Positions 1 to 64,000 of a DNA stretch of 64,000 nucleotides are shown here, piece by piece (positions within the stretch are counted from its first letter, which is position 1; every line of letters begins with the position of its first letter). The position numbers and the translations under genes were made by a program. Where the stretch lies: the IMG/VR virus record IMGVR_UViG_3300050821_013430, positions 408,750 to 472,749 of that record; one strand, written 5' to 3'. Under the pieces are notes generated by a model. That model did not search any database and had not been told where the DNA came from. It saw only the letters and a list, made by a program, of their open reading frames with translations.

Positions 1-273
1 CGCGAACTTCTCTTCCCCCATCTCCCTCAACAGAGAGTCGATATCGATATTGATGGTAGGCCTCATCAAACAAGGCTTGGTTGGCTCCTCTTCCGCGAAT
101 TGCATCACCAACTCACCGAAGTCGGTCAAGGTGCGCGTGGTCGGAGGCTCCTCCGGAATCAGAGTGTCTCGGTCTTGGCTGGTGAGCCAACAGGTCTCGG
201 AGCAGTAGCCCGTTAGGCCCACCATATCTCCGGTCGCCTCACAGTCGATGTTCTTGCACACTTGTCGTCCCAT
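1..273 (-). CDS. hypothetical early protein, truncated by window edge
   Basis: ATG at 273 with GGAGGAG SD; open to position 1 (MGRQVCKNIDCEATG...). Confidence 0.7.
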   Translation of the reverse strand, partial: MGRQVCKNIDCEATGDMVGLTGYCSETCWLTSQDRDTLIPEEPPTTRTLTDFGELVMQFAEEEPTKPCLMRPTINIDIDSLLREMGEEKFA

Positions 274-288
274 TGTCTTCTCCTCCTT

Positions 289-393
289 TCAATGCAACAG
301 ATAGCCAACACCCCATCCCAGGTCATACCCCAGGAGAATCAGTCCTGCCCCAATCAACGCATAGAGAACCCAATTCGGAACCATCTTGTTCAT
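289..393 (-). CDS. 34-aa hydrophobic peptide
   Basis: AAGGAGG SD; MNKMVPNWVLYALIGAGLILLGYDLGWGVGYLLH. Confidence 0.5.
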   Translation of the reverse strand: MNKMVPNWVLYALIGAGLILLGYDLGWGVGYLLH

Positions 394-473
394 GCCATCC
401 TCCTTCATTGTTCGAGTCTACGCCGCTGCCCCCATGCACATACGCACATGAGGGCAGAAACGGAGAAGCGAAC

Positions 474-653
474 CTACTTCTTGCCGTGAACCACTTTCAG
501 GCTCACCAGAGCAAGGCCGGTGAAAAGGCAGAAGTACCAGGGAACTGCCATCTGATTGACGTGGAAGGCGGGCGAGGCGAGCGTGGACTGCCAGTAATGA
601 AAGGCGATGGCAGTCAGAGCAGCCGAAGCGACAAGTGCGAAGATCTTCTTCAT
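474..653 (-). CDS. 59-aa two-TM membrane protein, paralog of 9376..9558
   Basis: Hand translation MKKIFALVASAALTAIAFHYWQSTLASPAFHVNQMAVPWYFCLFTGLALVSLKVVHGKK; aligns with 9376..9558. Confidence 0.7.
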   Translation of the reverse strand: MKKIFALVASAALTAIAFHYWQSTLASPAFHVNQMAVPWYFCLFTGLALVSLKVVHGKK

Positions 654-736
654 TGGGCTATCCGTCTCTTTCTTTGGGTTGTGTTGAGTTGTTGATCCCT
701 AAGCGAGTTGAGTCCTAATCCCCCATAAGCAAGTCC

Positions 737-1090
737 CTACTTCCTCAATGCCCTTTCCGGCAAGGGAGGTGGTGAAGCCGCTTTCTTGTGCGATGCGCTG
801 CTCTTGCGCTTCGGCGGTTCCGTAGGAGCCGGAATCCGAATCACTTCCGGCTGAGGGTCTTTCCCAGCATCCCTCACTGGGACGTTGCCTACCATAGCCT
901 TGACCACCGTCCCACCATCGCCTACCCACGCCAGTTTCGCACCGTACAAGTGAAGGGCAAAGTTCGCCGAAGCGCGCTCCCACACTTGAACGACGGTATT
1001 GTCCACCAAAGTGAAGTCAATTCGGACTTGGTACTGATTGCCCCCTTTCGGGGGAACGCTGAATCCACGCGGAAGCGTGCTGATGTTCAT
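737..1090 (-). CDS. hypothetical protein
   Basis: AAGGAGAG SD, operon orientation. Confidence 0.65.
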   Translation of the reverse strand: MNISTLPRGFSVPPKGGNQYQVRIDFTLVDNTVVQVWERASANFALHLYGAKLAWVGDGGTVVKAMVGNVPVRDAGKDPQPEVIRIPAPTEPPKRKSSASHKKAASPPPLPERALRK

Positions 1091-1104
1091 GTCTCGACTC
1101 TCCT

Positions 1105-1310
1105 TTCAGGTTGATTGCCGTAAGTCTGGCCACATCGACGGGGCGAGAGCGCGGATGTGTGGGGAGGGGATCCACGCTTCCTGCGACGACCGGATGTAGC
1201 CAGGCTTACGAGAGCCAAACCCAAACCCGTAGAAACGCCGATACCCGGCTATCCGACAATCCAACGAAGGATCGGGATAGCCGGGTATGAACCGGCCCGT
1301 ATTCGGCGAA
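1105..1310 (-). ncRNA. structured intergenic RNA / 5' leader
   Basis: Stem 1120-1130/1199-1209 and perfect 14-bp stem 1241-1254/1275-1288. Confidence 0.5.
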
Positions 1311-1317
1311 TGTTCGG

Positions 1318-1773
1318 TTAGAACAGCCGCTTTTCGGCGTGGGCATCGAGGTCTCCCATCGCCTTTTCCGCGGAAGTACGCCTGGGGAAAGGCCCCCACG
1401 CGCGCTCACACGAACCGAGGTTGTCCGACGTCGGAGCCTTGTCCGTCTGAACGATTCCGTAATCACTTCCGTCGTACACGACGTAAGACGGGCCCTTCGG
1501 CAGAATGGGGTGCACTCGCGTCCCGTCCTCATTCAGAGCGGGCTTTCGACCGCGCGGCTTGTATTCGCCGGAATCCTCCGACGTCTCCTCACCATTCTCG
1601 ATCTTCTCCTTCATCGCCTCGAACTCCGAAACGAGATATCCGAGAACGCTGGCAACTGCCGGATCATTGGAATCCTCATTGGCTTCCGTGATCTTGGCAA
1701 TCACCATGTTCAGGACGTTCACCCGAGGACTCGTGCGCGTCTTGCGCTCACCAAACGACATCAGCTCTTCCAT
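1318..1773 (-). CDS. hypothetical protein with KPRGRKP (AT-hook-like) motif
   Basis: Start reassigned to ATG 1773 (GGAG SD). Confidence 0.65.
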   Translation of the reverse strand: MEELMSFGERKTRTSPRVNVLNMVIAKITEANEDSNDPAVASVLGYLVSEFEAMKEKIENGEETSEDSGEYKPRGRKPALNEDGTRVHPILPKGPSYVVYDGSDYGIVQTDKAPTSDNLGSCERAWGPFPRRTSAEKAMGDLDAHAEKRLF

Positions 1774-1784
1774 CGTACTTCTCC

Positions 1785-1975
1785 GTATGTTGGCTCCCAA
1801 TGTGGGAGCGGTTTCGACCAACGGCTGAGGCAACATGCCTTGACCGTCGCACCCATAACCTAAGCATTCCTTCGACATTGACAAGCCCAATGCTGACGAT
1901 TATGCCGATGGCACGATCTTTGCCGAACAATGAGCCTCCGATACTCCCGAAGGCTCAGGCTCAGCCGTAGGCCTA
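1785..1975 (-). ncRNA. structured intergenic RNA / 5' leader
   Basis: Closing stem 1821-1829/1960-1968; hairpins 1793-1809 and 1931-1957. Confidence 0.45.
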
Positions 1976-1992
1976 TGTCATCCTACCTTGCC

Positions 1993-2385
1993 TCACTCTT
2001 TCCCCTGCACCGCGTCAACCAGCACCTGCGTTCGCTTGGCACGCTTCTTGGCATCCCATTCCTTCCGGGCGACCAATGAGCAGGCATAGCACGCAGGTAC
2101 CTTGTAGAGACCTCGGAAAGGGACAAGGTGATAAGCGGAGCGATTAGGGCTCCCACACACTTTGCAGCATTGGGCAGGACAAGGCTCACACGGCATTGCC
2201 TCCGCTCGTGCCACCTTTTCCGCCTTGTCGCATTCCTGCCGATACAGCAGGATAGTCTGACTCAGTGTTGCCTGAGCCACCAGGTGCGCGTTCCTTTCCT
2301 CCGATGACCGCGACTTGTTCCCCAATTCCTTGTGCTGCTCGCGCAGGGCGCGGAGCCAATCGATCACTTGCTGGTCGTATCTCAC
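1993..2385 (-). CDS. hypothetical protein with CxxC motifs
   Basis: GTG start after AAGGAGG; CKVC...CYAC. Confidence 0.65.
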   Translation of the reverse strand: MRYDQQVIDWLRALREQHKELGNKSRSSEERNAHLVAQATLSQTILLYRQECDKAEKVARAEAMPCEPCPAQCCKVCGSPNRSAYHLVPFRGLYKVPACYACSLVARKEWDAKKRAKRTQVLVDAVQGKE

Positions 2386-2450
2386 CTTTGACCTCCTTTG
2401 CCTACACTGTGGTTTGACCGCTACGACCTCATCCCCTCACCTTGTCCTAC
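2383..2450 (-). repeat. repeated intergenic element, copy 1 (copy 2 at 11105-11172)
   Basis: tcctttgcctaca(c/g)tgtggttt 21/22 identical, plus flanking cacctttg and cacctt(g/a)tcctac. Confidence 0.75.
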
Positions 2451-2477
2451 ACTCACTTCATTCGTGAGGTCTTCGAC

Positions 2478-2960
2478 CTACACCTTCACCCATTCCACCG
2501 TGCTCTTCCAGAACGGCGGAAGTCTTCTCTCCTTCAATCGTCGGTGCATAGCATACACCGCGGCGGGAGGACACCCGTGGATATTCCGCTGGGCGCACTT
2601 CGCCACCTCCTCCATCGTCCCACATCGGAGGGTAATGATCTCCGGCTCCCACCCGAAGGCCAGTGAGGCTTGATAGTAAGGAGCGATCTCCCATGCCTCC
2701 GTATTGGTATTGCAGACCACGATCAAGGGAGGAGGAATATCCTTCCATGGACACGCCACCTGCTCGATGAACCTACGGAAGCAATCAGCGTGCGCCTGTT
2801 CCAACTTGGACGGATCGAACTTGTAGTAGCCATCCGACATGGTGAAGAACTGATCGGCGCTGATTAGCGCCTTATGTCCGCTCGGCATAGGGAGACTATG
2901 TGCGTAGGTATCCTTCCCACTCCCAGGAATACCACTCATGATCACCACTCGCTTGCTCAT
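2478..2960 (-). CDS. AAA_33 P-loop protein (polynucleotide kinase / N4BP2-like)
   Basis: Walker A GIPGSGKD; SADQFF, LEQAHADC and NTNTEAWEIAPY motifs. Confidence 0.85.
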   Translation of the reverse strand: MSKRVVIMSGIPGSGKDTYAHSLPMPSGHKALISADQFFTMSDGYYKFDPSKLEQAHADCFRRFIEQVACPWKDIPPPLIVVCNTNTEAWEIAPYYQASLAFGWEPEIITLRCGTMEEVAKCAQRNIHGCPPAAVYAMHRRLKERRLPPFWKSTVEWVKV

Positions 2961-3199
2961 TGTTTCACCTCCACCAACCGATACAACTTCTTGGTATCCG
3001 TGTCGTAGAGCAGCACCTCTCCGCCCACATCCTCTGCATCCGCATACACCACATTGGGGCCATGTAGGTATTGGGCTAAGTAGGCGGAATCATACTTCCA
3101 GGCAGAGGAAAGCGGGCCCCATTGAAGATCGCTATTCAGAAACTGATTCAGATGTTTGGGATGCCGAATCACCAGAGCCAGATCGTCGATGTATCTCAT
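2957..3199 (-). CDS. hypothetical protein containing a 32-bp repeat
   Basis: Overlapping stop/start coupling with both neighbours. Confidence 0.6.
   Translation of the reverse strand: MRYIDDLALVIRHPKHLNQFLNSDLQWGPLSSAWKYDSAYLAQYLHGPNVVYADAEDVGGEVLLYDTDTKKLYRLVEVKQ
3062..3093 (+). repeat. 32-bp exact direct repeat, copy 1 (copy 2 at 14821-14852)
   Basis: atgtaggtattgggctaagtaggcggaatcat at both sites. Confidence 0.95.
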
Positions 3200-3507
3200 A
3201 CCCCCACCCTCTTCCTGTCCATCGCCACCGTGTGCATCACTCGCACCGTCTCGTACATCGAGGCTCCGGTGCGCTTGCTGTATGCCTTATAGGCATCCAA
3301 CTTGCTCTTGCCCGCAAACCAGGCACGAAACTCCTCGGGGAGAGGGGTCGCGAATTGACCCTTGGCCACCTTGGTATCCACCCTCAGGTGAATCTCATCC
3401 TCCACCATCCCTTTCAGGGAAACCAATTCCTCGTCGCTGAGACTCTTGACCACTTTCAGGGCCTTGTCTTCCTTCATCCCACTCTTCGGAGATTCCTTGG
3501 TAGTCAT
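3196..3507 (-). CDS. hypothetical protein
   Basis: AAGGAGG SD before MTTKES. Confidence 0.65.
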   Translation of the reverse strand: MTTKESPKSGMKEDKALKVVKSLSDEELVSLKGMVEDEIHLRVDTKVAKGQFATPLPEEFRAWFAGKSKLDAYKAYSKRTGASMYETVRVMHTVAMDRKRVGV

Positions 3508-3689
3508 CACATATCCTCCTTTGAGGGCAGTCGATACACTTTGGGCGTATCGTGATAGCAGCCTTCGCACACATCCCCAACGTACATGATCTTGTGGCCA
3601 GAAGTGGGCTGTTGGCAAGCGACAAGACCATCGACCCCGCCCTTGTTATGGTCTTGTTTGCAATGCAGACTCTCACAGTAGCAGGTCAT
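3507..3689 (-). CDS. small Cys-rich protein
   Basis: GGAGG SD, coupled to next gene. Confidence 0.55.
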   Translation of the reverse strand: MTCYCESLHCKQDHNKGGVDGLVACQQPTSGHKIMYVGDVCEGCYHDTPKVYRLPSKEDM

Positions 3690-3690
3690 C

Positions 3691-3993
3691 TCACACCTCC
3701 CATTCCGGGATCGTCCCGCCTGACATCACCGCCACACACCAGGAGTAGGCCTTGCTGAAAACTCCGTGTCCCTCGCACAAGGTGAGAGAGGCGATCTTGC
3801 TTGCCCACATCACGGAGATCGGATGACGGTTGAGGGCGGTGGTATTGAACTTGTCCCCCATCGACTCTTCCAACAGGGCTCGCAGGCGCGTAATATCCCG
3901 GGAAAAGGAATGCACCACTCCACTCAAATTGCAGGCGTTCTGAGAGGTGAACACATCCTCCGCCAAATCCTTCATGGTACGATTGTCGTCCAT
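3691..3993 (-). CDS. hypothetical protein
   Basis: GGGAG SD, operon tiling. Confidence 0.65.
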   Translation of the reverse strand: MDDNRTMKDLAEDVFTSQNACNLSGVVHSFSRDITRLRALLEESMGDKFNTTALNRHPISVMWASKIASLTLCEGHGVFSKAYSWCVAVMSGGTIPEWEV

Positions 3994-4114
3994 TGTCGTT
4001 CTCCCTTACTGTCGCTTGTCGAAGTAATCGGCAATCTCCGGGAGCAGGGCCATCGCCAATGCGAAACCCGACGCCACGCCCACAACGATGAGAGCAACTA
4101 CATGAGCAGCCATA

Positions 4115-4369
4115 TCACACCTCCTCGAATTGAACGGGGTTTTGACGGTCTTGGAGTTTCCAAGCCTTGACGCAGAGAGCCACGGCAGCGCCCAAGAAAG
4201 AGAACGCGGTGATGAACAAGACCACAGCCAGGGAGAAGTGCGCAGGGAAGGTCATATAGCCCACACCCAGCGCAACGCATCCGGTCAGTTTGCCCATTAC
4301 CAAGGCGCCGATAGCGAACCGATTGGTACGGATCACCTCGGGAGAAGGGGGAACTACTTGGTAGTACAT
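4115..4369 (-). CDS. small membrane protein
   Basis: Start at MYYQVV; two hydrophobic segments. Confidence 0.55.
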   Translation of the reverse strand: MYYQVVPPSPEVIRTNRFAIGALVMGKLTGCVALGVGYMTFPAHFSLAVVLFITAFSFLGAAVALCVKAWKLQDRQNPVQFEEV

Positions 4370-4522
4370 GGTGAGACTTCCTTTCCTCAGGAACACAGCC
4401 AGGAAACCAGGCCCAATACCCCGGAACCGATCACCAGTCCAATCCCAATCAGGATCAGAATCCAGGCACCGAAGTAGGCGAGGCGGAACCAACTCACATG
4501 ATGCTTATACACGCCCACCATC

Positions 4523-4786
4523 CTACTTCCCCTTACTCTCGAAGACGATAGGGGCCGGGATGCAATACTGAATCGCCCCATCGCACACCCACCCGTCCTT
4601 ACAAACGGAATCATTGGCGCAGGCGGTAGGAGGAGGCTCCGCCATCGCTTCCACCAGAACCTGAGAAATGGCCAGGTCATGCCGAAGGCGCAGGTCATCC
4701 AACACCACCAGCCCCAAACTCAGAGAGCCGAGGAAGGAGGCGAGGATCACCCACTTGTACTCATACATACGCTGATAGAGGTTCAT
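4523..4786 (-). CDS. membrane-anchored Cys-rich protein
   Basis: GGAGAGG SD; N-terminal TM; CANDSVCKDGWVC. Confidence 0.55.
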   Translation of the reverse strand: MNLYQRMYEYKWVILASFLGSLSLGLVVLDDLRLRHDLAISQVLVEAMAEPPPTACANDSVCKDGWVCDGAIQYCIPAPIVFESKGK

Positions 4787-4787
4787 G

Positions 4788-5075
4788 TCAGACCTCTCCC
4801 AAGATGTCGAAGATGTTGGCCGTAGGAACCACCGGAGCGGCGGGGGTGGGATGCTTGGCGTTGAGAGACTCCCAGCGGTTGAACTGCCCACGCACGATGA
4901 CATTGCCGTTCTGATGCTTCAAAGTCTGCGCATTCCCCATCTCGGAGAACTTGGGCGGGGAAGCGGCACGATCCTGCGACACCGTGCCACGATTGTTGGA
5001 TCGATTGTGGCGACGGAATCCCGACTTGCTCGCCTTGTTTTCCGACTTGTCCGCACTCTTGTTCTGCTTGGCCAT
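4788..5075 (-). CDS. basic low-complexity protein
   Basis: GGGAG SD before ATG 5075. Confidence 0.6.
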   Translation of the reverse strand: MAKQNKSADKSENKASKSGFRRHNRSNNRGTVSQDRAASPPKFSEMGNAQTLKHQNGNVIVRGQFNRWESLNAKHPTPAAPVVPTANIFDILGEV

Positions 5076-5204
5076 GGTAGTATCTCCCTATGCGTTGATT
5101 GGTTGAATTACCTGCGATTGACTGCGAACGATTTCGCTCGGAATCAAACGCAGAGAATTAGAACCCAGGACGGAGCGGATATAGGTGTAGGTAAGGAGTT
5201 CAAC

Positions 5205-5885
5205 ATGAAGAGTATCGAACGAGAAAAGGCACGGGTTATGCGACAAGAAGGACAGAGTGTTAGGGACATTGCTAAGGCGTTAGGGGTCGCCAGAAGTAGT
5301 GTCTCTGTATGGGTGAGGGATGTTGTACTTACTCAGGCGCAGATAGATGCGCTAACGACGCGCAATCCTATCTACGATAGGCAGCACAAGGGCGCGAAAG
5401 GAAGACAGCGATTAGCCAGGGAAGCACGCATTGAAGCCAGAAAAAACGGACACGAGGTAGCAAAACGAAAGGAATATCTGCACGCATTGGGATGTGGTCT
5501 GTACTGGGGCGAAGGAGCAAAGGATAGGGTAAGCTGTCAATTAGCCAACAGCGACCCATACTTACTGAAAGTATGGCTTCAATTCCTACATCAGTATTTC
5601 CCTGATGTGAAAACGACCCTGATCATCCATTGCTACACTGGCAACGGTCTATCAGTTGAGGAGATAGAGAATTACTGGTCTGACACCCTCGGTATTCCTA
5701 AGGGCGATTTCAGGAAGACAAGAGTGAATCCAATAAGTAGAGCGAGCCTACACAAGAAGCCACAGAACACGCTTCTCTACGGTACAGCACATATCACTGC
5801 TAAGAAAGGGATGCGAATAGTTCAACACATCTTCGGGGCCATTGAGGAATATGGTGGCTTCTCTACTGAGTTTGGGTTGGACTAA
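5205..5885 (+). CDS. HTH + LAGLIDADG-like putative homing endonuclease
   Basis: AAGGAG SD then ATG 5205; HTH (SVRDIAKALGVARSSVSVWV); GLYWGEG and NSDP...YWS motifs; opposite strand to neighbours. Confidence 0.7.
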   Translation: MKSIEREKARVMRQEGQSVRDIAKALGVARSSVSVWVRDVVLTQAQIDALTTRNPIYDRQHKGAKGRQRLAREARIEARKNGHEVAKRKEYLHALGCGLYWGEGAKDRVSCQLANSDPYLLKVWLQFLHQYFPDVKTTLIIHCYTGNGLSVEEIENYWSDTLGIPKGDFRKTRVNPISRASLHKKPQNTLLYGTAHITAKKGMRIVQHIFGAIEEYGGFSTEFGLD

Positions 5886-5891
5886 CTACAC

Positions 5892-5969
5892 TGGCGTCCC
5901 CATCCGGGCTCGAACCGGAACCAACAGATTGAAAGTCTGTCCGCCTAACCAGTTAGCAGATATGGGGAC
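5892..5969 (-). tRNA. tRNA-Glu (TTC) with encoded CCA
   Basis: Acceptor GTCCCCA/TGGGGAC+GCCA; anticodon arm ACAGA-CTTTCAA-TCTGT; T-loop GGTTCGAGCC. Confidence 0.93.
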
Positions 5970-5979
5970 ATACACTACT

Positions 5980-6360
5980 CTACTGCGGCACCAACTTCTT
6001 GATCATGTACTTGACCAAATCCCGATCAAAAGGCCACTCCTGTGTGGGAATCTTGGCAGCAGTCAGCCATGACCGAATGATGGCCGCGCCTTTCCCACCC
6101 CAACTATGGCTCACTGCTTGTGCGGGATAGTAGGATGGATCGAGTTCATTCACGATGAACTTCGCCACATCCTCCCCACTCCCATCTACGCCCAGGTCGT
6201 GATCCAACATCAGCAGACCGATCCGAACCGTCCCGGCTTGCAGAATCTCCTTCCCCTCATCGCAGGAGAAGGCATGCAAGACCACATGCCCCGCCGCGGT
6301 AAAGAGGTCTTCCGCCATGTCGTGCCGTGTCTGGTCATCATCCACGATCAGGATGTTCAT
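5980..6360 (-). CDS. cyclic-phosphate-processing receiver (cREC)-like domain protein
   Basis: ILIVDDD..R, LDHDLG and HSW..G motifs; start ATG 6360. Confidence 0.75.
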   Translation of the reverse strand: MNILIVDDDQTRHDMAEDLFTAAGHVVLHAFSCDEGKEILQAGTVRIGLLMLDHDLGVDGSGEDVAKFIVNELDPSYYPAQAVSHSWGGKGAAIIRSWLTAAKIPTQEWPFDRDLVKYMIKKLVPQ

Positions 6361-6361
6361 C

Positions 6362-6556
6362 TCACACCTCCTTCCCTTCCGGTTCCAGAAAGAACGCGTT
6401 GATGCGGCTCTCCTCCGTTTCCCCATCCCAGACCACATAGACCAACATGCCCCAAGTACGCTTACACACGCCCACCTTGACGTGCCACTCAGACTTGTTC
6501 TGAGCGGCGGAATGTCCCTGCACCCGATCTCCTGCCTTGACTGCGAAGAACGCCAT
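6362..6556 (-). CDS. small SH3/KOW-like protein
   Basis: KAGDRV...VYVVWDG pattern. Confidence 0.55.
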   Translation of the reverse strand: MAFFAVKAGDRVQGHSAAQNKSEWHVKVGVCKRTWGMLVYVVWDGETEESRINAFFLEPEGKEV

Positions 6557-6801
6557 TACCCCACCTCTCCTTTCAAGTCCTTCTCCATGTAGAAGTCCAG
6601 ATACCCATTGTCGAAGAGTACGACATAGGGGTACTTGTCCGCCCGGTACAGCCCCTCCCGATTCTCATTCAGGCGAATCACCTCGCCCGGCCCATGTCCG
6701 TCCGGATAGACTCCGAAGACATGCGCCACCCGATCCCCCACCTTGAACTTCAATTCCGCCGTTTTGGGCACATTGCCTCTCGGCATCTGATATTGACTCA
6801 T
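6556..6801 (-). CDS. small SH3-like protein
   Basis: KFKVGDRVAH...GEV...PYVVLFD. Confidence 0.6.
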   Translation of the reverse strand: MSQYQMPRGNVPKTAELKFKVGDRVAHVFGVYPDGHGPGEVIRLNENREGLYRADKYPYVVLFDNGYLDFYMEKDLKGEVG

Positions 6802-6942
6802 CTCATCCTCCCAGCAGTGCATACACTGCGGTGAAACTGGCTACACAGATGTACATCGCCCGAAGAAGAGTGTCGGTAATGTCAATGTCATCCATTGTCC
6901 TACCTCTTCTTGGGTTGGGGTTCGTCGAAGTGTAATCCTTGC

Positions 6943-7137
6943 TCATGACTTCTCCCTCATCGGAGGCGCACTCCGGTAGATGTATGTAGTTGAGGCCAGG
7001 ATGGCCCGTTCTCGTTCCTTCTGCCACCGGCCCCTCAGTGTCCGGTAATAGGCCCTCCCATCGAGGAACATACTTCGGCCCATGTAAAGCGACAGAACCG
7101 ACCAGATGGCAGCAGCAATGCATGAGATGATGTACAT
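6943..7137 (-). CDS. small membrane protein
   Basis: GGAGG SD; hydrophobic N-terminus. Confidence 0.5.
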   Translation of the reverse strand: MYIISCIAAAIWSVLSLYMGRSMFLDGRAYYRTLRGRWQKERERAILASTTYIYRSAPPMREKS

Positions 7138-7139
7138 GC

Positions 7140-7511
7140 TCACACCACCTCCCATCCCTGAGGATGCGTGGGATGGTAGTTGCAGGGGGTAGGAGCCCCA
7201 CACTTGTCGCAGGTGTGGGATTGGCAGGAAGCACGGAAGAACTCCATCTCTCGCTCCCTATCCGAGGTCTGCCCCTTGGTGGGCTGAGGTGGGAGACTGG
7301 GCACTTTCCGCTCCAAGTGTCGGGGGAGGGAGGGTTGGGTGTCGGGACAGGCCTCGTCGACTTCCACGAAACGGTCTGCGGAGTAGGGCGCATATTCGCC
7401 ACGATTGTCCTCCACTTCCAGCCATCCGGGCGAATAGGTGATAGCCCGATACTCTCTCCCCACCGTTAGCGCCCCTTCCTGCTTGGCGTTATTGACGCAC
7501 TTGACCTTCAT
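7140..7511 (-). CDS. hypothetical protein
   Basis: GAGG SD; MKVKCVNN...LTVGREY; C-terminal CDKC. Confidence 0.6.
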   Translation of the reverse strand: MKVKCVNNAKQEGALTVGREYRAITYSPGWLEVEDNRGEYAPYSADRFVEVDEACPDTQPSLPRHLERKVPSLPPQPTKGQTSDREREMEFFRASCQSHTCDKCGAPTPCNYHPTHPQGWEVV

Positions 7512-7527
7512 TGTCCCACCTCTCCCT

Positions 7528-8118
7528 TCAATCGTCTTTGCAGAAGCCGTTGTTCTCATGGCGCAGGTTGGCATACTGCACCACATCCACGCACATGACA
7601 TGAGGGGCTGCCTTCTGGTATTCAGGGAACATCAATGACACACCCGGTACGAAGGTGTGTTGAAGGCCTAACCCATGTCCCACTTCGTGCTGAGTGATGC
7701 CACTGAAACCTACAGCATCAATCCCATTCGCCTCCTCATCCGCCTCATCCCCAGGGACGAACACCCTCGCCCATTCGTGCCCCATGTGATCTGTCCAGTG
7801 ATAGGTGGTACCCACTGCGTTAGGGTCTCCGGAGAGGCGCCGAATCTCCTCCACGCTCTCACTGGTAATGGAGAAGGCGTTGTCGCAGGACTCATCGCAC
7901 ATCCGCTCCTCAATCACCACATCGAAGGACAGCCCCACATTGGCAGCCTTGGACTCCCACTCATCCAGACTTTCGAGCACCATCTGCATGTGGGGTGGGT
8001 CGAAGTGGGGGCTGATGTAGACGGTGTAGTGCGAAGGAGGATTGGCGCAGGCGGTGCCGAAGACGGATGCGGCGAACATCCCCAGCAAACCACCCACACC
8101 TAATTCCAGGGTTTTCAT
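7528..8118 (-). CDS. matrixin-like zinc metalloprotease, putative lipoprotein
   Basis: HEVGHGLGLQH plus Met-turn (SLMFP); signal peptide ending GTAC. Confidence 0.85.
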   Translation of the reverse strand: MKTLELGVGGLLGMFAASVFGTACANPPSHYTVYISPHFDPPHMQMVLESLDEWESKAANVGLSFDVVIEERMCDESCDNAFSITSESVEEIRRLSGDPNAVGTTYHWTDHMGHEWARVFVPGDEADEEANGIDAVGFSGITQHEVGHGLGLQHTFVPGVSLMFPEYQKAAPHVMCVDVVQYANLRHENNGFCKDD

Positions 8119-8480
8119 CGACCTACCTCCTGGTACAGACCCACACTCAGTCTCCCAAACTCCCCCACCGCGCACATCTGGTGATAAAGGGCGAGGGCGT
8201 CATCCACTGTTGGGCACTTCTCCAAGACACCTTTGGTGCCTGTAAGGAGATCAATGCCTCGAACGCACCACCGACCTTCTGGTAAGTGTCTGTATGCCCA
8301 CTTGCGCGGACAGAGGAACCGTAGGCTCTCCTTCACCTTTCCGTTCAACTCCTCCGATGTCTCACCCTCTACCACTTGGAACAACTGTATCCAACGGTAG
8401 TCGTTGTGGGATTGCAGGGCTTCCACACTCTCGTATGGGAGACTTACCTGCTTGTCCCTGAAAACAGCCACGAATCTCAC
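8115..8480 (-). CDS. hypothetical protein
   Basis: Coupled overlaps at both ends. Confidence 0.55.
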   Translation of the reverse strand: MRFVAVFRDKQVSLPYESVEALQSHNDYRWIQLFQVVEGETSEELNGKVKESLRFLCPRKWAYRHLPEGRWCVRGIDLLTGTKGVLEKCPTVDDALALYHQMCAVGEFGRLSVGLYQEVGR

Positions 8481-8725
8481 GGACTGCTCTTCTGGTCATA
8501 GGCCAGTTGCAGATTGAGCCAGAAGGCGACAGTAGAGCCTAACACCTTACTCAGGCGCTCGGCGATGTCGGGTGTGATGCTTGCTCGCTCATCCAGTAGC
8601 GCAACGATGGTGTAGGGAGGGATACCCGTTTGCCCCGCCAATTCCATTGCGCTCATGGTGAGAGGTTTGAGGTACTCCTCACGGATGACCTCACCAGGAT
8701 GGATTCGTCGCATACCGTTCTTCAT
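8477..8725 (-). CDS. higA: HigA-family antitoxin (XRE HTH), orphan
   Basis: IHPGEVIREEYL...SITPDIAERLSKVLG...FWLNLQ..YD signature. Confidence 0.88.
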   Translation of the reverse strand: MKNGMRRIHPGEVIREEYLKPLTMSAMELAGQTGIPPYTIVALLDERASITPDIAERLSKVLGSTVAFWLNLQLAYDQKSSP

Positions 8726-8928
8726 TGTCCTACCTTCAATTCCTTTTCGATCTCTCCGAAGTCCCTGTCGTACTCTTCCCACGCCAGTACGATACCGTGG
8801 GAGGTGTTAGTCCAGCGCTTACCATTGAAGTCCAGGTAGGTGCCGGTGTTCTGATAATCGACCACCATTCGCGCCAACATCCGCTTGGAACGCAGCATGG
8901 TGGGGATGGGATCACATCCGGTGTACAT
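8722..8928 (-). CDS. hypothetical protein
   Basis: Coupled to higA; no HigB/RelE motif seen. Confidence 0.55.
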   Translation of the reverse strand: MYTGCDPIPTMLRSKRMLARMVVDYQNTGTYLDFNGKRWTNTSHGIVLAWEEYDRDFGEIEKELKVGQ

Positions 8929-9160
8929 GTGCTTACCCCTTCCTTCTCTTTCGGGGGAAATTGGCTCGAATCAGTCGGAGGCATTCCTGCCAGGTGAGAA
9001 CACCTGCGCCACCATCGTCCAAAACGACCCAGATGGGATCACACGCTGGGGGAGTGTTGAAGTATCCCCTGATGTATCCGTAAGTAGCCGTGGTATCGAA
9101 GTCTTGCCGCGGCTTGCTTACGGGTAGGGATGGCGAGCAGGCGAAGTAAGATGACTGCCT

Positions 9161-9370
9161 TCATTTCCCCTCCTCATACCACCTCAGGATGGCTTTGAGG
9201 GTTTCGGGGGAGAGGATGACACTTTGCATTCCCGCACCCTCACCCTGGGTGATCTTGAAGGTGGATTCCCCATCATGTAGGGAAAGGTAGTCGATCCACT
9301 TGACCACCTCGACCTTGGGCGTCTCTTCCGCCCCACCACTGAAACACATCTTGTCGCCGATCTTGCGCAT
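9161..9370 (-). CDS. hypothetical protein
   Basis: GGAGG SD before MRKIGDK. Confidence 0.6.
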   Translation of the reverse strand: MRKIGDKMCFSGGAEETPKVEVVKWIDYLSLHDGESTFKITQGEGAGMQSVILSPETLKAILRWYEEGK

Positions 9371-9375
9371 GTTCC

Positions 9376-9558
9376 TTACCTCCCCTTCTTGGAATACACC
9401 GCCCGCAGCGAGACGATGGCCAGGGCTACGAACAGACAGGTGCTCCAGGCCACTTCGAGGGTATTCAAGTTGAAGGCGGTGTGGGAGAGTGCGGGGAAGA
9501 AGAAGTACAGCATCCAGGTGGTGGCGATGGCAAACCCGATGGCAACGAACGCTTTCAT
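9376..9558 (-). CDS. 60-aa two-TM membrane protein, paralog of 474..653
   Basis: GGAGG SD; MKAFVAIG...AFNLNTLEVAWSTCLFVALAIVSLRAVYSKK. Confidence 0.7.
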   Translation of the reverse strand: MKAFVAIGFAIATTWMLYFFFPALSHTAFNLNTLEVAWSTCLFVALAIVSLRAVYSKKGR

Positions 9559-9650
9559 GACATCCTCCGAGGTTGTGGGTGGTTGAACGCAAGTGAAACC
9601 TGCCAGCGAAGCGCCGCTTGAACAAGCGACAAGGTAAGATGACTGCGACC

Positions 9651-9947
9651 TCAGGCTGTCTTCGCCTCCTTGGCGAGCTCCCGACACACTCTGCACGGCT
9701 CCTTGTGGATGCAGGTGCCGGTCTCCTTCAATTCAGACGATTGGGCGGTGATCTCGTACACCGTCTCCGCCTTGGGGAGCAGACCGTACTCCGAACTCGC
9801 GATGTAGGTCTTGGCAGTCGGGCCGGTGCCCAGGGTGAGAGTGGCGATCCCAGTGTAAGTAGACCAGTCCCCTTCCTTCCGATTGCCTGCCACCCCCGCC
9901 ACGATTCGGAACCGTCCGTGATTGTCGTACTCGATGGTGAATTGCAT
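9651..9947 (-). CDS. hypothetical protein
   Basis: AAGGAG SD. Confidence 0.65.
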   Translation of the reverse strand: MQFTIEYDNHGRFRIVAGVAGNRKEGDWSTYTGIATLTLGTGPTAKTYIASSEYGLLPKAETVYEITAQSSELKETGTCIHKEPCRVCRELAKEAKTA

Positions 9948-9971
9948 GTGAGTATCTCCTTGTGTGGGTGG

Positions 9972-10247
9972 TTAGCGGCCGAGGTAGTCCAGCAGGTTCT
10001 CGTCTCCCCCGCCGAAGTCCTCTTCCCCACCTTGTGCGCTGCCTCGGTTGGCCTTGGGGATGATTGAGAACACGTTCATCGAAACGCGTACCTGTCCGTG
10101 CTCTCCGTCCTTTCCGCACACCCGCTGAGGGCCGCGGCTGCTGTAGATGATCTGGCTCTTGCCGGTCTTGCTCTGTCCCACCTTCTGGCTCAAATCGAGC
10201 CGAATGGTGAGAATGTCTCCGTCCAGGCTCATATCGATCTCTTGCAT
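9972..10247 (-). CDS. conserved small beta-rich protein (possible nucleic-acid binding)
   Basis: AAGGAG SD; LTIRLDLSQKVGQSKTGKSQII resembles a widespread uncharacterised family. Confidence 0.65.
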   Translation of the reverse strand: MQEIDMSLDGDILTIRLDLSQKVGQSKTGKSQIIYSSRGPQRVCGKDGEHGQVRVSMNVFSIIPKANRGSAQGGEEDFGGGDENLLDYLGR

Positions 10248-10291
10248 GACACTTGTTCTCCTTGTCGGTTGTTGTGGGTTGGATGTAGGGG

Positions 10292-10588
10292 TTAGGCGGA
10301 CTTGAGCCACGCTGACATGTCCATGCTCTCCTCTCCCGTCTTGTAGACGGTCGAGGTGTTCTCCGGGTCGACGTTTCCGCCGTTCTGCTCCAATTCGTTC
10401 ACCGTGTCGCCGAGGAGGAGGTTCAGCAGGGCGAAGCCGGAAGCATACTCCAAGACTACACGTCGGGCCTCATGGTAGTTGCCTTCCTCACCTCGGGTCT
10501 CGATCTCCGCCCGAACAGCCTTGCGGCTCAGGGCGCGAATGGGGGCGTTGCCGCAGTTGCTCTCAGCAATCCAATATGCCAGTTGCAT
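10292..10588 (-). CDS. hypothetical protein
   Basis: GGAG SD. Confidence 0.65.
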   Translation of the reverse strand: MQLAYWIAESNCGNAPIRALSRKAVRAEIETRGEEGNYHEARRVVLEYASGFALLNLLLGDTVNELEQNGGNVDPENTSTVYKTGEESMDMSAWLKSA

Positions 10589-10604
10589 GATGATCTCCGT
10601 TGTT

Positions 10605-10845
10605 GAGCCCCCTTGGGGGCGGTTGTCGTTTCGTATCCCAAGTTATCCCAGCAGTCAGCCCACATGAACGCAGAATGTGGCGGGGTATCGACGAGGCCCA
10701 TTCCAGCCCCTCATCCCGTCTGACATTCCCACAATTACCCCCGTTGAAGGTAAAGCGGGGCTTTCATGTAGGCTGACTGCTGAGGGGCTCCCAACCGGAG
10801 CCCGCAGACCGAAACCCCCTAAGGGATACCCTTGGAGGCTTCAAT
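10605..10845 (-). ncRNA. multibranch structured RNA
   Basis: 22-bp stem 10647-10668/10763-10784 whose mismatches are G-U on the minus strand; hairpins 10811-10842 and 10607-10620. Confidence 0.6.
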
Positions 10846-10853
10846 CCGACATC

Positions 10854-11099
10854 TCAGTCCAAGTGCCCACCCGTTCGGGGCGTAGGCACACCGTTGCTAC
10901 CTCCGCCTACTTCCTGCCACGGCATTCCCGCATCATCCCAGGTTGGCGCCCCGCAAGGGATGCCTTGTTGATGCGCCGTGTAGCAGAAGTCAGGATACTG
11001 TTGCCCACCGTCATCCGCGGTGGGGGTGTAGTCTACCGGGCCCGCACCATAGGCGCAGCCGCTCAACATCACGCACGCTGCCATCAGGTATCGAGCCAT
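10854..11099 (-). CDS. small lipoprotein
   Basis: Lipobox LSGC after a hydrophobic stretch. Confidence 0.6.
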   Translation of the reverse strand: MARYLMAACVMLSGCAYGAGPVDYTPTADDGGQQYPDFCYTAHQQGIPCGAPTWDDAGMPWQEVGGGSNGVPTPRTGGHLD

Positions 11100-11104
11100 T
11101 GTTG

Positions 11105-11172
11105 CACCTTTGCTTCCTTTGCCTACAGTGTGGTTTTTGACGCCTTCGCACTCTTCCGCACCTTATCCTACC
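11105..11172 (-). repeat. repeated intergenic element, copy 2
   Basis: See 2383-2450. Confidence 0.75.
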
Positions 11173-11375
11173 TTTGCCTTCTCGAACTCCGCCAGGATCA
11201 CATCCACCGATGCGATGGCTTCCTGCACCAATTCGGTCTCGATGCTGGCTTGCTCGATGTAGTCATCCGCACACATCAGCACCTTTTCCTTTCCCAGCCG
11301 GTGGATGGCAGGTAGATTGACTTCCTCCAAGGTGAGAATGCGACCGCAGAAGAAACAGCCGTAGATGTGGGCCAT
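11163..11375 (-). CDS. hypothetical protein
   Basis: Operon tiling; CFFC. Confidence 0.55.
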   Translation of the reverse strand: MAHIYGCFFCGRILTLEEVNLPAIHRLGKEKVLMCADDYIEQASIETELVQEAIASVDVILAEFEKAKVG

Positions 11376-11377
11376 TG

Positions 11378-11656
11378 TCAGTACCCCATCTCGATTACTT
11401 CGTTCTCGGCCGCAATGTCAGCCTGCCTCCGACAGAAGGCGCAAGTGGGCTCACACATCCCATCGCATCCCACCTCCTCGGCTTCGGCGCTCAGGTCGAG
11501 CACCCCCGGCTCCTCCGCCATCGGCACCAGTTTCAGCACCTTGTCGTACATCGTGTTCAGGGTGCCGTGCAGCTCCTTGTCCCCACACTCCGACATGTGG
11601 GCTCGGATGAGACGACGAAGCAGGCTCAGCTCCATCGCGGTGAATTGAGAGTCCAT
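11378..11656 (-). CDS. hypothetical protein
   Basis: AGGAGG SD before MDSQF. Confidence 0.65.
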   Translation of the reverse strand: MDSQFTAMELSLLRRLIRAHMSECGDKELHGTLNTMYDKVLKLVPMAEEPGVLDLSAEAEEVGCDGMCEPTCAFCRRQADIAAENEVIEMGY

Positions 11657-11690
11657 GTAGTCCTCCTGGGGTGGATGTGGTTGAATGTGC

Positions 11691-11878
11691 GCCAAAGTCT
11701 GCCCCGGGCTCCCTATCTGTCCGCTTCTCTCCGGTGCGTGGGGGTCTATGGGTGGAGAGAGGCTAACAGGAGACCGAGGCAGACTTTGACGGGGGATGTG
11801 GCTAAATACCTACATCCCCCTACATGCGCCAGAAACACTTGTAGCCAGGAGCAGAACCGAAGTCCCACTCCCAGCTAC
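11691..11878 (-). ncRNA. three-hairpin structured RNA
   Basis: 100-nt rod 11691-11790; hairpin 11791-11820; 17-bp G-U-rich stem with C(UUCG)G loop 11841-11878 on the minus strand. Confidence 0.65.
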
Positions 11879-11881
11879 TTG

Positions 11882-12109
11882 TCAGGGGAAGGAGAGCAAA
11901 TGCTCACACTTCCGCCCATTGTCAGACAGACGGAGGAAGATGCGTACCACCTCCCCCGAGATGCCCCACTCCTCTCCCACATCGTAGGCCCAGGTAGAGA
12001 AGACGCAGCTATCGCCGATACGCACCTTGCGCTGAAAGGTAGGATGCCACATCAGGGCCAGGCTGAACTGTACGGCGAGGTACTCCAAGGCACGGAGATG
12101 TAGGGTCAT
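11882..12109 (-). CDS. hypothetical protein
   Basis: Operon tiling. Confidence 0.45.
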   Translation of the reverse strand: MTLHLRALEYLAVQFSLALMWHPTFQRKVRIGDSCVFSTWAYDVGEEWGISGEVVRIFLRLSDNGRKCEHLLSFP

Positions 12110-12110
12110 C

Positions 12111-12335
12111 TCAGTACCCCACCGGCATGAAACCTACACTCTTGCACTTGGGGCACTTGGGTGAGTCCTTGGTGATTCCCAGCCCGCGGTAGAAGGCCAC
12201 ACGATCGGCGGGCATAGGCTTCTTGTGATCCTTGTGCCCACATTCCTCACACCGCCAGAACGGCTTGGGAGGTGTGATCTCACCTACGGGCATGTCGTCG
12301 CCGGACACGAAATCGTCATCGAAGTCGTTCATCAT
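12111..12335 (-). CDS. small Zn-ribbon protein
   Basis: CEEC...CPKC; GGAGG SD. Confidence 0.65.
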   Translation of the reverse strand: MMNDFDDDFVSGDDMPVGEITPPKPFWRCEECGHKDHKKPMPADRVAFYRGLGITKDSPKCPKCKSVGFMPVGY

Positions 12336-12529
12336 CCCACCTCCGTGTAGTGAAAAGCGTACAGGTACGGGGGGCCATCCACCCGCACGTTCGTCCGTCG
12401 ACGCACCCTCTTACCTTTGACCAACTCCTCGTACACGGGGAGCGGCTCCTGGGAGAAGATGCCATCTCGGCGCTGATGTAGGGAAGCAAGCGCCAATGCG
12501 ACTACCTCGGCAGAAAAGACACCCATCAT
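12332..12529 (-). CDS. hypothetical protein
   Basis: GGAGG SD before MMGVFS. Confidence 0.55.
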   Translation of the reverse strand: MMGVFSAEVVALALASLHQRRDGIFSQEPLPVYEELVKGKRVRRRTNVRVDGPPYLYAFHYTEVG

Positions 12530-12542
12530 CCCACCTCCTCGT

Positions 12543-12953
12543 TCAATCCGTTGGACAACCCGACTCGTACCACATGGTACGAGCATCGTCTGCTCTGTCT
12601 TGCGCCACCTGACGTTGGTACTTGAGGTACGCAGCCAGGTGCTCCTTCTGCTCCGGTGTGGTACAAGCGTCCCCATCCACCACCAGAACCACGTTCTTGC
12701 CCCCACACACCTCACAGGGGACGTCGTACATCCCACCTCGTGAGAAGTAGGCTTCCCTTTCCTCACTGCCGGGCTCGAACGCCTCGTCGAACTCCTCTTG
12801 TGAGTAGGCGTGGTTGCCGATGCTCGGTGTCAGGTGAGTGCCGTGTCCATCGCACTTGGAGCACACTTCGTGCTTGTGTGGGAGGAGTGCGACCACCTCG
12901 TCCCCGGTTTCGACGTCGTGGTAGGTGACTTCCCGACTTTGGGGCCGCATCAT
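12543..12953 (-). CDS. protein with DnaJ-type CxxCxGxG Zn motifs
   Basis: CSKCDGHG, CEVCGGK; GGAGG SD. Confidence 0.65.
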   Translation of the reverse strand: MMRPQSREVTYHDVETGDEVVALLPHKHEVCSKCDGHGTHLTPSIGNHAYSQEEFDEAFEPGSEEREAYFSRGGMYDVPCEVCGGKNVVLVVDGDACTTPEQKEHLAAYLKYQRQVAQDRADDARTMWYESGCPTD

Positions 12954-13229
12954 CCCACCTCCTCCTCTTCCTCCTCACACTCGTCTTTGTCCTCTGCCAT
13001 CATGCCCGACATATAGGCGACCGTGCGCCTGTCCTCGCACTCCGCCCACACTTCCGCCATTTCCCGACGTTGATCCCTGGGAGCCTTCATTGTCATACCT
13101 CCTCACAACCTGCCATACCATATGATAGGCTGTGAGGAACTATCCCACATGCTGCCCCAAACGCAGAAAACACGAATCCCCAGAAAGGAGCCTTGTGGCC
13201 CCTTTCCAGGGTGAATGTAGGTGGATGCC

Positions 13230-13430
13230 CTACTTGACTCGTTCCGCCTCACCTTGTGGGATGTCCTGCACCCCGAAGCGCTGCTGTAGGGTCATTGTCC
13301 CCATAGCGCCCAGGTTGTAGTCAAAGGTGACCACGGTGTGGGTTCCTTCCCGCTTGACTACGGTAACCTCCCACACTTGGCCATACTTGACCGAAAGGTG
13401 GGCGCGGATGGTAGGCGAGATGTCGTTCAT
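13230..13430 (-). CDS. hypothetical protein
   Basis: Start at MNDISPT. Confidence 0.5.
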   Translation of the reverse strand: MNDISPTIRAHLSVKYGQVWEVTVVKREGTHTVVTFDYNLGAMGTMTLQQRFGVQDIPQGEAERVK

Positions 13431-13620
13431 TGTCCTACCTACCACGCCACCGCGACCAGACAAGCCACCACGTAGGCCAGTGCCGCACCATAGGCGATGA
13501 TGTTGTTCATTGTGTGTCTTCTCCCTTCGTGTCGGTTGGGAAACTACAACGGCCCCAAACCTCCCGTGTATGGGAAGTTAGGGGCCGGAGGGTAGTTCTC
13601 CTACCTTGTAGGCTGGGAAC

Positions 13621-14136
13621 CTACTTCGCCGCGGGGGGAGTCACCTTGACGCAAAGCGTCTTGGATGCGTCCGCAAGGCGCGTCACGACGAAACCGAGTT
13701 CCTTACAGCGGATCGCGACTTGCTCGATCGCCATTCCGCTCTCGAATGCCTCGGAAAGCGCCGAACACGGCACGTTGTACGACCCGGGGAAACCGCCGAG
13801 CGAGGCACGCAAGCCAGCGGAAAGCCCGTTGTACTCGGCGCGGCGCGTCTCGTACTCTTCCGCATACGGCCCCATGAGATTCGCCAGATCCGCGCGAATC
13901 TGTTTCTCGGCCTCGCGCTTCCGCTCGGTCGCCATGAACGAAAGCGACTTGATCACGCGATCGTTGACGGTACGGATCGTGTCGGGAGTCAGCACCTTGT
14001 CGCCGAGAGCCTTGCCGTTGGGCCAGGCATTGGCGAAGATTGCGTGCAAGGTCGACAGTGCCTCGGTCGCCGCGCTCTCTTCCGTCTCGGAAAGGACCAG
14101 AACCTTGTTACTCGTGTCGCTGGGAATCATGGCCAT
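13621..14136 (-). CDS. first gene of the leftward early array, unknown function
   Basis: AGGAG SD before ATG 14136; very GC-rich codons. Confidence 0.75.
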   Translation of the reverse strand: MAMIPSDTSNKVLVLSETEESAATEALSTLHAIFANAWPNGKALGDKVLTPDTIRTVNDRVIKSLSFMATERKREAEKQIRADLANLMGPYAEEYETRRAEYNGLSAGLRASLGGFPGSYNVPCSALSEAFESGMAIEQVAIRCKELGFVVTRLADASKTLCVKVTPPAAK

Positions 14137-14149
14137 GATGACGTATCTC

Positions 14150-14707
14150 CTGTTATGTCCCATGTGGGACGGTTGGGTTACTACTGAACGCTACTGCTAC
14201 GTAGCGGTTAGAACCTAAGGCGCCGCGAAGCACCGCGCAACGTGGCATACTACTTGCCTTAGATGCTAACCGCTACGGGAAACGATGTAGGGGGAACCTA
14301 TACAGTGTGGCTCGACTCCTTACATCGTTTCCGTATCCTGGTAGGATGCTATCTCTACCTGATAGTCCAGTGTCGTTTTCTCCCTATGTTTTCGGGGGGT
14401 TAGGAAGGACGGGACACGTAACGAGTATCCGACCTAACACTAGACAGGATGACCTGGCCCTACTCTAGCCTACCTTGTGGCAGACCACGCACCCACTATG
14501 TGGGACATCTTCCGCCTCCGCTTTCATCGCCCCACCTTGCACCCCTTACGGGGTATGCATGTAAGACGCTAGGACGTTTGGCGCCGATGTAGGACTATTA
14601 GGTTGTCAGGGAGCAGAGGTCATCCAACATCCTACCTTGTCCCACGTTGCGACCACGGATGTAGCGCGCGGTGCGGGAGGGTAGGTTGCGGGAGAGGACC
14701 ACGATAC
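14150..14707 (-). ncRNA. large (~560 nt) structured leader / ncRNA
   Basis: 12-bp stems 14200-14211/14266-14277 and 14278-14289/14321-14332; long-range stem 14447-14455/14617-14625; GUAA tetraloop hairpin 14541-14554. Confidence 0.6.
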
Positions 14708-14717
14708 AGACATAGAT

Positions 14718-14734
14718 AGCACGTGCTATGCCAA
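14718..14734 (-). promoter_or_regulatory. sigma54-type promoter (predicted TSS ~14707)
   Basis: TTGGCATAGCACGTGCT = GG-N10-GC; overlaps palindrome ATAGCACGTGCTAT; directly upstream of the structured leader. Confidence 0.55.
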
Positions 14735-14820
14735 GAGAGGGTAGAGGCTAACTATGCGGAATCATTGGAGAGGCACCTGATGTAGGGCAAGGTGGGATGG
14801 GGGCGGGAGCCCAGGGTACG

Positions 14821-14852
14821 ATGTAGGTATTGGGCTAAGTAGGCGGAATCAT
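14821..14852 (+). repeat. 32-bp exact direct repeat, copy 2
   Basis: Identical to 3062-3093; partial variant ggctaactatgcggaatcatt at 14746-14766. Confidence 0.95.
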
Positions 14853-14929
14853 TGGGGATAGGGTTGGGGTATGGGGCCCCCAGGGTGGGGGAGCCTACCC
14901 TCACCCCCAGGGTAGGGGTCTTGCCTACC

Positions 14930-15300
14930 TGGTACAGTTGTTGTATGGGATAGAAGCATGCCAAGCCTAGAGGGTAGGGGGAGGTAGGACAGGGCGGGGA
15001 TGGCCGGTATCTTGCACCGGATAAACTCATGCCAAGGGTGCCGTGTAGTACAAGGTGGGAGATGTAGGGCAAGGTCGGGCGGTGCAAAACCCATGCCAAG
15101 TGGTAGGATAAGGTGGTTTGGGGCCGGTTGGCATTGAAACTGCAAGGGAAAGGAACATGCCAAGGGCTTTTGGTAGGAAGTTGTAGGAGATGGTAGGTTT
15201 CTCGAGGAATGGCATAGGTATTGCAGGGGAAAGAAGGATACCAGCAGAAAGGTGGGATATTGTAGTTGGTATGGGGATTGCAAGGACAAGAAGCATGCCA
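14930..15300. repeat. array of five 34-bp dyad elements made of inverted sigma54-like boxes
   Basis: Units at 14930, 15001, 15129, 15210 and 15267, each TGG-N10-G(C/T)-N4-NN-N10-CCA; half unit ending 15098. Confidence 0.8.
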
Positions 15301-15691
15301 TAGGGGGCTGGAGCCCCCGTTTCCTGGGAGGTAGGCCAGGGTGGGGCGGTGTGGGCCTCCCAAACAGGGGTAAAACACTCTTCCGCCCGCCTTCAACACT
15401 AATCCCTCCCATTCAATCAAACCCTGCTCGACACTAATCTGACTATCCTATCCGCCCCACCAATCCTACCATTCCTAAACACCCCTCAATCTATTCCACC
15501 TTACCTTACTGCCCGAAACTACTCCTCCTATAAGGCCCTAGGAAGCGTCGCACCTTAGAACGTAGGGGGATGTCAATCTCAGTCGAAAGCGTCCTATAAC
15601 TAAGCCTAGCCCCACTAATAGGCCATCTACCCACCACCGCCACTTCAAATCAGACCCCCTCAACCCTCAAAACCTGGATAATTCGCCGAAC

Positions 15692-15733
15692 TGCAAAATT
15701 GACGCCGGAAACCGAATGCAAGAATCGTGCCAA
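15692..15733 (-). promoter_or_regulatory. tandem sigma54-type boxes
   Basis: TTGGCACGATTCTTGCA (15717-15733, consensus match) and CGGCGTCAATTTTGCA (15692-15707). Confidence 0.65.
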
Positions 15734-15751
15734 AATGTAAGCGTCAAATGA

Positions 15752-16000
15752 ATGGAATTAGATACTTCAACTCTTGGAGGTGCCATTCTTTGCGGTAAGG
15801 ACAGCCCGACATCGGTATTGGCTGCTGCCGCGGGACTCCTGAACAAGAGGAAGACGACAGATGGGACAGCCTTTGGATTGAAAATCGTGCCAGGAGATCA
15901 TGAGCGAGAGGATCCGCGTAAAATGGAGAGTGGGGCGAGAGCCCTAAACCTTATTAGGAGGAATAAGACGCTCGGAAAGGATCGTAATATCATCATCTGA
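15752..16000 (+). CDS. hypothetical protein
   Basis: ORF only. Confidence 0.4.
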   Translation: MELDTSTLGGAILCGKDSPTSVLAAAAGLLNKRKTTDGTAFGLKIVPGDHEREDPRKMESGARALNLIRRNKTLGKDRNIII

Positions 16001-16174
16001 AAACTCCTCATCACCCACAAACCAACTATATTCTCTCTCACGACCAACATAAACACCGTTCTCCCACCTATTACCTTCAATATAGGTATAAGAAGCGATG
16101 CGGGGCTCATATTTCTTATCCTTATCTTGAATCCAATAGTATCCTAATTCTCTAAGTGGCGTCTTGCTTCCCAT
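15944..16174 (-). CDS. hypothetical protein
   Basis: AAGGA SD before MGSKTPLRELGYYWIQ. Confidence 0.5.
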   Translation of the reverse strand: MGSKTPLRELGYYWIQDKDKKYEPRIASYTYIEGNRWENGVYVGREREYSWFVGDEEFSDDDITILSERLIPPNKV

Positions 16175-16249
16175 ATGGTGTCCTTTGTTATTGACATGGT
16201 AAATCCAAGAGAATAAGAAGTCAAGAGGATAAAATGACATTGGGAAGAG

Positions 16250-17155
16250 ATGCTGAAAACTGGAATCATTACCGCCCCACCCGCTATGGTGAGAGACATC
16301 AGCGACTTCGTGGTAGGAGCTTATGCTACACGGATCCTGGAAAACTTTGAGGAGAAGAGATTCCCACGGAACAAAGAAAGTATGGCGATACGAACCGTGC
16401 TGGAAGCGTTGGCCGAACGAAGCGGCAAGAAAATGATCATCCACCAGATAGACTTCGCCTACTACTTTGCGAAATTGAATTTTGATGATTGGGATGGGCC
16501 GGTGGGACCTGGGGAGAAGATAAAAGAAGTGCTAGGAGAGCACGGAGTAGTAGGAGTAAAGTGCTATGAAGTCTTCTACCCTACAATGGACAAACATCCA
16601 CGACCGGGAGCTAATGCTCAATGGAGCTATAACTTCCAAATCACCACCTATGCAGAATTGCCAATGGCTCAGAATCTGCAAGACTTTCGTCAATTGACCT
16701 TGGATTTGCAAGGGAAACAGAATGAGCTGAAGGTAACGGTGGCCCATGAACTCATTCATATGGTCCAGTATATCATTCAGATAATGCGAGGATTGAAAGA
16801 GATAGGAGGACTACCTGCTGAGAAAGTCAGGCATTCGGCCCCTCCCTTGGTTGATCCGAGCATCCCTTATCACTTACGGGATGAAGAGTTTTACACCAGT
16901 TTGGCGGATACCATTGAAACCTTTATGGAGCATGTTCGGAATGTGCCGGTGGAATACCGGGAAATAGCACTGCGGAGCTTTTTGAACCTACCATTCGCGG
17001 CGAGCAGAGATGCTCGGAAGAATTTGGTTGTTAGCACTTTCTTCGAGAAGATGCATAAGGATGATCCGAAAAGATGGGCGGAGTATGCCAAGAAGTTTGT
17101 GAAGCATTTGAGTCAGCATCCGGAAATCATGGGAATGGAAAGCGCTGCGGAATAA
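16250..17155 (+). CDS. HExxH metallopeptidase-like protein
   Basis: TVAHELIHMVQ with downstream EEF. Confidence 0.65.
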   Translation: MLKTGIITAPPAMVRDISDFVVGAYATRILENFEEKRFPRNKESMAIRTVLEALAERSGKKMIIHQIDFAYYFAKLNFDDWDGPVGPGEKIKEVLGEHGVVGVKCYEVFYPTMDKHPRPGANAQWSYNFQITTYAELPMAQNLQDFRQLTLDLQGKQNELKVTVAHELIHMVQYIIQIMRGLKEIGGLPAEKVRHSAPPLVDPSIPYHLRDEEFYTSLADTIETFMEHVRNVPVEYREIALRSFLNLPFAASRDARKNLVVSTFFEKMHKDDPKRWAEYAKKFVKHLSQHPEIMGMESAAE

Positions 17156-17238
17156 AGCATTACGCGCTGCATAAAAAGGCATCTCTTGTTTGAGGTCCTT
17201 AGAAACATCCCTCAAAATCTTCCAAAAAGGCTGCACAT

Positions 17239-17961
17239 ATGAATTTGTTGAAGGCTCTGTTGATTGCTTGTTTGTCGATTTTCAGTTTCGGTTGTGGTAC
17301 CAGTATGCACGTCAGTGGGCAAGTTAGTGTGCCAAACTTGATGAGTAAGACGGTAGTACTAACTACTTATGTGATGAATGAAGATGATGGTACCGCCTCA
17401 GTAAAACCATATTGCAGCGGAGTCTTTATTTCGGAACGGGAGATTTTGACAGCAAGACATTGCGCGGCAGCGATAGCAGAAAAGGATAACGTGGAAGAGT
17501 TGGATAAGCTTCCAATGCACTACACCTTAGCCTCCGAAGCGGTAGGCGTTGGCAAGGAGCCTGCTGCGATGCATTTGGCCTTCGTGGTCAAAGAAGATAA
17601 GGACAAAGATTTGGCACTACTGCTATTGCCGAAACAAGGGATTCCGGCTCATGGAATTGCGCGAATCGCGGACGAGATGCCCGCACTGGGCGAAGCGGTG
17701 GAAGTTATTGGAACGCCCACGGGAAATTATTTTACTTTGAGCCACGGCTATGTTGCGGCAGTCAGAGAAGACTATCATGATCGAAAAGGTACCTTTTTGC
17801 AAGTGAGTGGTAATGGCATCTACTTCGGCAACAGTGGCGGACCTGCTTACAATGAAAAAGGTGAGCTGGTCGGGATTGCAGACTTTTTGAGTATGAGATT
17901 GCCCGGCAGCGTTTTCTTTGTGGCAGTACCGGAACTGAAAGAGTTTATCGAAGAAGTCTAA
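17239..17961 (+). CDS. trypsin-like serine protease, putative lipoprotein
   Basis: LTARHC, DLALL and GNSGGP triad motifs; lipobox SFGC. Confidence 0.9.
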   Translation: MNLLKALLIACLSIFSFGCGTSMHVSGQVSVPNLMSKTVVLTTYVMNEDDGTASVKPYCSGVFISEREILTARHCAAAIAEKDNVEELDKLPMHYTLASEAVGVGKEPAAMHLAFVVKEDKDKDLALLLLPKQGIPAHGIARIADEMPALGEAVEVIGTPTGNYFTLSHGYVAAVREDYHDRKGTFLQVSGNGIYFGNSGGPAYNEKGELVGIADFLSMRLPGSVFFVAVPELKEFIEEV

Positions 17962-17977
17962 CGACTGCTTGTAAGCC

Positions 17978-18589
17978 ATGAAATTTTGGTTGTTGATAGA
18001 CTTGTGCTTAGCCCTTCTTTGTGTGGGGTGCTATCATAACTTCTACCAATACACCCGAGTTGCCCCAACAGAGATAAGTTGGCGGATTATTTCGGTCTAT
18101 GTCGATCGTGGTTTTACGGAACAAGAAAAGATAGAAGTCGTCAATGCTATCATGCAGTGGAATTATGTTCTCAATAACTACATCCAATTACGAATAGAAT
18201 CCTTTGATGCAACCTTCGATGAGGATAGTGTTGCGGGAATACAAGAGAAGCGGGGATACATGTTCCGGAAAATTTCTGAGTCGGAAGCCTGCGCCTTGAA
18301 AGAATGCTCCGATGAAACCTTAGCCTTTGTTAATGGAATAGGAAGCAGAGGCGATACCGTTTATGTCATTGGCGGAAGAGAACGGGAAGAAAAACTAAGA
18401 GGCGTAGTAATGCATGAAATCGGGCACCTGATGGGCGTCAGACATATTGAAGGTACCTTGATGGACGAAAACTACGACCCCATTACCTTTCAATGCGTGG
18501 ATCGAATTACCGAAAGGTGGGCAGCGTATCGACAAGGACTGGACCCCAATAAATTGAACTATTGTATCATTGGAGATGATCCGAACTAA
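17978..18589 (+). CDS. matrixin-like zinc metalloprotease, putative lipoprotein
   Basis: HEIGHLMGVRH plus TLMD Met-turn; lipobox CVGC. Confidence 0.85.
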   Translation: MKFWLLIDLCLALLCVGCYHNFYQYTRVAPTEISWRIISVYVDRGFTEQEKIEVVNAIMQWNYVLNNYIQLRIESFDATFDEDSVAGIQEKRGYMFRKISESEACALKECSDETLAFVNGIGSRGDTVYVIGGREREEKLRGVVMHEIGHLMGVRHIEGTLMDENYDPITFQCVDRITERWAAYRQGLDPNKLNYCIIGDDPN

Positions 18590-19233
18590 GTAGAACTGGA
18601 ATCCGAATCATCGTAATAGGTGTCATAGATTTCTCTGGTTAGACCCATATCTAAAACTACCGGATGTTTTCCATTAGTTCCATAACTGGAAATCCGTGCC
18701 AAATCCCCCGGCAAAACCCTAAATGTCTTGCTGAGTCTTACAAGGTCTTGATAGAGTTCAGTCTTAGCAATTCGCTCAAAATTGTTGGGTTTCTCGTGCT
18801 CGCCATTGGAAAGGTCTCTCAAACCATATCGAAGAGCGTCTCCGAACTGCTTGAAATCAATGCCGGTCATTTGCTCAAAATCCTTCTCATTGATCTTCTC
18901 TAAAAAAGGAGCCACCCGCCAGTAGCCCTGCTTGTCAGCAAAAATGGTAGGATTGATATATTTGGATTTCATTCCAGGATCGGATTCCACCTTATTTTGG
19001 GCTAGGCCTTTTTTGTTCTTGGCCAGTTTTAGCACTTGACCGTCGGGAAGTTTATAGATGATACGGGCTGATCCAGAAGAGAGGTGCTCCGTATGCTTCT
19101 CAGCATATTCAATACGATCCTTGAAATGCTCTAACTGAGACAGTTGAGAAAGAATGGTTTTGGTATCTTCGACACTAACCTTGACCAATTGTTGGTAAAA
19201 AGTGGCTAACCGGGCAAGGGAGTTATAGTTCAT
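18586..19233 (-). CDS. protein-kinase-like fold protein
   Basis: SSGSARIIY, VLKLA...QN..E, GDL...SYG, VLDMGL. Confidence 0.6.
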   Translation of the reverse strand: MNYNSLARLATFYQQLVKVSVEDTKTILSQLSQLEHFKDRIEYAEKHTEHLSSGSARIIYKLPDGQVLKLAKNKKGLAQNKVESDPGMKSKYINPTIFADKQGYWRVAPFLEKINEKDFEQMTGIDFKQFGDALRYGLRDLSNGEHEKPNNFERIAKTELYQDLVRLSKTFRVLPGDLARISSYGTNGKHPVVLDMGLTREIYDTYYDDSDSSST

Positions 19234-19245
19234 GATCTTTTGGAC

Positions 19246-20490
19246 AAGAAAGTTATTCTGCTGCTAGCATTGTTACGACAGAAATTTGATATCCATTTGA
19301 TATATCGAATTATTGCCCTTGATCTAGGCATGATCCATCATTCTCATATATGCAGCGAACAGTTTCCGTCCCAGTCAATGTCCCAACAGGCTTTCTTGAT
19401 TACTTGAAGACCTGCTCGGTCATCTTCAATAGGCATATCGATTGGGCCTTCGAGAACTATACCTACAACAAGATCAAGGCCCACCAAGCCCTCTACTACC
19501 CTATTCGGGCAGAGTTCCCAGAGATACCTTCCTCGGTCTTGCAGGCTATCCGAGATACTGCTGTGGAGGCTGTAAAAGCCATCGACTTCAAGTTCAAGCC
19601 CACCAAGAAGCCCCATTCAGCAGTTAGATACAATGCTCGAACCATATCTCTTCGTGGCAATTTGCTCTCGTTCTCTTGGTCGGGCGATAGGATCAAGCAG
19701 TTAATCAAACTGCCTACTTTCTTCACCAATCGCTATAAGGACTGGAAGTTCCAATCAGCCACCATCGGCTATGACAAGCGGAAAGCCCAAGTCAGAGCCA
19801 ACCTTACTTTTACTTACCCCACTCCTCCTATCGTTCAGACTGACAACTCTGATCGAATAGTTGGGGCAGATCGAGGCTTGCACAACATCATCTCGCTGTC
19901 GGATGGTACTCTGTTCAATGCCTCTCGTGTTCGAGCCCAGAAACGCAAGTTCCTGTATGTAAAACGACAGCTCCAAGCAAAAGGCACTCGATCATCAAAG
20001 CGTCTCCTCAAAAAGAGATCAGGTCGAGAAATGCGGTTCAGCTCGGATGTCAATCATTGTCTATCCAAGAAGTTGGTCAATCTTCCGTATGATGTGTTCG
20101 TCCTCGAAAACCTTGCGGGTATCCGTAAACGAAACAAGGGTCGAAAACTCAACGGCTGGCTGTCTAACTGGACATTCTTTCAGTTAGAGCAGTTCATCGG
20201 GTACAAGACAGAAGCACTTGGCAAGCAAGTAGTCAAGGTGGATGCCCGCTATACCAGTCAGAAATGCTCAGACTGTGGGAATACAGACAAAGCAAGTAGG
20301 AAGGGCTCTCGATACTTATGCGTTGAATGTGGGCATGCGGAGCATGCCGATATCAACGCCGCTAAGAATATCAAGGCCAACTACACTCTCTCCTTGGCTG
20401 CAAAGAACAAGGAGCAGGCTCTCGTCAATGAGCCAAATGCCTCGGTCGCAAGATCAGAGGCAAGTTATTAGTTTTCTGATAACGCTTGAC
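19246..20490 (+). mobile_element. IS200/IS605-family (IS1341-like, tnpB only) element; left end approximate
   Basis: tnpB followed by hairpin GTTATTAG-TTTT-CTGATAAC and TTGAC at 20490; no tnpA in window. Confidence 0.6.
19350..20471 (+). CDS. tnpB: RNA-guided endonuclease TnpB
   Basis: RuvC-I GADRG, RuvC-II VLENL, Zn finger CSDC/CVEC, RuvC-III HADINAAKNI. Confidence 0.95.
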   Translation: MQRTVSVPVNVPTGFLDYLKTCSVIFNRHIDWAFENYTYNKIKAHQALYYPIRAEFPEIPSSVLQAIRDTAVEAVKAIDFKFKPTKKPHSAVRYNARTISLRGNLLSFSWSGDRIKQLIKLPTFFTNRYKDWKFQSATIGYDKRKAQVRANLTFTYPTPPIVQTDNSDRIVGADRGLHNIISLSDGTLFNASRVRAQKRKFLYVKRQLQAKGTRSSKRLLKKRSGREMRFSSDVNHCLSKKLVNLPYDVFVLENLAGIRKRNKGRKLNGWLSNWTFFQLEQFIGYKTEALGKQVVKVDARYTSQKCSDCGNTDKASRKGSRYLCVECGHAEHADINAAKNIKANYTLSLAAKNKEQALVNEPNASVARSEASY

Positions 20491-20517
20491 ACACCAAAAT
20501 GCGGAATAAGGCAGGGG

Positions 20518-21162
20518 TTAGGCGAAGAGAGAGCAAGTATCAAAATCATCCAATTGATTAGGAAGTTGTTCGACATCTAAGAGTCGTTGAAATCGAAGAG
20601 GACAATCCAATGGATCATAACTGAAATTACGACTCCGTATTCCTCTTTGCATTTTACGAGGAGTGATCTCGATAACCGACTCTTTTCGCGATACAAAATT
20701 GATAGCCCTATACTCTTTCTTTTCTTTCACCAGAATGGCATTCTCATAGAAAACTGGTATCTCAGAGTATTGGGCTTTTTTCAGATCGAGATCAAAAGAT
20801 TTGGAACTATAACGATATGCGACGCAACTACCGCAGGTACGATGAAAATTGATGGCATTGATGGCTTGACTTTTCTTACGAAAGGATTGAAACTTCTCTA
20901 AATCAACGCTACTTTGCGACTCGGAGAAATAAGGAGACAAGTAAAAGTCATTCGAGGTCAAATCGTAATGTACTTCTATTTGGAAATCAGTTCGACGAGA
21001 ACTCATCGGATAACCGGTAATAGAAAATGTTCCAATGGCACGCTCGGCCTCAAGAGCCACTAGTTGAGGTGTCCAAGTATTGAGAGTCAATTCTAACACC
21101 AATGTCCCACTACAAAGGGGACAGTTAGTTCGATAATCGAGAAAGTTTTGTAGAGTAGTCAT
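20518..21162 (-). CDS. hypothetical protein
   Basis: 214-aa ORF; CPLC...CGSC. Confidence 0.65.
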   Translation of the reverse strand: MTTLQNFLDYRTNCPLCSGTLVLELTLNTWTPQLVALEAERAIGTFSITGYPMSSRRTDFQIEVHYDLTSNDFYLSPYFSESQSSVDLEKFQSFRKKSQAINAINFHRTCGSCVAYRYSSKSFDLDLKKAQYSEIPVFYENAILVKEKKEYRAINFVSRKESVIEITPRKMQRGIRSRNFSYDPLDCPLRFQRLLDVEQLPNQLDDFDTCSLFA

Positions 21163-21202
21163 CTATCCCAGTCTAAATGCCGGGAGAAGAGATGTCAATG
21201 CC

Positions 21203-21679
21203 TTAGCCTAATTGATCGACTACTTGCTTGATTAGGCCGTGCTCATTCTGCCAATTTTGCACATCTTCGGGAGTATGTTCCTGAGGGGTATGAAGCATTT
21301 TTTCGAGCCAATTCATTCTGCCCTTGAAAGCCGGAGAATTTGCATACCAAACGCCCATCTCATCGAGAGTGGGTTTTTGACCGCTCCTAATTTTATTGGA
21401 GAGGGTTTGGAAGAAGGAAAAAAGTGCCCTGCCTGTAAGATGTTGCTGGGGAACTGGGACCGTGGTAGGGGTGGCAGGCTTTGGCGCAGGAATACTTGGC
21501 GCTGCTTTAGGGGCTTCTGGCACCTGTACATTCGAGGGATCGAACTGTACATACTGGCCAGGGCCGGTCATTTGCTTCAATTCCTGAGAATATCTCTTGA
21601 GATAGCTCTCGGGGGTTCCGAATCGAGCCAATTTCTCGAATAGTTCAATTTTCTTCTTCAGATCGTCAAAGTTTTGCAT
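21203..21679 (-). CDS. hypothetical protein
   Basis: ORF preceded by ATA-N5-ACAT motif. Confidence 0.65.
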   Translation of the reverse strand: MQNFDDLKKKIELFEKLARFGTPESYLKRYSQELKQMTGPGQYVQFDPSNVQVPEAPKAAPSIPAPKPATPTTVPVPQQHLTGRALFSFFQTLSNKIRSGQKPTLDEMGVWYANSPAFKGRMNWLEKMLHTPQEHTPEDVQNWQNEHGLIKQVVDQLG

Positions 21680-21714
21680 AGGGATTCCTCTTAGCTTATC
21701 GTAATGTCAGAATA

Positions 21715-22662
21715 TTAGTCGCCTTCGGTGCCTTGGTCAATGGAATTGTCCTCTGCTTCCAATTCACTTACGGTCAGGTCATCTTCATCAATATCTTCCG
21801 CAAGACCCCCAAACATATCGTCTCCAATTTGATGAACGTCATGATCTTCATCGTCGTCGTCATGATGATGGTGGTGGTGATGATGGTGCTCGGATTCTTC
21901 AGAATTATCAACATCAGTATCAGTATCAGTATCAACTTCATCATCCTCGTCGGGAGTGGCTTCCACTTCTTCTAGAAGATTGGGGCCGTGATGTCGTCGG
22001 TGTTCGTCTCCCTCAAATTCAACCTCGCCCCTAAACTTACCCTCGGCCTCGAAGTCGTCATCATCCCCAAACATATCAGCATCCCCATGATCATGCTCCT
22101 CGAATTCTTCTTCTATGGTATGACATCCATGATGATGCTCCCGAACCTCAAATCTACCGTATTTATCCTTGTCATCAACATCCAAAATGTATTCATCATT
22201 AGGATTATCTCTATCACGAGGAGGATCATCTAGATCTTGATGGTGGTAATGGGCCCGATCCGTTAGCTCATCGCTAATGGTTGGAGGGGGACGATGACGA
22301 TGCTCGAAATGGATCCTATCTCCCGCAATCAATCCCTGGAGATACATCTTGTCGATAGAGGTGGTGAAACGAGTAGGCCCTACTTTATTATGGAGAATAT
22401 AGGCCAAACCGGCTTTCAGGAATAAAACGATATCAGCCAGGTGTCGGTTAGTACAATCTGAAAGGTCCCTCAATACCAAAACTCGAAGATGATTGAGATG
22501 GATATTCAGAGGATAGTTAGGATCGGCAACGACTCGGGCATCAAACTCTGCGGCAGTAATAATCTCGGTAAGATAGAGTTGTCGGGTAAGAACATCTTGG
22601 ATCTGTTGTACAACATCTGTGTTGGTAAAAATGATAGCGGGAGGAAAGCAATGATGGCGCAT
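21715..22662 (-). CDS. protein with long His/Asp/Glu-rich tail (His9 run)
   Basis: SEHHHHHHHHHDDDDEDH. Confidence 0.75.
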   Translation of the reverse strand: MRHHCFPPAIIFTNTDVVQQIQDVLTRQLYLTEIITAAEFDARVVADPNYPLNIHLNHLRVLVLRDLSDCTNRHLADIVLFLKAGLAYILHNKVGPTRFTTSIDKMYLQGLIAGDRIHFEHRHRPPPTISDELTDRAHYHHQDLDDPPRDRDNPNDEYILDVDDKDKYGRFEVREHHHGCHTIEEEFEEHDHGDADMFGDDDDFEAEGKFRGEVEFEGDEHRRHHGPNLLEEVEATPDEDDEVDTDTDTDVDNSEESEHHHHHHHHHDDDDEDHDVHQIGDDMFGGLAEDIDEDDLTVSELEAEDNSIDQGTEGD

Positions 22663-23036
22663 TATTTCCTCGCCGCGAGTCGATAAAACTCTTGGGCCAT
22701 GGCTACCACGTTAGTTCCGGCAGAAGATTGACCCTCAGTAGAATGCTTGATCTTTTCCTGCATAAGAAGGTCATCAACCTCCATTTTGACGACCAACATC
22801 ATTTCGGAAAGATCGCTGTTGCCCTTGACTCCGTAGCTGATAGCCATATCCTTAGCGTGGTCGAGAGATTGTTCTAATTCCTGAGCATTAGCATATTCTG
22901 GGCGTTCTAAAAACATCGAAAGCCGATTAATAACCCTATCGAGACGTGGATCATGAGCGCTGAGCTGGTACAAGGTTTCTATGATCCGTTTCAATACAGG
23001 CAGGATGACCTTAGATTTGAGCAAATTCACCAACAT
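22662..23036 (-). CDS. hypothetical protein
   Basis: Start reassigned to ATG 23036 after the ATAATTTCGTAT motif. Confidence 0.6.
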   Translation of the reverse strand: MLVNLLKSKVILPVLKRIIETLYQLSAHDPRLDRVINRLSMFLERPEYANAQELEQSLDHAKDMAISYGVKGNSDLSEMMLVVKMEVDDLLMQEKIKHSTEGQSSAGTNVVAMAQEFYRLAARK

Positions 23037-23094
23037 AGAAAGATACGAAATTATAGCCCTTGACACGGAAAGTAGAGATGAATAAAATAGGGGC

Positions 23095-23661
23095 ATGGAA
23101 ACACCAACATATAAATTTGCTCTCAGAAAAGATTTAGAAGGGGAGGAAAAGATCGAATTTTTACCTACCCGTGCCGAACCAAAGGCCAGCGGCTGGGATG
23201 TGAGAGCCGCTCAGGAAGATCGAAAACCAGTCATATTGAAACCATTCGAGCATACTAAAATCCAATTAGGATTTCGTGCTTTTTGCCCAGAAAATTATTG
23301 GTATGAATTGAAACCACGCTCCTCTTCTTTCGCTAAAAAGAATTTGCACTGTTTATATGGTACAATTGATGAGACCTATGAAAATGAATTAGTACTAGCG
23401 GTACAATACATTCCTTTCTTCGAGTTGGAATCCGATGTCGATGTTGAGTATGGTTATTACGGCGATAGTCGTACAACTGTTGGAATTAGAGTGGTTGCTC
23501 CCGATTTGGTAATCAATTTCGGCGATGCCATCGGACAAATCGTACCGGTCAAACGACAGGAAATGCAGGCGGAACAAATCACCAATGCAGATTATGATGC
23601 GCTGTGCAAGGAGCGGGGTGGAGTACGTGGGGAAGGCGGATTCGGGAGCACCGGAAAATGA
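23095..23661 (+). CDS. dut: trimeric dUTPase
   Basis: ASGWDV, PRSS, GTIDETY, IGQ, RGEGGFGSTG. Confidence 0.93.
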   Translation: METPTYKFALRKDLEGEEKIEFLPTRAEPKASGWDVRAAQEDRKPVILKPFEHTKIQLGFRAFCPENYWYELKPRSSSFAKKNLHCLYGTIDETYENELVLAVQYIPFFELESDVDVEYGYYGDSRTTVGIRVVAPDLVINFGDAIGQIVPVKRQEMQAEQITNADYDALCKERGGVRGEGGFGSTGK

Positions 23662-24236
23662 TATTCGATAAGACCCAGCTACCCTCTTGCGATGGGCTGA
23701 CAGAAAAACCCAATGTTTGGATACAAACCTATACCGGGAAGAAATTCTATCCCCTTAACCCAAAGATTGAAGATATTTCAATCGAAGATGCTGCCCATTC
23801 ACTTTCGATGTTGTGCAGATTTACCGGGCACTCCCGCGTTTTTTATAGTGTGGCGGATCATTCCATCAGGGTTTCTTATCTGTGTAAACCAGAAAATCAA
23901 TTATACGGACTATTGCATGATTTAAGTGAGTACATTCTCAACGACGTAAGCTCTCCGTTAAAACGATCCGGACACTTCGATGATTACCGAAAGATCGAAA
24001 AGAATTTGCAAACGCTGATTTGTCGAAAGTTTGGACTCGCAGAAGAAGAGCCGCTAGAAGTCAAAGTGGCTGATTTGACTATGTTGGCGACCGAAGCACG
24101 CGATCTACTTCCCGGCGGACCCCACCCGGACTTTCGTTTGGAATATGTGCCCCTGCCAACAGTTATTATTCCCCTGTCGCCAGCAGAGGCGGAACGACAA
24201 TTTTTGGCTCGATATAGAGAATTGACGGGAGTATAG
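23658..24236 (+). CDS. HD-domain phosphohydrolase (YfdR/YfbR-like)
   Basis: CRFTGH...YSVADHS...LLHD; start ATG 23658. Confidence 0.85.
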   Translation: MIFDKTQLPSCDGLTEKPNVWIQTYTGKKFYPLNPKIEDISIEDAAHSLSMLCRFTGHSRVFYSVADHSIRVSYLCKPENQLYGLLHDLSEYILNDVSSPLKRSGHFDDYRKIEKNLQTLICRKFGLAEEEPLEVKVADLTMLATEARDLLPGGPHPDFRLEYVPLPTVIIPLSPAEAERQFLARYRELTGV

Positions 24237-24237
24237 T

Positions 24238-24975
24238 ATGAGTGAATGGAATTGCGAAGAATGCGGACAGGATGTCAGAGAGCCCAGTAAGGGCTGCAAA
24301 AGTTGTAATCCCGGCTGTTTCCCAGAGCCACTAACTTATGAGGAAGAACAACATCTTCGTTATGTTCTAGTCCACGAAAATGACCCCCGTAAGGTGGCTC
24401 AGATAAATCGTGAGGATTTTACCGATCCCAAAGCAACGATAGAAGAAGCTATGCGATTACAAAAGGAAGAGGGCTACCATTCAATAGTCATATTTGAGAA
24501 TGGAACACGACACGCCACTATATCTAATGGCGGGCCAGAACGGGTCTATTGGGAAGAGGAGGGGCCGCGACTATTGGCCACTTTGGATCAGGCACAATCA
24601 AAAATCGTAGAATTACTCGATGGGCATTTGAATATACTACATCGTCGGATAGATGAACTTCGTGCAGATAGCCTGCGCGGCGATAATGAAACTATTGCTG
24701 CCCAGAACGAAGAGATTACATTGATGCGTCATCAGATCAAAAAATTAGAGGGAAAAACTATGACAGAGAAGAAGTTTGTTTATGTGGTGAGTGCAAAATC
24801 AGAAGGATGTGATGATTATGGTCCTTGGGTCTTTGCTAAAAAACCTTCGATGAAACAGTTAGAGAAGTTTCTGCGAGAAAAGTGCGAGGAGGATTTTACC
24901 GAGGAAAATGATGGGCCCGGTGAATGGGGTAGTTATTTGTATATTACTGGGCCAAACGAAGCAGAAGTGCTATGA
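24238..24975 (+). CDS. hypothetical protein
   Basis: 245-aa ORF in operon. Confidence 0.6.
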   Translation: MSEWNCEECGQDVREPSKGCKSCNPGCFPEPLTYEEEQHLRYVLVHENDPRKVAQINREDFTDPKATIEEAMRLQKEEGYHSIVIFENGTRHATISNGGPERVYWEEEGPRLLATLDQAQSKIVELLDGHLNILHRRIDELRADSLRGDNETIAAQNEEITLMRHQIKKLEGKTMTEKKFVYVVSAKSEGCDDYGPWVFAKKPSMKQLEKFLREKCEEDFTEENDGPGEWGSYLYITGPNEAEVL

Positions 24976-24993
24976 GTAAGGTAGTATAGTAGT

Positions 24994-25422
24994 ATGCAGA
25001 TCAACGAAGCGGGCAAAACTTATACCATTAGCGTCAAAGAGAACGGCGACAAGTTTTGGTATTACAAGGGGAAATTGCATCGAGAACAAGGCCCCAGCAT
25101 AGAACTAGCCAACGGGTCAAATGCTTACTATTGGGAAGGAGAGAAAATCAAATGCTCTTCCCAACAAGAGTTTGACAAGGCCATTGCTATCAAAAAACAA
25201 GCGGCCACAAAGAAATATTGGGATGTGCGTGTTGAGTGTACCCTCCCAGCCACGCTTAGTTATCGCATCTTCGCTGCTTCACCAGAAGAAGCGATAGCAC
25301 TCATCAACAGTTCTCAACCCACTCAGGTCAAATACAAACTGATTGGCAAGAAAAGCCTCAAGGCAACCGTTTATGACGCGGGCTGTTCGGTCATCAAACT
25401 CGTTAAAAACCTACTCAAATAA
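24994..25422 (+). CDS. protein with LHRExGP (MORN-like) repeat unit
   Basis: NGDKFWYYKGKLHREQGPSIE. Confidence 0.65.
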   Translation: MQINEAGKTYTISVKENGDKFWYYKGKLHREQGPSIELANGSNAYYWEGEKIKCSSQQEFDKAIAIKKQAATKKYWDVRVECTLPATLSYRIFAASPEEAIALINSSQPTQVKYKLIGKKSLKATVYDAGCSVIKLVKNLLK

Positions 25423-25423
25423 T

Positions 25424-25900
25424 ATGGAAGCCCTGAACAATAACTTCATTGTCAAAGATACTGCCAGAGGCAAGGGAGTTTTTGCTAAGGTCGATCTCAC
25501 TGCAAATCAGACTGTAATGGAATTTACGGGGCCGCTGCTAAACGCTACGCAAGTAAATAAAATGCCTACCGCCAATTACTTACAGATTGGGCCAAATACC
25601 TTTATAGGAATGTCGGGCAAAAATGATGATATGGTGAGTCATTCTTGTTCTCCAAATTGTGCTGTTGTGATTGGTGCTGAAAGGGCCTTCCTCAAAACCT
25701 TGTATGTTATCAAAGTAGATACTGAGATTACTTTCGACTATTCAATTACATCTACTGGCATTCCTGCTTGGTCGATGGTCTGCCGGTGTGGTACCTACGG
25801 ATGTCGTAAGAAAATCAGCGGATACGATTCCCTTGACAGTAAAACCAAAGAGTATTACAAATCGTTAGGCGTTGTGCCTAAGTATGTGGAGAATGAATAA
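25424..25900 (+). CDS. SET domain protein with post-SET cysteines
   Basis: GKGVFA, SHSCSPN, EITFDY, CRCG..GCR; start ATG 25424. Confidence 0.88.
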   Translation: MEALNNNFIVKDTARGKGVFAKVDLTANQTVMEFTGPLLNATQVNKMPTANYLQIGPNTFIGMSGKNDDMVSHSCSPNCAVVIGAERAFLKTLYVIKVDTEITFDYSITSTGIPAWSMVCRCGTYGCRKKISGYDSLDSKTKEYYKSLGVVPKYVENE

Positions 25901-26565
25901 TGGGACTGAAATACTATGTGATGGATTTGGAGACGACTGGATTAAATTCAGCGTATCACGAAATTACTGAGATTAGCATTATTCGGGCTGATGACAGAAT
26001 GCAACTAACTCGTATGGTGCGTTGCGACTATCCTGAGAGGGCTAATTTAGACGCTCTGCTCATTACCAAAAAGACATTGGCTGATTTAGCGATAGGAGAT
26101 GAGAAGGGTGCGGTGGTAGAAAGAATTGACCGCTTTCTGAACGAAGATGGTTTAGAGCCCAATGGGCGTTGCTTTATTGGCCACAATGTGATTTCCTTTG
26201 ACAAGAAGTTTATTCACGCCCTTTATGAAGGACTGGGTAGGGAGTGTCCTGTTTCTTTTTGGTTGGACACTATTCATCTAACTCAAAGTTTCCTCAAAAC
26301 CGCCGATCTCTCAACTCTTCAAATCAAGAAAACGGCAACGGGAAAACCATCCAAGAAATTGCAAGACGCTTGTGATATGTTGGGAATCGAAAAGATTGCC
26401 GAAGCTCACGCATCCAAAGCAGACACTCGTAATACCTATTTACTTTGGAGAAAACTAATGGATATTGGAATTGATCATCTTCCTCATATCAAATCATTCC
26501 CGCACTGCCTCAAAGAAGACGAAGACCTGATTGATTTTGATCAGACCGATCTCGAAAGCACATGA
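25900..26565 (+). CDS. DEDDh 3'-5' exonuclease (DnaQ-like)
   Basis: DLETTG, GHNVISFD, AHASKAD. Confidence 0.9.
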   Translation: MGLKYYVMDLETTGLNSAYHEITEISIIRADDRMQLTRMVRCDYPERANLDALLITKKTLADLAIGDEKGAVVERIDRFLNEDGLEPNGRCFIGHNVISFDKKFIHALYEGLGRECPVSFWLDTIHLTQSFLKTADLSTLQIKKTATGKPSKKLQDACDMLGIEKIAEAHASKADTRNTYLLWRKLMDIGIDHLPHIKSFPHCLKEDEDLIDFDQTDLEST

Positions 26566-27212
26566 CGGTCAAGACTCTTGCCAACATCTATTTGGAAATG
26601 GAACCCCATATCAAATTGGCTGGCTCCTATACACATCAACGAAAACGGCTCCCTCTCGTTATTCGTGCTTGTAGGCTTAAGCCTTATGATTGGGTATTTG
26701 GAAAATGGAAGAGCAAATTAGCTCTACATCGACACTGGGTCGATGAATGGGGGAATAGTCTTTTATTAGTTGGTTCTCGTCTTACCAAAATCATTCCCTA
26801 TGATTTAGAATTGGATACCACTAAAATTGTAGGCACCGACCTATACGAATATCTTCCTCCTTCCAAACTCCTCAAAATCAGCAAGAACATTTTTATCTTG
26901 GCTGGCAAGGATGAAGATCAGTATTCCGATCATTTCATCGTAGCATTCTACGGGATTGACGGGTTTCTAAGAGTTCGCAGTTGTTTGCACGATCAATGGA
27001 ACATCTGCCCACCAGTGCTACTCGGAATAAAGACACTATACTCTATCGTTGATCATATTGGCGAAGAAGGTTGCAAGGAAGTACCTGCGCAGGAAACAAT
27101 TCTGTATTCCTGTGCTAAACAACAAACTTGGATTAGCGACTGCGAGTTTGGTGGGGAATTTGTCGCTACAATGAAACAGTATGCTCCAACAGTTTTGGAG
27201 TACTTATCCTAA
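26562..27212 (+). CDS. hypothetical protein
   Basis: Coupled ORF. Confidence 0.6.
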   Translation: MTVKTLANIYLEMEPHIKLAGSYTHQRKRLPLVIRACRLKPYDWVFGKWKSKLALHRHWVDEWGNSLLLVGSRLTKIIPYDLELDTTKIVGTDLYEYLPPSKLLKISKNIFILAGKDEDQYSDHFIVAFYGIDGFLRVRSCLHDQWNICPPVLLGIKTLYSIVDHIGEEGCKEVPAQETILYSCAKQQTWISDCEFGGEFVATMKQYAPTVLEYLS

Positions 27213-27221
27213 GGAGAAACG

Positions 27222-27437
27222 ATGGTTAGCAGCGAGTTAGAGTTCGATGGTGTTGTAATCAGTGATTGTAAGGGAAAATTTACTATCCAAGTGAGTGATA
27301 AATACATTGTGTTATGTACATTAAGCGGAAAAATAAGACAAAATGGTGTTCGTATCCTACCACATGATCGTGTAAAAATATCCGTCTCGGAGTATAATCC
27401 TCAAATGGGAAGAATAATTTATAGATATAAGGACTAA
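27222..27437 (+). CDS. infA: translation initiation factor IF-1
   Basis: LCTLSGKIRQNGVRILPHDRVKI..S.Y...GRIIYR; AAGGAG SD. Confidence 0.92.
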   Translation: MVSSELEFDGVVISDCKGKFTIQVSDKYIVLCTLSGKIRQNGVRILPHDRVKISVSEYNPQMGRIIYRYKD

Positions 27438-27826
27438 ACTTCCTTCTCTAAGGATTGAAGAAAAGTCATCAGCCTCTGAAAAAATTGCTCCCTACCCGAA
27501 GCAGTAGGACCCGAGGGTGTCTGGTCGATGGATTTAAATACGGATGTTCCCTCGTGCCATCCGGTTGGCCCCCACCCTTTTCGCTCACCTTTGAATCCTG
27601 GAGCGTGATAGTGCTGCTCTTTCCTGGCAATATACTTTTGCCCATCTACTTCAAATTCTTTCATCGCGCCATAAGGCTCATTATGAAGTTCTTTCCATAG
27701 TCTCATCGCATTTTGCTGCACTCCCTCGGTATTTTCCGAGCCGGAAAGGGGTCGATATCCTGCAGGAGGAACTCCTGGTTGGTAGCCTGGTAAATGTGGA
27801 ACGGATGGGGGCGGAGGGGTTGTCAT
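27434..27826 (-). CDS. hypothetical protein
   Basis: ORF preceded by ATATTCCAGCAT. Confidence 0.65.
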   Translation of the reverse strand: MTTPPPPSVPHLPGYQPGVPPAGYRPLSGSENTEGVQQNAMRLWKELHNEPYGAMKEFEVDGQKYIARKEQHYHAPGFKGERKGWGPTGWHEGTSVFKSIDQTPSGPTASGREQFFQRLMTFLQSLEKEV

Positions 27827-27869
27827 TGGGGACGAGAGTGGATATATTGATGCTGGAATATTGAGGTGA

Positions 27870-28889
27870 ATGATAATGATTACAAATGGTTTATGCTTCG
27901 ACGATGTGCTACTTATTCCCCGTTATTCGGAAATCAAATCTCGTGCTGATGTCAGCACTATAGTCAAGTTATGCAAAGGATTTAGTTTCAGTTCTCCGGT
28001 AGTGCCAAGTAATATGCGCACCATTACTGGGCTGGAAATGGCTTACCAGATCTACGCTCAGGAAGGCCTTGGCATTGTTCATCGGTTTATGCCAATCACC
28101 GACCAACTCAGAATAGCCAGGGAACTGAGTCACGCTCTCAAATTCATCGGCTTCTCGGTTGGGGTCAAGGAAGATGATTATGAATGCGTGGATCGGTTTG
28201 TCGGAGCCGGAGTCCAAATCCTATGTGTTGATGTGGCCCACGGTCATTCACTAATGTGCGGCGAGATTGTCAAGTACATCGCCAGTAAATATCCTGATGT
28301 CTTATTGATTGCTGGCAACGTTGCCACTGGAGATGGGGCGGGCTTCTTGTGGCGAGCGGGGGCTGACATAGTAAAGGCTGGAATTGGAAATGGTTCAATT
28401 TGTACCACTCGTATCGCTACCGGCAATGGCGTACCACTGCTCTCTACCCTAATGGAAATCAAAAGTGAGAAAGGCTTCTTCGAGAAAGAGTTGGATCGCT
28501 CACTCTACATTATGGCCGATGGTGGGGCTAAAAACTCTGGTGATTTGGTCAAAGGACTTTGTTTTGCGGATATGGTGATGAGCGGCAATCTATTCGCCGG
28601 ATGCGAAGAAACTCCTGGTGATACCATTGAACTTGGTGGCAAACTCTACAAGAAGTACGAAGGCAGTTCTACCCACAAAACTAACCACATCGAAGGGGTA
28701 AAGTCTGTTATGCCTCTTCGACCTAAGGTTGGAGAAGTGATGGGCACGCTCTTAGAAGGAATTAGAAGCGGATGTTCCTATCAAAGCGTTGATAGTGTAA
28801 AGAAACTGCAAGACAATCCTAAGTTTGTTCGCCAAACCGGATTAGGTTTCAGGGAAAGCGGGGCACACGACGTGCAGGTGATTGACTGA
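27870..28889 (+). CDS. IMP dehydrogenase / GMP reductase family, no CBS domains
   Basis: [36 protein letters not shown]. Confidence 0.9.
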
Positions 28890-29746
28890 TGATGCAAAAC
28901 AAAGAAGAACATAATTATCTCGATATGCTTCGGCATATTTTAGAGCAGGGAGAAAAACGCCAAGATCGGACTGGTATTGGAACGCTAAGTGTCTTCGGAA
29001 CACAACTTCGTTTCTCGTTGGAGGACAATGTTGTACCAATGCTGACTACCAAGAAGATGTTTGCTCGTGGCGTTATTGAGGAATTACTCTTCTTCCTTCG
29101 CGGTGATACGGATACCAAAAAGTTGGAAGCCAAAGGAGTCAATATTTGGAAAGGCAATACTAGTCGGGAATTTCAGGAAAAACAAGGCTTGGTTTGGCTA
29201 AGAGAAGGGGAAATGGGAAAGGGCTACGGATGGGAATGGAGACGCTTCGGTACTGAGTTGCATTCAGTAGATCAGGTGAAAGAAGTTTTGATCTCGCTGA
29301 AAGAAAATCCATATGGCCGAAGACACATCATTACTGCCTGGAATCCTTGTGATTTGCGAGCAACAGTTCTGCCCCCTTGCCATACATTCTATCAGTTCTA
29401 TGTTAGCGATGGCAAATTGAGTTGCCAATTCTATATGCGCAGCGTTGATACTTTCCTCGGCTTACCATTCAATATCCTAAGTTATGCTTGCCTGACTCGA
29501 ATCATAGCTCAAACCGTTGGACTAGGAACAAAAGAATTGGTATTCACCGGAGGCGATACTCACCTCTATTTCAATCATATTGAACAGGTGAAAGAGCAAT
29601 TAGGGCGAGAGCCATATGAGTTCCCAAAGATGACGATTGGTAGGGCCACATCTTCGATAGAAGACATCGAAGCCTTGCAGTTCGAGGATTTTGAGATTAC
29701 AGGATACAAGAGTCATCCGACAATCAAGGCGGAGATGGCAATATAG
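28889..29746 (+). CDS. thyA: thymidylate synthase
   Basis: DRTGIGT, LPPCH, YMRSVD..LGLPFN, GDTHLY. Confidence 0.97.
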   Translation: MMQNKEEHNYLDMLRHILEQGEKRQDRTGIGTLSVFGTQLRFSLEDNVVPMLTTKKMFARGVIEELLFFLRGDTDTKKLEAKGVNIWKGNTSREFQEKQGLVWLREGEMGKGYGWEWRRFGTELHSVDQVKEVLISLKENPYGRRHIITAWNPCDLRATVLPPCHTFYQFYVSDGKLSCQFYMRSVDTFLGLPFNILSYACLTRIIAQTVGLGTKELVFTGGDTHLYFNHIEQVKEQLGREPYEFPKMTIGRATSSIEDIEALQFEDFEITGYKSHPTIKAEMAI

Positions 29747-29754
29747 GAAAGACA

Positions 29755-30276
29755 ATGAACAATATCAAGATGATTGCTGCAGTAAGTAGCAACGGAGTTA
29801 TTGGCAAGAACAACTCCCTTCCTTTTCATTACACCGCCGATATGAAACACTTTCGGAAAATGACCGCCAACTCAACGGTAATTATGGGTAAGAATACTTT
29901 TCAGAGTATGGGAAGCAAGCCGCTCCCTGGTCGTCGTAATATCATCGTTTCAACCACACTTGATCTGGTAAAAGGGATTGAAATTTTTCCCACCACACCA
30001 ACTGCTATCTATGCCGCAAACTATCCTTACGGAGAATCTTTGGTAGCACCTTGCTACACTTATGCAGAAGATAAATGGTTCATCGGAGGCGCCTCCATTT
30101 ATGCTGACGGAATGTCAGTGGCAGATGAAATCTATCTCACCATCACACCTGATATTATTGAAGGGAAAGATTTGGTTCGATTTCCCTGGATCAATCCTCA
30201 GATATTCTCCGTCGCAAGCACCGAAAAGTTTCCCGATGATGATCGATTAACGCTGGTGAGATATGTTCGTCAATAG
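29755..30276 (+). CDS. folA: dihydrofolate reductase
   Basis: GVIG..NSLP, DMKHFR, IMGKNT, PLPGRRN, IGGASIY. Confidence 0.95.
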   Translation: MNNIKMIAAVSSNGVIGKNNSLPFHYTADMKHFRKMTANSTVIMGKNTFQSMGSKPLPGRRNIIVSTTLDLVKGIEIFPTTPTAIYAANYPYGESLVAPCYTYAEDKWFIGGASIYADGMSVADEIYLTITPDIIEGKDLVRFPWINPQIFSVASTEKFPDDDRLTLVRYVRQ

Positions 30277-30975
30277 TTGATAGGCTAAGCAAGCCTTGTT
30301 GAGAATGCGTGCCTTGGTTGCCGCAGTGCGCTTGGCCAAGTGCTCCTGCATACTCCATTGTTCCGCCTTCTCCTTTGCGCCAGGAAGCCACATCTTGGCG
30401 TCCTTACCAGGAGTAGTATAGGCTGGGACTGGGATGAAACGAGCCGGATCAACCCACCCACCATTGACCATCACACCGAAGTGTAGATGAGGCCAGGTAA
30501 CATTAGCGTCGCCCGTGTTGCCCACGGTGCCAATAACTGTATTGGTATCCACCGGCTGTCCCTTCTGGACTGCCACGGAACCTAAATGAGCGTAATATGC
30601 TTTGATGCCACCGGGGTGTTGGGTGAAAACCACGTTACCACCCTTTGGGTCTGTTCCAACGGAGCTAACAACACCAGAACCAAATCCATAGACCAATGAG
30701 CCACCTGCCACACGCAAATCCGCCCCAATATGACCATGAGGGTGCCTAGGATCAGTGGCGGTAGTCGAGAAACCGCCGCTGGACTCATAGGAACCGTGGA
30801 TAGGGCTCTGGAACCTTGTTTGCTGCTCCGTCTTTGAGCCAGGAACGCCTGGTGAAGGGGTCTCTGGGGCAGAGGGTAGGGCATCGTCCAAAGCCTTTGT
30901 AGCACCTCCTGGGCCGAAGAGTTGTTTCAATTCTGAGAATAGGCTTTCTACTTCCTTGAAATCGATATCATCCAT
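30247..30975 (-). CDS. M23 family metalloendopeptidase
   Basis: HIGAD, YYAHL, GTVGNTG, PHLHF. Confidence 0.9.
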   Translation of the reverse strand: MDDIDFKEVESLFSELKQLFGPGGATKALDDALPSAPETPSPGVPGSKTEQQTRFQSPIHGSYESSGGFSTTATDPRHPHGHIGADLRVAGGSLVYGFGSGVVSSVGTDPKGGNVVFTQHPGGIKAYYAHLGSVAVQKGQPVDTNTVIGTVGNTGDANVTWPHLHFGVMVNGGWVDPARFIPVPAYTTPGKDAKMWLPGAKEKAEQWSMQEHLAKRTAATKARILNKACLAYQLLTNISHQR

Positions 30976-31009
30976 CGGTGAAATGCAAAAGTATCGATAG
31001 AGAGCGCGC

Positions 31010-31528
31010 TTATTCTACTTGTGTAGGCTTAGGTTCGTTGTAGAAATATACCGAAGTTCCCGTCTCTACGAATTGGGTCTTCAATACTTCCGTCAATTGA
31101 GGCATAGCCTCTACTACCATCGCACTGACATGAACGGATGCTTTCTCTGCCTTGGCGAGATCGGCCACCTTCTTGAGACAAGAGGTAAATGCCTTCTCAT
31201 CCAAAGTTCCGTCCGCATTATACATCAAGCAGTGCACCAACCAAGTATCACTCTGTACTAGGGTGGTTTTGATATTACCTAACTTGAAACCAACACCCTC
31301 GGCTCTCCAGCCTTTGGCTTCGGAGCGGCTCTGTTTCCATTTTCGTTCCAGTGTCTTATAGAGCGGAAATTGAGCCAGATCATACTTGACATCCTTTTGA
31401 GGCTCGCCCATTGGCACCATAATCAATCGTAGTCCTGATAGTTCAGGCTGCAAAATCGAACCCTCTACCACCTTGGTCTTACCGTACTGCACAAAGGGGT
31501 TCTTCTTCATTTCGTTAGTCTTATCCAT
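31010..31528 (-). CDS. divergent macro-domain-like protein
   Basis: KVVEGSILQP, FKLGNI..TLV, CLKKVA..AK...ASVH pattern. Confidence 0.5.
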   Translation of the reverse strand: MDKTNEMKKNPFVQYGKTKVVEGSILQPELSGLRLIMVPMGEPQKDVKYDLAQFPLYKTLERKWKQSRSEAKGWRAEGVGFKLGNIKTTLVQSDTWLVHCLMYNADGTLDEKAFTSCLKKVADLAKAEKASVHVSAMVVEAMPQLTEVLKTQFVETGTSVYFYNEPKPTQVE

Positions 31529-31568
31529 AATATTTGGCCTTTCTTATTTGGTTGCCATACTTCTTATA

Positions 31569-32186
31569 TCAGTCCATCAAACGATTTTTGATCCAATCGA
31601 CATGGGCTTGTAGTTTTTTCTCGCTATCCATTTTATTCAACTCAAATTGAAAGGTCTCAAAACCGTGATAGACGCCTGCAGCCACATTCTCCGGCAAATC
31701 ATCAAAATATAAACTGCCCTTGAACTCAGGGTGATCCCAGAGAAAAGACTGGTAATACAAATGATTTGGCTTACGGGCTCCCACGAAACAGGAAAAATGT
31801 TTGATACCCCACTGATAAAACTTTTCTTCTTGCCACTGAATATCAATTAGTTTGGCATGTTCCAATCCAATGTTAGACAATAGCGCAACTTGTACGCCCT
31901 GTGCGGAAAGGTCTCGCAGCAACTGCATCATTATTGGCTCAGATTTAACAGCCTGATCCCATTCATACATTACTTCATCAATTAGTGCCTCAGAATGTAT
32001 CTTGAAATGATCTCGAAGTTCATCGGCAAGGCTGGTCATCCCGAGGTCATGTAGTTTTTGATTTCGATTGATGAAAGCATTAGCCTCTTTAACGGTGATA
32101 TTCAATTGTTTAGAAAGTAGATAGGCCAATGGCTCAAAACTACAATGGCATAGCACATTTCCAATATCGAAACAAACCTTGTTCAT
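31569..32186 (-). CDS. HAD-family phosphatase (YihX-like)
   Basis: FDIGNVL, LLSN, RKP, FDDLPENV. Confidence 0.88.
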   Translation of the reverse strand: MNKVCFDIGNVLCHCSFEPLAYLLSKQLNITVKEANAFINRNQKLHDLGMTSLADELRDHFKIHSEALIDEVMYEWDQAVKSEPIMMQLLRDLSAQGVQVALLSNIGLEHAKLIDIQWQEEKFYQWGIKHFSCFVGARKPNHLYYQSFLWDHPEFKGSLYFDDLPENVAAGVYHGFETFQFELNKMDSEKKLQAHVDWIKNRLMD

Positions 32187-33151
32187 AGTAATCCCTCGTG
32201 TAAGTATCCTACTTTGTAGTTATGAACGGGCGACCCCATCTTCGGTAATTTGATAGGTCGGGTCGGATCATAAACCACCTTACCCAAGTTATTCTTTTCA
32301 GTTAGAATGCCATTGAAAATGGAATTAGCGCTCGTAAAGTTGGGGAAAATCAAAGAGGGCTTACCGTTGTAAAATGCATCGGCAAGTAAATCTTCTTCTC
32401 CTTGACTTACCATCGCTTGACAATTGGCCACGTTGCAGGCATATTCAATAGTGTTATCTAAATCTTTCATAGTAGGAGCAGAGAGTTGTTCCGAAGATTG
32501 GATGCCAAAAAATACCGAGTCGCCAGCCCGTTTCAGATAGTGCAGTAATTTCTTGTTGTTATTCAGACTTGCCCCAACCAAATTATGTTGGCAGGGTACC
32601 GCTATACTTCCTTTATAGTGATAGGGACGAATCCAGTCACATTTACTTCTAAGAGGGAATGGGCTAGCAGTATCACAAAAATGAGAATAGACAAGACCAC
32701 GGTCAGCATTATTTATCGCGTTGAGGATCAATTGGTTTTCATCACGAGAGAATAATTTCCTGTACCTACCCACATAGGATTGTATCGGATGTTCTTGACT
32801 ATGACTTGTTTCAACCGCGTGATAGAGGAGAAAAGAACCAATAAACCAAAAGGGAATATTGAGAGCACTAGCGACGTGGGCAGTAAAAATTTCCATATCA
32901 CTGATGATTAGATCGGGGGCAAAGTATTTGATTTGATCAGCGTAAATGCTTAGATTTTCACTATCGAAAGGACGCTTCGGGAGCCCTGTTGGATCGAGTA
33001 AGGCGTCCAATGTCCAATCTAAGGAAATGTAGGGAATTGATTTTCTATACCCGGCAATTTTGATGATATGCTTTTGATCTATCGCTCCCAAAAAACGCAG
33101 TAATCTAATGGCCGAATCAGATGAGTTATTGGCTGCGTAGATGATTTTCAT
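32183..33151 (-). CDS. GT-B glycosyltransferase-like (MJ1255-type), divergent
   Basis: MKIIYA, FAPDLIISDME, GKPSLIFP. Confidence 0.6.
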   Translation of the reverse strand: MKIIYAANNSSDSAIRLLRFLGAIDQKHIIKIAGYRKSIPYISLDWTLDALLDPTGLPKRPFDSENLSIYADQIKYFAPDLIISDMEIFTAHVASALNIPFWFIGSFLLYHAVETSHSQEHPIQSYVGRYRKLFSRDENQLILNAINNADRGLVYSHFCDTASPFPLRSKCDWIRPYHYKGSIAVPCQHNLVGASLNNNKKLLHYLKRAGDSVFFGIQSSEQLSAPTMKDLDNTIEYACNVANCQAMVSQGEEDLLADAFYNGKPSLIFPNFTSANSIFNGILTEKNNLGKVVYDPTRPIKLPKMGSPVHNYKVGYLHEGLL

Positions 33152-33745
33152 TTAGCCAGTTTTGAGAAGTGATTGGAAAGTAGAGATCTGCTTACGAAAC
33201 ACTTGCATCGTAACTTTGGTATCTGCTTCGGCACTATGGGCCTTTTCATTTTTGAGTGCATATTTTTTGACCAAATTACGAAGGCTATATCCTTCGCTTT
33301 CCTGCTCTCTTACAAGATCAAGAAACAATTCTATGCCCATCGTATCAAGGCTATACTTCCTGCTAAATGGGAAAGTTTCAAGCGTGCCGCATTTTTCCCA
33401 AAGAGCCTCCAGCATTCCCTTGTCGAATGGAACGTTCTGACCCACCAACATTCTTAGATCGGAAGGACATCCGTCGTTCATAATCCAATTTTCAATCTCT
33501 ACCAATACTTGGGATGGATCTCGATATTTTTCGCGGCCTTCCTTGGTTAGGCCTTTCAAATCCTCAATTTTCAACCCATTGACCCGGAGCGCGTCGGTAG
33601 AAATGGCCGCAAAATTGAGAGGTCTAAGAAACCAAGTTCGCTGCTCATCAGTAGAGAGGCGATAGATAGAAATTTCTACTGGGGAATGTACAGGGGCAAG
33701 GAGGCCCGTGGTCTCGCAATCGCAAACATATAATTCGTATTTCAT
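33152..33745 (-). CDS. DEDDh 3'-5' exonuclease
   Basis: DCETTG, GQNVPFD, AHSAEAD. Confidence 0.9.
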   Translation of the reverse strand: MKYELYVCDCETTGLLAPVHSPVEISIYRLSTDEQRTWFLRPLNFAAISTDALRVNGLKIEDLKGLTKEGREKYRDPSQVLVEIENWIMNDGCPSDLRMLVGQNVPFDKGMLEALWEKCGTLETFPFSRKYSLDTMGIELFLDLVREQESEGYSLRNLVKKYALKNEKAHSAEADTKVTMQVFRKQISTFQSLLKTG

Positions 33746-34071
33746 TCTGTTTCTTCCTTATCATCAAATCTAATAGCATACATACAAAATCCATCCGCCC
33801 TGTAAATATGATGAAATTCATCAGCATCGGGCAGTGCTTTCAGTAACGCATCCTTGGCAGATGCCGCTGCTTTGGGAGCCAGAAAGCCTGGAATGATGCG
33901 CGTATTCTTGTTCTTACGCACATCAAATGAATACACAACAATTTGACCACTCACGTTGCTGTAAGCAATTGTGGGTCCTTTATCGTGAGATTTGTAGGGG
34001 CCGAGGACGACCATAGCACCAACGGGTAATTCTTCTTTGATTTCGAGCAGAGGTTCTTTTTTCATCCTCAA
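33742..34071 (-). CDS. hypothetical protein
   Basis: Coupled ORF. Confidence 0.55.
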   Translation of the reverse strand: MRMKKEPLLEIKEELPVGAMVVLGPYKSHDKGPTIAYSNVSGQIVVYSFDVRKNKNTRIIPGFLAPKAAASAKDALLKALPDADEFHHIYRADGFCMYAIRFDDKEETE

Positions 34072-34096
34072 AAGGATAATTACGAGACGAACACTG

Positions 34097-34441
34097 TCAA
34101 GTGATGGCTTTCAATTTCTTTTTGACTGACAATTTCAGTGAATTGAATGATTTGTCACCGGCCTTGTATTGTTTGATCAGAAAATTGACACCCTCCACCG
34201 AACGAAGAAACTCTCGCTCCTTCTTATTCAATTTGCTTCCTTCAATTGTTAGCATTAGTTTAGTATTCTCGAAGATTTTCCATCGATCTCCTTTACCCGG
34301 TAAATTGATATGTTTTACCCTAACGACTGGCAGCACAATATCATCATCTTCGTGGTACAGATCGTACTCGTATTTACTGAATGTATGACGTACGCTTTGT
34401 TCTTTACCGTCTTGACCTAAATAATCCTTTTCATTCGCCAT
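34097..34441 (-). CDS. hypothetical protein
   Basis: AAGGA SD. Confidence 0.65.
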   Translation of the reverse strand: MANEKDYLGQDGKEQSVRHTFSKYEYDLYHEDDDIVLPVVRVKHINLPGKGDRWKIFENTKLMLTIEGSKLNKKEREFLRSVEGVNFLIKQYKAGDKSFNSLKLSVKKKLKAIT

Positions 34442-34454
34442 TTTGTTCCTTCAT

Positions 34455-35672
34455 TTATTTGCATACCGCATCACCAACAATCGCTCCCGAAATTGCAGCC
34501 GCAAGTATTCCGATCACGCCCATACTCTCTCCCGCCACATACAGCCCTTCCACCTCAGTGCAGAGATTATTGTCCAAATTTATTTTGGAAGGTAATGGAA
34601 CTAAGGTGGGAACGTGAAAATACGCTTTATTCAGCAGGTCTGGAATAACATTAGATAAATCCTGCATATCTTGTCCTAACCAGTTATACTCCGGTATGAT
34701 GGAAATTCTACTTTTACCATTGACTAAAGTTGAAACTCTTTCTTTTACGATACGATCATTGGATAGGATAAAGGTTAGTTTCCCAATCCTGTCTGTTTGC
34801 TCAAATCCGCAGTCTGCCGTTGGAATATCTCGGATGAAAGAAAAGGAAACCTTATCCGTCTTCCATCGCCCCTCATTAGAGCGGAAGGCTGAAATTGCCA
34901 TATCCACATGGTCTTCAGGAATAATTGTTCCATTCCAACATAATGGGCCCACCTCTATATTCTCCTTAGATAGGGTACAATTAGACTTATTGAAATCCTT
35001 GAGAGTAGTGGCGGGCATCTCTATTCTTACTCCAAACTTAGCGAATCGATTATCCTCAACAATCCCAAAATTGGTAAACAATTGATGCGCCCATCGCCAG
35101 CCACTGCGACCTACCGCTATTACCACTTTCTTAGCCTTATACTCACCTTCCTGAGTTTGGATGAGAAAGTTGTTTTTAGTTTTAGTAACGGCAAAAACCT
35201 CATTGTCAAAACTAAAAGTCAGGTTCTTATTAGTCTCTAATTTATTAGAGATAAACTTGGAAAGTGCGTGAATTTCTTTTGGGTATAACTGCACGTAATT
35301 ATTGAGTTGTATTTTTAGACCATTCTTCTTAGCTCTTTTTTCAGCGGCGGGGGCTGGGGAACGATCTTTGGTCGTCTCAAAATCAGAGACATTCCTGAAA
35401 ACTTCGGTAACCCAATTATTGGAAGTTTTGGCTTTTTTACTTCCTACTAACTGATCAACTTTTTTCGTATCGGTCAGATAGATTTTACCGTCTCCATTGA
35501 TAAGACAGCCTAGCCACCCAGAAATTTGCGACCTTCGTTTTTGCGGCGGTCTCCCTAACTCAAATCCTATAACTTTTGCATCCTTGTATTTTTCAGTAAT
35601 CTTGTGCAGAGCAAAAGCCCCGGCAATTCCTAAACCAAGTACGGCAATATCGTGACAACCATTTTTACTCAT
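34455..35672 (-). CDS. FAD-dependent oxidoreductase
   Basis: GLGIAG Rossmann motif, AVGRSG, GLYVAGE..G..GI..AA.SG. Confidence 0.85.
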   Translation of the reverse strand: MSKNGCHDIAVLGLGIAGAFALHKITEKYKDAKVIGFELGRPPQKRRSQISGWLGCLINGDGKIYLTDTKKVDQLVGSKKAKTSNNWVTEVFRNVSDFETTKDRSPAPAAEKRAKKNGLKIQLNNYVQLYPKEIHALSKFISNKLETNKNLTFSFDNEVFAVTKTKNNFLIQTQEGEYKAKKVVIAVGRSGWRWAHQLFTNFGIVEDNRFAKFGVRIEMPATTLKDFNKSNCTLSKENIEVGPLCWNGTIIPEDHVDMAISAFRSNEGRWKTDKVSFSFIRDIPTADCGFEQTDRIGKLTFILSNDRIVKERVSTLVNGKSRISIIPEYNWLGQDMQDLSNVIPDLLNKAYFHVPTLVPLPSKINLDNNLCTEVEGLYVAGESMGVIGILAAAISGAIVGDAVCK

Positions 35673-35787
35673 TTATGTCCTTGAAAAGATGAACTGTCTC
35701 TGCTATATCGGTAGTTATGAAAGAATTTGATGTCAACATGAAAATGTTGAGAGACGGTGATATAGAGAGGCGAAACAGGAGAAAACA

Positions 35788-36135
35788 ATGCCTACGATTA
35801 AAGTACCCCAAAACGTTCAACTACTCGATCTTTCCGATCAACCAGTTCTAAACCAGGATGGCGTTCCCGTGCAGATTGATTTCGCCAAGTCTTTCCTACT
35901 GAATACAGTGTTAAATGACGCCAAATTCGGTTCCAACCTGAAATCCCTCTATGTTGCTATCGATCTAGCCAAGGCTTTCGAGAAATCAGAGCCTGGTAGT
36001 GAGGTTCTAATTAGCCAAGATGGCTGGGAAAAACTGAAGGAAGTAGTGAGCGAGCCCTCCGCAGCGTACAACGTCACTGTTATGAGGCAGGCGAAATCGT
36101 TTTTTGATGCTATTATGAACCCTGAGAAGAAGTAA
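35788..36135 (+). CDS. hypothetical protein at the start of the fibre cluster
   Basis: AGGAG SD. Confidence 0.65.
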   Translation: MPTIKVPQNVQLLDLSDQPVLNQDGVPVQIDFAKSFLLNTVLNDAKFGSNLKSLYVAIDLAKAFEKSEPGSEVLISQDGWEKLKEVVSEPSAAYNVTVMRQAKSFFDAIMNPEKK

Positions 36136-36176
36136 GATCCTTATTTAGGGGTGGGTAGTATTCCCGCATATTCAAT

Positions 36177-36920
36177 GTGCAGTTCCCTTACGATTCCAAT
36201 TCCATACTTGCCTATTTAGATCCCATTGATCAGTATATGATCAGAAAAGGATCGACCGTTCAGACGATCTATAATCGTGTGAATAACCAAGCGATGATAC
36301 AGCCCACTGTCGCCGCTCAGCCAACTTATTCCCTCACCGCCATGAACGGTTTGCCTGGATGGGTTTTCGACGGTACCTCTCAGAGAATTACTTTATCCTT
36401 GCCAAAAGTCGCTATCAGTAAGCCTAAGCCACTGACGCTCGCCTATGCATTGGCAAATGGTAGCAATTTCAATTTTGGATTCAATATAGGAAGCGCTACA
36501 TTACCCAACCCCCAAATCTTTTTGGGATTTGTGCCAACTAGTCTCGATGCTGTCGATAACGTGGATGTCGTTATCCAAGATGATACTGGAGCCAATGATG
36601 CAGCCTATGCTACCATTGCTGTGGATTCTAATACCCATATCGTTTCCGCCATCATTGATACTACTCAACTGACCCTGCGATTTGACGGAAAAGTAGTTGC
36701 TACTGCGCCCATTTCTTCCACGGCGGGTAATTCGATCACTTTGGATCAATTAGCTTTGGGTGATGTTTCGGATGGATCGGTAGGCGGAACTGGACACTTC
36801 TACTTCGCTGGATCAATAGGAAAGGTGATTATTGAGCAGGGTGATGTAGCCAATTTAGCCGGAGAGAAGTACCTTCTCGACTATTACAGTATTCCAGTGA
36901 ATTACGACGTACAGTTCTAA
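36177..36920 (+). CDS. LamG/ConA-like virion-associated protein
   Basis: QPTY....NGLPGWVFDG, LRFDG, FAGSIG. Confidence 0.6.
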   Translation: MQFPYDSNSILAYLDPIDQYMIRKGSTVQTIYNRVNNQAMIQPTVAAQPTYSLTAMNGLPGWVFDGTSQRITLSLPKVAISKPKPLTLAYALANGSNFNFGFNIGSATLPNPQIFLGFVPTSLDAVDNVDVVIQDDTGANDAAYATIAVDSNTHIVSAIIDTTQLTLRFDGKVVATAPISSTAGNSITLDQLALGDVSDGSVGGTGHFYFAGSIGKVIIEQGDVANLAGEKYLLDYYSIPVNYDVQF

Positions 36921-36960
36921 CGAGCGTAGGGCCTGCTAAACTTTTGGCATACTCTATAGT

Positions 36961-39900
36961 ATGACGACTCAGTTCATTATGAGGGCAAATAACCACGTGC
37001 TCAGTAAACACGTGTATTGGGCCGTTCTTGGCGCTCCTGACCCCACCGCCGCACAATCCGGTTTCAATCCAGCAGATTTGGATCTACCTGCCGTTGTAGA
37101 CTACCAGGTTCAAGTTCCAATCATTGGGACTGGTGGTGTGCTACCAGATGGCATCGCAGGCGGAGACTTAGGAGGAACTTTTCCTGATCCCAGTATTGCT
37201 GAACTACAAGGCAACCCTATTAGCGCAGCTCACCCAACTACTAACTACGTTCTAACCTGGAACGGCAGCGCCTGGGTACCATTGGCATCAGGCACTAGTG
37301 AGGCTGTTAGTGGAGATTTAGCTGGTAATCTGCCTAGCCCTTCTGTCACGGGTCTACAAGGTAGGCCAGTTAGTTCTACTGCGCCAACTACTAACTATGT
37401 TCTAACCTGGAATGGGAGCGCGTGGATACCAGAAGCCGCATCAGGTGGTGCCGGGCCGGTAGGTGGAGATTTATCTGGTAGCCTTCCTAATCCAAATGTT
37501 ATCAAAATACGAGGAACAGCAGTTTCTGGTACGGCTCCAACCGAAGGTCAAGTATTGGTGGATGTTGGTGGAACCTATACACCTACTGGCTTCCTATTCA
37601 ACATCAAAAACTATGGTGCGGCAGGCAATGGAATAGCCGATGACAAACCCTCATTTACGGCTGCGGCTGCTGCGATTGGAAGCAGCGGCACCCTTCATCT
37701 TCCTACAGGAACTTATCGCATAGGCTCGAATCTTACGATTGCCAACACTATTCGCATCAAGTTCGAAGAAGGCGCCATTATCAAACCAGACAATGGGATA
37801 ACGGTTTCATTGACCGCTATCGATGCCCGTCCCAGCCAACAAATCTTCGACGTTTCGGCGGGCGGGGCATTTCAGCTCATAGCTCCTTCATACAGCGCGG
37901 TCTCTGCTGCCGGTTTGCCCACGACCAACATCCTCTATGTCACCTGGTTCGGCGCGATAGGTAATGATTCGCACGATGATACGGCTGCGTTTCAAGCAGC
38001 AATCAACGCAGCGGGAATAGGCACTACCATCTTTATTCCTAATAGCGTCTATCCATATCTCATCTCCTCAACTCTGCGCGCATATTCGGATGCCAACGGC
38101 AGATTTGGTGGAATGTGTTTTATGGGAGAAGGCGGACCGTCAAAAGGCAGTTCGATTAGCAGCTCTGTATGGTGGAACGGTAATACAGTTACCGGGTGCA
38201 ATGCCACCATTACTCACAAGTTCGCTGGGGCCGCGCACGGAGTTCTGATTGATGGACTCTCTAATATGGCCGCGATCAATGTTGGTGATATTATCGAGTT
38301 CTGGGGCGCTCTAAATGCCGGTAACAACGGACGCTTCGTCGTATTACAAGTAAATAGCGCTACGCAAGTAGTAATCAATAATGCCGCGGCAGTACAAGGA
38401 GATACCAACGTCTCTTGGCTGCTTGAACAGAGTATGTTCGATATTCGCGCCACTGAAATACGATATAGCAACCTGATCTTTGCCGAAGCTCCCAGCAAAC
38501 GATTGACGACCCATATCAACTGGAACGTCACACCAGTAACATCGGCATTTGCAACTGGATTGGTGATTGACAAGTGTGATTTTAGTGATCAAGGAACGGT
38601 CACAACGTCTTCTACTACCATCGCCGCTGGTTCTAATGGAGCGTCACTTCCACAGGCCACCATCAATGTTGCCGCTACGGCTTCTTTTCCTAGTGCTGGA
38701 GTTTTGCTTATAGCGACGAGTACTGGTACACAATCGATTACCTATACCGGTACGAGCGGTGGCAATCAGTTCACGGGATGCACCGGCGGTACCGGCACAA
38801 TGAGTACTGGCGGAGCCGTAAATATTGGTCTTGTAGCACACGCAAAATGGGGCGTCAAGATAGGATCTTTGGTTGTTCCTCAGGTTGGATGGGGTGGCAG
38901 TCATATCATCGATACTGATGGCTATGTCGAAGTGTTTTCTCCCAGCAATTTGGAAAACTCTCACATCGTCGATTGTACCTTCACTGGCTTAGAAATGGCT
39001 AGCGTGATCATCGATAATACCAATGGCAATAGCTATCTTCATATGATGGAGAAGTGCGGTTTTGAGACAATGCCATTGGGCTTTCAAATCTCTAGTCCCG
39101 CCGGTGGACAGTTCAACTTTTATGAGTGCAGCTCTGGAACAATCTTTGATGCCGTGTATCAGTTTGGTGCTGGCAGTCAAAAACCAATGATCATCGGCGG
39201 ACATCACGAAGTTATCGGGACTTTTATCCGAGACGAAGGGTCTGGCGGATCAACCGGCTTCTCCGTAAAAGGCAACACCTTCTTCTTGGACGTGGTGAAT
39301 AACGGACAGAGCTATTACTTCATTCCAACATTCGGGGTGCCACTGGAATATATTCCATTCGGCCTCAATCCTAGCGGTTCTTTGATCACGAGCCCGGGAA
39401 GCAATATCACTGTATCGGATTGCTGGTTCGACGCGGTGCCACAAGACTACTTTATTTCGGCGGGGTTCGGTGGTAATGCCGAGAGTAATCTGATCGTTGA
39501 GAACTGCACTTTTGGCGGGCAAACATTTGCTGCGGGGATCGATCCTAATGCGGGCATCAGGCCATTCAATAGCAATACCTCTCGCAAGGGACCATATAAA
39601 CTGCGAGATGGCGATACACTAATATTCACCATCACCAGTGGGCTTACCAGTACAACTACGGCACCAGCAACGGTCACCTTCCACGCCTCCGATACGCCCA
39701 ATATCGGACGATGCTGGGGATATAATGTGGCCTATATGTTTCAGAAGGATGGATATTCAGCCGGGATCGTACCGTATGCGAGTGGTGACTCGGGTAATAT
39801 CTCCTTCATCAAAACTGGGCAACCATATACCAGTGATACGATTACCTGGTTAGGTACGACTACCATAGCAATAGGTTCTAACGGGGCCTCACTCCCCCAA

Positions 39901-41784
39901 GCGGTTATCAATGTAGCGTCTGTTACCGGCTTCCATAGCTCAGGAACGCTTGTCATTTCAACCAGCGCTGGATTACAAACGGTGTATTACACGGGAACGT
40001 CAGGAGCCACCTTTACTGGCTGCTCTGGCGGAACTGGAACAATGAGCACTGGTGGCAGTGTGACCAATGCAGCCCTACACGAACTGGGCCTTGATACGGC
40101 CAACAACTCCTTCGTTCAAGCTAACAACCCCAGCGCAGCTCATATGGCTTCTGGTGGCATAGTAGAGCTCTTTGCTGGCGAGAACCTGCACTTGGTAACA
40201 CGCAACAATGTGGCCACTTTGGACTTCACCAACTTCAATCCGCTCAATGATGTAGATATGCACTTCGGCACTCCGATTGCTGTTAGGAGCGTGGAGCAAC
40301 GAAACACCTCTACGGGCCCGAGCCTCAATGGTCTAACCTGTGCTAATCTAGGTGGAACGGTTACCTTCACCAACAATCAAGCGCAGGCATTGATTGTTTT
40401 TGACAACGTGGAGCCTGACAATGCTTACCAAATCCTAGTCAAGGACAACATAACGAATGGTTTGGTTGCGGCAGGCGCTCTTAATGCACATCCTAGTGTC
40501 TACTCTACCCGTGGCTTCTTGCTCACATTGGATCAGGCACCAGGATCAGGGACTTCTGTTTCTCACTCGTGGCAAATTCAACGAGCACCAACGACTTCCA
40601 GCGTTGATCCAGTTGATCCGACTATCATCACAGCGGCCCCATTGACTTGGTGGATCGATCCAATGTGGAACCATACTCTACAATCGACGACCATCACTTC
40701 TGGTTCTAACGGAGTGTCACTGCCAACAGGCACTATCAATGTGGTGGCTTCTTGGACTAATCCCAGCAATACCATCTATGTAACGACTAGTAATGGACCA
40801 CAACTGGTAACCTATACCGGACAATCAGGAACATCCTTTACGGGCTGCACTGGTGGAACTGGCGTGATGGCTACTGGCAATGGAGTGGTGGCAGCGGATG
40901 GATCATTGGCTACCATCGTAGATCGTTCTGCTAGTGCGGCCAATCTAACTAGCGTTCAAGTTTCCACTACCTGGCCAATCTGGGTTACTAGTCCCACACT
41001 CAATGCCTATTCTCTACAACTGGGACCCAACAACTTCCCATACTTGCGCTTCTTCGATTGCAAGGCTACCAACGGATCTTCTACACAGCATATCATTACC
41101 GGCAGTGCTTGGTATGTCTTCGTGTTGTATCGGGCAATCTTTCCGCCGAATTATCCATATTTCGGGTTCCCCAACTCGGCCGGTGGCTCCGGTGATATTG
41201 TCGCTATCAATGGAATGGACTATGGCTCCTATAACTACAGAACTGGGTTTGGTGCCAGCGCAAGGCAGGTAACCTATGCTGGCTTTACTGACTGGGTAGA
41301 TGCTGGGACAGAAGTTGCGGCGCCATCTATCGGACAATCTTTGCCACAAGCAGTTATCAATGTGGTTTCTACTACTGGTTTTGCCAGCTCGGGAACTATC
41401 TACGTGGTCACCAGCCAAGGCGCTCAAACAGTGGCCTATACTGGGAAGTCAAGCACTTCCTTTACAGGATGCACTGGTGGACTAGGTATTATGCAAACTG
41501 AAAATAGCGTTTCTACTATCTCCGGCAATACCAACTGGGAGCTGGCCGAAATCTACACTACCACCGGTGCCACCGCCCCAACTCTCAAAATCAATGGTAC
41601 CGCCGATCCATTTGTTGGCCCACCGTCTTTCGTATGGCCGGGCGCATCTAATGGGATTGGCCTCTGCATTGATGAAAACTCCTGTGATATTGGATTAGTG
41701 CTCGTCTATAACGGAGACATTACGGGGGATGCACAACTAGCTAATTTGAGAACTGCCATTAGAAACAAGTACAAGGTCTATTAA
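36961..41784 (+). CDS. large tail fibre/tailspike with pectate-lyase-3-type beta-helix and repeated modules
   Basis: GGDL.G..PNP repeats; NIKNYGAAGNG..DD and FGAIGN..DDTAAFQAAI; four ~70-aa repeats; LamG-like C-terminus. Confidence 0.75.
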   Translation: MTTQFIMRANNHVLSKHVYWAVLGAPDPTAAQSGFNPADLDLPAVVDYQVQVPIIGTGGVLPDGIAGGDLGGTFPDPSIAELQGNPISAAHPTTNYVLTWNGSAWVPLASGTSEAVSGDLAGNLPSPSVTGLQGRPVSSTAPTTNYVLTWNGSAWIPEAASGGAGPVGGDLSGSLPNPNVIKIRGTAVSGTAPTEGQVLVDVGGTYTPTGFLFNIKNYGAAGNGIADDKPSFTAAAAAIGSSGTLHLPTGTYRIGSNLTIANTIRIKFEEGAIIKPDNGITVSLTAIDARPSQQIFDVSAGGAFQLIAPSYSAVSAAGLPTTNILYVTWFGAIGNDSHDDTAAFQAAINAAGIGTTIFIPNSVYPYLISSTLRAYSDANGRFGGMCFMGEGGPSKGSSISSSVWWNGNTVTGCNATITHKFAGAAHGVLIDGLSNMAAINVGDIIEFWGALNAGNNGRFVVLQVNSATQVVINNAAAVQGDTNVSWLLEQSMFDIRATEIRYSNLIFAEAPSKRLTTHINWNVTPVTSAFATGLVIDKCDFSDQGTVTTSSTTIAAGSNGASLPQATINVAATASFPSAGVLLIATSTGTQSITYTGTSGGNQFTGCTGGTGTMSTGGAVNIGLVAHAKWGVKIGSLVVPQVGWGGSHIIDTDGYVEVFSPSNLENSHIVDCTFTGLEMASVIIDNTNGNSYLHMMEKCGFETMPLGFQISSPAGGQFNFYECSSGTIFDAVYQFGAGSQKPMIIGGHHEVIGTFIRDEGSGGSTGFSVKGNTFFLDVVNNGQSYYFIPTFGVPLEYIPFGLNPSGSLITSPGSNITVSDCWFDAVPQDYFISAGFGGNAESNLIVENCTFGGQTFAAGIDPNAGIRPFNSNTSRKGPYKLRDGDTLIFTITSGLTSTTTAPATVTFHASDTPNIGRCWGYNVAYMFQKDGYSAGIVPYASGDSGNISFIKTGQPYTSDTITWLGTTTIAIGSNGASLPQAVINVASVTGFHSSGTLVISTSAGLQTVYYTGTSGATFTGCSGGTGTMSTGGSVTNAALHELGLDTANNSFVQANNPSAAHMASGGIVELFAGENLHLVTRNNVATLDFTNFNPLNDVDMHFGTPIAVRSVEQRNTSTGPSLNGLTCANLGGTVTFTNNQAQALIVFDNVEPDNAYQILVKDNITNGLVAAGALNAHPSVYSTRGFLLTLDQAPGSGTSVSHSWQIQRAPTTSSVDPVDPTIITAAPLTWWIDPMWNHTLQSTTITSGSNGVSLPTGTINVVASWTNPSNTIYVTTSNGPQLVTYTGQSGTSFTGCTGGTGVMATGNGVVAADGSLATIVDRSASAANLTSVQVSTTWPIWVTSPTLNAYSLQLGPNNFPYLRFFDCKATNGSSTQHIITGSAWYVFVLYRAIFPPNYPYFGFPNSAGGSGDIVAINGMDYGSYNYRTGFGASARQVTYAGFTDWVDAGTEVAAPSIGQSLPQAVINVVSTTGFASSGTIYVVTSQGAQTVAYTGKSSTSFTGCTGGLGIMQTENSVSTISGNTNWELAEIYTTTGATAPTLKINGTADPFVGPPSFVWPGASNGIGLCIDENSCDIGLVLVYNGDITGDAQLANLRTAIRNKYKVY

Positions 41785-41785
41785 A

Positions 41786-43534
41786 ATGAGTATCATCTAC
41801 GATCCAATAAATATCAAAGAGTACCCATACAATGCGGTGGGCGACGGTGTGCATGACGATACCGCTGCTATTCAGGCTGCACTCAATTTTTTCAGCGGCA
41901 CCTCCAGCACGCGAAGTGGCACAATATTTTTCCCGTTTGGCATTTATAAAATCACCAGCACACTCACTTTTACTGGAAATCAAGGGGCTTCTATTAGGTT
42001 TCAGGGCGATGGAACGGGAGCGACTGCTGGCGTAACACTGCTATGGGATGGGTCATCTGGTAGCACCATGTGGAATTTTTATGGTCTGAACCAGGCTGAA
42101 TTTGATAACATCATTTTTAATGGTAATCACCTTGCTTCAACAGGACTTTGGTTTCACTATGACGCCACCAATGCCGTTGGCTCCGGTCAGGTCTTTTTCC
42201 ATAAGTGTTTTGGATATTATTGTGTGGGCACCGGCGCATCGGCAAGCAATGGATCGGCAATAATCAAATTAGGAGATAGCGCGAGCTCATTTGAGGTTGC
42301 GGGATATGTTTTCGATAAATGCACTTTTTACGGTGGAACTTACGAAAACAATGGCACGCAGGCTTGTGTAATGGCACTACAGTCTGGTCCGGGTAATACG
42401 GAGCAGTTTGCCTTCCGCGATTGCAACTTCGGATATGCTTATTACGGTTTTGAATTTGACAACGGAAACAATGAACTGATATTTGACAATTGTCAGTATG
42501 CCGCTGTTTTTGCTCCTGTGCATGCGGCCGGACCCATACATATCAAAATGCACGAATGCGCTACAGAAATAGTGAATACTGGCACTTACGCGCACCAAGG
42601 ATATTTCTTACATGGTGGATCACAATCGGCAAAAGCAATCATAGATTCCTGTGAGATAGTGATTGATGGATACAATAACGCTCAAAACGCTATTATATCT
42701 TGGGCGGGTGGGCATCTTGAACTCATAAATTGTCTTGTGGATGGTACTGGTGGTGGCAGTGGCGCGTCTAATAACACTATCGCTTCTCTCAGCGTTGCCT
42801 CAATGGGAATTAGCGGTTCCTGTTCCGTGAGCGTCAAAAAATGTGTTTGGGTCAATGTCGGAACTGGAACTACAATTCCGCAAATTCCTGTGTATGTGGG
42901 CGGGACTAATAAAACTGACTATGTAGCAGGTGATTCCGAGACTAATCGAGCGGCCATTGATCTGCATCAAAATATGGGGGCGCCATATGGCAGCAGTTCA
43001 TCATTGCTTCCAGAGTTTCAAGCATGGCCACTATCTTTTTGGACTATCGCCCCTTGGAGCAATATTACTTTCGGCGCCGCAGGACTGTCAGAGGTATATC
43101 GTGGCGAAACCAGGCAATTAACAACTTGTTATGAGATCGATTACACGGCGCTTACCGCCGCAAGCACCCAACAACAAATTACTTTGGGCACAATTCGTAC
43201 GCATCAGGGAGTTGTTCGCGTTATTATGGAAGTCGTTACTCCATTCAAGGGTGGTGCAATTTCAGCGATGCTAACCGAAGCTGGATATACTGGCGGAACC
43301 AATGCAGAATGGATTGTGAATAAGGATACTTGGACAGCTGCTGCTGTCTATGGGCTGGCAAGCGGCGATCTGGGTACGGCTCTTACTGGTACGGTACAAG
43401 GCATTGATGTTAGTGCTTGGACTACTGCAAAGGCTTTCGGATTATATTTTACAGCGACTAGCGGAAATTTGAATACTCTTACGCAGGGCAAAATAAAACT
43501 ATATGTCACTACTGAATTTGTGGATTACCTGTAG
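41786..43534 (+). CDS. tailspike-like beta-helix protein
   Basis: YNAVGDGVHDDTAAIQAA...FPFGIYKIT. Confidence 0.75.
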   Translation: MSIIYDPINIKEYPYNAVGDGVHDDTAAIQAALNFFSGTSSTRSGTIFFPFGIYKITSTLTFTGNQGASIRFQGDGTGATAGVTLLWDGSSGSTMWNFYGLNQAEFDNIIFNGNHLASTGLWFHYDATNAVGSGQVFFHKCFGYYCVGTGASASNGSAIIKLGDSASSFEVAGYVFDKCTFYGGTYENNGTQACVMALQSGPGNTEQFAFRDCNFGYAYYGFEFDNGNNELIFDNCQYAAVFAPVHAAGPIHIKMHECATEIVNTGTYAHQGYFLHGGSQSAKAIIDSCEIVIDGYNNAQNAIISWAGGHLELINCLVDGTGGGSGASNNTIASLSVASMGISGSCSVSVKKCVWVNVGTGTTIPQIPVYVGGTNKTDYVAGDSETNRAAIDLHQNMGAPYGSSSSLLPEFQAWPLSFWTIAPWSNITFGAAGLSEVYRGETRQLTTCYEIDYTALTAASTQQQITLGTIRTHQGVVRVIMEVVTPFKGGAISAMLTEAGYTGGTNAEWIVNKDTWTAAAVYGLASGDLGTALTGTVQGIDVSAWTTAKAFGLYFTATSGNLNTLTQGKIKLYVTTEFVDYL

Positions 43535-43996
43535 TTATACGTTTTTGGCTGGATAAATTTCCAAATAGACTAGAGCATCTGCGCTAGAAGTGACATAGTT
43601 ATTAGTTATGGTAAGAATCGCATTCGTGGTACTACGAGTCCAAACTGCGGTAGGTGGAGATGCGCTGCCTCCTATGCCATTAAGATCGCTACCTTGAGCA
43701 TCAGCTCCAAGTAAACCAGCGGTGCTACTATTAGCTGGGTTTACTCCTCCGCTCAAAGCTCCTGGCGTAGCGCCACTTCCCCCATAGTTAGCGACAACAA
43801 ATTCAGCTTGTAATCCCGCAGCTGCAGTTAAACCTGACGTGCCAGTATTACACATTAGAATTGTCGCCTTTAATAATACCACATAGTTTGCAGGTATCGC
43901 ATAAGTAACTGTACCTGTACCACCGCTAGCGGCAATACCAGTTAAACTGCCACCGCTGAATACCTGAAAATCTTTTCCTTGGAATGTAATGGCCAT
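43535..43996 (-). CDS. putative virion structural protein
   Basis: G/S/T/A-rich; AAGGAG SD; cluster context. Confidence 0.55.
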   Translation of the reverse strand: MAITFQGKDFQVFSGGSLTGIAASGGTGTVTYAIPANYVVLLKATILMCNTGTSGLTAAAGLQAEFVVANYGGSGATPGALSGGVNPANSSTAGLLGADAQGSDLNGIGGSASPPTAVWTRSTTNAILTITNNYVTSSADALVYLEIYPAKNV

Positions 43997-44012
43997 TTAT
44001 ATCTCCTTAATT

Positions 44013-45578
44013 TCAGACAGGAGCAATTGTGGTGATCGTTCCTGAACTTGAACGCCAATACAATGCCCCACCGCTTGCGTATAAAACACCGCCTCCCGAT
44101 GGATTGGTAGTTGGAGCGGTAGTAGCATTTGAGATACCCAATACATTCGCGCCACTGCCAAATGAAGCCGTTGTACCAATTTGTAATCCATTTGCTGTCA
44201 TTTGCATTATCGTTGCTACTGCAATCTCAAAATCCATCAATGTACCAGGAGTGTTAATTGATAGGAAAGATCCGGCAGCCTGCATAGTAAAATTACTTCC
44301 ACTAGGTGCCAAACCAGCTGCGCCTAGCCATAGCCCACCTTGTGCTCCAGCTTGTCCGGGAATAGACCCTACTGCAAATTGAAGAGAGCCATTTCGTTCC
44401 ATCCCGAAATATCCTTCAGAACCACTACCGCTCAAAGGTGGTATATTCGCAAGAACATTACCAGGGGTGCCGTTAGTGGTTGCGCCGGAACCAGCCTGCA
44501 GAATGAGATTACCGCCGGTAAGATGGGTAGATGCGGTGGCTTCCGCAGATTGTGCTTGAATAGTCATATTGATAGCGGCTACATCAGACCCCGGAGTTAC
44601 TTGGGTGATGGTGGGTGAAGCTACGGCTACACCAAATTCTACCGTACTGCCTAATAACTGAAGTGATGATTGAAGCGTCCAAAAATTAGCCAAAGTGGAG
44701 TTATAGTCAGCCACATTAGCATTGCCAGTACGTAAAATGAGCTGACCGCTAGTAGGCGCATTTAGGATTGTATATGTTGTACCATCACTGGTAAGTGTAT
44801 AGGTAGAAGAAGTTGGTGAAATAGAAGCGCCCATCCATAGGGCGGTAAACAACGATCCTGTTGTAAGAAGTCCGATTTGTGCAATTTCAGCGACACCGCG
44901 ATTGATTTTGAAATTTGCTTCAGCTCCAGCTCCACCAGGGACCTGAAGGGCGATAATAAGATTACCACCACCAAAGTCCGTAGCGTGGGCAGATTGTTGG
45001 GGCTGGATGGTGAGATCTTGTCCCTTGGTAACAGTGGATTCATTGGCTTGAGCAAGAACAGGGCCAGAAACAGTAGATGACCACTGCAATATTTGGATGC
45101 TTGTAGTTACTGATGCCGCACCTATTACAACCGCCCCTGTAGTGCCATTGGCAAGTCCTAGTTGAATAGACCCGGAACCTGATGGGGCATTCAAATAAGT
45201 ATTGCTGCCATCGCAAATCAAAGTGTAGTTAGTGCTTGTTTGAGAGGTGGCGTTGGCGCCTACAAACAAACCTGCATAGGAAGATGAGAAGCCCCATTGC
45301 CCCATCAATATTTGGGTGGTTTGTCCAGTGGAAGCCCAAATGCCACTTAAGTCCACCTTTCCATACTCTACACCACCATTTTGTAGAGAAATTTTACCAG
45401 CAGTTCCTGCACCTACGGGCGCAGGAACATTTAGTATGATATTACCGGGGGTTCCTGTTGAAGCCTGTGAAGTAATAGTTAAACTGGTCGCAGAAACAGA
45501 TGAAGTAGAAGCCTGATCAACCGTTGCGGTTACAGTACTACTCCATTGTATTTCATGATCTGTTAGTTGTATTGTCAT
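44013..45578 (-). CDS. tail-fibre-like protein
   Basis: Repeated QWSST...I..Q...GGNLIL units; C-terminal PSGGGVLYA..GALYWR. Confidence 0.65.
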   Translation of the reverse strand: MTIQLTDHEIQWSSTVTATVDQASTSSVSATSLTITSQASTGTPGNIILNVPAPVGAGTAGKISLQNGGVEYGKVDLSGIWASTGQTTQILMGQWGFSSSYAGLFVGANATSQTSTNYTLICDGSNTYLNAPSGSGSIQLGLANGTTGAVVIGAASVTTSIQILQWSSTVSGPVLAQANESTVTKGQDLTIQPQQSAHATDFGGGNLIIALQVPGGAGAEANFKINRGVAEIAQIGLLTTGSLFTALWMGASISPTSSTYTLTSDGTTYTILNAPTSGQLILRTGNANVADYNSTLANFWTLQSSLQLLGSTVEFGVAVASPTITQVTPGSDVAAINMTIQAQSAEATASTHLTGGNLILQAGSGATTNGTPGNVLANIPPLSGSGSEGYFGMERNGSLQFAVGSIPGQAGAQGGLWLGAAGLAPSGSNFTMQAAGSFLSINTPGTLMDFEIAVATIMQMTANGLQIGTTASFGSGANVLGISNATTAPTTNPSGGGVLYASGGALYWRSSSGTITTIAPV

Positions 45579-45579
45579 T

Positions 45580-46365
45580 TTATTCTACATAGATTACGTA
45601 AAGATATCCGGAACCGCCCGTCCCACCAGAACCAGCAGCAGTACTTGCAGCAGCCTGAGCTCCGCCTCCTCCAGCCCCCGCTCCGGTATTAGCAGAAGCA
45701 TTGGTACCATTATTAGCGGTCCCGGAGCTTACGCCAGCACCACCATTACCTCCTGGGCCAGCGGCTCCAGCACCTCCGCCCCCACCTCCTCCGGCGTTAT
45801 TACTTGGTCCGGTGCCATTTCCCGGTGTTCCACCTGCAAATCCTCCAACAGGATTGGAAGCGCCATAACCACGGCCGGTACCGGAAATATCTGCCCAGCC
45901 CCCTCCAGCAGGATGAATTGTTATAGCGAAAGTGGTGAAACCATTTGTATCAGTATGGGCATTCCCGCCAGCCGTACAGCCTCCGCCTTGAGCAACTGAA
46001 AATGCCTGTCCAGGACCGCCTTGACCGCCACTAGCGCCACCAAAAGTAGCCAAGCTTCCAAAAGTAGTGCTTGCTCCGTCGTTACCTACACCCCCACCTT
46101 GTGGAGGACCAGAAGCGCCTCCATTGGCGCCTCCGGCACCACCACCACCAATTGTGATAGTATAAGTAGTGTTAGATACAACTGAAACATGGGCCGTTGA
46201 TTGGAGCGCACCGCCACCACCCGCGCCACCAGGTAGACTTGTGCCGTTACACGCGCCCGCACCGCCACCTCCGCCTCCGCCGCACCCAATTAATAAAACT
46301 TCCGTTATTCCTGGTGGAACTTTCCAGGTAGTAGTGGTGGTAAAATATAATTTTGTTAGAGGCAT
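45580..46365 (-). CDS. glycine-rich tail-associated protein
   Basis: WKVPPGIT.V...GGGGGG...YTITIGGGG; start ATG 46365. Confidence 0.7.
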   Translation of the reverse strand: MPLTKLYFTTTTTWKVPPGITEVLLIGCGGGGGGGAGACNGTSLPGGAGGGGALQSTAHVSVVSNTTYTITIGGGGAGGANGGASGPPQGGGVGNDGASTTFGSLATFGGASGGQGGPGQAFSVAQGGGCTAGGNAHTDTNGFTTFAITIHPAGGGWADISGTGRGYGASNPVGGFAGGTPGNGTGPSNNAGGGGGGGAGAAGPGGNGGAGVSSGTANNGTNASANTGAGAGGGGAQAAASTAAGSGGTGGSGYLYVIYVE

Positions 46366-46376
46366 TTCATTTCTCC

Positions 46377-48083
46377 TTATATGATAAACCAATCAGTTCC
46401 ATTGCTGACCAATCGCAAACATCCGAAATTGACTTGATAGACCAAACTGGCTGCTACCGTATCAATTTTTTCGCTTCCATGTCGCACGATGGTAATATTG
46501 TTGGTTTCTGCTGCCCCTGAAATATCTTTAATGAACAGATAACGTCCTGCGGTTGGTGCTGGTAAGGTAAGATTGAAGGCAGCAGAATGGTTACATAGAA
46601 TGATTAGATCTGATATATTATAACCGGAACCACCGTTACCGTTATCAATGGTATATGTTCCGGTTATAGTAGTAATATCATTCAATGCTAATCCAGATTG
46701 AATGGCTACCACTCCACCTTTTCCAGAATTATATCCCGTTCCACCATAAAGTCCCAGAATACCACCATTGGTATTTCCACTGGTTTTACTAGCTTGAGAG
46801 AATACATCAAGTTCTTGTCCGTCGCCCGTGTTAGAAATTGCTTGACCAATTTGTGGATTCACAGATGCAGCGTCGAATTTTAAAGTTCCAGCATTTACAC
46901 CATCTCCAGATAATGTTATCGTTGATGAGGACCCAATAATAATCTTAGCTCCAGCCCCATGTATGGTTAAAGCAGATCCGCCAGTGGAAGCGTCGATGGT
47001 GGGGTTAGAGATACTACTATTCCATTGTAAGGAAGTAGCATTGAAAGGAATAGTGCCTCCGGCGCCACCATTACCGCTAATGGCCGCTACATATTGATTA
47101 GTACTAGTACTTCCTGTCAAATCATTAGCCCACGTAACTCCGCTTGCGCCCCAGCTATAAGCCCCAGAATTGTAAGTTAAAACCGTGTTAGTTCCAGATG
47201 GAGATGGAACCGCAATATTCTGTAATCCCGTGACAGTTACAGTACCTGTATTACCAATACTGGCGTCACCACCTACCGTAGTCCAAGTTGGAGATGGTGC
47301 TGCGTTATTAAGCAAAATTTGTGCAACAGAACCGGCAACCAATTTGTTGACTGCGATGGCAGCTGAGGATGAGACATCTGCATTAACTATTGTCGAAGAG
47401 GTAAAGTTGCCCGAACTATCAGAATGAACAATACCCGTTCCCAATCCTGTATCCTGCATGGAAGTAACCGTAGCTCCACCAGTAGATAATGTGCCGGTTG
47501 TGCTAACATTCTGTGATCCAAAAACGGGACTAATTTTGGTTCCTGCAATTGCGGCAGATGCATTGATATCTGTATTGACAATACTACCAGTCAAATTTAG
47601 TTTGCTATAGATAATAGCCGCTGAAGATGATACTTGTGCGTTAGAAATTTGTTCCCAAATAGAAGCGGTACCACTAGTGGCCACTAAAACTTGATTAACA
47701 GAAGGGGATGTGTTAACTGAAGTTCCATTGATTTTAGCAACAGTATTACTACCTAGAGCACCAGTAACATCACCGACAAGTGTATCAATATCAATAATAG
47801 ATTTAGGTTCCCATTCACTATCGGCCATAACCCAAGTAAGCACTTGTCCATCAATGGGCGCTGAAGTACTAATAGCATTACCTTGAATTTTGGCTACCGT
47901 TGGATTTGGATATGTTCCCGATAAATCTCCACCAGCATATCCATCCGGTGGGAGGCTACTTGGAAGATTTGTGGGAATCCATTCCATGCCATTCCACTCT
48001 AGTACTTGATCTATAGTTGGATCGACCTTGGAAACTGGATTACCTTGAATCGCTGTTACTCTTTTAGATATGTCCGATGGCAT
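46377..48083 (-). CDS. tail-fibre-like protein
   Basis: GGDLSGTYPNPTV repeats; C-terminal LTLPAP..GR...KD..G. Confidence 0.7.
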   Translation of the reverse strand: MPSDISKRVTAIQGNPVSKVDPTIDQVLEWNGMEWIPTNLPSSLPPDGYAGGDLSGTYPNPTVAKIQGNAISTSAPIDGQVLTWVMADSEWEPKSIIDIDTLVGDVTGALGSNTVAKINGTSVNTSPSVNQVLVATSGTASIWEQISNAQVSSSAAIIYSKLNLTGSIVNTDINASAAIAGTKISPVFGSQNVSTTGTLSTGGATVTSMQDTGLGTGIVHSDSSGNFTSSTIVNADVSSSAAIAVNKLVAGSVAQILLNNAAPSPTWTTVGGDASIGNTGTVTVTGLQNIAVPSPSGTNTVLTYNSGAYSWGASGVTWANDLTGSTSTNQYVAAISGNGGAGGTIPFNATSLQWNSSISNPTIDASTGGSALTIHGAGAKIIIGSSSTITLSGDGVNAGTLKFDAASVNPQIGQAISNTGDGQELDVFSQASKTSGNTNGGILGLYGGTGYNSGKGGVVAIQSGLALNDITTITGTYTIDNGNGGSGYNISDLIILCNHSAAFNLTLPAPTAGRYLFIKDISGAAETNNITIVRHGSEKIDTVAASLVYQVNFGCLRLVSNGTDWFII

Positions 48084-48114
48084 TTAGGTCTCCTGAAATG
48101 ATGCAACAATATTG

Positions 48115-51100
48115 TCATTTCTGGCTTCGCGCATAAATAGGATCATTGACTACTAATTCCGCCTCATCCTCGGCAGTGAGTTCCTGCATTGAGAGTTTCA
48201 TTCGTTTGCCGGTCATTTGATTGATAGCCAATACGAATGTCTGTTGTTCGCGGAATTTCCAATCGGCTCCACGAGCCTCGTCGGTGAGGTTCAAGTCGCC
48301 GGAGGTAATGGTAACCCCACGGATTAGGCTCCAACGGAAGCCGTTGACGCCAATGCTGCCGGTATTATCCGTAACAGGTTGGAAAGTAGTTGCGCCACCA
48401 GCATTGAGCATAACCGAAGAGGCGTTGGGAGATACCATATTATCTCTAATATGCACAGTGGTAGCATCAAAAAATACATCCGGAGCGCTCAGTTGAGTAA
48501 AACTTGATACTAGAGCCTGGAAAAGACTTGCGGAAATCTGACCATAGGTGGTAACGGTATTGAGCGTTCTAAAATGCGTTACATTTGCATCCGAATAGTT
48601 ATCGAGGGCAAGTAACTGGTTATACGAAGATGGCTGTGATAGGAAGCTAGTGGCACTAGCTATGAGCGTTGATGATCCTCCCGCAGGCGTATAGGTCAAG
48701 GCAGTTGGACTGAACTGAAACTGCGTTGTTCCACCAGTTTGGATGTACACACTACCAACAGTAGATAATCCGCTATTGCCAGCTCCCAAAATGAGATTGC
48801 CACCGCTATGTCCCGCACCAGTTGCACTCTGTGCCGTAATAAGCATCTGTTGTCCGCTTCCCGATGAAGTAGAAACTTGTGTTAGCGTAGGATTTACCGT
48901 TCCAGTGGTCCATTGCAGGGTCGCGGGCGTAATATTGATGGGAGTGCTACCGCTAATGGCCGCGACTAACGGATTGGGATAGGTGCCGGAGAGATCGCCA
49001 CCCGCCGCGCCCCCCGGAGTACCGCCCGCATTGCTAATAAGTTGAAAGGTTCCAGGAGAACCACCAACAGTACAAATCCATCCGTATGGACTTCCAAGAG
49101 TGGGCGTAGTATTGAGAACTACATCTCCTTGCTTATATGTGCCGGATACGGGAATAGCTGTGGCATAGTAAGTTGATACTATATCATCTTGGGCAGTTGG
49201 GTTTCCGGGATATGTCCAATCCTTGACTTTCCTTCCCTTCTGCAAAGCAAACAATCCAAACCAGAACTCATCACCTGATCGAAGATTGTAGAAACTGAAT
49301 GCGATCTGCCGATTGACATAGCCATCATAGTAGAAGCTGGTGGATATTCGTTGCCAGATGGCGTAACCATCCGAGGGTGTTGATCCAGAATAGTCCAGCG
49401 TGTCAATGATGAAGTTGTTTGCTGCTACGATTGGATCATAGAACGATAAGCCTACTTGTCCATTGGCGGTAGCCTTGATGGCCATAGAGAAGGTGTATTC
49501 TCCTGCTGGCATTGAGGTTGTTAGAAAGGCTGTTGGTGAGGCTGCTATGTATAGTCCTGGGGTGGCGGTGCATAGAATGCCTCCGATGTTATAGCCCGTT
49601 GTTGTATCAGTTGACCCACCAGCGACATTAGTTGATCCGAGGCCAGTTAGTGTCGTATAGTCAATATTTCCAGTAGACCAGTAGTTCTGGGATACGCCAA
49701 TGTTCGCTTCGGTTCCCTTGAACTCGCGAAGTCTATAGCGTTTCAATTCGCCAGTGACGTCCTCTCCAAACGGGAAGGTGTGTAGTACGTTGTTGCTGGT
49801 GGTGAATCGAAAGTCAGGATACAAATCGATGAAGTTGTCGATGTTGATAACGATGGTTGATCGCTGACGATACAAGTAGCTGGTTTTTGGACACGATACG
49901 GAGTCAATCCAAATACCATTAGATTCCATCAACACGTTGCCGTATGGTAATCCGCTTGGGATACCTTGATGTAACATTCGAACGTCGATCTTGGCGGGGA
50001 AGTAATCGTAGATTTCCATCCAGTATAAGCCTGCGCAAGATGATAGAACCGAGGAATCGAACTTGATCAGACATTGATAGGAACCTGGGTCGGTAATGGC
50101 AGCAAGGCTCTGACCATAGTAAGAGAAATTGTTGGCTTTGATTCGTAGAATTGGGGCGCCGGATTCACCACCGAACCGACAACTATCAGCAGTGAAGGCT
50201 CCCAGCCCACCTAGCCAAGCACTATGGGTGGTTGCTACCGTTTGATCTCCGAACTGTGGAGCCATTACGCAGTTCTGCAAAATCAGGTTGTCATAGCTGA
50301 CCATAAACGGAAGGATATACCCATCATCATCATAAACCAAAACAGCATTAGCATCGTCAAGAGTACTCTGTGAAGGTATCATATAGCAGTCGGATACCTG
50401 AGCTCCGTCGAAACCAGCGTGCCAAGCGCAAGAAGTCTCGAAGTGGCAGTCTCGAACGAACATTGTCGCTGCGCTGCTACGATTTTCAATGGTGGTATCC
50501 AAGAAGATACTGGGGCCAGCGTTGTGCCAAAAGCTGCACCGAGTAATGCTATTGGGGCCACCAGCCTCCACCGTTCCAAGGCTTCCACCATAATGATGAG
50601 AAGGACCATTTAGAACAACAGCGCTCTTGCCATTGAGGAAGGTAATACCTTCGATATAGTCAAAGTAGTTGCCCGAGCGAAGGATATGCTGATTGGGGCT
50701 GGCGCAGTTGAGGATGCTGTTCTCGCCGAGAAAGGTAATGGCATCCGTCATTTCCAAGCAAGCGATATTGGTGCCAGCAGAAGATACAACATAGGAGCCG
50801 TGGGGCAAAAAGACTGTGCTATGGGGCCAGATGGCACCAATCGTAGGAGGTTGTGGGGCTGTATCGATGATATTAGTGCCAGCATCCAAAGCCGCTTGAA
50901 TAGCAGCGGTGTCATCGGTGCTATTGTCTCCCTTGGCTCCCCACCATTTGACGGAAAGTTTTTCACTGGGAGTTGATGCGGGATAGGCAAAAGTTACCTT
51001 GCCACCAGCACTGATATCAAAGATTTGTTGAGCGATTCCGGCGATTATACTGGCCAAAGTAATAGTAACGGCACCAGAAGATGGTTTTAGAATGGCTCCT

Positions 51101-51300
51101 TGATCAAATTTGACCGTTGTGCTGGTGCCGAAAGTTAGGTTAGAGGCAACCTTATACACACCAGGTGGAATGAAAATAGTTCCAGTATTAGCAATCTTGC
51201 TAATGGCACTATTGAACGCAGCGGTATCGTCGGTCGCACCATCGCCTTGGGCGTGAAATGGGCTCTCTTTTATGTTGATGAAGTTGAATTCGATACTCAT
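48115..51300 (-). CDS. tailspike with beta-helix, carbohydrate-binding-like region and fibre C-terminus
   Basis: Two GD...DDTAA motifs; GTYKQGDVV...GWIC; SGDLNL...W...E...N..TGK. Confidence 0.75.
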   Translation of the reverse strand: MSIEFNFINIKESPFHAQGDGATDDTAAFNSAISKIANTGTIFIPPGVYKVASNLTFGTSTTVKFDQGAILKPSSGAVTITLASIIAGIAQQIFDISAGGKVTFAYPASTPSEKLSVKWWGAKGDNSTDDTAAIQAALDAGTNIIDTAPQPPTIGAIWPHSTVFLPHGSYVVSSAGTNIACLEMTDAITFLGENSILNCASPNQHILRSGNYFDYIEGITFLNGKSAVVLNGPSHHYGGSLGTVEAGGPNSITRCSFWHNAGPSIFLDTTIENRSSAATMFVRDCHFETSCAWHAGFDGAQVSDCYMIPSQSTLDDANAVLVYDDDGYILPFMVSYDNLILQNCVMAPQFGDQTVATTHSAWLGGLGAFTADSCRFGGESGAPILRIKANNFSYYGQSLAAITDPGSYQCLIKFDSSVLSSCAGLYWMEIYDYFPAKIDVRMLHQGIPSGLPYGNVLMESNGIWIDSVSCPKTSYLYRQRSTIVINIDNFIDLYPDFRFTTSNNVLHTFPFGEDVTGELKRYRLREFKGTEANIGVSQNYWSTGNIDYTTLTGLGSTNVAGGSTDTTTGYNIGGILCTATPGLYIAASPTAFLTTSMPAGEYTFSMAIKATANGQVGLSFYDPIVAANNFIIDTLDYSGSTPSDGYAIWQRISTSFYYDGYVNRQIAFSFYNLRSGDEFWFGLFALQKGRKVKDWTYPGNPTAQDDIVSTYYATAIPVSGTYKQGDVVLNTTPTLGSPYGWICTVGGSPGTFQLISNAGGTPGGAAGGDLSGTYPNPLVAAISGSTPINITPATLQWTTGTVNPTLTQVSTSSGSGQQMLITAQSATGAGHSGGNLILGAGNSGLSTVGSVYIQTGGTTQFQFSPTALTYTPAGGSSTLIASATSFLSQPSSYNQLLALDNYSDANVTHFRTLNTVTTYGQISASLFQALVSSFTQLSAPDVFFDATTVHIRDNMVSPNASSVMLNAGGATTFQPVTDNTGSIGVNGFRWSLIRGVTITSGDLNLTDEARGADWKFREQQTFVLAINQMTGKRMKLSMQELTAEDEAELVVNDPIYARSQK

Positions 51301-51308
51301 TGGTTATC

Positions 51309-53147
51309 CTATCCGCTCACCATCTGTTCGGTCGTAAGGTAAATAGTAAGCGAACCACCCGTTAGATCGGCAGGCGTCCCGACTGTCATAGCGAGTTGCA
51401 TAAACCCACCACTAAATGATGCCATTCCACCGCCCTGAACAAGTGTTGCTCGCGCAAGCTCTACTCCCAAATCCCCATCAACAAGTCCCCAGGTTGCCGT
51501 ACTAGTTGCCAAAAATGCTTGGAGGTATGAATTCGCTCCAACAGAGCTGATACCTACTGCAAATTGAGGAGCAGACCCAGCCGATACCGTAAATGCCGTA
51601 GTAACCTTCGCCACAACACTATGCACTTTTGTACCAGCCTGAAACTGACAGAGAGAGACTGTTCCAGCATTGGCCGTTATTGTTGCTGCACTGATGGTGA
51701 ACTCTTGGGTGGATACTCGTAATTCGCCTTTCCGTCGCACCACGACACCTGATGAAGTACTTGACACACCGGTCGTCGGTACAATTCCTCCAACAGGTAG
51801 CGGGAACCCAAACAGTGGCCGCAGTAATTCACCGCTTCCTCCAATATAATCACCGCCCATATCACCGAACGAAAAGACTTCAAGCCGATTGACATCTGCG
51901 TAATCACTCTTGGTAAGCGCATTATGTGAACCATCAAAGGCATCGAGAGCGCTAACAGTAAATCGGTAACAGTTGTTTAGTGATAGAAGCCCACTTCCAG
52001 GACCGATATCTGGAATGGTATCGCTAACTCCAATCGATGCTGCATTGCTTCCACCGCCGCTGCCATCAATGATATTGCCAATCAATGATAGTTTGCCACC
52101 GTACTGAATGATCATTGCATTGCCCAAGATGATGACTGCTTGTCCGCCATAATGAACAGTTGCCCCGCTAACAAGATTGGTGGTGCTACAAGTCAAGTTG
52201 TTGTTTTGTACTAGGGCATGTCCAACAGCGTGGGCGACACCAATATCCGCCAAGAACTGCGTGTCGAACTCTGGGAAACTCGAATTAGAGCTCTGACCGC
52301 TCTCGACCGCACAATCCGTTACGGTGAGGTTTTGCCCGCCTGTTAGAATACAAACGCCCGGCAAAAGCGTTACTGGAGGAGTAAGTGATGCTGCGCCAAC
52401 ATGCATCGAACCGAACCCGCACCACCGAACAACGGTATTGTCACCGCCGCTATTGAAAATACCCACTTCCATACTGACGAACTGGCATCCCTCAATCAGA
52501 TAGTCTTTTGCGTTGGCGCCGCTGACATTGTTGAACCCATAGCCGGTGGTAAAGCCCGGATTGTCAGAGCATCCTTGGAAGAAACAATCGCGCACGGCGA
52601 GTGTATCCGTTTGATATTGGGGCCCGCTCGTTTCACCTACCAGCAACAATGAGGAGCCGTGATTGGTCGATGCAATCGTATCGCAACATGCAGTGAAAGT
52701 ACAGCGTTCGATACGCACTCCGCTTGATCCAGCCCCACCAATCCCAGTAGCAGAATGTACCCAAAGGCCAGTTGTCGCAAGGAAGTTTCCGTCGAAGGTG
52801 ATATTGGAAATCCGTGAGTTAGTTAGACCACGGCACTCCATGATTGTACCACCAACAGAACCGTGCCATTGAAGCCACGCACCAGACGGTGTTAGACCAA
52901 TACCAGGCCCCACTATATCAATACCGGCACCACGACTGGCAACTAACAATAGCGTACTGGTGATCTTGTAGAAAGACGTAGCGGCCGGGATGAAAAGTGT
53001 AACCGCGTTGTTGTTAGCCAAAGTGCTAACTGCGGTAATAGCGGCCTGAATAGCGGCGGTATCATCCGTCACTCCGTCTCCCCTAGCGTTATATGGGAAG
53101 TCCTGGACATTGATGGTGACTATCGGATGTGTGAGGTTTATGGTCAT
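51309..53147 (-). CDS. tailspike-like beta-helix protein, paralog of 41786..43534
   Basis: YNARGDGVTDDTAAIQAA; shared C-terminal GE.R...GL..GDLG..L....VQG. Confidence 0.75.
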   Translation of the reverse strand: MTINLTHPIVTINVQDFPYNARGDGVTDDTAAIQAAITAVSTLANNNAVTLFIPAATSFYKITSTLLLVASRGAGIDIVGPGIGLTPSGAWLQWHGSVGGTIMECRGLTNSRISNITFDGNFLATTGLWVHSATGIGGAGSSGVRIERCTFTACCDTIASTNHGSSLLLVGETSGPQYQTDTLAVRDCFFQGCSDNPGFTTGYGFNNVSGANAKDYLIEGCQFVSMEVGIFNSGGDNTVVRWCGFGSMHVGAASLTPPVTLLPGVCILTGGQNLTVTDCAVESGQSSNSSFPEFDTQFLADIGVAHAVGHALVQNNNLTCSTTNLVSGATVHYGGQAVIILGNAMIIQYGGKLSLIGNIIDGSGGGSNAASIGVSDTIPDIGPGSGLLSLNNCYRFTVSALDAFDGSHNALTKSDYADVNRLEVFSFGDMGGDYIGGSGELLRPLFGFPLPVGGIVPTTGVSSTSSGVVVRRKGELRVSTQEFTISAATITANAGTVSLCQFQAGTKVHSVVAKVTTAFTVSAGSAPQFAVGISSVGANSYLQAFLATSTATWGLVDGDLGVELARATLVQGGGMASFSGGFMQLAMTVGTPADLTGGSLTIYLTTEQMVSG

Positions 53148-54034
53148 TACACGATACTCCAAAATCCTGAACTGCCATACACCAATTGAACACCTTCATA
53201 GTTGACATTCATTATGTAGTTGGCGTTCCCATCGATGGTATTTCCGTTGCCAGCAATGGTGATGAAATGGGCTTGCGCCGAACTTTTTTGATCCTTGATG
53301 AAGAGGGTTTGTCCAACGGTTGGGCTGGCGGGCAGCGTGATGGTGATGTTCGAGGAAAGAGTGCCCACCATAATTATCCGATCAGAGCTCACTACTGGAT
53401 AGTTAGTAGTAACTGGAGTGATGGTTTCGATATTGTCGCCAATCAGTGGGACATAGGCTCCTCCATTTTGGGAGACCAAGAACTGATTTTGAGTAGCATC
53501 GTAGTAGATAATGCCCTGACTAGGGTCAGATACAGCAGGAGAACCAGAGATACTATTGACAATAAACTTGCCATTTAGAGTGAAGAGTCCGGTCGTTTCA
53601 GAAGTGGAAAGCATCGGCCCGGAAGTGATTTGACCGGTAGTGGTGATATTCTGATTGTAGAAGTTGGTACCGGGAACATAGGAAATGCCCTCAAAAATCA
53701 AAGTTTGACCCAAAGTTGGTGCGGTAGTAGAGATAGGAACGCCCTGCAAACCAACAACCAAAGGAGCGTTATTGGTGCCTCCTAAATCTTGACCAATTCT
53801 AACTCCACCGCTGGGACCTCCACCTGAATTGATTTCGGCCTGCATTGCGTCTAAACGGGCTCTGACGGTGGAATAGGTACCGGATGGCTTGACCCCTAGC
53901 TCGGTCTCAACGGCAATTATAGCGGCTTTTAGGCGGTTGAGTACCTCAGCATTATACAGGGTAATATTATCGAAAACAGTTGGCAGACTAATACTGTTGT
54001 CGATTTGTGCCGGATATAGGATGTTGATGACCAT
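53147..54034 (-). CDS. tail-fibre-like protein
   Basis: AIIAVETELG; DLGGT...P.V.GLQG; ITLPASPT.G....KD. Confidence 0.65.
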   Translation of the reverse strand: MVINILYPAQIDNSISLPTVFDNITLYNAEVLNRLKAAIIAVETELGVKPSGTYSTVRARLDAMQAEINSGGGPSGGVRIGQDLGGTNNAPLVVGLQGVPISTTAPTLGQTLIFEGISYVPGTNFYNQNITTTGQITSGPMLSTSETTGLFTLNGKFIVNSISGSPAVSDPSQGIIYYDATQNQFLVSQNGGAYVPLIGDNIETITPVTTNYPVVSSDRIIMVGTLSSNITITLPASPTVGQTLFIKDQKSSAQAHFITIAGNGNTIDGNANYIMNVNYEGVQLVYGSSGFWSIV

Positions 54035-54075
54035 AATCTACAAGATATGCTGAATTATCGATACATCATTTAGTA

Positions 54076-54864
54076 TTAGAGATCGTTGAAAAGAGCGTCT
54101 AGTCTGATACGCTGATAATTGAAACTAAAAGCAGTTCCACTTCCATCTCGTTGTCCACCTAAGAGAATTCCCATACTACCAGGATTTGTTAGAGTTGTAC
54201 CACCAATATTAACCATGCTGGCTGCCTTAGTGGTGCCCATAAAAGTTACCGTGGTTGGTTGAAAAATACTCAATGGGGGAAATGGGGTGCCAGCTGAAAT
54301 AGATCCGGCTCGATAGGAACTGATCTTATGCAACTGTGGTGAAGACGCTTCTATTACATAAGTTTTAGAAGTACTACTAAGAGTGTATAAATCAAGGCTA
54401 ATTGTGGTATTCCCGCCACTGATACTAAGTTGGCTTCCGCCCCCGGTACCCGAAGGATCGACAAATCCACGATAATTTATTCCGGTAAGTGCATCGCTAT
54501 TACTATCAAATCCAAAAATTTCTAAATCAAAATTGGCCGCTGGGTTATCACTTCCAATAGAAACCCATAATCGTATTCCGGTATTCCATCCAAAACGTCC
54601 CCCATAATTCTGAAATACTTGCGAAAATGAAAGCCATAAGTATGGCAGTGTTCTTGTACCCCCGTCATAAAAACTAGTGCTAGCTGGTTGAAAATTCAAT
54701 CCAGTACCATTGATAATAGAAGAGTGAGTGGCTTCATTTGCACTATTTCCCTTAGTCCAAGTCAATCCGGCGATAGTGTAAGTACCATCAGTAATAAAAG
54801 TCTGATTTGGTTGCTGACTAAAATCAACTTCTAAAACTGTCTTCCAACCTCTACGATATGTCAT
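54076..54864 (-). CDS. putative structural protein, tandem paralog of 54851..55690
   Basis: MTYRR.W.TV.E.DF.QQPNQTF.TDG shared. Confidence 0.7.
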   Translation of the reverse strand: MTYRRGWKTVLEVDFSQQPNQTFITDGTYTIAGLTWTKGNSANEATHSSIINGTGLNFQPASTSFYDGGTRTLPYLWLSFSQVFQNYGGRFGWNTGIRLWVSIGSDNPAANFDLEIFGFDSNSDALTGINYRGFVDPSGTGGGSQLSISGGNTTISLDLYTLSSTSKTYVIEASSPQLHKISSYRAGSISAGTPFPPLSIFQPTTVTFMGTTKAASMVNIGGTTLTNPGSMGILLGGQRDGSGTAFSFNYQRIRLDALFNDL

Positions 54865-55690
54865 CGTACCCTCCAAAACAAGCATCTAGTCTAACACGCT
54901 GAAAGAAAATACTTAGAGAAGTGCCGCTCTGTGCTCTTTTAGCGCCTAAAATTATACCCATTAATTGAGGGTAAAAACTAGTTATTCCCGTACCGGCGCC
55001 TACAATTAATCCAAGATTGACAGTACTAGCAACAGAGGTACCACCCATAAAAGTTACTTGTTCCGGTAAAAAAGTACTTAGCGGTGGAAATGGGGTATTG
55101 ACTGCTAATGATGCTGTGCGATAAAGATTTATTTTATGTAATTGGACACTAGATATTTCTAGACAAAGAGTTTTATTACCATTACCAAGCGTAAAAACAT
55201 CTTCTTGAAAAGAGGCAGTACCCAAACTTGTATTAGGAGTAATGGCAACTGATGTTGCAGTACCGGTTGTTGTTGAGGCGGGCAAAATATAGCCCCTATT
55301 AACTACACCTTCTAACGCCGCGCCATTATTATCAAATCCAAATACTTCGCAATCGAAATCAGCTGTTAGATTGTCCGATCCAATAGAAACAAATAGCCTA
55401 AGAGCAGTATTCCATCCGAACTTATTTCCATAGTTAGCGAATATATTAGCACAAGAAAGCCATAAATATGGCAGATCGTGAATATTACCATTGTAGTCAG
55501 CGTTTGTTCCCGGTTGAAAATTTAATCCCGTCCCGTTGATAATAGACGCCGCAACGGCGTCATTGGTAGAATTATGTTTCACCCAAGTAAATCCACCAAC
55601 CGTGTAATTACCATCAGTAGCAAATGTTTGATTAGGCTGTTGAGTGAAATCAATTTCCATCACCGTCGACCAGTCCCTGCGATAAGTCAT
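54851..55690 (-). CDS. putative structural protein, tandem paralog of 54076..54864
   Basis: End-to-end similarity with 54076..54864. Confidence 0.7.
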   Translation of the reverse strand: MTYRRDWSTVMEIDFTQQPNQTFATDGNYTVGGFTWVKHNSTNDAVAASIINGTGLNFQPGTNADYNGNIHDLPYLWLSCANIFANYGNKFGWNTALRLFVSIGSDNLTADFDCEVFGFDNNGAALEGVVNRGYILPASTTTGTATSVAITPNTSLGTASFQEDVFTLGNGNKTLCLEISSVQLHKINLYRTASLAVNTPFPPLSTFLPEQVTFMGGTSVASTVNLGLIVGAGTGITSFYPQLMGIILGAKRAQSGTSLSIFFQRVRLDACFGGYDDIS

Positions 55691-55700
55691 CTATTCTCCA

Positions 55701-58121
55701 TTATACGATTGACCAGTAAAGAGAGTTATATGCCAAGGTAATAGCCGTATAGTTTTCATTGATGATCACGGTACCTGTGGCAGAGCCATAAATACCAGTG
55801 GGCTGGCCATTGAACTGCTCAATAACATTACCGTTACCAATAAGGGTGAGATTGTTATTGGATGAGTTTCCCACGATATCCTTGAAGGTATGCTTTTCTC
55901 CCAGAGTAGGACCGGATGGTAAAGTAATGGTGAAGGGACCGGTGGCCAAATTGACAAAGACATCTCCGTCAGTGGGTTGTAAATTGTAGCTGCCAGTTCC
56001 ATTTTTCACCAAGGAATTAAAACCTAGGACTGGACCAGTTACTCCGGCTACTCCGCCTGGCGAAATCATACCAGTAGCTATGGCGCTACCAACCGGAATA
56101 TTTACTCCCGAGTAACCAAGATTTTGCAACGAGAAAGTTGGAACGGCACCAGAAGCTACTTGATAATAGCCTCCGCTTCCAATGAAAACGAACTGCCCAA
56201 TTTGGATCCAATAGCCGGAAGGTATTTGGACAGCAATATCAGAGCCTACCGCGGGCTGAGTGAAACCGTATGATGTCGAATAAGCATTGATACCAATGGG
56301 ACCAGTAACTCCAGGACTACCTTGCGCTCCCTGCGGACCTGTCGGTCCGGTTACACCGGTAACGCCTGGTGATCCTTGATTGCCTTGCGGACCTGTCGGG
56401 CCAGTCACGCCCGTCACACCAGGAGAACCTTGTGCTCCTTGCGGGCCAGTAGGACCTGTTACACCAGTAACTCCTGGGGAACCCTGATTACCCTGCGGAC
56501 CGGTAGGCCCCGTAACTCCTGTTACACCAGGAGAGCCTTGCGCCCCCTGAGGTCCTGTTGGGCCCGCTACTCCGGTAGTCCCAGCAATCCCACCAGGTGA
56601 AACAAAGGCAGCGGCAACTGCGCTGCCAACAGGAATATTCACCCCCGAGTAGCCAAGATTTTGCAATGAGAATGTTGGAACGGCACCAGAGGCTACTGTA
56701 TAATAACCGCCACTTGGAATGAAAACATACTGTCCTACTTGTAGCCAATAACCGGAAGGAATCTGAATAGCAATATCTGAACCGATGGCTGGTTGAGTAA
56801 ATCCTTCGGTAGTAGAGTAAGCATTGATACCGGGAGCACCAGTTACGCCGGGAGAGCCTTGATTACCCTGAGGTCCGGTTGCTCCTGTGACGCCTGGACT
56901 TCCTTGCGGACCCTGTGGACCTGTCGCACCAGTCACTCCAGGACTTCCTTGAGGCCCTTGTGGGCCTGTAGCCCCAGTCACTCCAGGACTACCCTGAGAG
57001 CCTTGCGGCCCAGTAGCACCAGTTACCCCATCATTTCCCTGTGGTCCGGTTGGACCGGTAACTCCGGTTACTCCAGGGCTACCTTGAGAGCCTTGTGGTC
57101 CTGTGGCTCCAGTTACCCCAGGACTGCCTTGTGGTCCTTGAGAACCCGTTACTCCGGGCGAACCCTGCGGACCTTGTGGTCCGGTTGCTCCGGTTACTCC
57201 AGGGCTTCCTTGGGGGCCTTGAGGGCCAATAGGTCCAGTAGCGCCTGTTACGCCCGGAGACCCTTGTGGTCCTTGGGGACCTATTGACCCTGTCGCACCA
57301 GTCACTCCAGGAGATCCCTGAGGGCCTTGAGGTCCGACCGTGCCAGTCGGTCCTGGACTTCCCTGAGGTCCTTGTGGCCCAGTAGCACCTGTTGCACCGG
57401 GGCTGCCTGGTGGCCCCTGTGGGCCTGTAGCGCCCGTCACGCCTGGGCTTCCTTGAGGCCCCTGAGGGCCCGTAGAGCCGGAACCTGATCCACCACCGGC
57501 TGGACCGGTTGGTCCCGGAGGACCTGCCGGACCTTGCGGCCCAGCGGGACCAGTTGGACCAGGAGGACCTACACCGCTACCTCCACCACCAGGAGTAATG
57601 ATGATTGGAATAGCCGCTACGATGTAAGAGACATAAGTCCTACCATCAAAAAGGAAATGGACAATTCGATTAACAACAGAGGTCGAAGTTGCGAAAACCT
57701 TAACTACCAACCTATCAGTATTATTGATGGTAGTGGCGGTGGTTGTAGTATAACTAATTGATTCGTAAGTAGGAGTGGTATCCTGAATATTGATAGAGGA
57801 AACACTGAATAGAAGCGTTTCGTTACCAGAGATAGTACGAATATAGACGTTGAAAATTAGTTGATTGACACCGACTGGTGCATCAACATATCGAAAGACA
57901 TTGAATGCCCAGGTACTGGGCGGAAGCTGCTTCAGACCAGGATCAGTATCTGCGGTGACGAAGAAACCAATCTGAGCTTGACCCCTGCCAGTATTAACTA
58001 CAACGGCGATATCCTGTGTATTACGAGGATCAGGCGCAAAAGTGAGTTGCGAGTAGGAATTGATATCCGAACTCGCGATAGTAAAGAACTCAACCTTTTG
58101 GGCAGGAACGATTAGTGCCAT
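55701..58121 (-). CDS. collagen-like fibre protein
   Basis: Long Gly-X-Y runs ([12 protein letters not shown]); duplicated ~80-aa globular domain 537 bp apart. Confidence 0.9.
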
Positions 58122-58166
58122 CCTACACTATATGCAGGATTTATGGTATGGGCTAAGTACTGGGTT

Positions 58167-58718
58167 TTACTTGGCTAATGAAAGGACGCTATTGATCAAT
58201 GAACAACGCTCCTGCATACTGTCAGTATTAATCTGGAAGTATTTTAGCCCGTGTAACTCTAATAGACACTTGATAATAGCATCGATCTGCAAAACACCCT
58301 CGTAAGTAGGCGTCTCTCGAACCCCATCTTCTTTGAGAGTGGCCTTAGAAGGACGGACAAAGAAAAGTCGAACATCTGACTGTTTCAGCGTTTCGATATA
58401 CGGTTTGAGTAAAGGCGACTGCATCGTCTGGTAGAAGTTGCTCGAATGTTGCGCAATATAGGCAAGCGCATCGATAGCACTACGATCAGAAACGAATGCT
58501 TCTAACCTCTTCTCTTCGGCGATCTGACGAGTGAAAACTTCCTGTTGATAACTATCTACAATGCCTAGATCAGCTCGAAGAGTATCGATGTTGAGCTCTC
58601 GTTCGGACAAGACCTGCCTTGCAACTTCCGGGAGTAAAGGCAATTCGTATCGCAAAGATACATAGCGAGCAAGGGTCGTCTTGCCGCAACTATGCCCGGC
58701 GCAGAAATAAACACGCAC
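58167..58718 (-). CDS. AAA_28 / NadR-type P-loop kinase
   Basis: AGHSCGKTT, PEVAR, SDRSAID..AY. Confidence 0.8.
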   Translation of the reverse strand: MRVYFCAGHSCGKTTLARYVSLRYELPLLPEVARQVLSERELNIDTLRADLGIVDSYQQEVFTRQIAEEKRLEAFVSDRSAIDALAYIAQHSSNFYQTMQSPLLKPYIETLKQSDVRLFFVRPSKATLKEDGVRETPTYEGVLQIDAIIKCLLELHGLKYFQINTDSMQERCSLINSVLSLAK

Positions 58719-58903
58719 TACGAAACCTGAATATCAGCAATCAACTGCTTGAATTCGTCAGTAGTAATTTCTACCGCATTGATTACTCTCTTCAATGCGT
58801 TGGACTGATCCTTGGCGTGAATAATGAGAACAATTTTATTGCTCTCGGTAGAGGATTTTTTAATTTCGATGTAGGATTTATCTTCAAAAATTAATTTTGA
58901 CAT
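58718..58903 (-). CDS. hypothetical protein
   Basis: Coupled ORF. Confidence 0.55.
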   Translation of the reverse strand: MSKLIFEDKSYIEIKKSSTESNKIVLIIHAKDQSNALKRVINAVEITTDEFKQLIADIQVS

Positions 58904-58904
58904 A

Positions 58905-60029
58905 TTATTTTTCCTTGCATATTTCTGGCATTACAACATTTATAATATAATCTTCTAATTTTAAATTAGTATATTTTCTACCATCGATCCATATTATTCT
59001 AATATTATTAGAAAGGCAAAAATTATTTAAATAAATATCGCGCTCTTGTTGTTTTTCAAAATTGGAATTGGCGATTTCCAAATTTAATCCACCAAAACAA
59101 ATGGGCTTATAATGCTGGGCGCCGTTATATTCTATAATAGTGTTTGTTTCTACAAAATAAAAATCAACAAAAATTCTTCGTTTCTCGCCATTAATAATTT
59201 TATCAATACGCTTATGTCTTTCAAAACTCACGTTGTTATTTTCAAACACGGTACCAATTAATTTTTCATTTTTACCTAAACTACAAACTGGGCAACCAGA
59301 TTCGTTATCTATAATGCTATTAGGGGTGGATGCCCAGATACGATTACAATTTAAACACTGAAAATCAATTTTGGTTAACTTATTTATGTAATTACCTATT
59401 CTTTTAACGCTTCTGTATTGTAGTTTTTGATCCACTATATCATTAGTAAATTTCAATTTTCCTGCGCACTTGGGGCACCCCCTTTTCCCATTCACTATAT
59501 TATCTGGCGACGCTGACCAAATAAATCTGCAATCTTCAACTAAACATTGAAATTTAATATTTGTTTTTGCTGTTAAATAATTTTCTAATCTTTTTATATT
59601 TCTACTTTCTAACCGATCATCAATAATTTCATTTGATAGTTTTTCATGTCCTGCACATTTAGGACAACCAGATTTTTGACTAAAAATCTTATTAGGAGTA
59701 GCGACCCAAACATTACCACAATTTTCTACTAAGCATTGAAAAGTAATCTTTATAGTGGCAGTGATATAATCACCTATTCTTTTAATTTTTCTATTATTTA
59801 ATTTTTGATCTATATCTTCATTGGAAAGTCTCAGTACACCGGCACATTTTGGACATCCTTTGCCGCTAAATATATTAGCCGGTCGTGCCAGCCAAATGTA
59901 GCCGCATTCTTCTCTCAAACATTGAAACTTTATTGCAATATTACTATAAGAATAGTTATCTATTCTTTCAATTGGAATGTTTCTATCTAATAATCTTTTA
60001 TCTACAATCTCATTTGTAAGTTTAGTCAC
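58905..60029 (-). CDS. Zn-ribbon repeat + PD-(D/E)XK/Vsr-like putative homing endonuclease
   Basis: Four FQC...W.A.P..I....GCP.C repeats; VDFY...IIEYNGAQHY...D; strongly AT-rich. Confidence 0.8.
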   Translation of the reverse strand: MTKLTNEIVDKRLLDRNIPIERIDNYSYSNIAIKFQCLREECGYIWLARPANIFSGKGCPKCAGVLRLSNEDIDQKLNNRKIKRIGDYITATIKITFQCLVENCGNVWVATPNKIFSQKSGCPKCAGHEKLSNEIIDDRLESRNIKRLENYLTAKTNIKFQCLVEDCRFIWSASPDNIVNGKRGCPKCAGKLKFTNDIVDQKLQYRSVKRIGNYINKLTKIDFQCLNCNRIWASTPNSIIDNESGCPVCSLGKNEKLIGTVFENNNVSFERHKRIDKIINGEKRRIFVDFYFVETNTIIEYNGAQHYKPICFGGLNLEIANSNFEKQQERDIYLNNFCLSNNIRIIWIDGRKYTNLKLEDYIINVVMPEICKEK

Positions 60030-60208
60030 TATTTTACCACTCGCATTGAAACAATCTCCCTGCCCTTTTGATCTACCATCACCGCCGAGATATAGTCTAA
60101 ATCCTTAGTCGATTTGAGGAGTGATTTGAACGCCTCGTCCCAAGAGGTATAGTTTTGAGATGAGAGCCAACCTGTCTTAGCGCCGCGAATCTGAATAGAA
60201 TAGAGCAT
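60029..60208 (-). CDS. 59-aa hypothetical protein
   Basis: Hand translation MLYSIQIRGAKTGW...; overlaps the map stop and the next start by 1 nt. Confidence 0.55.
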   Translation of the reverse strand: MLYSIQIRGAKTGWLSSQNYTSWDEAFKSLLKSTKDLDYISAVMVDQKGREIVSMRVVK

Positions 60209-61014
60209 TATGATCTCGCAGTAATAATTTCTACACGATCAGGATGTAAGAAGAGAGTGTGCTCAAAGTGAGCGCTCAACGATTCGCAATTGACTGTCCA
60301 GCCATCTTCGGCTACCCAGGTAGTAGTGCCACCCAAAGTCAATTGTGGTTCAATTGCAATTGATAGGCCGGACTGCATTACAACGCCTTCATTTGGACTC
60401 GCCTTATTGCAAACAAAAGGGGCTGCGTGGGGAGTGTTCTCCATTATTCCGTGACCCCCATAATTAGTAATAATGCCGTACCCTTTTCCCTGAGCAAACT
60501 TAGAAATAGCGTTTCCAATTACTCCAATTCGTTTTCCTACTGCAACTGCCGCGATAGCACGATCCAGAGACTCTTTGCAGTCATCCACTAATTGTTGGTG
60601 ACGTTTTTCCTTAGGCTCACCAAAGATACAAGTAACGGCTGCATCACCGATCGCACCCTCGAATGTTGCTCCGAGATCAAAACTCACTAAGTCTCCATCT
60701 TGCAGTTTATAGTCGGTGGCTACGCCGTGCACGAGTTGTTTATTCACTGAGATACATACTGAATTTGGAAATGGCTTGCTTCCGTTGCCCTGGTAGTTCT
60801 TGAACGTGGGTGTACAGTCATTTTGCAGAATAAACTCTTCGGCAATTTGATCCAATTCTAGGAGTGATTTGGCGGTCTTTTCCTTGACCAATGTTTCCAA
60901 TAGCCCTAACGTCTTAGCCACCACTTGTCCGGCCTTGCGCTGCCTATCTAACCAGTTTTGGTCGTGTAGTCTAACTAGACTTCCATTTTGTTGTGATTGA
61001 ATTTGTCCTCTCAT
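60208..61014 (-). CDS. map: methionine aminopeptidase type I
   Basis: CISVN...VHG, DLG......D, GHGI...PH, AIEP, SAHFEHT. Confidence 0.95.
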   Translation of the reverse strand: MRGQIQSQQNGSLVRLHDQNWLDRQRKAGQVVAKTLGLLETLVKEKTAKSLLELDQIAEEFILQNDCTPTFKNYQGNGSKPFPNSVCISVNKQLVHGVATDYKLQDGDLVSFDLGATFEGAIGDAAVTCIFGEPKEKRHQQLVDDCKESLDRAIAAVAVGKRIGVIGNAISKFAQGKGYGIITNYGGHGIMENTPHAAPFVCNKASPNEGVVMQSGLSIAIEPQLTLGGTTTWVAEDGWTVNCESLSAHFEHTLFLHPDRVEIITARS

Positions 61015-61292
61015 TTTATCTTGATTCCTGACTTGATATTGGTAATGGCCGCAACATCTTGAATTGCCTTGGCCCGATCCTCAAACTTGATGAATTGCTT
61101 GAACTCATCCCCCATCAATTGTTCTTGAATCATCTTGTCCAATAAGATAATCATCGCGTTGTACTCTGCCACTACTTTCTTACTCAGAGAATAATTATTG
61201 ATGGCACCACCGAGATAGTTACGAATTTCGATCAATTGAGTAATTGCTGCTAATTTACTTAGTTCCATTATCATCTCCTGGGGCTTCGACAT
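61011..61292 (-). CDS. hypothetical protein (start uncertain)
   Basis: ORF in operon. Confidence 0.55.
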   Translation of the reverse strand: MSKPQEMIMELSKLAAITQLIEIRNYLGGAINNYSLSKKVVAEYNAMIILLDKMIQEQLMGDEFKQFIKFEDRAKAIQDVAAITNIKSGIKIK

Positions 61293-61521
61293 AATTTCTC
61301 ATGATCTGTCCCTGTTCATTGAGTCCATCTGTATCTGCTAAGCCATACTTACGATACAGTTGTAAAACCTGGTAGCGAAATCCTAATTCAGCCAATTCGG
61401 ATTTGGCAAGTGCCAGTTCGGCATTAGTACTGGCTAATTTGCGGTTCATCTTGGCTAATTCTAAGGATAACCGTTCTGATTCGCTAATTACTTCAATAGT
61501 CTTTTCTATTGTGTCTGTCAT
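61255..61521 (-). CDS. coiled-coil hypothetical protein
   Basis: AAGGAG SD. Confidence 0.65.
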   Translation of the reverse strand: MTDTIEKTIEVISESERLSLELAKMNRKLASTNAELALAKSELAELGFRYQVLQLYRKYGLADTDGLNEQGQIMRNYVEAPGDDNGTK

Positions 61522-61564
61522 AGATAACTCCTTGCTGCCTATCTATAACCGACACTCTCAAAGT

Positions 61565-62854
61565 TTAGAGCAAATCAGCAGCCGCAGTGGCCAATTTGCT
61601 GCGCTCACCCTTAGTTAGAATAATATGTCCAGCCAATTCTGAGTTCTTAAACTTTTCAATAACATATACCAACCCATTGCTGGTGGCATCCAGATCATTA
61701 CGGTCGAGCTGTTCAATATCGCCAGTTAAAATAATTTTGCTGCCCTCTCCGGCACGGGTAAGGATGGTTTTGATTTCTTGCTTGTCCAAGTTTTGAGCCT
61801 CGTCAATCAAAATCAATGCATTAGGAATTGATCTGCCACGAATATAGGTAAGAGCTTCGAGTTGAATTTTTCCCTTCTTGGCATACATATCATAATTGGA
61901 CTGCCATCTATCACCATTTCTCATGGTAAAAAGTGTCTCAAAATTGTCCATAATGGCGGAGAACCAGGGGATCAGTTTTTCTTCAATCGTTCCGGGAACA
62001 TAGCCAATATCATTTCCCATCGGTTGAATAGGACGGTAAATGATCAGTTTTTGATAGATATTTTGGTTGATTACCAAGTCTAGAGCGGTGGCCAATGATA
62101 TTAAGGTTTTACCCCCTCCCGCCTTGCCAACCAGAGTTACTAATGGAACAGAGGGATCAGAAATCAAATCGGCAGCCAATATTTGTTCTTGATTACGAGG
62201 ATTCAATTTCCAAGGATAATATTTTTTGACCAGTTTGATTTTGTCGAAGGACATTTTGCGACCAGCACAAATCACTTTACCATCTTCATCTTTGAAAAGG
62301 ATGCACTGATTTGGAAAAACTTCTCCTTCCAGATCGGTAGGATCAAGATATCCAACACTCAACAATTCATTACCCAAATTGGTATCTTGAATTTCTTGCA
62401 TCCCGGAATACAAATCAGTAATTGATCTATTTTTCTCCTCTAAACTATCTGTTTCTATACCTAACGATTTGGCTCTAACTCGTAAGGATACATCATTGGA
62501 TACAAGTACTACTTCATTTATAGGATTTTGACTTAGACCATAAGCACAAGAAAGAATAAGATTGTCCCCATAAAGAGGATTAGAGCCCTTCAATGGATAG
62601 TCATTAGTATCCACGGACACCAGGGCATTTTTTTCAGTTAGTACACCAACGCTGATGTCTCCGGTTTCGGATAATTTATCCAACATTCTAATGGTTACAC
62701 GAGCATTTTTACCGACTTCGCCGGGCTGTTTCTTCAATTTGTCGAGTTCATCTAATACTGCAACATAAATAACAACTGAGCAGTCCGAATAATTTTCTAT
62801 GGAAAGTGGGTCAAATATAAGAACCGAGGTGTCTAAAACATAAACTCGTGTCAT
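61565..62854 (-). CDS. phoH: PIN-PhoH family protein
   Basis: PIN VLDTSV..ELD..D; GKAGGGKT, YIRGRSI, DEAQN, GD.EQ.D. Confidence 0.92.
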   Translation of the reverse strand: MTRVYVLDTSVLIFDPLSIENYSDCSVVIYVAVLDELDKLKKQPGEVGKNARVTIRMLDKLSETGDISVGVLTEKNALVSVDTNDYPLKGSNPLYGDNLILSCAYGLSQNPINEVVLVSNDVSLRVRAKSLGIETDSLEEKNRSITDLYSGMQEIQDTNLGNELLSVGYLDPTDLEGEVFPNQCILFKDEDGKVICAGRKMSFDKIKLVKKYYPWKLNPRNQEQILAADLISDPSVPLVTLVGKAGGGKTLISLATALDLVINQNIYQKLIIYRPIQPMGNDIGYVPGTIEEKLIPWFSAIMDNFETLFTMRNGDRWQSNYDMYAKKGKIQLEALTYIRGRSIPNALILIDEAQNLDKQEIKTILTRAGEGSKIILTGDIEQLDRNDLDATSNGLVYVIEKFKNSELAGHIILTKGERSKLATAAADLL

Positions 62855-63225
62855 TCGTTGTTGATTTCCTCAAATATTGTCCAATTTTTTACATGCATCT
62901 CCAAAAATAATTTGCGGGTGGGATCTAATTCTGATAAATCTTGTCGTAAGACATATTTTGGTTTTTCCCAAACAGCCACTAAATCTTTATCAGCATAAAT
63001 TTTGATCTCTCCGTCAGTATTGTCAATGACTTGCACACCATATTTGGATAATAGTCCACGCAATTTGATTTTACTATCGACAGTTAGATTGCCATCTTCA
63101 TCCCAAATATCTTCCAATGGTAATCCCATTGTTTCTAATATGAGGCGAACAAAACGAGTTTTCTCCTCGTCTTCTACTTGACGAGTGTTTTCATTTGAAT
63201 TTAGAAGTATAGTCGCTTCCATCAC
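62851..63225 (-). CDS. hypothetical protein
   Basis: ORF preceded by ATAATTCCGTAT. Confidence 0.65.
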   Translation of the reverse strand: MMEATILLNSNENTRQVEDEEKTRFVRLILETMGLPLEDIWDEDGNLTVDSKIKLRGLLSKYGVQVIDNTDGEIKIYADKDLVAVWEKPKYVLRQDLSELDPTRKLFLEMHVKNWTIFEEINNE

Positions 63226-63244
63226 TAATTAGTAATATACGGAA

Positions 63245-64000
63245 TTATTGACAACGGCTATAACCACAGGCAGTACAAAGCAAACAGCCCTCTTGATACA
63301 CAATCGAACCTTCTTTTTGGCAGGAAGAGCAAATTCTATCTGAGGCTTGAGTACCATCCTTGATATAGGATTTGAGAACACGGGCAATTACTTTTGAGAA
63401 AGAAGTCATATCACTATGTTTATCTTTTTGTAATTGTTCTACAATGTATTGAACTGGGGTGCCGTGGCGAAGAGCAAGAGAAATGGTTCGAGTTAGAGTC
63501 CCGAAATTGGGATTCTCGAAAACGCTTACAATATCTTTGATGATCATTTGATCATCAGCCTCTCCAACTACCAAATTATAGGTAGCAACGCCATTTACTT
63601 TTCCATTCTTGACAATTTTACCGTTCTTGTATTTATTGGGGATATCTACATACTTAGAAAGACCGCCGAACACTTCGTAAGGCTTATTGCCTAACATTCC
63701 TACAAAGATAGTCCAAGCCTCTCCTTGTACTTTGACTTTCTTGATCTCACAGAGTAGTTCTAGGAGTCGTTTGGGGGCGTGGGCTTGTTGAATTTCAACG
63801 GGTCGATCGCCCTCCTTGGGAGGAGTGTTACTAATAAGCACACCATCCTTACTTCCTTCTACATAGACGGTAACGCCTTTCAGACCTTGCTTCCAAGCGT
63901 TGATGTAGATGTTGCCAACCACATCAGAAGTGGTACCTCGTGGTAAATTGATGGTAGAACTAATTGAGTGATCAATATATTGTTGTTCGGTGCTTTGAAT
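63245..64000 (-). CDS. nrdJ: ribonucleotide reductase C-terminus, probably class II (NrdJ) with TSCPD-like tail; 5' truncated
   Basis: QQYIDHSISSTINLP, GLKGVTVY..GS, R.ISLALRHG, CxxC...EGC..C..CGYS.C. Confidence 0.85.
   Translation of the reverse strand: MQSTEQQYIDHSISSTINLPRGTTSDVVGNIYINAWKQGLKGVTVYVEGSKDGVLISNTPPKEGDRPVEIQQAHAPKRLLELLCEIKKVKVQGEAWTIFVGMLGNKPYEVFGGLSKYVDIPNKYKNGKIVKNGKVNGVATYNLVVGEADDQMIIKDIVSVFENPNFGTLTRTISLALRHGTPVQYIVEQLQKDKHSDMTSFSKVIARVLKSYIKDGTQASDRICSSCQKEGSIVYQEGCLLCTACGYSRCQ

What the first reader, a model, noticed from the sequence alone, without database searches (positions are those of the whole stretch)
16229..63248. Candidate phage late promoter ATA-N5-GCAT
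Seen about 6-25 nt upstream of start codons: 16229(+) ATAAAATGACAT, 21704(-) ATATTCTGACAT, 23043(-) ATAATTTCGTAT, 27850(-) ATATTCCAGCAT, 30983(-) ATACTTTTGCAT, 36158(+) GTATTCCCGCAT, 48101(-) ATATTGTTGCAT, 54047(-) ATAATTCAGCAT, 63237(-) ATAATTCCGTAT; looser at 36939(+) and 58132(-). Most head fibre operons or isolated genes. Known: T4 late promoters are a single short box read by a phage sigma factor. Inference: a compact promoter for a phage-encoded sigma factor or polymerase, often giving very short leaders.
Basis: partly seen in the sequence, partly recalled or inferred. Interest (0 to 1): 0.6.

Follow-up and report, generated by a model that had tools for sequence, protein, structure and literature searches.

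The report
Conserved compact promoter box in megaphage
A 12-base box (ATA-N5-G[C/T]AT) lies just upstream of tail, fibre, lysis and many unknown genes in a 473-kb uncultivated soil phage and its distant relatives; it is most likely a promoter without a -35 element, read by host RNA polymerase carrying the phage's own sigma factor, and it often sits so close to the start codon that the mRNA has no leader.

Summary
Nine fit a refined model (ATA-N5-G[C/T]AT, often preceded by CA); the two "looser" sites do not.

The raw count in the window is at chance. The signal is position and orientation. Genome-wide, 26 of 90 exact matches end within 40 nt upstream of a co-oriented start codon, against about 2 for scrambled words. 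An unbiased scan of ~197,000 dyads ranks this box first. In the 1-260 kb stretch, 25 of the 26 strong sites (PWM score of at least 14 bits) point the same way as the genes.

The window is the end of a 472,749-bp virus record. Relatives of 350-450 kb (sheath 50-56% identical) keep the box at orthologous genes (odds ratio 15, p 2e-6; replicated at p 0.002), including upstream of the sheath gene and of a clade-specific two-domain sigma-70-family gene. No phage RNA polymerase was found.

The box is 4-7 times denser in the virion module than elsewhere. A 6-nt gap to the ATG recurs in three genomes, which suggests leaderless mRNAs. A second box (GATATA) marks a different, also conserved, gene set.

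Start sites, timing and the sigma-box pairing are inferred, because no RNA data exist. This is a new member of a known kind: phage-sigma promoters such as T4 late and phiEco32 gp36.

The parts
16229..16240 (+). Box ATAAAATGACAT, 9 nt before the ATG of 16250-17155 (301 aa, no family match)
   Evidence: 12.6 bits
17171..17182 (+).
   Evidence: 17.0 bits
19302..19313 (-).
   Evidence: 14.8 bits
21704..21715 (-). Box ATATTCTGACAT, 24 nt before 21203-21679 (158 aa, unknown)
   Evidence: 12.6 bits
23043..23054 (-). Box ATAATTTCGTAT, 6 nt before the in-frame ATG at 23036 (gene 22662-23036, 124 aa); predicted leaderless class
   Evidence: 13.2 bits
27850..27861 (-). Box ATATTCCAGCAT, 23 nt before 27434-27826 (130 aa); back to back with GATATA (27841-27846, +), which heads the dehydrogenase / thymidylate synthase operon 27870-29746
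   Evidence: 11.1 bits
30983..30994 (-). Box ATACTTTTGCAT, 7 nt before 30247-30975 (242 aa, M23-type peptidase / endolysin-like)
   Evidence: 15.2 bits
36158..36169 (+). Weak variant GTATTCCCGCAT, 7 nt before the GTG of 36177-36920 (virion-structural-like), followed by two tailspike-like genes 36961-41784 and 41786-43534
   Evidence: 7.6 bits, uncertain
48101..48112 (-). Box ATATTGTTGCAT, 17 nt before 46377-48083 (568 aa) with an AGGAGA ribosome site; heads a four-gene operon that includes the tail-fibre-assembly-like gene 45580-46392; the G003 orthologue also has a box
   Evidence: 9.4 bits
54047..54058 (-). Box ATAATTCAGCAT, 12 nt before 53147-54034 (tail-fibre-like C-terminus), heading the tailspike-like genes 51309-53162 and 48115-51300; the G002 orthologue has ATACTTTAGTAT upstream
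   Evidence: 16.8 bits
63237..63248 (-). Box ATAATTCCGTAT, 11 nt (GTG) or 14 nt (ATG) before 62851-63225 (124 aa), followed by PIN-PhoH 61565-62854
   Evidence: 16.1 bits
36939..36950 (+).
   Evidence: 4.9 bits
58132..58143 (-).
   Evidence: 2.5 bits

Best explanation
The box ATA-N5-G(C/T)AT, often preceded by CA, is the core of a phage-specific promoter class with no conserved -35 element. Host RNA polymerase reads it when it carries the phage's own two-domain sigma-70-family factor. That factor is a 209-aa protein encoded at G000 2112-2741(-); because the record is circularly permuted, the gene lies about 3 kb beyond the right end of the window.

The class drives mainly virion, tail-fibre and lysis genes, free-standing homing-endonuclease genes and the sigma gene itself (positive feedback). 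It is therefore probably a late class.

The geometry that fits best puts the last T of the box at -7 and the start site 7 nt further on. Genes with the modal 6-nt gap would then be transcribed as leaderless mRNAs starting at the A of the AUG. Genes with longer gaps would have ordinary leaders with Shine-Dalgarno sites.

Shown here: non-random position and orientation, conservation at orthologous genes, the presence and conservation of the sigma, and the absence of a recognisable phage RNA polymerase. Inferred: promoter activity, the start site, the timing, and which factor reads the box.
For: Position and orientation: 26 of 90 exact matches lie just upstream of co-oriented starts vs ~2 for controls. 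The box is the top-ranked dyad genome-wide. There are 39 vs 7.4 PWM hits of at least 14 bits, and 25 vs 1 by strand.

Conservation at ~42-45% protein identity: G000-G002 orthologue table [[10,10],[11,169]], OR 15, p 1.7e-6, with 17 scrambled words giving 0-1 co-occurrences. G000-G003: 9/25 vs 12/128, p 0.0016. The box is kept upstream of the sheath gene in about 30 relatives.

Sigma: Pfam Sigma70_r2 27.3 bits and r4 22.2 bits; TIGR02937 61.8 bits; aligns to SigA/SigB/RpoS regions 2-3.0 and 4. The model shows sigma2 + linker + sigma4, and the listed Foldseek matches are almost all sigma chains. There is one homologue in each of 5 large relatives, and the region 2.3-3.0 segment is nearly invariant. 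A box lies 40-51 nt upstream of the sigma gene in 7 of 8 genomes.

No phage RNAP: PF00562 and PF00940 gave no match; PF00623 gave only a spurious 12.8-bit hit; no beta-prime catalytic motif in six frames; the giant ORFs are structural or replication proteins.

Function: 27 of 104 virion-module genes carry the box vs 10 of 175 replication-module genes (p 3e-6). Downstream genes include sheath, fibres, fibre assembly, tailspikes and M23 peptidase.

Geometry: the 6-nt gap is the mode in three genomes; T precedes the start codon in 10 of 13; purine peaks at the 7th nt after the box in G000 (72%) and G002 (73%); SD-like sites occur in 64% of long-gap vs 14% of short-gap genes.

Precedent: phiEco32 gp36 (PMC12276001); phage 7-11 (PMC4331800); jumbo phages without an RNAP encode sigmas (PMC7824862).
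Against: There is no transcript evidence: only two soil DNA runs hold the sequence.

The sigma keeps a sigma4 domain, yet no -35 element is conserved. Under the preferred geometry the -11 position is G or C, not the A that sigma-70-type factors normally flip out.

The genome has one sigma but at least two box classes, so the sigma could read GATATA instead.

The box also precedes non-structural genes (homing endonucleases, a PhoH operon, small genes among nucleotide-metabolism operons), while the large terminase gene carries GATATA. The class is therefore not cleanly 'late'.

The best-scoring G000 site (before the 1930-aa gene) is not conserved as a full box in relatives, which have gTTATATAt there. 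Enrichment in AT-rich G002 is modest, and G003 shows no purine peak at the predicted +1. The major capsid gene was not identified.
Confidence: 0.62

Rival explanations
1. The box is a promoter, but it is read by host RNA polymerase with a host sigma, or with another unidentified phage factor. The phage sigma serves a different promoter class, for example GATATA.
For: One sigma but two conserved box classes. The AT-rich half ATAwwT resembles a -10 hexamer. GATATA(T) is the top dyad in G003 and is also strong in G002. The host is unknown.
Against: The element conserved upstream of the sigma gene in relatives is this box; no GATATA occurs there in any of the 7 relatives. Sigma-70-type -35/-10 promoter matches are at chance in the fibre region. 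A host-type promoter would not be expected to concentrate in the virion module.
Confidence: 0.17
2. The box is the binding site of a phage-encoded late activator or repressor placed next to a weak core promoter. It would be an operator-like site, not the element contacted by sigma.
For: Late activators with sites close to -10 regions are known in other phages (Mu C, RinA; listed). The genome encodes many HTH proteins, for example window 4785-5885.
Against: The box is asymmetric and strictly co-oriented with the gene (25 vs 1). With a 6-nt gap to the ATG there is no room for a separate -10 element downstream of it. No additional conserved element lies nearby.
Confidence: 0.08
3. The box acts at the RNA level, as a 5'-UTR processing, stability or translation-initiation signal rather than a DNA promoter.
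For: In the 6-7-nt class the GCAT half occupies the place of a Shine-Dalgarno site, and those genes lack one. The sheath leader just after the box is also conserved.
Against: Gaps range from 6 to about 68 nt, and long-gap genes have their own SD-like sites. The box heads operons and divergent gene pairs, where a promoter is needed. It has no complementarity-type or hairpin feature.
Confidence: 0.07
4. The pattern is a compositional or chance by-product of AT-rich intergenic DNA.
For: The raw count in the window is at chance. In AT-rich G002 several scrambled words are also common upstream.
Against: Scrambled words of the same composition give ~2 vs 26 upstream hits. The box is rank 1 of ~197,000 dyads. 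Orthologue co-occurrence was replicated in two genome pairs with null controls. The same 6-nt spacing mode appears in three genomes.
Confidence: 0.02

Closest known systems
phiEco32 gp36-dependent middle/late promoters (and the predicted promoters of phage 7-11)
   Same: A phage-encoded two-domain sigma (sigma2-like NTD, sigma4-like CTD) redirects host RNAP to promoters defined by one compact box near -10 with no -35 consensus (PMC12276001). In phage 7-11 the phage-sigma promoters also precede the sigma gene itself and the structural genes (PMC4331800).
   Different: The box sequence is unrelated (AATGTA / TAATGTATA vs ATA-N5-G[C/T]AT). No gp79-like cofactor has been identified here. The sigma has no detectable match in any cultured phage. 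The genomes are 350-470 kb myovirus-like phages, not a 77-kb podovirus.
T4 late promoters (TATAAATA; gp55 with gp33 and the gp45 clamp)
   Same: A single short AT-rich box close to the start site with no -35 element, read by host RNAP carrying a phage sigma. It serves virion genes and free-standing homing-endonuclease genes (own knowledge of T4; the group 2 jumbo-phage summary is in PMC7824862).
   Different: gp55 is a minimal sigma without region 4, whereas this protein has a sigma4 domain. The box is two-part and 12 nt long. gp33- or clamp-type co-activation was not examined.
AR9 / phiKZ non-virion RNAP late promoters (AACA-N6-TA/G; TATG)
   Same: A compact two-part box ending at or near the start site, found before roughly a hundred late genes of a giant phage (PMC5312081).
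   Different: Those boxes are read by phage multisubunit RNAPs. No beta or beta-prime homologue or catalytic motif is present here. AR9 leaders are 26-491 nt, whereas here many gaps are only 6-7 nt.
Leaderless transcription units of bacteria (for example mycobacteria) and phages
   Same: A -10-region element at a fixed short distance from an ATG that lacks a Shine-Dalgarno site. Leaderless transcripts are reported as common in mycobacteria (PMC4633059, title and abstract as listed), and phage transcripts are described as often leaderless (PMC5312081).
   Different: Here the leaderless state is only inferred from spacing, and it applies to roughly a quarter of the box-headed genes (14 of 58 at gaps of 6-7 nt).

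Membership tests
Sigma-70 family (the candidate reader protein, G000 2112-2741, -) | Sigma2 domain (regions 2.1-2.4) | tested here: met
   PF04542 27.3 bits (cut-off 24); TIGR02937 61.8 bits (cut-off 42.9); aligns to regions 2-3.0 of SigB/SigA/RpoS; helical sigma2 in the model
Sigma-70 family (the candidate reader protein, G000 2112-2741, -) | Sigma4 domain (helix-turn-helix that binds the beta flap and -35 DNA) | tested here: met
   PF04545 22.2 bits, just under the 24.1 cut-off, but residues 121-204 align to region 4 of SigB/SigA1 and the model has a four-helix C-terminal domain at 136-206
Sigma-70 family (the candidate reader protein, G000 2112-2741, -) | Binds core RNAP and confers promoter-specific initiation | not testable with these tools
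   Needs biochemistry; the host is unknown
Phage-sigma-dependent compact promoter (T4 late / phiEco32 type) | Short conserved box at a fixed place just upstream of transcription starts | tested here: inconclusive
   The position relative to start codons is strongly non-random and conserved, but no transcript 5' ends are available
Phage-sigma-dependent compact promoter (T4 late / phiEco32 type) | No conserved -35 element | tested here: met
   Column profile -40..-1 is flat; the best variable-position word, ATTC, occurs 16/58 vs 4.7 expected
Phage-sigma-dependent compact promoter (T4 late / phiEco32 type) | Phage encodes the cognate sigma and lacks its own RNAP | tested here: met
   One sigma gene; no RNAP; the sigma is present in 5 of 5 large relatives
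Phage-sigma-dependent compact promoter (T4 late / phiEco32 type) | Serves late (virion, lysis) genes | tested here: inconclusive
   Enriched 4-7-fold in the virion module and lies before sheath, fibre and lysin genes, but also before non-structural genes; there are no timing data
T4 late promoter proper | TATAAATA box read by a gp55-type sigma that lacks region 4 | tested here: not met
   The box is ATA-N5-G[C/T]AT, and the sigma has a sigma4 domain
phiKZ / AR9 nvRNAP late promoter | Phage-encoded multisubunit RNAP | tested here: not met
   No PF00562 match; only a spurious 12.8-bit PF00623 hit; no xADFDGD motif in any ORF of 150 aa or more
T7-type single-subunit RNAP promoter | Phage single-subunit RNAP (PF00940) | tested here: inconclusive
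   No match in G000, but the control genomes could not ring for this family; none of the large ORFs scanned showed it
Canonical sigma-70 promoter | TTGACA-N17-TATAAT | tested here: not met
   No -35 element; consensus-type matches are at chance in the fibre region (38 vs 37.7)

The most novel reading that the evidence does not exclude
The box is a new promoter grammar: a two-part element spanning -18 to -7, with no counterpart of the canonical -11 adenine. A minimal two-domain phage sigma reads it without a -35 contact. It launches leaderless late mRNAs for about a quarter of its genes. The system is conserved across a widely distributed, entirely uncultivated clade of 350-470-kb phages, alongside a second (GATATA) class that divides the genome into separate regulons.
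Probability: 0.3. Interest if true: 0.6.

Novelty: new member of a known kind. Interest (0 to 1): 0.45.

Why it matters
None of the huge phages in this clade has been cultivated, so their gene-expression programme is unknown. A conserved box together with a candidate cognate sigma gives a sequence-only way to define a regulon of about 45-60 transcription units. It flags dozens of unannotated genes as probable virion or late genes. It corrects start codons where the longest-ORF call was wrong. It also predicts leaderless translation.

The sigma-box pair can be tested in vitro without the host. If it works, it would be an orthogonal transcription part. The result also shows that promoter classes in metagenomic megaphages can be recovered and cross-validated by orthologue footprinting alone.

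Tried and rejected
- Megablast of 24 kb of the window against cultured phages found no match. tblastn of the sheath matched only the C-terminal domain at ~30% identity (Tunturi_5, phage G and others). tblastn of the sigma found no match.
- Public runs: two soil DNA data sets and no RNA.
- A scan of bacterial genome assemblies with the sheath protein found no relative, so the host is unknown.
- PF00940 gave no match, but its controls were uninformative. The weak PF00623 hit at 285.6 kb is a 158-aa ORF without the catalytic motif and was rejected.
- Capsid families PF05065 and PF07068 gave no match. Pfam, PHROGs and the ESM Atlas gave nothing for most genes with a conserved box.
- No convincing -35 element was found at fixed or variable spacing.
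- In G002 the unbiased dyad scan is dominated by another element (CCCATC-N3-TAACGG) and by AT-rich words. The box is enriched there only in a directed test.
- The best G000 site (before the 1930-aa gene) is not conserved as a full box in relatives.
- A Markov-chain shuffle timed out and was replaced by local permutation.

Full report
WHAT THE WINDOW IS

The window is the last 64 kb (408,750-472,749) of a 472,749-bp IMG/VR virus record, rated complete by CheckV. The only public runs that hold it are soil metagenomes, and none is RNA. It has no near relative among cultured phages. IMG/VR does hold a large family of related contigs of up to ~447 kb whose tail sheath is 50-56% identical.

Two relatives were fetched whole: G002 (447,763 bp, 31% GC) and G003 (434,688 bp, 48% GC). 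They share 200 and 153 reciprocal best hits with this genome, at median 45% and 42% protein identity, in collinear order. Synteny shows that the record is circularly permuted: the right end of the window continues into the record's start.

Window 1-15.5 kb (56% GC) is the tail of a GC-rich block of short ORFs. From 16 kb onward the window holds nucleotide-metabolism operons, a TnpB, an M23 peptidase, four tailspike-like proteins, a collagen-like fibre and PIN-PhoH.

CHECK OF THE OBSERVATION

All 11 sites are present as written. The raw number of matches in the window is at chance: 8 vs 9.1 expected, and 33 vs 33.9 for the degenerate form. The signal lies in placement.

- Genome-wide, 26 of 90 exact matches end within 40 nt upstream of a co-oriented start codon. 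The 72 scrambled words of the same composition give a mean of 2.2 and a maximum of 6.
- A scan of every trimer-N0..11-tetramer dyad ranks TAA-N4-GCAT and ATA-N5-GCAT first and second (p 2e-18 and 1e-17).
- An iterated PWM gives 39 sites of at least 14 bits against 7.4 +/- 2.0 in local shuffles. Thirty of the 39 are upstream of starts.
- In the 1-260 kb stretch, where ~95% of genes are on the - strand, 25 strong sites are on - and 1 is on +.
- Several apparent exceptions are cases where the longest-ORF start was wrong and an in-frame ATG lies 6-8 nt after the box.

Nine reader sites score 7.6-16.8 bits. The two 'looser' ones score 4.9 and 2.5 and lack the N5 spacing.

CONSERVATION

Upstream of the sheath gene, about 30 relatives keep a box of the same architecture (ATATTAATACAT there, ATATACCCGCAT here), although the proteins are only ~53% identical.

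Across all orthologue pairs, a G000 gene with the box has it in G002 in 10 of 20 cases, against 11 of 180 for genes without it (odds ratio 15, p 1.7e-6). Seventeen scrambled words give 0-1 co-occurrences. The G000-G003 comparison replicates this: 9 of 25 vs 12 of 128, p 0.0016, with null controls.

The second half of the box drifts between genomes. It is GCAT here, mostly GTAT in G003 (G[CT]AT 20 of 87 upstream vs 3.5% background), and GCAT, ACAT or GTAT in G002.

There is one counter-example. The top-scoring G000 site, before the 1930-aa gene, is replaced in relatives by gTTATATAt.

WHO READS IT

The genome has exactly one sigma-70-family gene (G000 2112-2741, -), about 3 kb past the window's end.

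- It has sigma2 and sigma4 domains.
- The AlphaFold model (pLDDT 78.8) shows sigma2, a disordered linker and sigma4, with no sigma3. The listed Foldseek matches are almost all sigma chains of initiation complexes, though TM-scores are low (0.29-0.44), which I attribute to domain arrangement.
- Each of five large relatives has one homologue at 49-60% identity.
- The region 2.3-3.0 segment is almost invariant across eight homologues.
- A box lies 40-51 nt upstream of the sigma gene in 7 of 8 genomes. No GATATA occurs there in any of the seven relatives. This is the arrangement expected for a self-amplifying sigma, and it is the one predicted for phage 7-11 (PMC4331800).

No phage RNA polymerase was found by family scans, by scanning the giant ORFs, or by a six-frame search for the beta-prime catalytic motif. 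No conserved -35 element accompanies the box.

WHICH GENES

The box precedes the tail sheath, collagen-like fibres, fibre-assembly-like proteins, tailspike operons, an M23 peptidase, a protease-like gene, four free-standing HNH endonuclease genes, the sigma gene and many unknowns.

Per gene it is found before 27 of 104 genes in the tail/virion module, 10 of 175 in the replication module and 11 of 305 in the small-gene block (p 3e-6 and 3e-10).

A second box, GATATA(T), is also upstream-enriched in all three genomes. It precedes DnaB, a TubZ-like tubulin, RecA, the large terminase, glycosyltransferases, TnpB and the thymidylate synthase operon. It is conserved between G000 and G002 orthologues (p 0.005) but not significantly between G000 and G003 (p 0.15). 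It does not cross-associate with the first box (p 0.70 and 0.38), and only 3 genes carry both. The two boxes therefore mark distinct regulons.

GEOMETRY

The gap from box end to start codon has a mode at 6 nt in all three genomes: 13, 11 and 7 sites. In G000, 10 of those 13 have T immediately before the start codon.

Among sites with gaps of at least 12 nt, purine frequency peaks at exactly the 7th nt after the box in G000 (72%, p 0.005) and in G002 (73%, p 0.001), but not in G003. Short-gap genes lack SD-like sequences (3 of 22), while long-gap genes have them (23 of 36).

The simplest reading is that the last T of the box is at -7, and +1 is 7 nt further on. The 6-nt-gap genes would then be leaderless. 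The alternative is that ATAwwT is the -10 hexamer, the A of GCAT is +1, and the leader is 8 nt. It cannot be excluded without 5'-end data.

COMPARISON AND VERDICT

The system works like the promoters of phiEco32 gp36, which have a compact AATGTA box near -11.5 read by a two-domain sigma (PMC12276001), and like T4 late promoters. It resembles AR9's AACA-N6-TA/G only in form, because no phage RNAP is present (PMC5312081). Jumbo phages without an RNAP are known to carry sigma factors (PMC7824862).

It is not a member of the T4 late, phiKZ/AR9 or canonical sigma-70 promoter families, because defining features were tested and not met. I found no description of this box or this sigma in the papers searched.

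Promoter activity, timing and the sigma-box pairing remain inferences.

Noticed in passing
G000 genome-wide; window examples 19299-19304(+), 24211-24216(+), 27841-27846(+), 31565-31570(-), 35704-35709(-), 35759-35764(+), 43998-44003(-): A second compact upstream box, S-GATATA-D, with a modal 9-nt gap to the ATG. It precedes DnaB, a tubulin-like gene, RecA, the large terminase, TnpB and the thymidylate synthase operon. It is the top dyad in G003 and is conserved between G000 and G002 orthologues (p 0.005; G000-G003 p 0.15).
   Followed up: partly
G002 (L079-L081, L100-L101): 1-45 kb and 433-447 kb: The element CCCATC-N3-TAACGG occurs 79 times, all on one strand, about 15-25 nt before nearly every small gene in the end blocks of relative G002. 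It is absent from G000. It may be an early promoter or a processing signal.
   Followed up: partly
window 1-15500 (G000 240-425 kb): A GC-rich (50-56%) block of about 300 short ORFs inside an otherwise 37-45% GC phage genome. It has few orthologues in relatives, and either box is rare there. The composition shifts sharply at window ~15.5 kb. G002 and G003 are compositionally uniform.
   Followed up: partly
window 4785-5969: tRNA-Glu (5892-5969, -) lies immediately next to a 366-aa protein with resolvase/HTH_38-type helix-turn-helix matches (4785-5885, +).
   Followed up: partly
window 19350-20471 (+); G000 149200-150411 (-): Two TnpB / IS605 OrfB-type genes (Cas12f1-like TNB domain) in the phage genome, each behind a GATATA box.
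   Followed up: no
G000 ~2790-2925 (-), just beyond the window's right end: A ~44-aa acidic ORF directly upstream of the sigma gene, conserved in relatives. The sigma's own box lies between the two genes. It is a candidate sigma partner or anti-sigma.
   Followed up: no
L026-L070, just downstream of the sheath-gene box: The first ~11 nt after the box (TTTAATGATAC; TTTAGCGATGAC in G000) are conserved across about 30 relatives, which suggests a functional initial transcribed or leader sequence.
   Followed up: no
G000 11812-13173 (-): A Tubulin/FtsZ plus TubZ-like C-terminal domain protein (PhuZ-like) in a phage that has no recognisable phage RNAP.
   Followed up: no
window 63,9xx / G000 start; L032: The record is circularly permuted relative to G002, so the window's end abuts the record's start. 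A second IMG/VR record of 221 kb (L032) is 100% identical over the sheath protein match.
   Followed up: partly
window 36961-43534 and 48115-53162; G000 92195-99244: Four pectate-lyase-fold tailspike-like proteins sit in one 17-kb stretch of the window. Elsewhere in the genome there is a 2349-aa collagen-repeat protein with a weak JmjC-like hit.
   Followed up: no
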